Source: Fibrobacterota bacterium
GTDB lineage: Bacteria; Fibrobacterota; Fibrobacteria; UBA11236
Assembly: GCA_043753995.1 (NCBI GenBank)
Contig: JAYUVP010000059.1
Coordinates: forward strand, 1 to 25,415
Length of the DNA stretch: 25,415 nt
Direction: 5' to 3'
Shown in pieces: positions 1-25,415 of this stretch. The notes under the pieces are model-generated. The model did not search any database and was not told the origin of the DNA. It saw only the letters and a program-made list of their open reading frames with translations. Positions within the stretch are counted from its first letter, which is position 1, and every line of letters begins with the position of its first letter. Position numbers and translations under genes: made by a program.

Positions 1-62
1 ATCGGGGACTGGCATTCGAAGAGGTGGGGGGCTTTGCGTCATATTTGGGGCGATCGTGGCCG

Positions 63-91
63 TTCACAAAGGGCCATTCCTATTATACAAT
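63..91 (+). promoter_or_regulatory. Putative sigma70 promoter, TTCACA-N17-TACAAT
   Basis: The -35-like TTCACA (63-68) and -10-like TACAAT (86-91) each match consensus 5/6 with a 17-nt spacer, ending 23 nt before ATG 115. Confidence 0.5.
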
Positions 92-114
92 TCCTAGAAA
101 GTCAAAGACGCGGC

Positions 115-2283
115 ATGGCATCAGACATAACCCAATTTTCTCGCACCGAAGCCGAGCACTTCGTGCGCATGTTGAACCTTTACTTCAATCGCACCATTGC
201 CTATGCGCCAGATCATCCCGTCGTCTTGGAGACCATCCCCAAGGTGGCAGAGGCCTTGACGCCCTTATTGCAGGGTGGAAATATCTCCATTCTGCTCCAG
301 GAATTCGGTTTCTATATCGGCCATATTGACATTGTCTATCAGCCGAATAACAAGCGTATCGCGGATCATTTGAAACGCTTCGGCATTGAATCCATCAGCT
401 TGGATTCACCCATGTCCCAAGCTGATTTGGCGGCATTTTTAGAGGCCTGCAGCTTAACCCATGCCAATCCCGAGAGCTTTGCGCGCTATATGGTGGCCCG
501 AGGAGCTGCTGGAATCAGCGTCAACAATGTGTCCTTGCAAACCGTGCGCGAAGGGGAACATGTTTCGGCCAGCGGCGGACAAAATGACAACTCGGTCCAG
601 CCGGGAACAAGTTCAGCCACCTTACCGTCAGGACCCGGCAAAGACGCTGCCGGTAGCTTCAATGACGTGGCCATGCGCGTGGTTTTAGGCCATTTGACGG
701 CCAAGGAATTCGCCAACAACCTCGATATTTTGCGGCTGCTGGAAGATCCCAGTAGCCTGCCGAAAACCGTAACCGAGGTCAGCTCACGCGCCCGCCCCGA
801 AGATCAAGCTCATGCTTTGCGGCAAAGCCTTGAAAATGTTTTGGGAGCCTTTGCCGCCCAAGGTCGCACCGAAGGGGCGCCCGTCGAAGATTTATTGGCG
901 GGCATGTATGCCATGCGCTCGGAATTGGTGAAGGCAGTCAAGGCACAGCAAGGACTGAATCGCCAGTTACAAGACTCGGGAGAAATCGCCCGCGCCACCG
1001 ATGATATTTTCGTGCGTACATCCGCCGATTTGGTCATGGCCGAATTCGAGCGCAACAAGCACAATCTGAAAAAGACTGCGCAAGTGATTCAACGCATTGT
1101 GCCCGAGCGACAGCACTTGCAGCAAGTGCTTACCGTCTTGCGCCAGGAATTTCTCAAACGCGGCATTCCCCTGATTGAGTACTACAACCTGCTTTCAGAG
1201 CTGAGCCTGACCATGGGCAGCACCGACAGCTATCATGATTTCCTTAAGGCTGGCGAAAGCGTAGGCTTGCAGCCCGAAGAGTTGCTCAAGGAAATCCAGG
1301 AAAATCCCAAGCAAGCGGCCCAGCTTATTGTCTTGGCCAGCGAAATGCGGAAAATCGGCAAGGGCGGATCGGCCGACGAATTGATACGCCAATTGACCGA
1401 CTATGTCGAGAAAACCGGTGACGCCCTTACCGATCGGGCCGAGGCGGCTCCGCAAGAAGCCCATCGCATGGCGCAAATGCTCTATCAGCTCGAAAACGAA
1501 ATGAATGCCGAGCTGAGCACCAAGGATGTCCCCGAAGAAGCCCGCCAGGCTGGACGCCAAAAACTTCGGTTACGCTTGCAGCAATCCGTTGGCAATATCA
1601 AGTCACGTGCGGCCATGGTTCAATTGCGCAATCCCCAATTGAGCGAAGCCGAAAAGGCCCAATTTCTGCTTGAGCTTTTCAGCGATGAGAAAGAGCTCGA
1701 CGTAGCCATGGAGCTTTTGCAAACCGAAGCCGTGCAAGACGCCGTCCTCAAGGACATTTCCACTCGCGTAATGCAGAAGGTTCGCCAAGAATATTCGGCC
1801 AAGCGCGAACGCAGCCTTTCCAAAGAATTGCCCCAGGGGGTTTATGTTAAGGCTGTACTCGATTTCTTCATCAAGTTCGAAGTAAGTCGAGCGGGTCGCT
1901 ACAATCTCCCATTCAGCGCCATCCTCGTTTCTTTTCAAGGCTTGCCTGAAGATCAAGGCGCCATGGAAAAACATGGCGATGCCTTGCGTGGGCTGCAAAA
2001 TGTGCTCATCGGCGATTTGCGGCATTCCATGCGCGATGCCGACTTTATCGGGTATCTAACCTACAATCGCTTTCTCGTCGTCTTGCCGATGACCCCGGTC
2101 AATGCCACCCAACCCATCCTGAAAAAATTTCGCGAAAGCCTGACCCGCCAAATTGCTTTGCCCGACACTAGCCGCATTTGGGTGCGGCCGCGGTGCGGGG
2201 TAGCCGGATTCGATAAGGACAAACTCAATTCCTATCCTAAGATTTATAATGAATTAATGCGGACTTGGCAGGCCGATGCCTGA
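115..2283 (+). CDS. Large helical cytoplasmic protein with a C-terminal degenerate GGDEF-like domain (candidate c-di-GMP receptor)
   Basis: Long ORF (track start TTG 34; ATG 115 preferred because it lies downstream of the promoter-like element). The C-terminus EVSRAGRYNLPFSAILV...LRHSMRDADFIGYLTYNRFLVVLP...GVAGF aligns by eye with the GGDEF fold: RxxD is kept and GGDEF is replaced by TYNRF. The N-terminal YAPDHP...GIESI segment resembles N-termini of HD-GYP/HEAT-type signalling proteins. Confidence 0.7.
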   Translation: MASDITQFSRTEAEHFVRMLNLYFNRTIAYAPDHPVVLETIPKVAEALTPLLQGGNISILLQEFGFYIGHIDIVYQPNNKRIADHLKRFGIESISLDSPMSQADLAAFLEACSLTHANPESFARYMVARGAAGISVNNVSLQTVREGEHVSASGGQNDNSVQPGTSSATLPSGPGKDAAGSFNDVAMRVVLGHLTAKEFANNLDILRLLEDPSSLPKTVTEVSSRARPEDQAHALRQSLENVLGAFAAQGRTEGAPVEDLLAGMYAMRSELVKAVKAQQGLNRQLQDSGEIARATDDIFVRTSADLVMAEFERNKHNLKKTAQVIQRIVPERQHLQQVLTVLRQEFLKRGIPLIEYYNLLSELSLTMGSTDSYHDFLKAGESVGLQPEELLKEIQENPKQAAQLIVLASEMRKIGKGGSADELIRQLTDYVEKTGDALTDRAEAAPQEAHRMAQMLYQLENEMNAELSTKDVPEEARQAGRQKLRLRLQQSVGNIKSRAAMVQLRNPQLSEAEKAQFLLELFSDEKELDVAMELLQTEAVQDAVLKDISTRVMQKVRQEYSAKRERSLSKELPQGVYVKAVLDFFIKFEVSRAGRYNLPFSAILVSFQGLPEDQGAMEKHGDALRGLQNVLIGDLRHSMRDADFIGYLTYNRFLVVLPMTPVNATQPILKKFRESLTRQIALPDTSRIWVRPRCGVAGFDKDKLNSYPKIYNELMRTWQADA

Positions 2284-2307
2284 TTTTAGGGCTTACTCTT
2301 TGGGTTC

Positions 2308-3726
2308 ATGATTGCAAACGTCTTAGTTGTCGACGACGAAAAAATCACCGGCTATTTTGTGCGCGATCTTCTGCGCACAGCCGGCCATAAAGTCGAATTA
2401 GCCAGCAATGGCGAAGAGGCTTTAGAGAAGCTGCAATCCCAGCGTTTCGACGTTTTGATCACCGATTTGATCATGCCGGGCATAGACGGCTTGGCCTTGA
2501 TCAAAAGAGTTAAGCAAAAGCTACCCTCCCTCCCGATTTTGGTGCTATCCGCTCAGGGCGGATATGACTCGGCCCGCAAAGCCCAACAAGCGGGCGCCGA
2601 GGAGTTTTTGCGTAAGCCGGTGAATCCGGATCAATTGCACTCCGCCCTGGATGCGGTTTTGGCTCGCCTCCAGCGCGGTTCGAATACCCCCGCCCCCACC
2701 CTCAACGCCTTATCCACGGCCACTCGGCAGAGCCTAGGGTTAGTGGGCCAGGCGGCAAGCATGCTGGAAGTCTATCGGCTGATTGAGCGCGCTCGGGAGA
2801 GTCGCGCCTCGGTTTTGGTGCGCGGCGAAAGCGGCACCGGTAAGGAATTGGTCGCCCGGGCGATTTATCAAACCGAACCCCGGCAAGGCCATTTCGTGAT
2901 CGTGAATTGCGCCGCGATTTCCGACGGCTTGATTGAGAGCGAATTGTTTGGGCATGCCCGCGGAGCTTTTTCAGGCGCCGTAGGCGATCGCGAAGGCCTC
3001 TTTGAAGCAGCAGACAATGGGACGCTTTTCCTCGATGAAATCGGCGATATCCCCCCGAGGCTACAAACCAAATTGCTGCGCGCCTTGCAGGAAGGCGAAT
3101 TCCGCCGCGTCGGTGAAAACCGACTGCGCCATGCCAATGTGCGGGTCATCGCCGCCACCAATCGCGATTTGGAAAGGGCCATAGAAACCGGCCAATTCCG
3201 TGAAGATCTCTATTATCGCCTGAATGTCATTCCCATTTTATTGCCTCCCCTGCGCGATCGCCTTTCTGATATCCCCGTCTTGGTTCGGCACTTTCTCCAC
3301 AAGCACCAGCGCGGAAACTTGCCTCCCGTGCGATTTGGAGAGACAGCCTTACAGCGATTGCAGGAATATGAATACCCCGGCAATGTCCGCGAATTAGAGA
3401 ATATTGTGGTACGCGCCGTCAGTTTGAGCCGAAGCTCCGTGCTGGAAGCCACCGATCTCGAAGATTTTCTGCGCCAGCCGCTGCAAATGGGCCGTCCAAC
3501 CGCTTTAATGCCCGCAGCCGCGGATATGGACTATAACGGCTTCAAGTCCAACCTGCGACGCTTGGAGAAGGATTATATTCTCGCCCGTCTTCGAGAGAAC
3601 CGTTGGAATGTTTCCGACGCCGCTAGGTCCATGAGCATGACTCGGACCGCCTTGCACAATCGCCTCAAAAAATTGGGTGTGGCCAGCAAGGAAATGAAGC
3701 GGCTGGAACGCGACGCTGCCTCCTGA
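2308..3726 (+). CDS. Sigma54-dependent NtrC-family response regulator (REC-AAA+-Fis HTH)
   Basis: Receiver motifs VLVVDDE, DLIMPG and FLRKP; Walker A GESGTGKE; ESELFGH-x2-GAFSGA; Walker B FLDEIG; FREDLYYRLNV; YPGNVRELEN; C-terminal HTH NVSDAARSMSMTRTALHNRLKKLG. Confidence 0.95.
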   Translation: MIANVLVVDDEKITGYFVRDLLRTAGHKVELASNGEEALEKLQSQRFDVLITDLIMPGIDGLALIKRVKQKLPSLPILVLSAQGGYDSARKAQQAGAEEFLRKPVNPDQLHSALDAVLARLQRGSNTPAPTLNALSTATRQSLGLVGQAASMLEVYRLIERARESRASVLVRGESGTGKELVARAIYQTEPRQGHFVIVNCAAISDGLIESELFGHARGAFSGAVGDREGLFEAADNGTLFLDEIGDIPPRLQTKLLRALQEGEFRRVGENRLRHANVRVIAATNRDLERAIETGQFREDLYYRLNVIPILLPPLRDRLSDIPVLVRHFLHKHQRGNLPPVRFGETALQRLQEYEYPGNVRELENIVVRAVSLSRSSVLEATDLEDFLRQPLQMGRPTALMPAAADMDYNGFKSNLRRLEKDYILARLRENRWNVSDAARSMSMTRTALHNRLKKLGVASKEMKRLERDAAS

Positions 3727-3774
3727 TCGGCTGGCATCTTTCGCTGGCTCGCCCTCTCACCTAGGTTATTGACC

Positions 3775-4782
3775 ATGTTCGTGGATGAAACCCTTATCGA
3801 TTTAACAGCCGGCAATGGCGGCAATGGCGCTGTCGGTTTTCGCCGGGAAAAATACGTTCCTTTTGGCGGCCCTGATGGCGGAGATGGCGGGCGAGGTGGT
3901 CACGTTATCCTCAAGGCCAGCAAAGACTTGCATACCCTTTATGATATCGGGAATCGCCGTCAATTCAAGGCCGATTCCGGTATGGGTGGCAGCGGTTCTT
4001 TGTCGACGGGTCGCAGCGGCGAAGATGTCGATATTCTGGTTCCCGTCGGGACCTTGGTTAAAGACGCTGAAACCAAGGACTTGCTTTGCGATCTCAAAGA
4101 GGATGGCCAAACCTTTCTCGCAGTTCGAGGTGGCAAGGGCGGCTTAGGCAATAGCCATTTCAAAACGCCGACGCATCAGACTCCACGTAAATCCACGCCG
4201 GGAGAACCTGGAGAGCGCCGTAAGTTTCAGCTTGAGCTCAAGCTTATGGCCGATTGCGGCTTGGTGGGCTTTCCCAATGCTGGCAAGAGCTCTATCATTC
4301 GCCGCATTTCTGCCGCGACACCCAAGGTTGCCGACTATCCCTTCACGACCTTAAAGCCCGTCTTGGGCCTGGTGCGCGTACATGATCATTCCAGTTTTGT
4401 GATTGTAGATGTCCCTGGTTTGATTGAAGGTGCCGCCGACGGCAAGGGCTTAGGGCATCAATTCCTCAAGCATATCGAACGCACCAGCGTGCTTTGCTTC
4501 GTTCTCGATTTGGCTGACCCGGAACCTTGGAACCAATTCGAAATTTTGCGCGGGGAATTGGGACGCTTTCATCCCCAGTTGCTGGAAAAGCCCTATTTGA
4601 TTGCCCTGAATAAAACGGATTTAGGCGAATTCATACCTGACGAGCGCTTTGCGAAACTGGGCGAAGGCCATCCTGTGATCTTAACCTCGACCGTGACCGG
4701 CACAGGTCTAGACGCCTTAAAGCAAGAGGCCTTTCGCCAGGTTGTGGCAAAAGGCCTCCGTAAAACCGATACTTGGAATTGA
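3775..4782 (+). CDS. obgE: GTPase ObgE/CgtA
   Basis: MFVDE start (ATG 3775); Gly-rich Obg fold FRREKYVPFGGPDGGDGGRGG; G1 GFPNAGKSS, G2 YPFTT, G3 DVPGLIEGA, G4 NKTD; GLGHQFLKHIERT. Confidence 0.97.
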   Translation: MFVDETLIDLTAGNGGNGAVGFRREKYVPFGGPDGGDGGRGGHVILKASKDLHTLYDIGNRRQFKADSGMGGSGSLSTGRSGEDVDILVPVGTLVKDAETKDLLCDLKEDGQTFLAVRGGKGGLGNSHFKTPTHQTPRKSTPGEPGERRKFQLELKLMADCGLVGFPNAGKSSIIRRISAATPKVADYPFTTLKPVLGLVRVHDHSSFVIVDVPGLIEGAADGKGLGHQFLKHIERTSVLCFVLDLADPEPWNQFEILRGELGRFHPQLLEKPYLIALNKTDLGEFIPDERFAKLGEGHPVILTSTVTGTGLDALKQEAFRQVVAKGLRKTDTWN

Positions 4783-4801
4783 TTGAAAACCACCTGAAAT
4801 C

Positions 4802-4823
4802 GAGCCGGCCCTTCAGCCGGCTC
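4802..4823. terminator. GC-rich hairpin between convergent genes, possible bidirectional terminator
   Basis: Perfect 8-bp stem GAGCCGGC (4802-4809) / GCCGGCTC (4816-4823) with a 6-nt loop, in the 49-nt gap between obgE and the convergent ORF. The U-tracts are weak. Confidence 0.55.
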
Positions 4824-4831
4824 AGGTCAGG

Positions 4832-5290
4832 CTAGTTTTCGTCGTAAGCGCGTTCGACTTCTTCGCGATCTTTCTTCTCATTGATTTCGCTAGCAAAGCT
4901 GCGATCAATGGGAAGCGCGCTCACGTCAGGATTGGTGTTATCCAAGATGTAAACGGCGGAAGGATTATCCAGCCAGCCCACGACTTCGACGTCCTTTAGG
5001 CTATGGCTACCGCCGCTGCTGACCTTGACTTTTTCGAGGCTGCCATTGTCCACCCAGCCCTTCACATTTCCGGCCGTCTTAATCATAGAGCGGGACTTGC
5101 CTTGCTTGAGCAAGGTCACTTCATCGCCGCCACCGACGTCGGCAATCTTGTCAGCTTCATCGGCCAGCTCGGATTTATAGAGTCCCGTGCTTCCACCCTT
5201 GATTCGAGTTACCTCGGTCATACTGGTTTTGGAAGCCGCGAGGGCACCGGTCACAATCAAAAGCAGAAAGAACGCTAAGACCTTCTTCAT
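4832..5290 (-). CDS. Secreted SH3-like domain protein with a CglF/GltF-like C-terminal segment
   Basis: Signal peptide MKKVLAFFLLLIVTGALA; SH3b-like segment GDEVTLLKQGKSRSMIKTAGNVKGWV; C-terminal LKDVEVVGWLDNPSAVYIL...RSFASEINEKKDRE. RBS-like GGAAGGGA lies upstream. Confidence 0.65.
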   Translation of the reverse strand: MKKVLAFFLLLIVTGALAASKTSMTEVTRIKGGSTGLYKSELADEADKIADVGGGDEVTLLKQGKSRSMIKTAGNVKGWVDNGSLEKVKVSSGGSHSLKDVEVVGWLDNPSAVYILDNTNPDVSALPIDRSFASEINEKKDREEVERAYDEN

Positions 5291-5320
5291 GGAAAATCCC
5301 TTCCGTGGTACAGATCAAGC

Positions 5321-5349
5321 AATATATCGCCTTAGCCGCGTTTACACAA
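5321..5349 (-). promoter_or_regulatory. Putative sigma70 promoter for the SH3-like gene, TTGTGT-N17-TATATT
   Basis: On the minus strand, -35 TTGTGT (5349-5344) and -10 TATATT (5326-5321) with a 17-nt spacer, 30 nt upstream of the ATG at 5290. Confidence 0.45.
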
Positions 5350-5378
5350 GCGAATGACCAAAAAACCCCGGCCGGATT

Positions 5379-5407
5379 TTGCACTAAAAAAACGCCAGGG
5401 GTATAAT
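5379..5407 (+). promoter_or_regulatory. Putative sigma70 promoter for the motor/polysaccharide gene run, TTGCAC-N17-TATAAT
   Basis: TTGCAC (5379-5384), a 17-nt spacer and a perfect TATAAT (5402-5407). An AAGGA RBS precedes ATG 5446. Confidence 0.7.
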
Positions 5408-5445
5408 CATCGCTAAACGCAAAAGTTCCTCAAAGGACTCATTCC

Positions 5446-6183
5446 ATGGCCTTCTTGCTTAAAATCGCCCATTTCGTGCGCGACGGCGGCCCCATCGAAT
5501 ACTTCATTCTGATTTTGCTCGCTTGCGGGCTCTCCATTTTCCTTGAGCGCTGCTGGTTTTTTTTCATCAAATGTCGTCTCAATACCAAGCAATTGCTGGG
5601 CGATATCACCTCCCTCATCCGCAAAGACCAAGTTGGCCAGGCACGAAAGCTGTGCAATCAAACGGCCACTCCCTTAGGATTCATACTAGAGGCGGGAATT
5701 TGGCGGTTTGAGCAGGCTGGAACCCCACAAGAAATCAAGGATGCCCTGGAGGAAGTCAGCCTTCGTGAATTGCCTCGTTTGCAAAAACGCACCCATTACC
5801 TCAGCCTATTGGCCAATCTGAGTACTCTGGTGGGACTACTCGGCACCATTTTCGGCTTACAGGAAGCCTTTGCCGCGCTGGAATCCGCCGATCCTTCCCA
5901 AAAAAGCAAACTCCTAGCCCGTGGCATTACCCTGGCGCTCAATGCCACCGCGCTAGGACTTTTAGCAGCCATGCTTTGCATGGCGGGCTACACCTTTTTG
6001 GGTTCGAAGGCCAATGAATTGCTGGAGCAAATTGACGAAACCGCCCTGCGTTTGACGAATTTCCTGAATGCCCAGCGTAAAAACGGTTTAGGAAATCCTC
6101 CTCCCTCAGTTCCGCCTTCCGTTCCGCCTCCCCCTCCTACCTATCCCGTTTTTCCTGGTCCCGCCACCCACCCTTCACGCTAA
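5446..6183 (+). CDS. MotA/TolQ/ExbB proton channel family protein (AglR-like)
   Basis: Three TM segments; N-terminal GG...IFLER; TM2 TLVGLLGTIFGLQEAF; LLARGITLALNATALGL; Pro-rich C-terminal tail. Confidence 0.92.
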   Translation: MAFLLKIAHFVRDGGPIEYFILILLACGLSIFLERCWFFFIKCRLNTKQLLGDITSLIRKDQVGQARKLCNQTATPLGFILEAGIWRFEQAGTPQEIKDALEEVSLRELPRLQKRTHYLSLLANLSTLVGLLGTIFGLQEAFAALESADPSQKSKLLARGITLALNATALGLLAAMLCMAGYTFLGSKANELLEQIDETALRLTNFLNAQRKNGLGNPPPSVPPSVPPPPPTYPVFPGPATHPSR

Positions 6184-6200
6184 TCCAGGACAATAAAGAC

Positions 6201-6713
6201 ATGAGCGGAGGTTCGGCAGCAATGGGGCAAGGCAAAAAGCGCCGATCCTTTTTGGCTGCCGCAGAGTCGGAAGAACTCGACATGACCCCGATGATGAACA
6301 TTCTCATCATCCTCATTTCCTTTTTGGTCACCATGGTGGTTTTCACCCACTTGGCCGTAGTGAAATTCAGCCTACCTCCGACTCAAAGCGATGAAGTTGC
6401 ACCTGCAGTCACAGAAACAGCGACAAGTGCGGAAGTTCAGCAAAAAGACCTGACCATAGTGGTTTCCGAATCAGGTTATCAAGTGCTTGCCGAGGGACAA
6501 AAATTCGACGCGCATCCCAAAGGGCCCAAGGGTTATGACTTTCCCGCCTTGGCCAAGGATTTGAAGGCATTAAAAGCCCTTATGCCTTTCAATGAAAGCG
6601 TGGTCTTACTCATCGATTCGGCTGTGATATATCAGGACATCATTTCCACCATGGATTTGTGTCGGGAAAATCAGTTTCCAAAGGTTTTGCTTTCTGGCGG
6701 GTTGACGGAATGA
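6201..6713 (+). CDS. ExbD/TolR family protein (Asn at the conserved Asp position)
   Basis: ELDMTPMMNILIILISFL TM motif; C-terminal YQDIISTMDLCR. An alternative start is ATG 6222. Confidence 0.9.
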   Translation: MSGGSAAMGQGKKRRSFLAAAESEELDMTPMMNILIILISFLVTMVVFTHLAVVKFSLPPTQSDEVAPAVTETATSAEVQQKDLTIVVSESGYQVLAEGQKFDAHPKGPKGYDFPALAKDLKALKALMPFNESVVLLIDSAVIYQDIISTMDLCRENQFPKVLLSGGLTE

Positions 6714-7192
6714 GAGCCAAGAAGCGTAAGCCTCCTGAAGTGGCCAAACCGCAAATGACATCCCTGGTGGATGTACTCACCGTGCTCGTGTTTTTCCTGC
6801 TCAAGAATTTTTCAACCGAAGGCGACATAATCACGCCGGCTCCTGGGCTGACCTTGCCCAGCAGTACGGCCAGGGAAAGGCCGGAAAAAACCTTGGTCAT
6901 CGCCATTAGTCAAGAACATGTCCTTGCCGAAGGGCAACCCATTGCCGCGGTGCTCGACGAGGAGAAACGCCCCGGTTACCGTATTCCGGCTTTGAGTGAT
7001 TGGCTGGATAAGCGCCGTAAATCCACTGAAAATATTTCCCAAATCGACTCCACCGTGGGTTTTACCGGCAAGCTCAGCATTCAAGGCGATCGAGCCATTC
7101 CTTTCGCGATCTTGCAAAAAGTCTTGGTGACCTGCGGCGAAAAGGGCTATTCCGATTTCGCCTTAACCGTCGATCGTAAGGACGACAAATAG
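6710..7192 (+). CDS. ExbD/TolR family protein (Asp retained, AglS-like)
   Basis: QMTSLVDVLTVLVFFLLKNFS TM; LTLPSS; IQGDRAIPFAILQKVLVTCGEKGY. ATG 6710 overlaps the upstream stop (ATGA). Confidence 0.92.
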   Translation: MRAKKRKPPEVAKPQMTSLVDVLTVLVFFLLKNFSTEGDIITPAPGLTLPSSTARERPEKTLVIAISQEHVLAEGQPIAAVLDEEKRPGYRIPALSDWLDKRRKSTENISQIDSTVGFTGKLSIQGDRAIPFAILQKVLVTCGEKGYSDFALTVDRKDDK

Positions 7193-7193
7193 C

Positions 7194-8195
7194 ATGAGTC
7201 CCTCGTCATCGCCAAGCACTCCCCCGACTCAAAGCCCAGGCGATAAAAGGCGCTATAAGGACGGCCCATTTGATCAACTCGATGTGCCCGCCATTGCCAG
7301 CTTTGTGCTTTGCTTGCTCGGCCTTTTTCTATTCCTGACCTGGGTTCGTTCTCTCGACGGAAGTCACTTCATAACCGAGGGTGAAAGCAATGGTGTGGAT
7401 CGGGTGGCGCGCATCCTTATGCCGCCGAAAATGGCCTTTATTCCCTCTTCCGCCGATGTGCCGAGGCAGGTAAGCCTGGCACCGAGCACGCGTCCCAAGC
7501 CCGCCCCCGTCGATCCCACGGCTCGTTCCCGCATCGAGCGCTCTAGGCAGGCAGTGGAGCAACATATTGAAAAAGTGCAGCAAACAATGCCTAAGTCCGG
7601 CTTGCTCGCCATTCTTTCCGCCAAGGGTGGAGGCAGGGGCACGGCTGTCGGCGCCTTGGGATCACGAATGCGGATTTCGGGCCTGGGTAGCCTAGGATCA
7701 CGCCTGCAAGGCTTAGAAGGGCTATCCCGAGTGAGTGGCAATCAAGCCCTGCGGTCCGATCAAAGCAAGGAGCCTGCCGATGTAGGCATTGACAAGCTTT
7801 ATAAAGGATTCGACAATGCCAAGTTGGGGGCGCTCTCGAAAATCGGATCACTTGATCTCGATAAGAGCGAGAGAGTAGACCGGGGGCGGCGATATGCGAA
7901 TGCGCGCAATGTACAGGAACTGCATGCCGTCATCAGCCGCAAGCAAACCGCCATCCGCATGCTCTATGAAGAAAGGCTTCGTACCAGGCCGGATCTCGAA
8001 GGTAAAATCACCTTGATGCTAGTCATTGAGGAGGATGGCACGGTGTCCCACGTGAGCGCTATTCCCGGAGAAACAAGCCTCGACGACACCGATTTGATCG
8101 CTGAAATATTAAGGGTGGTGAAGCGCTGGGTATTTCCAGCTTTTACCGGTGGAGCCATCGAATTAAAAACCCCGTTCGTCCTGAAGCCCCAATGA
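7194..8195 (+). CDS. TonB-like energy transducer with AgmX/PglI-type C-terminal domain (GltG-like)
   Basis: Single N-terminal TM; Pro-rich then Gly-rich linker containing KSGLLAIL; C-terminal IRMLYEERLRTRPDLEGKITLMLVIEEDGTVSHV...VKRWVFP...KTPFVLKP, a TonB_C-like fold. Confidence 0.85.
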   Translation: MSPSSSPSTPPTQSPGDKRRYKDGPFDQLDVPAIASFVLCLLGLFLFLTWVRSLDGSHFITEGESNGVDRVARILMPPKMAFIPSSADVPRQVSLAPSTRPKPAPVDPTARSRIERSRQAVEQHIEKVQQTMPKSGLLAILSAKGGGRGTAVGALGSRMRISGLGSLGSRLQGLEGLSRVSGNQALRSDQSKEPADVGIDKLYKGFDNAKLGALSKIGSLDLDKSERVDRGRRYANARNVQELHAVISRKQTAIRMLYEERLRTRPDLEGKITLMLVIEEDGTVSHVSAIPGETSLDDTDLIAEILRVVKRWVFPAFTGGAIELKTPFVLKPQ

Positions 8196-9088
8196 AAAAA
8201 GCAAATGTGAAATGGCTTAGCTGGATCATGATTTTTGCATTTGTGACGCAAGCCGCCGTCATTAAGCCCGGTATGTATTTGAATATCGTGGTAAAGAATG
8301 ACAAGGATTTATCGCAAATCGTGCGGGTCAATGATAATGGCACCATAGACTATCCGCTCTATCAGGATATGAGCATTTCCGGAAAAACCACTAGCGAATT
8401 GCAGGACTTGCTCACCTATAAGCTCGCCAAGGTAGTGGAATCGCCACTGGTACTGGTGAGCGTCATTACGGAAAACCCCATCAACCTCTATGTGCTGGGA
8501 CAGGTTAAAAAACCAGGACTGGTCACCGCGGTTCCCAAAGCGAATTTGCAGGAAGTCCTGATGCTGGCTCTAGGTCCCACGGAGCAGGCCGACCTTTCGC
8601 GCGTCAAAGTCGTACACCGGAATCTCGGCGACGAAACGGCCAACTATTATGACTTGCAGCGTTTTCTATCGAGCGGCGACCTGTCATTACTTCCCAATTT
8701 AGAAGATGGAGATCGCATCATTTTTCTCAGCTCAAAAAAATCGAAATACATCAAGGTCCTGGGGGCGGTGAACAAGCCCGGTTTTTATCCCCTCACTGAA
8801 GCCGCATCGGTATTTGACATGGTCTATCTCGCCGGAGGTCCCACGGTCGACGCCAATTTGAATAAGGTGAGAATCATGAGTGCGCCTGGCGGACAGAAGT
8901 CAGACTTCCTCCTCGATATGCAAAAGTTCATTGATGAAGGCAAAACCGAGAACTTGCCATTACTAGGCGAAGGGGATGTGGTCATTGTCTATGCCAAGTC
9001 CTTCACCTGGGAAAAAAGTCTTGCCGTGGTCCGCGATTTGGTCGCCTTGGTGACGGCCTGGTTCGTCATCTCACAATTGGCGAAATGA
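8192..9088 (+). CDS. Polysaccharide export protein, OPX/Wza-like, with two SLBB domains
   Basis: Poly_export-like VRVNDNGTIDYPL...GKTTSEL; SLBB starts YVLGQVKKPG and KVLGAVNKPGFY; LEDGD and LGEGD ends; C-terminal amphipathic helix; lies directly upstream of wzc. Confidence 0.88.
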   Translation: MKKANVKWLSWIMIFAFVTQAAVIKPGMYLNIVVKNDKDLSQIVRVNDNGTIDYPLYQDMSISGKTTSELQDLLTYKLAKVVESPLVLVSVITENPINLYVLGQVKKPGLVTAVPKANLQEVLMLALGPTEQADLSRVKVVHRNLGDETANYYDLQRFLSSGDLSLLPNLEDGDRIIFLSSKKSKYIKVLGAVNKPGFYPLTEAASVFDMVYLAGGPTVDANLNKVRIMSAPGGQKSDFLLDMQKFIDEGKTENLPLLGEGDVVIVYAKSFTWEKSLAVVRDLVALVTAWFVISQLAK

Positions 9089-9089
9089 C

Positions 9090-11222
9090 ATGAGAACCTT
9101 GCAGCGCGAACTCGATTTCGCCGACTACCTGCGGCTAATCAACAAGAACAAATGGATTCTATTGATTTCGCTAGTGGCCTTCCTAGCCCCCACATGGTGG
9201 TTCGTGCAGCGCATCCCCAATATCTATGTGGCCCAAGCGCAAGTGGTTATGGACGAGGCCAAAGGCAATCCTTTGATGATGGGCATGGACGAGGGGCCTA
9301 AGCACAATCTCGGCTACTATCGGGCGATTTTCCGTAGTAAGGCATTTCAAGATCGCCTCATGCAGGCCACCTCGGAAAGTCTTATCAAAGCGGGTATGCC
9401 GACCACCCGCGAAGCCATGGACAAATATGTCGAATTGGGCGAAGGCATGGTGGAGTCCTTTATTTCACTTTCGGCGCACACTTCCAATGCTTCCATGAGC
9501 TATCAATTAGCGCAGACCGCGACGGATTCCCTGGTGGTTTTTTGCCGACGCGTTTCCAACGAAGAAAGTGAAAAAGCCATTGAGGCCATCAAGGCGCAGA
9601 TCGAAATCTGCGTGCGGAAAAGGGATTCGATCCAATTTCAGAAAAGCACCTTCACCGACGTATCACGCATGTCGAGCCGTGGCGACAATTTGGGACTTGA
9701 GGCGCTAGAGAAAAACTATCAAGACGAACTGGTCAAATTCGAGCTCGACAAAGCCAATCTCGAAGCGAAGCGAACTTATTTCCAGGCTTTGGATAAAAGC
9801 ATGCACCAGGGACAGGCCGGAGTCAATGACACAGCGGTGCAGTCCGCGAAAGAGCATCTAAAGCAATTGGAGAAAGAAAAGGAAAAAATGCTTCGCCTCG
9901 GCATTACCCTTACGCCCGAAAGCCCGCTTTCACAAGACTTACAACAAACCGAAGAGCGAATCGTCAAGCTCACCCGCAAGGGCGAACCGCAAGACCTCAA
10001 TGTTTTAGCCCAATGGCAAGTGATGCGTAAGGAAGTCACAGCCATGGAATCAGACATGCAATTGAAAAAAGCCAGGCTGGATGCGTTCAAGAAAGCCATT
10101 ATCCAATACCGCGAATCCCACCCTGACCTTGGCAAGCAGGAATATGAAATCAAGCAACTCGACAACTTGCTCGAACGTTATACCGAAACGCATAAGCGGC
10201 TCACGGACCGGCTCGAAGATGCCATCATTCAATTGCAAAGCAAAAGTGGTGGGCTCAAAATCGTCGACGCAGCGCAATTGCCCACGACCCCAGTGGCACG
10301 TAAGGACTACATCTTTTATTTGGTTGCATTTGTGGTCGCACTCGGCTTCGGCATTGGACTTTCGGTCCTGAGAGAATTCCTCGATGATACGGTGAAGACC
10401 AATGATGATATTGAAAAGCATTTGGCCTTAACCCTATTGGGAACCATTCCCCATATCGAAACCTCGAAAGCCGATCTCGAAGTTCAACGCACCTTCACTA
10501 AGGGCAAGCAAAGAATCCGGAATCGCTATCCCGAGCTCATCATTGGAGAAAAAAGTGAGGAAAGCATTGTCGCCGAAGCCTATCGCAGCTTGCGCACCAA
10601 TGTGGTTTTCGCCTCACCTGACAAGCCCATACAAACCTTGCTCATCACCAGCTCTGGTCCTGGCGAAGGCAAGTCCCTGACAATGGCCAATACCGCTTTG
10701 AGCTTTGCCCAACAAGGCGAGCCCACCCTCATCGTGGATACCGATTTACGCCGTCCTGTCGCCCATCATCTATTCGGCATAGAAAGGTCCCCTGGATTCG
10801 GCGAAATCATCGCAGGAACCGCCACCATAGACGAATGCATACGGGACATACAGGGAGCGCAACTCAAGGTCATCACCGCGGGCGCCTATATGCCGAATCC
10901 CGCCGAAGTCCTTGGCTCGCGAAAAATGGATAACCTGCTCAAGGAATTAAAGCAGAGATTCCACTATATCCTCTTCGACACCCCCCCCGTCATCGCCGTC
11001 ACGGACGCCGCTATTCTTGCCACCAAACTGGATGGCGTCATTCTTGTCACCCGGTCTGGAAAAACAAGCATGCAGGTCAGCCAAAGGACTCTGCAATCCT
11101 TGCGCAATGTGAATGCTCGCATACTGGGCTGCATTCTCAATGATGTCGATATCACCCAGGGCTATTCAAGCCACAGCTATTACAAGCATTATTATCATCA
11201 TTACATGACCCGCAAGGACTGA
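9090..11222 (+). CDS. wzc: Polysaccharide co-polymerase / BY-kinase (Wzc family)
   Basis: Two TMs flanking a coiled-coil periplasmic region; EAYRSLRTN; Walker A SSGPGEGKS, A' IVDTDLRRP, B ILFDTPP; Tyr-rich tail GYSSHSYYKHYYHHY. Confidence 0.95.
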   Translation: MRTLQRELDFADYLRLINKNKWILLISLVAFLAPTWWFVQRIPNIYVAQAQVVMDEAKGNPLMMGMDEGPKHNLGYYRAIFRSKAFQDRLMQATSESLIKAGMPTTREAMDKYVELGEGMVESFISLSAHTSNASMSYQLAQTATDSLVVFCRRVSNEESEKAIEAIKAQIEICVRKRDSIQFQKSTFTDVSRMSSRGDNLGLEALEKNYQDELVKFELDKANLEAKRTYFQALDKSMHQGQAGVNDTAVQSAKEHLKQLEKEKEKMLRLGITLTPESPLSQDLQQTEERIVKLTRKGEPQDLNVLAQWQVMRKEVTAMESDMQLKKARLDAFKKAIIQYRESHPDLGKQEYEIKQLDNLLERYTETHKRLTDRLEDAIIQLQSKSGGLKIVDAAQLPTTPVARKDYIFYLVAFVVALGFGIGLSVLREFLDDTVKTNDDIEKHLALTLLGTIPHIETSKADLEVQRTFTKGKQRIRNRYPELIIGEKSEESIVAEAYRSLRTNVVFASPDKPIQTLLITSSGPGEGKSLTMANTALSFAQQGEPTLIVDTDLRRPVAHHLFGIERSPGFGEIIAGTATIDECIRDIQGAQLKVITAGAYMPNPAEVLGSRKMDNLLKELKQRFHYILFDTPPVIAVTDAAILATKLDGVILVTRSGKTSMQVSQRTLQSLRNVNARILGCILNDVDITQGYSSHSYYKHYYHHYMTRKD

Positions 11223-11225
11223 ATC

Positions 11226-12908
11226 GTGAAGTCGCTCGCGCGCGTCGTCAGCAACAGCCTTCACTTTTTGTTTTCCAATCTCCTAGGCTTCGCTATGGGC
11301 ATGGTGGCGTCCATCGTCATGGCGCGTACCTTAGGGCCAAATGATTTGGGGATTTTTCATCAAGCCCAATGGTTCGCGGGAACGCTCTCTTTTTGCCTTT
11401 CTCTAGGATTCATGACTACGGTGACTAAGTTCACGGCACAATATCGCGCAGAAGGAAGACATGCCGATATTGCAGCAGCGGTTCGTTTCATTTACCGTGT
11501 CGAATTCGCCATTGGCCTAATAGCTACCGTCGGACTCATTCTCTTCGCCCTGCCTATAGCCGATCATTATTTTTCCCCGAATGAATCACCGCTTTTCATT
11601 TTGGCCTTTTTAGCCATCACACCAGGGCTTCAGACCGCCGTCCTCTCGTCCGCAATGGAAGGCGCGCAGATTTTCAGGTATCAAAGCCTTCACGCCATGA
11701 CGCTTACACCGCTTTCTCTCATCGCCAAAGTCGTATTACTGGTTCAAGGCTATGGTCTAATTGGACTATTCTGGTGTAATCTTGCTTTTGCGGTTTTTAA
11801 TCTGGCCTTTTATCATTGGGCTGTGGACCGAGAAGGCCTCATCGCCAATTCCAACCGCAATGACGCGAATCCATCCAAAACCTGGAAAGGGGAATTGCTC
11901 GGCTATACTCGTTCTATCGTGGGCATTCAATTCGTCGATTTGCTGGTATGGTCACGTTCCGAAAATTATTTCTTGGGCCGTTTCTGCCAAGCCGCGGAAA
12001 TCGCCTACTATAACCTGGCGCAAAATCTTCTACTCCGTTTTACGGGGATATTGCCGAACCTCATGTGGAAAATGCTGCTTCCACTCACGGCCGATCACCA
12101 TGGCCGGGAGGATACTGTTAAACTCGGTCGAACCTATCAGCTCGCCATGCGATATGCGGCCTGTATTTCCTTTCCCATCATCACGTCCTGCTTCTTCGCG
12201 TCCTTTGAACTCATCGTGATCTTTTATGGACACCTTTATGCAGAGGCGAAAACTTGTTTTCAAATTTTATGCGTAGGCGCCCTATTAACAACCTTGGCAC
12301 AGCCAGGATCGGCGGCATTATACGCCACCGATAGGCAAAAATTCATTTTTCGCTATGGTTTAGTTTTAGCGGTATTTAATATCGCCTTTAACTTCTGGAT
12401 CATTCCCAAATTTGGAGCCACCGGCGCCGCAGCCAGTTATGCCATAACCACCGGACTCGGTGCCATTGGGGGGTTCATTTACACATGGCATACCTTAGGC
12501 TTTGCTTTGCCTTTCGCTTCCTTTATCCGCTGCGCTATCGCCAGCGCTGGACTAGGGATAGTCTTGGTGGCTGCACTGAATATGCCCGTCGAACCTTTTG
12601 ACTTCCTCACCGGACTTTCGCGAACATTGCGTAATCACACCGGTTATGGAATGGAAATTTTGCTTGGCGCACGCACCCTACGTTTGCTATTGGCATTATG
12701 CCTTGGAAGTACCACCTATGCGATTTTCCTTTTCATTTTGGCCAAACCCAATTCTGATGACCTTTTGGTCTTGGAGTCTTTGCGGCGTTACCTGCCTAAG
12801 CCCGTAGCCAAGGGTTTGCAATGGGCGGTGAGCCACAAGAAGCCGCTTGCCACTATCCACTCGCCACTATCCGCCCAAGAAATTGGCACCGACAACGATT
12901 CTGTATAA
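11226..12908 (+). CDS. wzx: Oligosaccharide flippase (Wzx/MOP family)
   Basis: GTG start; many hydrophobic helices; ARTLGPNDLGIF; N...IPKFGATGAAASY; locus context. Confidence 0.9.
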   Translation: MKSLARVVSNSLHFLFSNLLGFAMGMVASIVMARTLGPNDLGIFHQAQWFAGTLSFCLSLGFMTTVTKFTAQYRAEGRHADIAAAVRFIYRVEFAIGLIATVGLILFALPIADHYFSPNESPLFILAFLAITPGLQTAVLSSAMEGAQIFRYQSLHAMTLTPLSLIAKVVLLVQGYGLIGLFWCNLAFAVFNLAFYHWAVDREGLIANSNRNDANPSKTWKGELLGYTRSIVGIQFVDLLVWSRSENYFLGRFCQAAEIAYYNLAQNLLLRFTGILPNLMWKMLLPLTADHHGREDTVKLGRTYQLAMRYAACISFPIITSCFFASFELIVIFYGHLYAEAKTCFQILCVGALLTTLAQPGSAALYATDRQKFIFRYGLVLAVFNIAFNFWIIPKFGATGAAASYAITTGLGAIGGFIYTWHTLGFALPFASFIRCAIASAGLGIVLVAALNMPVEPFDFLTGLSRTLRNHTGYGMEILLGARTLRLLLALCLGSTTYAIFLFILAKPNSDDLLVLESLRRYLPKPVAKGLQWAVSHKKPLATIHSPLSAQEIGTDNDSV

Positions 12909-12912
12909 TGCC

Positions 12913-14061
12913 ATGGGACGACGATGCGCAGTCTTCATTGATGCCGAACCCCCCAGTCTTACCGGGGGTGGCATTCGAAGTTATTTGCTGCACACTGCCA
13001 CCTTGCTACAGAATGCCGGAATGGACATTCGCATTTATAGTCAAAGTCCGGAAGCCTTTTCTGATTTTCATTGCCGACCGATACAAAGGAAACCTTGGCC
13101 TCCCAGACCTTTACGCGGATGGCTTTACAAGCATGCTTATGCCCAAGCCGTCGCCTTTGAGCAATCGTTGTGGCTAGCGGATACCCTACTGGCCGATCAC
13201 CATGAACAAATGCGGTACGAATTCTGTGACTATGACGGCCTAACCTTTCATGCATTGCTTCGCCCGCCTTTAAAAGCATGCCTCAGCGTGCGTGTGCATA
13301 CCCCCCTTTTTTTAATACCCGGTTCCCATAATCGAGGAGAAAGTGTTTGGCCAAGGCGCCTACTTGCCTGGCGAGAAAAGTTTTGCTTAAGCCGAACACC
13401 CAAGTTGTCGGCACCCTCACCAGAGTTTCTGGCGGAAAAATTACCGGATTTACAGAGGGCCATTACACTATTCAATCCGCCACCGGAAATGACAGCTTTC
13501 TCCGGGAAACGCACCCGAGAACCGCTGAGGCCCGACTTTCTTTTTCTGGGACGATGGGAAAAACGCAAAGGCTTGCTTGAACTTTTGCAGGCCTTCGCCT
13601 CATTTCAAAAGCACGTCCCTGAAGCCCGCTTAACCGTAATCGGTGAGTCGGGAAAAAGCGATTATGCCGGACAAGTTTCCGCCTTTATCGGAAAGGGATT
13701 ACCCTGGCTGACCGTAGAACCGGCCTATGCCGGGCCCAAGGATGAATTGTTTTCCCGCTTCAGTGTGCTATTGATTCCCTCGCTTTGGGAAAATGCCCCT
13801 TATGTGTTTTACGAAGCTTTGGCCCATGGCATCTTGGCCCTAGGCTCAGCTACTGGAGACATGGGTGCAGCGCAAAAGCAAACCCACCAATTGAATCCGC
13901 AAGGAGGATCTCCAGAAAATTGGACCGCAGCCTTGCTGAAACTTTGGGAATACCGTCACCTAGCCGTTACCTGGCGGGAAAAGCAAATTGCCTGGATACG
14001 CGGGCGCCGAAAAACGACCGAAAATGACATGATTAAATATTGGACACATTGGCCCATATAG
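12913..14061 (+). CDS. Glycosyltransferase family 4
   Basis: GGGIRSY, FLFLGRWEKRKG, PSLWENAPYVFYEALAHG (EX7E). ATG 12913 is preferred, 4 nt after the wzx stop. Confidence 0.88.
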   Translation: MGRRCAVFIDAEPPSLTGGGIRSYLLHTATLLQNAGMDIRIYSQSPEAFSDFHCRPIQRKPWPPRPLRGWLYKHAYAQAVAFEQSLWLADTLLADHHEQMRYEFCDYDGLTFHALLRPPLKACLSVRVHTPLFLIPGSHNRGESVWPRRLLAWREKFCLSRTPKLSAPSPEFLAEKLPDLQRAITLFNPPPEMTAFSGKRTREPLRPDFLFLGRWEKRKGLLELLQAFASFQKHVPEARLTVIGESGKSDYAGQVSAFIGKGLPWLTVEPAYAGPKDELFSRFSVLLIPSLWENAPYVFYEALAHGILALGSATGDMGAAQKQTHQLNPQGGSPENWTAALLKLWEYRHLAVTWREKQIAWIRGRRKTTENDMIKYWTHWPI

Positions 14062-14072
14062 GCTTGATTCGT

Positions 14073-15311
14073 ATGCGTATCGGCATCATTTCCCGCGAAT
14101 TCCCTCCCGACACCCATGTCGGCGGCATCGCCACCTTTAGTGATATCGCCTCCCGACTCTTAGTGCAGCATGGTCATGAAGTGCATGTCTTCTGCAATGG
14201 CGGCAAAACAGAATTGCATAAGGACGGCAATTTGTGGGTGCATCGCATTGCTATGGGGTCGCATCCATTGCCTCAGAGTCGATGGCTTTACCCTTGGCGC
14301 CGCTATGTCAGGCAAAATCTTCCTGCTTGGTTAGATGCCCTCACCTGGGCGCATACCGTTTCTGCCTACCTCGCGAATCACGTGGATATTTCCCGATTTG
14401 ATGCTTGGGAATGGCCCGAAACCAATGGCGAAGGCGCATGCCTTCCTCCTTTACCCATTGAATCGCGACGTATTTGTCGCATCCATACCTCTTGGCTCGA
14501 TAAGTCCATGCACAATGTTTTGGAAAAGAAAATGCTTTTGCGCCTGCAAAAGCAGGCTTGCCTGAAAGCCAGCCAAGTCGTTTCCCCAAGCCTTGCCATG
14601 ACGCAAAATTATGCCTCCCAGGTTTTGCGTTTACCCCATCCCGTGCTAGCATCGCCCAATCCCATGCGGAATTGGAAAGAGCGATTGAATTGGGAGGCGA
14701 AGTCCAATTCGAATCTTCTATTCATTGGGCGCATCGAATACCGCAAAGGAATAGACCTGCTATTAAAGGCAATAGACGACCTTGCCAATCAGGGTTACGC
14801 CGCGACACTGCGCGTGGCAGGAGCACTGAACCCGCCTTTTGCACCCGGTGATTCCGAAGTTCAAACAGCCTTTCAACTGGCTTTGAAAACCTTTTCCTCC
14901 TCGAGTAAAAGCAAAATCAGAATTGAATTTTTAGGACCGCTACCCCATTCCCAATTGCATGAGCAACTGGACTGGGCCGGACTCGTGATTTTGCCTTCGC
15001 GCATGGACAATTATCCCTATGTATTGCTGGAAGCCTTGACCCGTGGCTGTTGCATTTTGGCGACCCAGGTGGGAGGTGTTAGAGAAATTTGCGGTGATCA
15101 GCCCTTCGCCCAATGGATAGAACCGGATGACCCTGTCGCCCTTAGCCTCAAAATGCGACAATGGTTGCAAGTGAAATCCGATTTCAAGGGGCTTTGGCAC
15201 CAAGCAGCGGAATTCGCGACCCTTCATTTCAGCGAGGAAGCAAGCTACCAGCGGCTGATGCGACTTTATGGCCTTGCCACAAGCCCCTCATCCAGGCTAT
15301 CGAGCGATTAA
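14073..15311 (+). CDS. Glycosyltransferase family 4
   Basis: MRIGIISREFPP..GGIATF, GHEVHV, LFIGRIEYRKGIDLL, PSRMDNYPYVLLEALTRG. Confidence 0.92.
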   Translation: MRIGIISREFPPDTHVGGIATFSDIASRLLVQHGHEVHVFCNGGKTELHKDGNLWVHRIAMGSHPLPQSRWLYPWRRYVRQNLPAWLDALTWAHTVSAYLANHVDISRFDAWEWPETNGEGACLPPLPIESRRICRIHTSWLDKSMHNVLEKKMLLRLQKQACLKASQVVSPSLAMTQNYASQVLRLPHPVLASPNPMRNWKERLNWEAKSNSNLLFIGRIEYRKGIDLLLKAIDDLANQGYAATLRVAGALNPPFAPGDSEVQTAFQLALKTFSSSSKSKIRIEFLGPLPHSQLHEQLDWAGLVILPSRMDNYPYVLLEALTRGCCILATQVGGVREICGDQPFAQWIEPDDPVALSLKMRQWLQVKSDFKGLWHQAAEFATLHFSEEASYQRLMRLYGLATSPSSRLSSD

Positions 15312-15894
15312 ACGATTGCTGGACATAGTCGGCAGCCTTCTTGGCCTTCTGTTGTTTTTTTTGTTTTTGCCTTTCCTCGCCATGCTGATCAAGTTGGATT
15401 CGCGCGGCCCCATCCTTTTTGTGCAAACTCGCGTGGGACAATACGGTCGCAGGTTCAAGTTTGTCAAACTTCGCACCATGATAGTCGATGCGCATCAGCT
15501 CCAATGGGAATTGAATGCCTTCAATGAAACGGGTGGCCTGACTTTCAAAATGGATAAGGACCCTCGCATCACGCGCGTAGGACGCCTACTTCGACGCACT
15601 AGTCTGGATGAGACACCCCAGTTTTGGAATGTCCTCCGTGGCGAAATGTCCTTGGTCGGCCCACGTCCTCCCCTCTTAAACGAAGTCGAACGCTATGACG
15701 AACAGCAGCGAATACGCATGACCGTGCCCCAAGGCATGACCGGCCTTTGGCAGGTGCGTGGACGATCCGGACTACGCTTCGGTGAAATGGCCAATCTCGA
15801 CAACTATTATGCGTTGCACGCCAATTTGCCTCTCGACTTGGCCATACTTTGGCACACACTTCCGGTCGTATTCTCGGGTCGAGGAGCGCGATGA
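15268..15894 (+). CDS. Priming phosphoglycosyl transferase (bacterial sugar transferase, small monotopic form)
   Basis: KRLLDI, KLDSRGP, KLRTM, DPRITRVGRLLRRTSLDETPQFWNVLRGEMSLVGPRP, GMTGLWQV. Confidence 0.95.
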   Translation: MALPQAPHPGYRAIKRLLDIVGSLLGLLLFFLFLPFLAMLIKLDSRGPILFVQTRVGQYGRRFKFVKLRTMIVDAHQLQWELNAFNETGGLTFKMDKDPRITRVGRLLRRTSLDETPQFWNVLRGEMSLVGPRPPLLNEVERYDEQQRIRMTVPQGMTGLWQVRGRSGLRFGEMANLDNYYALHANLPLDLAILWHTLPVVFSGRGAR

Positions 15895-16853
15895 CTAGGG
15901 TTGCACTGCATGCCGAGACCCTGGCCCACTCTTCAAACATGACCTTGGCCGTGGTCACCTTCAATCAAGCGACTTTGCTTAAACTTTTTCTCGCCCGCTA
16001 TCTGAGCCATGGTGCTTCGCTGGTTCGCCTACTCACCATCGACGACGGATCCACGGACGAAACTCCGGAGTTACTGCGCCTGTCAGCGATGCATCCGGAA
16101 ATTACCACCCTTCGCATCGAACATGGTGGGGCGGCCAAGGCCCGCAATGTTGCTCTCAAAACTTGTGTCACCCAATGGTTGGCCTTTACCGACACGGACT
16201 GCGAATTCGACTCAAATTATTTCCTTCAGTTATTACGCGTGCCTACTCTTTTTCCCAATGCCATCGCCGTCGAAGGCGCGGTTCTCCCTCCTGACGGACC
16301 CAAACCCCCCTTGACCCATTGGCTGGAAAACGCGAAGGGTGGAATATTTGCCACGGCGAATTTGGCGTTGCGGCCTACAGCCATTCTCACCTTGGGTGGT
16401 TTTGACGAAGCCTATCCCAGCAATTTGCGAGAGGACACCGACTTAGGCCTCAGGCTCCTGGAGCAAAATCACCCTTGCCCTTTTTTTGCTGACTTGCAGG
16501 TTCGACATCCTTTTGTACCCCGGAAATGGCGCGTTTCCATGGCCCGGGCCTGGCATCGTCAGTGGGAAACCATGCAAGCCGAATCGCGTCTGTATGAGAA
16601 GCATAGGGACTCCTATCGAAAAGTCCGCCGATTGGAAAGTGCCACCGCAACCATGACATGGTGGCGCAAGCGACATTTGGCCTTTTATGCCAAGCAAAAT
16701 TGGGCTTGGACCCAGGCACAATGCGCGAACGGATTTCGATCGGGCATTCAAGCCCTTGTCCGCTATAGTGCCGCCTTGGTTTTGGCAGCTTGGGAACAAC
16801 TTTGCTTGAATCTCCATTGGTTTTTAAACCGGAAAAAACTGGGCATATCTTGA
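15891..16853 (+). CDS. Glycosyltransferase family 2
   Basis: VVTFN, IDDGSTDET, GAAKARN, FTDTDC (DxD), GGFDE...EDTDLGLR. ATG 15891 forms an ATGA overlap. Confidence 0.92.
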   Translation: MTRVALHAETLAHSSNMTLAVVTFNQATLLKLFLARYLSHGASLVRLLTIDDGSTDETPELLRLSAMHPEITTLRIEHGGAAKARNVALKTCVTQWLAFTDTDCEFDSNYFLQLLRVPTLFPNAIAVEGAVLPPDGPKPPLTHWLENAKGGIFATANLALRPTAILTLGGFDEAYPSNLREDTDLGLRLLEQNHPCPFFADLQVRHPFVPRKWRVSMARAWHRQWETMQAESRLYEKHRDSYRKVRRLESATATMTWWRKRHLAFYAKQNWAWTQAQCANGFRSGIQALVRYSAALVLAAWEQLCLNLHWFLNRKKLGIS

Positions 16854-18025
16854 AACGCGAATGCGTGCTTTTGGTGTGGAGTGGAGGGGTCAATCCCGCG
16901 TATTGGTCCTTTTTCGAAGAACTTGGCAAACATGTCGAATTACGGGTACTGACGCCTAAAAGATGGCGACACGGCTCGGTTGAATTCACCTTTCCTTCGC
17001 GAAGCGAAAGACCGGTAAATTACCGCCTGATTCAAGTTGCCTTCCTTTCTTTGGGGCATGCCCGCTATTGGATTCCCAGCCTTATCATTCATCTATTCAC
17101 CCATCGCTCCACCCTTTTGTATTGGATGGATGAACCCGATCGATGGGTCACGACCGTGCATGCCTGGATAGCCAAATTTTTTAGGCCCGACTTGCGGATT
17201 TGTGCTTACATGCTGCAAAACCTGGAAAAGCCAAGCTATTACCGCGACATTCATCGCTGGGCTTGGTCGCAAAACAAGCATTTGATAGACGGCATACTCG
17301 CCGCAACAAAAGAAGCCGCCGAGGTGGCCCGCAAACACGGATATACCGGGGCATTGCAAGTCGTCCCCCTATTCGCCTCAGAAAAACTTTTCCATCCGCC
17401 GACTTTGTTGGACCGCAAGGCTGCACGTGAACGCTTGGGGCTCCAAGCTTCGGACTATGTCCTTGCCTATGCCGGAAGCCTGCATGAGGCCAAAGGCGTT
17501 TTGAGATTGGCACGGATAATGCAATCCTTTCCTCGCTTGCGACTTTTGATTGCCTCCGGTGATTCATGGCCAAATATTTCAAAGCTGGCCAATACACCTC
17601 TCCTGTTGGGACGATTGATTGGCAAAGAAATGCTTCAGTTATTCCACGCCGCCGACGCCGTCATTTTACCCTCTGAGCCACGAGACCATTGGAAGGAGCA
17701 AATCGGTCGCATTTTGCTCGAAGGTGGACTCAGCGGCTGCCTGGCTTTAGGCAGCGATTCGGGAGCCATCCCAGGAATCGTCGGCGACGCCGATTGTCTT
17801 TTCCATGCCGGCGATGACCACTCCCTTCAAAATTTGCTGGAGAAATTACCTTTTCGTGACGGTATACAAAAAGCTAAAAATCAGCGGGATAGGTATCTCG
17901 CGCAATACGCATCTACTCCTGTCGCGGAAGCAACCCTTCAATTCCTTTTAGCCCTGCGAAAAGGCGAATTCTCCGACAAAACCAATCGACCCGAATTATT
18001 CGGAAAGGCTGAATCTTGCGCATAG
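16850..18025 (+). CDS. Glycosyltransferase family 4
   Basis: YAGSLHEAKG, ADAVILPS...WKEQIGRILLEG, GSDSGAIP. TTG 16850 overlaps the upstream TGA; the start is uncertain. Confidence 0.88.
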   Translation: MKRECVLLVWSGGVNPAYWSFFEELGKHVELRVLTPKRWRHGSVEFTFPSRSERPVNYRLIQVAFLSLGHARYWIPSLIIHLFTHRSTLLYWMDEPDRWVTTVHAWIAKFFRPDLRICAYMLQNLEKPSYYRDIHRWAWSQNKHLIDGILAATKEAAEVARKHGYTGALQVVPLFASEKLFHPPTLLDRKAARERLGLQASDYVLAYAGSLHEAKGVLRLARIMQSFPRLRLLIASGDSWPNISKLANTPLLLGRLIGKEMLQLFHAADAVILPSEPRDHWKEQIGRILLEGGLSGCLALGSDSGAIPGIVGDADCLFHAGDDHSLQNLLEKLPFRDGIQKAKNQRDRYLAQYASTPVAEATLQFLLALRKGEFSDKTNRPELFGKAESCA

Positions 18026-19089
18026 CCTTTTTACATCGCAATGTGCCGCCCGACACCTATACAGGAGTCGCGGTGCAAGTGCATAGGCTAGCCAATGCCT
18101 TGGAGGACTTGGGTCATCAGGTCGACCTTTTCACTTGGACGCCAAATCCATCGGGCGCCAAATATCGAGTCATCACCATGCCGCATTCGGGCCTGGCTTC
18201 GATGGGAATGCGATGGCCTCTGGTAAAGCGCCTATGGCATGCATGGCAATTTCGAAAATTGGATCTCAAATCCTATGATGCCGTGCATGTGCATGGGGAC
18301 GGTGGTTTATTGCGCTACTCCAACCATTGGGTGCGCACGCTTTATGGCTCGGCGGCCTTCGAGCGACGTTACGGTTTTGGTTGGTCATCGTGGATTGCCC
18401 AGACCTTAAGTTTTGCCCTGGAGCGCAGGGAAGCCCGAAGCTGCCGCCACCTCATTGCTATCGGTACGCACGTCAAGAAGGCCATTCCACAAGTTAAGGC
18501 AGTCCTACCGTGTATGCTGGATGCCTCTCCGGTCCAGGAACTCTCCCAAACCTCCGACATACCCACCTTGATTCATGTTGGATCTCTGCGTGGTCGAAAA
18601 CGCGGGCACCTGGCTCTGGATATTTTGCGGCATTTGCATGCTTGGAGAAATGACTTCCGGCTGCATCTAGTCTGCCCACCCAAGGAAGCAAAATCATTAC
18701 GCGAATCCCTGTCTGATGCTCGGGTGGAAGTCCATACCCAAATCACGCGGGAAAAATTGAATGCTCTCTATCGTGAAAGCTGGTTTGCCCTCAGCCTTTC
18801 GACTTATGAAGGCTTTGGTGTCACTTTAATCGAGGCCATGGCCCAGGGTTGCCAAGTACTGTCCGTCCCACATGCTGGCGCCTTGGATTTATTTGAAGAA
18901 GAATGGCCCGAAATACTTTGCGAAATCAAGGCTATGCCAGAACGCATCAAGACCCTGGCCCCTCAAGGGAAACCCGATTCCCAGGCAGCGAAACGTGCCA
19001 AGCAATATGCGGCGCGATTTGCTCCCGGGTTAATCGCTCAAGCCTATGTGGATTTGTATCGAAGCACCTCTGAAGGGCGACGGACATGA
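18016..19089 (+). CDS. Glycosyltransferase family 4
   Basis: TTG start, MRIAFL, LANALEDLGHQV, VGSLRGRKRG, STYEGFGVTLIEAMAQG. Confidence 0.9.
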   Translation: MRIAFLHRNVPPDTYTGVAVQVHRLANALEDLGHQVDLFTWTPNPSGAKYRVITMPHSGLASMGMRWPLVKRLWHAWQFRKLDLKSYDAVHVHGDGGLLRYSNHWVRTLYGSAAFERRYGFGWSSWIAQTLSFALERREARSCRHLIAIGTHVKKAIPQVKAVLPCMLDASPVQELSQTSDIPTLIHVGSLRGRKRGHLALDILRHLHAWRNDFRLHLVCPPKEAKSLRESLSDARVEVHTQITREKLNALYRESWFALSLSTYEGFGVTLIEAMAQGCQVLSVPHAGALDLFEEEWPEILCEIKAMPERIKTLAPQGKPDSQAAKRAKQYAARFAPGLIAQAYVDLYRSTSEGRRT

Positions 19090-20582
19090 ATCGCGTTTGG
19101 CAATGGTTGTGGCTACCCAGCTTGCTCCTGGTAGGGGCCGTTTTCGCTTGGCGCTTGCAAAAAATCCCCTCACGCCAGGAGACCGCGGTTTTCTTCATTC
19201 TTTGCTTCGTGATCCCCACTTTGAAGTGGCCGAAATTCGGGGTCTATTACCTCTTCTTCATTAGCATTTTCATCCCTCTGGGCCGCCGAATGTATTACCT
19301 GGTGAATGGTCGACCGCCATTAGATTATTTGATGCTCATCGGCGATGGCGTTATGGTGGGCTTTATCTGCGCCTTGATTCTGCTGTGGATAGTGAATCGC
19401 GAAAAGATGAAGGAACCCCTCACGGTACTCGTGCTCATCTATGCCTCCTTGCTCTTCATCAAGGTATTTTTCTTGAATCAAGGCACCATGGAAGAAGGTC
19501 TGTATGGATTTAAGTTCAATGGACTTTACGTGCTTTTTTATTTCGCAGGAAGCTATGTCATTGCCCATGCCAAAGGCCTAATCAAGGTTTTGAATTGGGC
19601 CACTTTCGCCTTGATGCTCTCCGCCTTATGGAGTATCAAGCAAGTCACCCTTGGCTTCAGCTCCTTCGAGCAAAAATGGCTGGACTCGATCACTTTCACA
19701 ACGCTTCGCATCGAAGGAGTGGTACGTCCCTTTGGCACCTTTGTTTCGCCTGCGGCTATGGCCGATGCCATGTGCCTGCTTTTGATGCTGGGTGCGTTTT
19801 ATATTGCCTTACGACGTGCCCTCTCGCCCTTGTGGGGCTTTTATTTGGTTTGTCTATCCATCGTTCCCTTGCTCATCGCAACGGTTCGGACGAGTTGGGT
19901 GGGAGCGGCCGCCGGGCTCTTTTTCTTCTTCATTTATTTGCGCATAGAAAAAACGTGGATCAAGGGCGTCATACTTAGTGTCGCCCTTGTCGGGCTAATA
20001 GGCATTATCAGCAAAGGAGACAATCAAAGCGACAGCCAAAATGCCGCTTTGTCGGCTAAAATCAGTGGCTCGTCCTTGACTGACGTGATGATTCGCAAAC
20101 GCACGGCAGCTCTCGCCAATCCTCTGCAGGAATACAGCGTGCGCAAGCGAATGCAGATCTGGGGAGAAATCTGGTATTATGCATTGCAAAAACCACTCGG
20201 GCGCGGCCAAGGTACCCAGGGATATGCTCACAGTTATTATTTCCAAATCCTGGGAGAAATAGGCTTTCCCGGCATATTGGCTTTTCTTGGAATTTTGATT
20301 TTCGCTTTCATTCGTGGCTTTCAAGCCTTGCGCCTAAAGCCGGCCCGCGACGAATTGGAATTAACTCGGTTTTTCCTCAGCATCCTTTTCATGTTTTCCA
20401 TTTTGAATTTGACGGGAACGCATTTACATACCAATCCCGGCGACTTGTATTTCTGGTTCAGTGTCGGAGGGTTGGCGCAACTTTATCGTGATGCGAAACA
20501 GCGGCAGAGCGAGGCCCTCTTGCCAACTCCGAACCCATTGGGAATTGCCTTGCCTCCCGAAAATTGGCCTACCCATGCCTAA
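19086..20582 (+). CDS. O-antigen ligase / Wzy polymerase family membrane protein
   Basis: Polytopic; RPFGTFVSP, TVRTSW, PLGRG, AHSYYFQILGEIGFPG (Wzy_C-like H...E.G motif); ATGA overlap with the upstream GT. Confidence 0.85.
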   Translation: MNRVWQWLWLPSLLLVGAVFAWRLQKIPSRQETAVFFILCFVIPTLKWPKFGVYYLFFISIFIPLGRRMYYLVNGRPPLDYLMLIGDGVMVGFICALILLWIVNREKMKEPLTVLVLIYASLLFIKVFFLNQGTMEEGLYGFKFNGLYVLFYFAGSYVIAHAKGLIKVLNWATFALMLSALWSIKQVTLGFSSFEQKWLDSITFTTLRIEGVVRPFGTFVSPAAMADAMCLLLMLGAFYIALRRALSPLWGFYLVCLSIVPLLIATVRTSWVGAAAGLFFFFIYLRIEKTWIKGVILSVALVGLIGIISKGDNQSDSQNAALSAKISGSSLTDVMIRKRTAALANPLQEYSVRKRMQIWGEIWYYALQKPLGRGQGTQGYAHSYYFQILGEIGFPGILAFLGILIFAFIRGFQALRLKPARDELELTRFFLSILFMFSILNLTGTHLHTNPGDLYFWFSVGGLAQLYRDAKQRQSEALLPTPNPLGIALPPENWPTHA

Positions 20583-21666
20583 GGGACCGCATTTCGGAGT
20601 CTTGGGACATTCCTTGGCTGCACCTGAAAACCGCTTGCCATTCACGGACGACAATCTTAATGCCTCTCTTTTTGCGCCGAAAGCTTGGCAATCCCCGGGC
20701 ACACGTCACCTGCAAGTGACCTCAGCATCAGGGGGAATCCATGCTCTCAACACTATCGGACGGCGACACAATGCCCTCTTCGTCTATCGCGGATTAAGTT
20801 CCGGCTTGCAGACGCAAAACGTGGATTTGCTTTATCTCTGGGAAGAACCCTGGAGTCTTCCGGCATGGCAAGCGTGCCAATGGGCCAAGCGGTATGGCAA
20901 ACCATGGCTTTTTTTCTCCGCGGAGAATCGGCCTAAACCCTTGCCTCCGCCTTTTTCACAATTGCGCCAACGTGTTTTTGCACGGGCTGCGGGCGCCATC
21001 GTCCCAACGGCCGAAGTCGCGGAGAATTTACGACGTCATGGCTATACCGGGGTAACCTATGAAATACCCTTATGGACGGCACCAAAACCTTGGGTTGAGG
21101 CAGACCGTACACCCATTTTGGCCTTTGTCGGGAGGCTAATTCCCTTAAAACGCGTGGACGTCCTGATTCGAGCTGCGGCCCGAGCATCCAACTTTCGCTT
21201 ACGAATCATCGGAGATGGACCCGAAGAGAATAACCTTCGCGATTTGGCGCATCAACTTGGCTTTGACGACCGTATTCAGTTCGTGGGGTATGTCCCTCAC
21301 CAGGAATTGAATTCCGCCTTACAAGGCTGCTGCGCCTTGATCCTACCCACGGCGGCGACGCCACGTCGCGCGGAACAATTCGGAAAATCCGTCATCGAAG
21401 CCATCGCCTTTGGCCTGCCCGTTCTGGTCAGCAATACCGGAAATTTGGGCGAATGGATGAAAACTTTCGATTCGGTGCGAATTGTCCGTTGCGATCGCGA
21501 TATGGATTTAGAGGAGGACATTCAAAATTTTCTGAAAAACCCGGTTTCCCGGGAAATCAGGCTGGCCATGCGTGAAAAAGTCCAACAACGCTATGGACTC
21601 AAGACAACCACCTTGCGATTCCGTGCCGCATTCGAGGATACTTGGAGTAGGTCACAGAAAAGATGA
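20575..21666 (+). CDS. Glycosyltransferase family 4
   Basis: WEEPWS, FVGRLIPLKRVDVL, IIGDGPE, EQFGKSVIEAIAFGLPV. ATG 20575 overlaps the upstream gene by 8 nt. Confidence 0.9.
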   Translation: MPKGPHFGVLGHSLAAPENRLPFTDDNLNASLFAPKAWQSPGTRHLQVTSASGGIHALNTIGRRHNALFVYRGLSSGLQTQNVDLLYLWEEPWSLPAWQACQWAKRYGKPWLFFSAENRPKPLPPPFSQLRQRVFARAAGAIVPTAEVAENLRRHGYTGVTYEIPLWTAPKPWVEADRTPILAFVGRLIPLKRVDVLIRAAARASNFRLRIIGDGPEENNLRDLAHQLGFDDRIQFVGYVPHQELNSALQGCCALILPTAATPRRAEQFGKSVIEAIAFGLPVLVSNTGNLGEWMKTFDSVRIVRCDRDMDLEEDIQNFLKNPVSREIRLAMREKVQQRYGLKTTTLRFRAAFEDTWSRSQKR

Positions 21667-21673
21667 AAACGCA

Positions 21674-22867
21674 ATGAAACGATTCCGTCGTGCCCTTTTT
21701 CGCCGCGCAGAAAACATCCTCAGCGGAAGCTTGGCAAAGCTTGCTGGCTTACGCAGTCGCCGCCGGTCTCCAGAGATTCCTCGCAACGTTCTCCTAGTAA
21801 AATCTTGTTGTCTGGGAGATGCCGTCCTCTCCCTTTATGCCATCCGAGAATTCAAAAAAAAATATCCCAACTGCCGACTGGAGGCTCTGGTCAGCTCACG
21901 CATTGAGGCCGTTTATCATGCCTCGCCGGATATCGATCAAGTGCATGCCATGCCAATCACCGGGTTCCACTTGGGGCGCGAAATCTTGCACCCTCGATTT
22001 TGGATTCAAGCCGCAAGGTTGGCCTTTCGCCTGCATCGAAAACAGTTCGACATGCTCATCGATCTCGAATTGTATCGCAATTATGGCGTTACCCTTACTC
22101 GCGCCTTGGGCATTCCCTTTTCGCGTGGATTCGAGGTAGAAGGCGCGCCAGTCAAGGCACATGACCAAGTCGTCTCACGTGGTAGGGATGAACCCGAATG
22201 GCAATGTTTCTACAAAGCATTCGGACTCCTATCCCCTCCCCCCTTACCCATGCCCCTCTTTCCATCAGCCAAACCGCCAACCCGGAATCCAACCCAACCA
22301 AGGGTCGGCCTTGTTTTCGGGGCTTCAGCAAATTGGCCGCAAAAACGATGGCCCTTAGAACACTTCGCGACCTTAGGCCGCGAATTGCAAAAACGCAAAA
22401 TTGATTTAATGCTTTTCGGCTCCACGGAAGAAAAAAGTGATGCCGATTTGCTCATGGTGGAGCTCCCGAAAGCCCACAATACCGTTGGGCAATTGGAGTT
22501 TTCAGCCTTGGTCGAGGCTTTATCCCGGTGCGATATGGTTATCGGCAATGATACTGGCACTCTTCATGTCGCGGCGGCCGCAGGCATTCCCGTGCTTTCC
22601 CTTTTTGGACCCACTTCACCGCAAAAATGGAATCCCCTGACTTCGCGAGCCCTGTTTCTTGGCGGCTTGAATTGCCGTCCCTGTTATTACCTCGGGGATA
22701 TGCCTGACTGCAAACATCGCGATTGCCTACGCCTTTTACGCCCAGAGCGCGTTTTACAAGTCGCACTCGAAGGGCTGGATAGCTCTTATCCCACCGCGAT
22801 TTGGGCCGGTGAAAACCCTATCCCACTCGCAGTAGCGTCCCCGAATATCGAACTGGGCAAGGATTGA
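21674..22867 (+). CDS. Glycosyltransferase family 9 (heptosyltransferase-like)
   Basis: LGDAVL, KRWPLEHF, IGNDTGTLHVAAAAGIPVLSLFGPT, C-terminal CRPC-x8-C-x4-C. Confidence 0.92.
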   Translation: MKRFRRALFRRAENILSGSLAKLAGLRSRRRSPEIPRNVLLVKSCCLGDAVLSLYAIREFKKKYPNCRLEALVSSRIEAVYHASPDIDQVHAMPITGFHLGREILHPRFWIQAARLAFRLHRKQFDMLIDLELYRNYGVTLTRALGIPFSRGFEVEGAPVKAHDQVVSRGRDEPEWQCFYKAFGLLSPPPLPMPLFPSAKPPTRNPTQPRVGLVFGASANWPQKRWPLEHFATLGRELQKRKIDLMLFGSTEEKSDADLLMVELPKAHNTVGQLEFSALVEALSRCDMVIGNDTGTLHVAAAAGIPVLSLFGPTSPQKWNPLTSRALFLGGLNCRPCYYLGDMPDCKHRDCLRLLRPERVLQVALEGLDSSYPTAIWAGENPIPLAVASPNIELGKD

Positions 22868-22986
22868 CTTGGTCACCGGACGCGTATTTTCTTCCTTTCC
22901 GCCGCCTCAATCGACAATGAGGTACGAGGTGGGCTGCGGAGCCAGTCTATGGAGACGTTTCCCCGCACCCGGAATTTGAAGGAGTT

Positions 22987-24135
22987 ATGGCAAAATCGCG
23001 AGTCAAACGGATTTTCCGAAGAAACTGGAAACAGGGTCGATATCGTTATGCCATCATGGGATTGGCCGTTGCCTTAGCCTTATCCATCACTTTTGTATTC
23101 ACATCGCGGCCTTTACAAGCGCCGCAAGGGTTAACCGCCGATCCAACCTCTGGCATGCTGCTCTATGAGGTTCCAACCAATACCAACCCAACCGCCTTGG
23201 CCAATGATTTGAAGGCGAAGGGCCTTATTTCCTTTCCCCGCGCCTTTCGTTTATTTCTAAGGGTGACAAGGCGCGATAGGCAAATCAAAGCCGGCTTTTA
23301 TTATGTGCATGCCCGAAATTCCATCACGGAAATCGCTTGGTTGCTTACCAGCGGAAAATTAGCTACCCGCACCATTACCATTCCGGAAGGTCGTGTGTCT
23401 TGGGAAATATATGGGATTCTGAAAAACAGATTCGCTCTCGACAGCGTGGTATTTGACTCCCTGGTAAGGTCTCCTGCCTTCGCACGCGAGCTTGGCCTAG
23501 AGGCCCCTGGCCTCGAAGGATACCTTTTCCCCGAAACCTATGTGTTACCTTGGAAGGTGAGCGAGCGCGAAATTCTACGCGTACTCGTGCGGCGCTTCCA
23601 AACCGTCGTCAACCAAATTCATCCTCGGTCGCCTGTGGTGGATCGCTTTGGTTTGCATGGTTGGGTGACCTTGGCTTCTATTGTCGAAGAAGAGGCCGCG
23701 GTAGGCTCGGAGCGAAAACTCATTGCTGGTGTATTTTACAACCGCCTATTACAAAACTGGTCCTTAGGCGCCGATCCCACCGTTCGCTATGCCGTGCATA
23801 AATTGACGGGCAGACTGACCTTTAACGATTTAAACATCAATTCCCCTTACAATACCCGCCGATTTGCCGGCCTTCCCCCTGGCCCTATAAGCAATCCCGG
23901 GCGAAATGCATTACTGGCCGCTTTAAACCCCGCTGAAACCGAAATGATGTTTTTTGTCGCCAAGGATGATGGCTCTCGCAGCCATTTCTTTTCTCGGGAC
24001 AACAGCACCCACGTGCGTTATAAATCGACAGCAGCAGATAATCGACGCAACCGCGCAAACCCGCCCATCGCTCCCATCTCAGCAAATTCGACGGCACAAA
24101 GCGATAAAACCTCAATTTTGCCGCCGACACCCTGA
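22987..24135 (+). CDS. mltG: Endolytic transglycosylase MltG (YceG family)
   Basis: N-terminal TM, IKAGFY, TIPEG, LEGYLFPETY, LASIVEEEA, ADPTVRY, SPYNT...GLPPGPISNPG; AAGGAG RBS. Confidence 0.96.
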   Translation: MAKSRVKRIFRRNWKQGRYRYAIMGLAVALALSITFVFTSRPLQAPQGLTADPTSGMLLYEVPTNTNPTALANDLKAKGLISFPRAFRLFLRVTRRDRQIKAGFYYVHARNSITEIAWLLTSGKLATRTITIPEGRVSWEIYGILKNRFALDSVVFDSLVRSPAFARELGLEAPGLEGYLFPETYVLPWKVSEREILRVLVRRFQTVVNQIHPRSPVVDRFGLHGWVTLASIVEEEAAVGSERKLIAGVFYNRLLQNWSLGADPTVRYAVHKLTGRLTFNDLNINSPYNTRRFAGLPPGPISNPGRNALLAALNPAETEMMFFVAKDDGSRSHFFSRDNSTHVRYKSTAADNRRNRANPPIAPISANSTAQSDKTSILPPTP

Positions 24136-24451
24136 TCCACTCCGGTTCTGACCGCCTATGAAATGGGCTCTCGAGTAGCGACCTTGGTTTCTTGAGCGTC
24201 CATAGGGTGGCAGACATCCCCACTTTCGGGGCTGCAGCCAAGGGGTGGCGGCTATGATTGCGAAAATGCCCTTTCCATCGGTAAAAAAAGGGAAGTTTAA
24301 GGCATTTTACTTCGTTTTTACAAAGCGCGATTGGATTGCAAAGGGTAAGTTAAGGTGGAAATTATCTGTACCTTGGTTCAAAACTTTATTTTGCCGATTT
24401 TTTTCGGATTTCGTATTTGATGGAAACACTTGCGCGCAAAGGCCTTTACCT

Positions 24452-25415
24452 ATGACTTCCCGGACTAGCTTTCCTTTCAAGTGCACCTTGCCCTCCGCTG
24501 CCATGGTTGGCAAAAGCGGTTGGGGTTTTTGTGCACTAGCATTAAGCCTAGCCTCCACATCCCTGGCCCAAGGTACCCCGCCTGCGACTCTGAAGCTAAC
24601 CGGAATTCTTCGCGATTTTATTTCAGTTGGAAACCCCGAGGGCTTGACCCCCGTTCATCCCCACTTTAATCCGGCATTCAATACGACCAATTGCGTAGGC
24701 CAGAATTTCCTTGGCATGGTGGCCACTGACCTGAACGTCCTACCTGCTGCCACGAATGACACCTCATTCGGGGACAATCGCAATCCTAAACTTGGACCGA
24801 CACCACCTACGACCGCATGTTTAGAACCTACCTCGCGCTTTAGCGAATGGTATACCGATTTACCCGGTGTCAGCCGTAAATTCAAACTGGATATCACATT
24901 TCAAAGAAATGCAGCAGGCGTCTACGAATTCGATGATCAATTGTTTTTCCCATTGGATCCTGGCGCCCCCTATACCCTTCAAAAATTCAATGCTACCGAC
25001 CCCGGGCCGTGGGGAGATTTATTCCCCTCGGCAGGCAATCACAATTTCGGTTTCACTTATGAATTGCATACCGAATTCACCTATATCCCTGGACAGACTT
25101 TCGAATTCATCGGCGATGATGACGTTTGGGTTTTTATCAATGGCCAATTAATGATGGATATCGGAGGCATTCATGGCGCGATTCGAAGAAACTTTACTCT
25201 CGACGCAACCACAGCCACGCGCCTTGGCATGCTTCCCAACCGTCGCTATAAATTCGATTTCTTTTTTGCTGAAAGGCATACAAGTGAATCCCATGCTAAA
25301 ATCACGACCAATATCGCACTGAATCAGCCAAATGTGCAGGAAAGCATTGTCTTCACCGATTCGCTTGGAACACCGCTCGCATCGAATGCGATTTATGAAC
25401 CGACGAATTCCCATG
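24452..25415 (+). CDS. Secreted fibro-slime (PA14-like) domain protein, 3'-truncated by the window end
   Basis: Translated by hand and open to the window end. ATG 24452 or the in-frame ATG 24503; signal peptide ...FCALALSLASTSLAQ; GILRDF..HPHF, FSEWY, FFPLD, HNFGFTYELHTEFTY..GQTFEFIGDDDVWVFINGQLMMDIGGIH, FDFFFAERHTSES. Confidence 0.9.
   Translation, partial: MTSRTSFPFKCTLPSAAMVGKSGWGFCALALSLASTSLAQGTPPATLKLTGILRDFISVGNPEGLTPVHPHFNPAFNTTNCVGQNFLGMVATDLNVLPAATNDTSFGDNRNPKLGPTPPTTACLEPTSRFSEWYTDLPGVSRKFKLDITFQRNAAGVYEFDDQLFFPLDPGAPYTLQKFNATDPGPWGDLFPSAGNHNFGFTYELHTEFTYIPGQTFEFIGDDDVWVFINGQLMMDIGGIHGAIRRNFTLDATTATRLGMLPNRRYKFDFFFAERHTSESHAKITTNIALNQPNVQESIVFTDSLGTPLASNAIYEPTNSH

Follow-up and report, generated by a model that had tools for sequence, protein, structure and literature searches.

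A core secreted SH3b protein of Fibrobacterota with a GltF-like tail is probably a linker for TonB-like motors

Does a small secreted protein encoded directly beside an ExbB/ExbD motor serve that motor, or does its role lie elsewhere in the cell envelope? This question is raised by a gene in a stretch of 25,415 nucleotides from a Fibrobacterota bacterium (GCA_043753995.1, JAYUVP010000059.1:1-25415), referred to here as the window. The gene occupies positions 4832..5290 on the minus strand, with its stop codon at 4832-4834. A preliminary description made from the sequence alone had suggested that the product may be an SH3 domain fused to a CglF/GltF-like segment and had proposed it as a partner of the adjacent motor. 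The open reading frame exists and encodes 152 amino acids; its location on the minus strand was absent from that description. The C-terminal string that had been quoted is also present, with the correction that the gap from YIL to RSF comprises 13 residues (DNTNPDVSALPID) and not 12. An annotation pipeline had been expected to call the gene hypothetical, and this is indeed how every source names the members of the family.

The protein begins with a hydrophobic signal sequence (residues ~1-19; 5234..5290, minus strand; read from the sequence by inspection, with the cleavage site placed by eye) that lacks a lipobox cysteine and by inspection appears to be of the Sec/SPI type. A helix at residues 2-17 is present at this end in the AlphaFold2 models. 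The automatic UniProt name 'lipoprotein', carried by the S85 orthologue (P0400), was rejected as no cysteine follows the signal peptide either in P0400 or in the target protein (P0001). The signal sequence is followed by an SH3b-like beta-barrel (residues ~23-90; 5021..5224, minus strand), which was located with AlphaFold2, Foldseek, TIGR04211 and SH3_3. Taken alone, the target protein gave no match in a Pfam scan at E<=10 and only a sub-threshold match to TIGR04211 (E 0.091). Among the relatives in the family, TIGR04211 matches were found in 70 out of 123, with a best E of 2.1e-8, and the family profile picks out SH3_3 repeats in thirteen of the fifteen large proteins scanned. The SH3_3 repeat proteins matched in this way include amidases, NlpC/P60 proteins, an L,D-transpeptidase and a glucosaminidase. 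AlphaFold2 models the barrel with a pLDDT of ~97 when given a deep alignment, and the top Foldseek matches in the PDB are all SH3 or SH3b structures, 3npf, 2hbw and 6biq among them (best E 3.3e-3, none at or below 1e-3). The relatives, the repeats, the modelled barrel and the structural matches together bear out the SH3b-like domain of the preliminary description, and the N-terminal half of the target is an SH3b domain. By analogy with the domains that accompany SH3_3, and given the YceG neighbourhood of the gene, this barrel most likely binds peptidoglycan.

The remaining residues (91-152; 4835..5020, minus strand) form a conserved tail module that was delimited by invariant columns and by hhalign. 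These ~60 residues are far more conserved than the SH3 part: in an alignment of 30 sequences with 49-80% identity, 25 of the 30 invariant columns fall at residues 102-152, and conservation of the motif lies far above chance. The consensus reads V-x-V-x-G-W-L-D-N-P-x-A-V-Y-I-L-D ... L-P-x-D-R-x-F ... D-R-E-x-V-E-R. None of the known families covers the tail, and an ESM Atlas query with the tail alone returned no usable match. The AlphaFold2 models show the tail as an extended chain in which the sole helix is terminal (residues 142-148), the pLDDT rising from ~45-57 in the model built on 30 sequences to 61-90 in the one built on 123. The motif DVEVVG within the tail had been proposed as a TonB-box-like ligand for the C-terminal domain of the neighbouring TonB-like protein. 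A predicted complex of the tail (residues 93-152) with that domain (residues 228-333 of the protein encoded at 7194-8195) scored 0.01, a value that speaks neither for nor against such binding. A TonB box is a strand near the N-terminus of the plug of an outer-membrane receptor, and DVEVVG is found in the C-terminal half of a soluble protein with neither barrel nor plug; only the binding mode proposed for it would resemble a TonB box.

The target and ExbB are divergent, their start codons (5290 and 5446) being 155 bp apart across an intergenic region (5291..5445, no strand). No sigma-54-type site was found in this region, and the matches over the whole window are at chance level (17 against 15.1 expected). 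One sigma-70-like site occurs on its plus strand and does not rise above shuffled sequences. On the far side of the region, and all on the plus strand, are ExbB (5446-6183), two ExbD genes (6201-6713 and 6659-7192), a TonB-like protein with an AgmX/PglI tail (7194-8195; NF033768, E 4.5e-19) and a polysaccharide cluster of the order Wza-Wzc-Wzx-glycosyltransferases-Wzy (8192..22867), the ExbB, ExbD and polysaccharide genes having been assigned with Pfam and NCBIfam. This block of ~17.5 kb is bounded by the target at one end and by YceG/MltG (22987..24135, plus strand; Pfam YceG, E 1.5e-73) at the other. As listed from their first start codons the two ExbD frames overlap by 55 bp, and the second frame probably begins further downstream than listed. 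The protein encoded at 7194-8195 has the topology of TonB, with one transmembrane helix, a long low-complexity linker and a C-terminal domain. This domain had been described as TonB_C; Pfam TonB_C gave no match, and what was found was NF033768, the AgmX/PglI C-terminal domain, at a score above cut-off, together with a partial match to GltG. Five TonB-like proteins of the AgmX/PglI or GltG type are encoded in the genome of the window (contigs C347, C59, C182, C13 and C353). The joining of an ExbBD motor to Wza/Wzc in one block (window 5446-22867; L173, L177-L196) suggests, by analogy, an energised export or handling of polysaccharide. The part from the motor to Wza-Wzc is conserved in two distant families of Fibrobacterota.

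Several other genes flank this arrangement. Obg GTPase (3769..4782, plus strand) lies convergent and downstream of the target, a neighbour kept only in the gene order of the window. Further along the window come a 749-residue protein (34-2283), whose matches to FliG_M and to diguanylate-cyclase-like domains are no more than weak, and after it a sigma-54-dependent response regulator of the NtrC type (2308-3726). In the clade of the window this pair keeps its synteny with Obg and the target; a sigma-54-type promoter was found close to neither the target nor ExbB. An open-ended frame with a PA14 domain (24245-25414) follows YceG.

Homologues of ~150 residues make up a tight family of 108 matches, and all of its named members belong to Fibrobacterota. 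Of the 296 genomes of the phylum, 275 carry a match to the family profile; the count among high-quality genomes is 163 of 172, and 67 of the 70 genera are represented (tallies that take in one unpublished genome, G254), usually with one or two matches per genome. The target family is a core protein of Fibrobacterota. A tandem, strongly diverged pair of SH3+tail genes in one genome (L175:6586-7026 and 7301-7744, G056:C4) was overlooked by the narrow family profile, so that absence calls made with this profile undercount the family. Neither Pfam nor NCBIfam gives the target protein a name, and a PDB sequence search with the family profile gave no match at E<=10. The orthologue in F. succinogenes is FSU_1460; we found no publication on FSU_1460, C9RPF4 or WP_014545752, and no paper describing either the target family or any GltF-like gene from Fibrobacterota, Luciano 2011 being the only one found to cover Glt genes in Fibrobacter.

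In representative genomes, 122 of 128 candidate stretches belonged to the family, of which 80 loci were kept and compared with the window proteins by tblastn. Three arrangements were observed upstream of the target. ExbB lies divergent from it in 18 of the 80 loci, all from close relatives, YceG is its divergent neighbour in 59 (L016, L021 and all 57 Fibrobacter-type loci, representing two orders), and in one locus without a motor (L023) this position is taken by Wza; in the other two loci the upstream sequence is too short to score. At L023:4338-5908, which comes from a relative within the same order, the target is directly divergent from Wza-Wzc-Wzx with no ExbB, ExbD or TonB-like genes between, which indicates that the motor part can be absent while the polysaccharide part stays. 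The layout of the window recurs in one further genome (G274), whereas in G273, from the same genus, target and YceG are immediate neighbours. These layouts show that the target-YceG pair is a stable frame and that the motor and polysaccharide block is a variable insert. Other neighbours vary and include PFL, cellulase, pilus and receiver-domain genes. Among 80 metagenome loci from other Fibrobacterota lineages, many of them short, ExbB was found nearby in two, approximately the chance expectation for a genome with 12 ExbB genes. Many of the metagenome loci (L094-L160) carry a gene of ~100-135 residues that is convergent and just downstream of the SH3+tail gene, with weak tblastn similarity (22-31%) to an NtrC-type regulator and possibly a receiver domain. 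The distance from the target to the closest GltG-like TonB gene in complete Fibrobacter genomes amounts to 278 kb in G190 and to 1.7 Mb in G226.

The profile search also recovered small secreted proteins of 81-119 residues that consist of the tail only. Two further tail-bearing paralogues without SH3 were found in the genome of the window, neither of them beside a motor. The first, of 171 residues, has its tail joined to a signal peptide through a Pro/Ala-rich linker and adjoins TsaD (C49:6757-7272, minus strand). The second, of 119 residues (C84:21309-21668, plus strand), is separated by 30 bp from the gene downstream of it, which encodes a monofunctional peptidoglycan glycosyltransferase, and has a PBP4/AmiA-like gene nearby. 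A good genome without the SH3 form (G028) contains a tail-only frame of 97 residues inside a motor operon, in the order TPR (1160 aa)-TPR (997 aa)-small-ExbB-ExbD-STAS-ExbD-TonB-like-Wza-Wzc. The STAS-domain frame of 108 residues between both ExbD genes (L173:9863-10189, minus strand) is unusual and there is none in the block of the window. The operonic small frame occurs in 24 of 46 genomes and 8 of 12 genera of one family (f13). It was found directly upstream of ExbB in all 21 f13 loci that were fetched, which share the order small-ExbB-ExbD-ExbD-TonB-like-Wza-Wzc; TPR genes lie upstream in 19 of them, and the remaining two end at contig edges. Gene order and ExbB identity (48-57% to ExbB of the window against 33-38% to a paralogue on contig C347 of the window's own genome, G000) mark the f13 operon as the orthologue of the motor and Wza-Wzc block in the window.

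The relation between the tail of the target and the operonic small proteins was examined by hhalign with an SH3+tail profile built from 101 diverse sequences, out of which the tail-only sequences had been taken. This profile matched the operonic frames (A6) with a probability of 95.6% (E 1.1e-8) over 51 columns, corresponding to target residues 91-141, and the stand-alone tail-only set (A5) with 99.7% (E 3.6e-27) over 60 columns; the tail-only set in turn matched the operonic frames with 96.5% (E 8.9e-10, 43 columns). A narrow alignment of 30 sequences (A1) reached 8.2% against the operonic frames (E 4e-3, 40 columns) in the same register, and 22 reversed or column-shuffled controls gave at most 4.1%. 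The spacing from the proline to the arginine of RSF is 20 residues both in the target and in the operonic small frame; the C-terminal D-R-E helix of the target is absent from the operonic frames. On these profile matches, the target tail is homologous to a secreted operonic protein of ~97 residues. Among the operonic settings of the tail module, only the operon of ExbB, ExbD and TonB-like genes is strictly conserved. When metagenomes were scanned for tail-only loci, nearly all that came back were complete SH3+tail genes; the sole tail-only locus (L155) has a PdxA-like neighbour.

The phyletic pattern was compared with that of the TonB-like class. Proteins with an AgmX/PglI tail were found in 190 of the 194 genomes that are at least 90% complete, and the four genomes without one (G271, G272, G275 and G242) are all without the target, a co-loss to be read with the caveat that both families are near-universal and that the losses concern two lineages at most, with reduced genomes. 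Within one genus (g6), AgmX/PglI-tail proteins above cut-off occur in all four target-bearing genomes and in none of the eight that lack the target. What the four target-bearing genomes have in common is not the motor of the window but a second system, whose counterpart in the genome of the window lies at L166:836-15817 (G000 contig C347, minus strand), immediately upstream of mreB-mreC-mreD. Its order is an OmpA-like gene, two TPR genes (737 and 1266 aa), ExbB, ExbD genes, the TonB-like gene, two unknowns and MreB-MreC-MreD. The OmpA-family protein is also of the beta-helix kind, the TonB-like protein carries the AgmX/PglI tail, the unknown frames have 449 and 140 residues, and one ExbD is apparently split into pieces of 77 and 66 residues. 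This system is a Glt-like 'core complex', comparable to the one that Luciano et al. (PMC3169522) report from one Fibrobacteres genome without gltF. At least two good genomes (G084 and G055) have the TonB-like class and no detectable tail protein, and G059 appears to be without the target. Two apparent exceptions are accounted for by the diverged tandem copies of G056 and by the operonic form of G028, and G025 gave an ambiguous partial tail match inside a frame of 563 residues.

These observations lead to the CglF/GltF-like segment of the preliminary description. GltF and CglF are names for the same protein (as used in PMC4488436), MXAN_4868 in M. xanthus, and its family model is NF033764 with a cut-off of 90 bits. 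According to Table 1 and the related text of PMC3169522, the M. xanthus genes are ordered gltD(TPR)-gltE(TPR)-gltF-gltG and GltF has 89 residues, a signal peptide and no Pfam domain. That paper gives gltF as known only from Myxococcales and Bdellovibrionales and states that it is absent in Fibrobacterota. In the structural model described in PMC11761067 (2025), GltF is mostly disordered, with one strand pairing with the TonB-like domain of GltG and a C-terminal helix seated in the TPR protein GltC. The profile similarity for which the preliminary description had called was not obtained: NF033764 gave no match for the target at E<=10 or anywhere in its genome, and none for the 19 operonic small frames. 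It matched two of 123 relatives, a count at the level of noise as the GatC model matches seven of the same 123; the better of the two (P0251, a tail-only protein) reached 19.7 bits (E 6.5e-4) over nearly the whole model. In the ESM Atlas, P0251 was placed near a Bdellovibrionota cluster (0.86) and a cluster automatically named 'CglF family' (0.85), both at the level of leads only. The NF033764 and ESM Atlas matches of P0251 thus stand as independent, weak leads to CglF. A word-indexed search with the tail-only proteins returned no named CglF, a motif scan of viral contigs gave seven pattern matches and no relative, and tblastn against plasmids gave no match.

By size and domain content (~89 residues, no other domain) the target differs from GltF, having 152 residues and an SH3b domain, and the tail-only homologues (81-119 residues) agree with it. 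By position, the small frames lie between TPR genes and a TonB-like gene in 21 of 21 loci, as gltF does; the target itself is divergent from ExbB, without TPR genes, in 18 loci and lies beside YceG in 59. The GltF-like segment is therefore upheld in architecture, in gene position and in the homology of the tail to small proteins at the gltF position, although not by the family model for the target. Compared through NF033764 and the published descriptions, the tail may be called GltF-like by position and architecture, its kinship in sequence being unproven.

Based on the observed architecture, conservation, tail homology, gene orders and phyletic patterns, we favour, at slightly better than even confidence, a periplasmic adaptor of two modules in which SH3b serves for the wall and the GltF-type tail docks in trans on ExbBD-energised TonB-like machines. 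The protein would be exported to the periplasm via Sec, where the barrel (residues ~23-90) would offer one binding site, most likely for peptidoglycan, and the near-invariant, largely unstructured tail (91-152) would act as a GltF-type linker module. The tail most likely docks on the TonB-like (AgmX/PglI- or GltG-type) or TPR components of envelope machines driven by ExbB/ExbD. Its binding surface is predicted by analogy with the published AlphaFold model in which a strand of GltF pairs with GltG. The target would thus act in trans on the whole machine class and not solely on the neighbouring motor. In the lineage of the window, the block has neither a small tail gene nor TPR genes of its own and lies directly beside the target. 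It may also have some part in force transmission or in polysaccharide export. The protein is probably a linker for TonB-like motors and not a random hypothetical.

A narrower reading, that of the preliminary description, makes the target the dedicated partner of the adjacent motor, with DVEVVG offered to the C-terminal domain encoded at 7194-8195 in the manner of a TonB box. The two are adjacent and divergent in the 18 loci of the clade of the window and in G274, and the orthologous operon elsewhere has its own tail-type gene at the same place. This reading appears quite improbable to us. The target is found in 275 of 296 genomes with the block beside it in one clade only, its usual neighbour is YceG (59 of 80 loci), and three close relatives, G273 (99% complete), G266 (100%) and G269, retain the target without an orthologue of either ExbB or the TonB-like protein of the window, their best matches having 28-31% and 26-28% identity respectively (73% and 40% in G274). 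A dedicated partnership is thus too narrow. The preliminary description had also named homologues unlinked to motor clusters as an outcome that would speak against it; the neighbourhoods of the target taken alone correspond to this outcome, but the operonic small frames of f13, which lie in the motor operon in 21 of 21 loci, do not.

The main rival to the trans-acting adaptor is an accessory of MltG (YceG) in peptidoglycan remodelling, with SH3b on the wall and a tail that would bind or regulate MltG-type enzymes, the tail module being shared with motors. It draws on the divergent target-YceG pairing in two orders, on the position of YceG at the far side of the block in the window and directly beside the target in G273, on the similar SH3b domains of amidases, NlpC/P60 proteins, L,D-transpeptidases and glucosaminidases, and on the C84 paralogue 30 bp upstream of a peptidoglycan glycosyltransferase. 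YceG was found beside the gene in none of the 80 metagenome loci of other lineages (tblastn 1e-4; many loci short), and a synteny passed down inside a single class may account for the pairing; the C84 adjacency has no second instance, as that query recovered the paralogue in one of 39 genomes of its order, and the strictly conserved operonic context of the tail is that of the ExbB/ExbD/TonB-like operon only. We consider an MltG-linked wall factor unlikely, and it is compatible with the motor adaptor, the two not being exclusive. The target could also be a general structural protein of the periplasm or envelope whose tail binds an outer-membrane protein, itself or polysaccharide, the motor link being coincidental. 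A core, usually single-copy gene with variable neighbours and a tail covered by no known family would fit such a protein, but it accounts neither for the homologous small frame being operonic in 21 of 21 loci nor for the gene being missing precisely where the TonB-like class is missing, and we rate it as distinctly unlikely. The stronger claim that the motor link is wholly spurious was rejected, having been overturned by the operonic small frames and the tail homology.

A bolder form of the trans-acting adaptor would make the target a universal coupler of Fibrobacterota, its tail entering every GltG-type motor and SH3b gripping peptidoglycan as the fixed point, with the GltF module being ancient and widespread. 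We hold this extension to be doubtful. If true, the coupler would serve the Glt-like core complex next to mreBCD as well as the motor joined to Wza/Wzc export, and the GltF module would be an old part of Glt-type machines, overlooked as short and fast-diverging, and not a recent myxobacterial invention. Some genomes apparently have one tail gene and one GltG-like TonB gene (G226). Glt-type machines, which combine an ExbBD-like motor with a TonB-like transducer and with TPR proteins, drive gliding and spore-coat assembly in Myxococcus, and the present findings bear on how force is transferred across the periplasm and on the possible anchoring of such machines to the wall. New elements are an unannotated module family absent from Pfam, a protein at the GltF position in Fibrobacterota motor operons fused to polysaccharide export, and a phylum-wide version of the tail fused to an SH3 domain of the wall-binding type, a candidate link from motor to wall. 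To our knowledge, the surface adhesion machinery of the cultivable cellulose degrader F. succinogenes is poorly understood.

Four known systems invite comparison. GltF, in the published model referred to above, is an unstructured chain with a strand and a terminal helix, and the target tail would have the same layout by analogy only; the tail-only homologues share the gene position of gltF, whereas the target differs in its extra SH3b domain, its 152 residues, its place outside the operon, its occurrence in Fibrobacterota and its lack of a match to NF033764. Wall-binding SH3b proteins and the YgiM-type TIGR04211 'SH3_and_anchor' proteins resemble the target in fold, in profile similarity (residues ~23-90) and in secretion. 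The TIGR04211 proteins end in a membrane anchor and the SH3b hydrolases carry catalytic domains, whereas in the target only a conserved linear tail follows SH3b. In the Agl-Nfs/Exo system of the M. xanthus spore coat, as outlined in PMC3858216, a polysaccharide pathway of the Wza/Wzc type depends on functional coupling with a Glt-type motor that resembles ExbBD/TolQR. The block of the window and its f13 orthologue, with TPR genes and a small tail gene, unite motor and Wza/Wzc in one operon, which is known here from its genes, whereas the motor, Nfs and Exo genes form separate clusters in Myxococcus. In the TolB-Pal/TolA system, a periplasmic protein offers one short strand to a TonB/TolA-type protein, energised by ExbBD/TolQR, at the C-terminal domain of the latter, while a partner module holds peptidoglycan. 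The domains differ, with a beta-propeller and an OmpA-like domain in place of SH3b, but Tol-Pal is alike in principle to the role proposed here for the target.

Follow-up and report, generated by a model that had tools for sequence, protein, structure and literature searches.

A putative Glt/Nfs-type motor encoded directly upstream of a Wza/Wzc polysaccharide pathway in the Fibrobacterota

Gene content and layout of the array

The window analyzed here, 25,415 nucleotides long, is the whole of contig C59 of a Fibrobacteria MAG (an uncultured sediment bacterium). Between positions 5446 and 22867, it carries 16 ORFs, all on the forward strand, to which Pfam and NCBIfam profile searches assign a TolQ/ExbB-like channel subunit, two ExbD/TolR-like subunits, a TonB-like protein, an OPX protein, Wzc, Wzx, a Wzy-family protein, a phosphoglycosyl transferase, and glycosyltransferases, bearing out the co-orientation and the gene families named in the first-pass annotation. 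With plausible start codons, all 15 junctions span −10 to +17 nt; longest-ORF starts produce some overlaps of up to 122 nt, so the earlier figure of 17 nt or less for overlaps and gaps hinges on the choice of start. A sigma-70-like promoter candidate, TTGCAC (5379–5384)-N17-TATAAT (5402–5407), is present on the forward strand ahead of the array, as reported before, in the 155-nt gap between a divergent gene (4832–5290, reverse strand) and the first motor gene; a promoter scanner places the same site one base off (TTTGCA-18-TATAAT, 10/12 matches). Promoter-like sites are not enriched across positions 4700–24400 (11, versus 16.4 ± 3.7 in shuffles), and the consensus match by itself therefore proves nothing. 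The site is, however, conserved in position and sequence among family relatives: of the 13 family loci whose upstream region is available (the window and 12 of 13 relatives, L032 having none), eight have the strict pattern TTGNNN-N16–18-TANNNT, which in L037 and L038 lies near −122 of the estimated start instead of −67, and in L026, L028, L033, L034, and L035, GATAAT or TATAAT can be seen by eye after TTGCAT, TTGCTT, or TAGACA. There is no convincing terminator-like site within the array (27 found versus 25.9 expected), and a 119-nt gap separates its last gene from an MltG/YceG gene at 22987. The divergent gene encodes a 152-residue, presumably secreted protein with a signal-peptide-like N terminus and zero Pfam or NCBIfam matches, which is a conserved neighbor (58–74% identity in 12/12 family loci reaching its position). 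Gene content, the conserved promoter-like site, and the tight packing are established, and the initial observation as a whole is confirmed.

The channel subunit (5446–6183, 245 residues; PF01618, 88 bits) is AglR-like, has a proline-rich C-terminal tail, and finds its top NCBIfam match in TolQ (58 bits, under the cut-off). In the first ExbD/TolR-like subunit (6201–6713; PF02472, 61 bits), Asn takes the place of the transmembrane Asp of ExbD/TolR, and the motif TP(M/V/I/L/F)MN is found in 41/41 orthologues. The second (6710–7192; PF02472, 45 bits) has the transmembrane Asp, with TS(L/V)(V/I)D in all 40 orthologues covering the site; its longest ORF runs from 6659, and the ATG at 6710 gives a 4-nt overlap. 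An Asn/Asp pair is likewise seen in a cluster from a gammaproteobacterium, and the C347 cluster of the present genome has Ser/Asp. A tree of 55 MotA-family rows places the window's MotA with all other OPX-linked copies in one clade, which sits on a long stem apart from the genome's other ExbB/TolQ paralogues and has a gammaproteobacterial MotA and the genome's own C347 copy as its sister. The suggested phylogenetic comparison thus sets this motor apart from the ExbB/TolQ paralogues; the tree contained no Myxococcus reference sequences, so the clade cannot be named "Agl" by phylogeny.

The TonB/TolA-like transducer (7194–8195, 333 residues; NF033768, 68.4 bits versus a cut-off of 40) is built from a transmembrane helix, a low-confidence linker, and an AgmX/PglI-type TonB C-terminal domain, with helix 31–54 and domain 237–332 predicted at pLDDT ≥90. 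Its best Foldseek matches are TonB C-terminal domains (E ∼0.01, rmsd 2.7–2.8 Å, 73–86 columns); the AgmX/PglI subfamily model matches, there is no Pfam TonB_C match at E ≤0.01, and no FHA domain was found in the Pfam/NCBIfam scan. The profiles therefore bear out the layout first described, that is, one TolQ-like and two TolR-like subunits with a TonB-like protein carrying an AgmX/PglI domain. The likening to AglRQS-GltG holds for this subunit layout and fails for GltG as an equivalog, given a gliding_GltG score of 43.7 bits (cut-off 650) and the missing FHA domain. Orthologues elsewhere match positions 326–649 of that model at 112.6 bits, and distant ones have S-x3-H in the transmembrane helix. 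Judged by its profile matches, the transducer is GltG-like and FHA-less and is not a GltG equivalog.

The next gene encodes a Wza-type OPX protein (8192–9088, 298 residues) with a Poly_export domain, two SLBB domains, a signal peptide without a lipobox Cys, and a C-terminal helix that is conserved in the 46 aligned orthologues. In the predicted model (pLDDT 92), this helix spans residues 273–297, and the best Foldseek matches are full-length E. coli Wza (9r64_A and 2j58_A, E ∼1e−18, ∼300 columns). With its start at 8192, the OPX ORF overlaps the end of the TonB-like ORF (8195) by 4 nt (ATGA), from which translational coupling had been proposed. The overlap is there at 8192–8195 and is not conserved: across 40 loci, the estimated distance from stop to start has a median of 22 nt, is at most 100 nt in 36, and reaches 245 nt, so that coupling of this type would be peculiar to this window. 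Downstream lie a Wzc-type PCP-2a protein with a tyrosine autokinase domain (9090–11222; Wzz, GNVR, and P-loop families; TIGR01007, 185 bits versus a cut-off of 108), in which inspection of the sequence finds Walker A GPGEGKS, Walker B DTPP, and a Tyr-rich tail, and a Wzx/MOP-family flippase (11226–12908; PF13440, 80 bits; PF01943, 54 bits). They are followed by two GT4 glycosyltransferases (12913–15311; ORFs from 12847 and 14040, likely starts 12913 and 14064 or 14073); a small phosphoglycosyl transferase of the Bac_transf family, the initiating enzyme (15268–15894; PF02397, 201 bits; TIGR03025, 264 bits, under the cut-off of 296); a GT2, a GT1-family, and a GT4 glycosyltransferase (15891–19089); a Wzy_C-family membrane protein (19086–20582; PF04932, 40.4 bits versus a cut-off of 31.7), which could be of the polymerase or the O-antigen-ligase type; and, last in the array, a GT4 and a GT9 (heptosyltransferase-family) enzyme (20575–22867). 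The window has no Wzb phosphatase gene.

Motor-exporter adjacency across the phylum

Within the window's family, the gene order is kept from the motor to the last gene reached in 13/13 fetched loci (GT9 is reached in 11, with L031 and L032 stopping earlier), and a MotA orthologue lies upstream of OPX in 17/19 genomes (16/18 without the unpublished G021). The flanking Obg and MltG genes are conserved as well, so family-level synteny is by itself uninformative. In 27/28 loci from 10 other families, the genes for MotA, two ExbDs, and the TonB-like protein again lie directly upstream of OPX-Wzc, while the genes after Wzc vary from family to family, and neither Obg nor the 152-residue neighbor was detected in these 28 loci. 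Among the 51 genomes from other Fibrobacterota families with an OPX orthologue, 45 have a MotA orthologue 2.7–3.4 kb upstream of OPX on the same contig and strand; these tallies count genomes, and because related genomes are not independent, they overstate the number of independent events. Co-occurrence is near-perfect, a MotA match of at least 46% identity being found in 70/75 genomes with an OPX orthologue versus 1/221 without one. The order motor-OPX-Wzc is thus kept phylum-wide amid changing flanks and is no local accident; the linkage expected in relatives is there, and its survival through deep divergence supports the earlier proposal that motor and exporter belong together.

There are exceptions. 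All three genomes of the sister family f2 keep the 152-residue gene, directly upstream of OPX, together with OPX, Wzc, and Wzx and leave no room for a motor; no motor orthologue was found in them, the best MotA matches being 37–38% identical paralogues or none, and the motor is hence dispensable for retention of the pathway. In G116 and G295, the motor and OPX-Wzc lie in separate places, with the motor beside TPR genes; in four further genomes, contig ends preclude an adjacency call; G279 and G119 have no MotA match; and the OPX-linked module was found in 0/151 genomes of family f5, which we take to be the Fibrobacter group.

In distant lineages, the array also encodes two TPR proteins of giant size and a third, small protein, which resemble GltD, GltE, and GltF. 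Their genes precede the motor in other families, lie on contig C167 in the present genome, and on the complete chromosome G012 are found at a distance of 354 kb. From this distribution, we conclude that the ancestral array included them, so the motor first described, a channel, a TolR pair, and a TonB-like protein, was correct as far as it went and incomplete. The split of the array in the window's family left the motor beside OPX-Wzc and parted it from its TPR partners. By its gene order, the window is one family's version of an old Fibrobacterota array in which a motor lies directly upstream of a Wza-type pore and Wzc.

A proposed mechanism and its alternatives

On the combined evidence, we favor, with moderate confidence, a Glt/Nfs-type proton-driven machine working with the Wza/Wzc pathway. 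If TolQ5R2-TolA and the published AglR5-AglQ/AglS-GltG model are taken as guides, the two ExbD-like proteins would form a heterodimer ringed by five channel subunits. Only the second of the two would carry a protonatable Asp, and proton flow would drive the transmembrane helix of the GltG-like, FHA-less transducer. The long linker of the transducer would span the periplasm and let its TonB-type C-terminal domain engage a partner near the outer membrane, most likely the TPR proteins resembling GltD and GltE and the small one resembling GltF; in the published structural model of Agl-Glt, GltD and GltF are bound by the C-terminal domain of GltG, and an exporter is not among its partners. The machine might then act on the Wza/Wzc translocon or on the polymer as it emerges from there, and would spread, wind, anchor, or pull the polymer in the way that Agl-Nfs handles the spore-coat polysaccharide of Myxococcus; it may power export itself or act on the polymer after export. 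Against such a machine, E. coli Wza works without a motor, and the OPX protein resembles it in having an outer-membrane helix of its own.

A possible but less probable alternative is that two separate envelope systems lie side by side without mechanical coupling, a Glt-core/Tol-like machine (serving, e.g., envelope integrity or cell shape) and an ordinary Wza/Wzc pathway, with shared regulation or an inherited gene order keeping them neighbors. The motorless pathway of f2, the unlinked modules of G116 and G295, and the conserved Obg and MltG flanks in the window's family all fit this picture, as does the other Glt-core-like cluster of the genome (C347), which adjoins mreBCD and not an exporter; with its predicted Wza-like outer-membrane helix, the OPX protein also looks self-sufficient. 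It accounts less well for an adjacency kept in 45/51 other-family genomes while the neighbors on both sides change, for the near-perfect co-occurrence, for the motor remaining with OPX-Wzc rather than with its TPR partners after the break, and for a parallel Glt-like and OPX adjacency in a Myxococcota genome.

It is improbable that the array encodes a gliding apparatus of the Agl-Glt kind, the polysaccharide being the slime on which the cell moves. The transducer C-terminal domain is homologous to those of GltG and GltJ, the motor has the same one-plus-two subunit layout, and TPR partners occur elsewhere in the genome; yet the FHA domain was not found, scores stay below the equivalog cut-offs of GltG and GltJ, the analysis identified none of the Group A Glt parts (GltA, B, H, K, I, J), and flagellar genes occur in some genomes with the array. 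According to Luciano et al. (2011; PMC3169522), moreover, the core genes are insufficient for gliding and occur without documented gliding. An ordinary ExbB-ExbD-TonB system for a TonB-dependent importer, by chance upstream of an EPS cluster, is the least credible alternative: the families and the TonB-type fold are present and such systems abound in the genome (11 TonB_C and 12 MotA_ExbB matches), but none of the 22 window ORFs scanned belongs to the TonB-dependent receptor family, the MotA clade stands apart from the canonical paralogues on its long stem, the first ExbD lacks the Asp that the ExbD of a canonical system on contig C36 has, and the C-terminal domain fits the AgmX/PglI model rather than Pfam TonB_C. 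We found no description of a combined motor and OPX-Wzc array in the literature searched, and the phylum-wide pairing points to a possible task for this motor family.

Comparison with known systems

A close parallel is Agl-Nfs, which winds the secreted spore-coat polymer in Myxococcus (PMC12288465; for the Exo/MASC polysaccharide, see also Wartel et al., 2013, PMC3858216). Both systems, the present one by prediction, combine a TolQ/TolR-type motor, a GltG-like transducer, and TPR proteins with a polymer from a Wzx/Wzy pathway that has an OPX protein and a PCP. In Myxococcus, however, aglRQS, nfs, and exo occupy separate loci, whereas motor, OPX, and PCP are contiguous here; the present transducer has no FHA domain, and the OPX protein encoded next to it has a Wza-like outer-membrane helix that the Myxococcus OPX proteins lack (PMC12288465).

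In the Glt core complex (aglR, aglQ, aglS, gltC, gltD, gltE, and gltG), a single cluster likewise brings together a TolQ-like subunit and a TolR-like pair with a TonB-like transducer and TPR proteins, although the window itself has no TPR genes; according to Luciano et al. (2011; PMC3169522), the complex occurs, with unknown function, in non-gliding bacteria including one Fibrobacteres member (Fibrobacter), and the word "polysaccharide" does not occur in their text. The same text assigns a gltD homologue, MXAN_1922, to a G4 Glt-paralogue cluster of unknown function in M. xanthus, and WzaB is MXAN_1915 (PMC12819527); judged from the locus-tag numbers only, the two would be close, and the literature searched yielded no paper with tags of both sets or naming WzaB together with GltD or AglR. 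A Myxococcota MAG (locus L119) carries a module of Glt-like TPR and GltG-like genes directly upstream of an OPX gene of the short Class-3 type, with neither motor nor Wzc; a 461-residue protein without a Pfam family precedes this OPX and is presumably its porin partner. Separate loci for motor and exo genes, as stated earlier, hence hold for Agl-Nfs/Exo and are no general rule for Glt-like modules and exporters.

With ExbB-ExbD-TonB and TolQ-TolR-TolA, the array shares its protein families, a predicted pentameric channel plugged by an ExbD/TolR dimer, and a transducer that crosses the membrane once and ends in a TonB-type domain; it differs in its heteromeric ExbD pair with one Asp only, its separate MotA clade, and the lack of a TonB-dependent receptor, TolB, or Pal alongside. 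The available text of a 2026 paper on OPX export mechanisms (PMC12819527) contains neither TonB nor ExbB. Compared with the E. coli Wza-Wzc systems for capsule and colanic acid, the OPX protein has the D1–D3-like domains and the C-terminal helix, and Wzc has Walker A, Walker B, and the Tyr cluster; unlike in E. coli, the OPX protein has no lipoprotein Cys, the window has no Wzb gene, and motor genes precede OPX-Wzc.

Composition and packing of the motor-exporter array

The window makes up the whole of contig C59 in a metagenome-assembled genome of 5.2 Mb that is 97% complete and 1.25% contaminated. The ORF listing places 16 ORFs, all co-oriented, at 5446–22867, and Pfam and NCBIfam assignments give their order as a MotA/TolQ/ExbB-like channel subunit, two ExbD proteins and a 333-aa AgmX/PglI-domain protein (together the motor, 5446–8195), then the Wza-type OPX protein (8192–9088), a Wzc-type PCP with tyrosine kinase (9090–11222), a Wzx/MOP flippase, two GT4 enzymes and a small Bac_transf phosphoglycosyl transferase, and finally GT2, GT1-family and GT4 enzymes, a Wzy_C-family membrane protein, another GT4 and a GT9. 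The first-pass annotation had described a tightly packed array behind a single TTGCAC-N17-TATAAT promoter, and this observation (array, promoter site and packing) is confirmed: the site is present where it had been placed, and, given plausible start codons, all junctions lie between −10 and +17 nt. The region as a whole shows no excess of promoter-like sites (11 observed compared with 16.4 ± 3.7 expected by chance), and counts of terminator-like sites are not above chance. The candidate ahead of the first motor gene keeps both its position and its sequence in family relatives, and this conservation is stronger evidence for a putative promoter than the consensus match. The stop codon of the TonB-like gene does overlap the OPX start (ATGA, 8192–8195), as had been noted, but the overlap is not conserved in relatives: the stop-to-start gap varies among 40 loci, with a median of 22 nt and at most 100 nt in 36 of them, and translational coupling through the ATGA is rejected as a conserved trait. 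At the contig edges, positions 1–3726 hold a 760-aa ORF that is open at its 5′ end and has weak GGDEF/FliG_M-like matches only, together with a sigma-54 response regulator, and at the other edge the contig end truncates a gene (24245–25414) whose product carries fibro-slime and PA14 domains.

The exporter and the genes behind it have the content of a Wzx/Wzy pathway. Pfam finds a Poly_export and two SLBB domains in the OPX, whose structural model (pLDDT 92) aligns with full-length E. coli Wza across ∼300 columns and ends in a 25-residue helix; the helix is kept in the 46 orthologues that cover the site, including those of f2, the motor-less sister of the window's family. Because of the conserved C-terminal helix and the Wza alignment, the modeled OPX resembles those classes that cross the outer membrane unaided. 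The Wzc protein scores 185 bits against TIGR01007 (cut-off 108), as expected of a PCP-2a tyrosine autokinase, and has Walker A and Walker B motifs and a tyrosine-rich tail. Wzx (PF13440), a phosphoglycosyl transferase (PF02397) and GT1, GT2, GT4 and GT9 enzymes are all present, and the Wzy candidate scores 40.4 bits (cut-off 31.7) against PF04932, a family that also includes O-antigen ligases. The last gene of this EPS-type cluster (21674–22867) encodes a GT9, heptosyltransferase-family protein and adjoins that for the Wzy_C-family protein, a possible ligase; the polymer might include heptose or be attached to a lipid A-core.

A probable motor of the Agl-Glt kind

The channel subunit matches PF01618 with 88 bits and is TolQ/ExbB-like, in the manner of AglR. 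It ends in a proline-rich tail (6082–6183, approximately residues 213–245) that relatives lack, their alignments ending near residue 212–217. The two ExbD/TolR-like genes (one PF02472 match each) are set apart by a fixed residue at the transmembrane Asp position, which is Asn in 41/41 orthologues of the first and Asp in 40/40 orthologues of the second; a canonical ExbD of the window's genome carries Asp. By analogy with the published Agl-Glt model, we infer that the two subunits form a heterodimer. The Asn/Asp pair recurs in a gammaproteobacterial cluster; contig C347 of the window's genome has a Ser/Asp pair. The gammaproteobacterial cluster (L063:1541–5776, from a MAG) encodes MotA, ExbD (Asn), ExbD (Asp) and the AgmX-domain protein between a small TPR protein and a MatE transporter, in a genome without OPX.

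In a MotA-family tree (55 rows, limited by long branches and a midpoint root, built without Myxococcus reference sequences), all OPX-linked copies and both copies unlinked to OPX fall in a single clade. Its nearest sister under this rooting is the gammaproteobacterial copy from L063, then that on C347, and a long stem parts the whole group from the genome's nine other paralogues. C347 itself (L066:3347–15817) holds a second, more distant Glt-core-like cluster directly upstream of mreB-mreC-mreD, with an OmpA/beta-helix protein, TPR proteins of 737 and 1266 aa, MotA, ExbD, an AgmX-domain protein and a 449-aa protein with a weak PopA-porin match. The second, Asp-bearing ExbD of this cluster is split into two short ORFs (L066:6133–6333 and 6385–6618), which could reflect a frameshift, a stop codon or an assembly error.

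The last 90 residues of the 333-aa transducer match the AgmX/PglI C-terminal domain NF033768 with 68.4 bits (cut-off 40), that is, a domain of the GltG/PglI type. The GltG architecture proposed from the sequence therefore holds for this domain but not for the protein as a whole, which reaches 43.7 bits against the NF033760 equivalog (cut-off 650), has no Pfam FHA match at E ≤ 0.01 and extends only ∼30 residues ahead of its transmembrane helix. Transducers of distant arrays match the NCBIfam GltG model over positions 326–649, from the transmembrane helix to the end, with 112.6 bits (cut-off 650). In the structural model of the window's transducer, the transmembrane helix and the C-terminal domain are predicted with confidence, and the linker between them with low confidence. 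For the C-terminal domain, the top Foldseek matches are TonB C-terminal domains (weak, E ∼0.01), and the family profile gives weak TonB matches in the PDB (E 0.016 or worse); Pfam TonB_C has no match in the window's protein at E ≤ 0.01, and orthologues elsewhere do match PF03544. E. coli TonB and TolA carry an S-x3-H motif in their transmembrane helices; distant orthologues of the transducer have this motif too, and members of the window's family have S-x3-C in its place. Co-folding the OPX (residues 22–298) with the transducer C-terminal domain (232–333) gave a score of 0.00 against a mark of 0.32, which is evidence neither way.

As to a Tol-Pal system, the equivalog scores for TolQ (58 versus 221) and TolR (26 versus 127) are far under cut-off, and Pfam and NCBIfam find no TolB, Pal or CpoB beside the motor in the window. 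The window's genome also has canonical TonB systems; Pfam detects no TonB-dependent receptor family among the 22 window ORFs. The genome contains five OPX loci, of which the window's and that on contig C36 are annotated and the others lie on C183, C249 and C304; on these last three, no MotA_ExbB, TonB_C or AgmX-domain match shares the contig with the OPX. C36, where MotA, MotA, ExbD and TonB genes lie 16 kb from the OPX, was considered as a second motor-exporter linkage and rejected: the genes form a DUF3450-type TonB system (L070:2259–7402, with DUF3450, MotA of 524 aa, MotA of 204 aa, ExbD, TonB and TPR), which we take to resemble the Vibrio TonB2 type, and unrelated, mixed-strand genes lie between.

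Linkage of motor and exporter across the phylum

Within the window's family, each of the 13 fetched loci keeps the gene order, starting at the motor, for as far as its sequence reaches. Taken alone, this proves little, because the flanks (Obg, the divergent 152-aa gene at 4832–5290 on the minus strand, and MltG from 22987) are conserved too. We therefore turn to the phylum, where 296 Fibrobacterota genomes were searched for the OPX orthologue and MotA. The OPX orthologue occurs as a single copy in 75 of the 296; families f5 (151 genomes) and f4 (12 genomes) yielded none. Among 32 loci fetched outside the window's family, 28 come from ten other families, and in 27 of these 28 the MotA-ExbD-ExbD-TonB-like genes immediately precede OPX-Wzc and share its strand, bearing out the synteny that the first-pass annotation had put forward as a check. 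The window's upstream neighbors were not detected in these 28 loci, and the gene after Wzc varies by family (methyltransferase, GT4, phosphoglycosyl transferase or NlpC/P60 protein). Comparing the places of OPX and MotA genome by genome, motor and OPX are adjacent in 45/51 genomes of other families and in 17/19 of the window's family (16/18 excluding the unpublished G021). A MotA match of at least 46% identity is present in 70 of the 75 OPX-positive genomes versus 1 of the 221 others, the 46% line having been set after inspection of the data (second copies reach 44%). It should be noted that the genomes are related rather than independent, and that none of these tallies equals a number of events.

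The exceptions are of several kinds. MotA and OPX lie on different contigs in five genomes (G276, G295, G120, G108 and G044), and two (G119 and G279) gave no MotA match. In G116 and G295 the two are truly unlinked, the break falling between transducer and OPX: the motor remains with upstream TPR genes and is followed by trp or other unrelated genes. In all three OPX-positive f2 genomes it is the 152-aa gene that immediately precedes OPX-Wzc-Wzx, and none of the three yielded a motor orthologue. Giant TPR genes do persist in f2, as at locus L112 (genome G027): the first has an orthologue there with 30% identity, the second is present in shortened form, and a motor orthologue is missing.

The array is longer in distant families, where it starts with two signal-peptide proteins of ∼370 and ∼410 aa and giant TPR proteins of ∼1150 and ∼990 aa, and continues with a ∼100-aa protein, MotA, ExbD, often a STAS-domain protein, ExbD, the TonB-like transducer, OPX and Wzc. 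Pfam finds no TPR genes of the GltD/GltE/GltC type in the window. The TPR pair of the window's genome is instead on contig C167 (6.2 kb), whose end falls within the second TPR gene. On the complete chromosome of G012, a member of the window's family, 354 kb separate the motor from the TPR pair and the small gene; the ancestral array was therefore cut in the window's family between the small gene and MotA, and after this split the motor stayed with OPX-Wzc. The STAS-domain gene (∼106–124 aa; L080:3960–4334, L096:3928–4302, L101:5926–6291 and L108:7232–7552) sits between the two ExbD genes of most distant Fibrobacterota arrays; it is absent from the window's family and, judging from gene spacing, seemingly missing in some other arrays as well, such as L089, L097 and L100. 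The presence of a cytoplasmic STAS protein within a stator operon suggests that motor activity is regulated. The paired signal-peptide proteins upstream of the TPR pair (L115:3721–6116, L116:3616–5939, L117:2907–5326, L111:5–2265 and L110:5385–6191) have charged, coiled-coil-like C-termini and match no Pfam family. An Atlas feature search places one of them near 'Transporter' and Phenol_MetA_deg-type clusters (score 0.96, a lead only), the latter being outer-membrane barrel proteins, and the pair may form the outer-membrane part of the machine, a place taken in Agl-Glt and Nfs by the beta-barrel proteins GltA, B, H and K or NfsA, B and H.

Proposed role of the motor and comparison with known systems

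It is very probable that the motor and the OPX-Wzc pair are parts of a single system. In the best-supported mechanism, a Glt/Nfs-type proton-driven transducer would act on the polymer or its translocon, and the TPR partners encoded elsewhere in the window's genome would work with the transducer. The motor loss in f2 and the two unlinked genomes show that the exporter can persist without the motor; such persistence makes an accessory role (handling, anchoring or organizing the polymer) more likely than one that export strictly requires.

We know of no periplasmic or outer-membrane energy source in current Wza/Wzc export models. In the available part of a 2026 paper on OPX mechanism (PMC12819527), TonB and ExbB are never mentioned, and the literature searched (main texts, with few subscription journals) yielded no account of a Wza/Wzc cluster with a motor attached. 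A bolder proposal, which we consider possible but rather doubtful, is that the original job of Glt/Nfs-type core machines was to apply proton-motive force to polysaccharide leaving the Wza/Wzc translocon. If so, the Fibrobacterota arrays would be Wzx/Wzy pathways with a built-in motor, with an energized export or surface-deposition step that is absent from current models of OPX-dependent secretion, and Myxococcus gliding and spore-coat winding would be later specializations.

According to the accessible text of Luciano et al. (2011; PMC3169522), the core complex comprises aglR, aglQ, aglS, gltC, gltD, gltE and gltG, is of unknown function, and has been recorded from some Gamma- and Betaproteobacteria and from a single Fibrobacteres member; the same text gives the M. 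xanthus paralogue clusters G4, G5 and M2 as of unknown function and MXAN_1922 as the G4 gltD homologue. As far as that source goes, the non-gliding core-complex relatives of the Myxococcus gliding motor have been without an assigned function since 2011. The OPX protein WzaB is MXAN_1915 in the excerpts available, a number close to those of G4, and no paper in the literature searched treats WzaB together with GltD or AglR, or the MXAN tags of both sets. One Myxococcota MAG shows three TPR genes, a small protein, a GltG-like protein and two family-less proteins, then a short OPX. The phylum-wide motor-OPX-Wzc array and this Myxococcota parallel tie the question of Wza/Wzc energy to that of core-complex function and make both testable; the array would also open a way to learn what the G4 and M2 clusters of M. 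xanthus, a tractable organism, do.

In the portion available of the 2025 structural model of Agl-Glt, five AglR subunits surround an AglQ/AglS heterodimer together with GltG, whose TonB-type domain binds GltD and GltF, and a 2025 review (PMC12288465), in its accessible sections, has the secreted spore-coat polymer wound around the spore by Agl-Nfs. The same sections describe the Myxococcus OPX proteins as not of the kind that spans the outer membrane by itself, unlike what the model predicts for the window's OPX. The window further differs from Agl-Glt/Nfs in lacking the GltG FHA domain, a GltG equivalog score and in-cluster TPR genes, whereas it shares with these machines one TolQ-like subunit, two TolR-like subunits and a transducer domain of the AgmX/PglI type.
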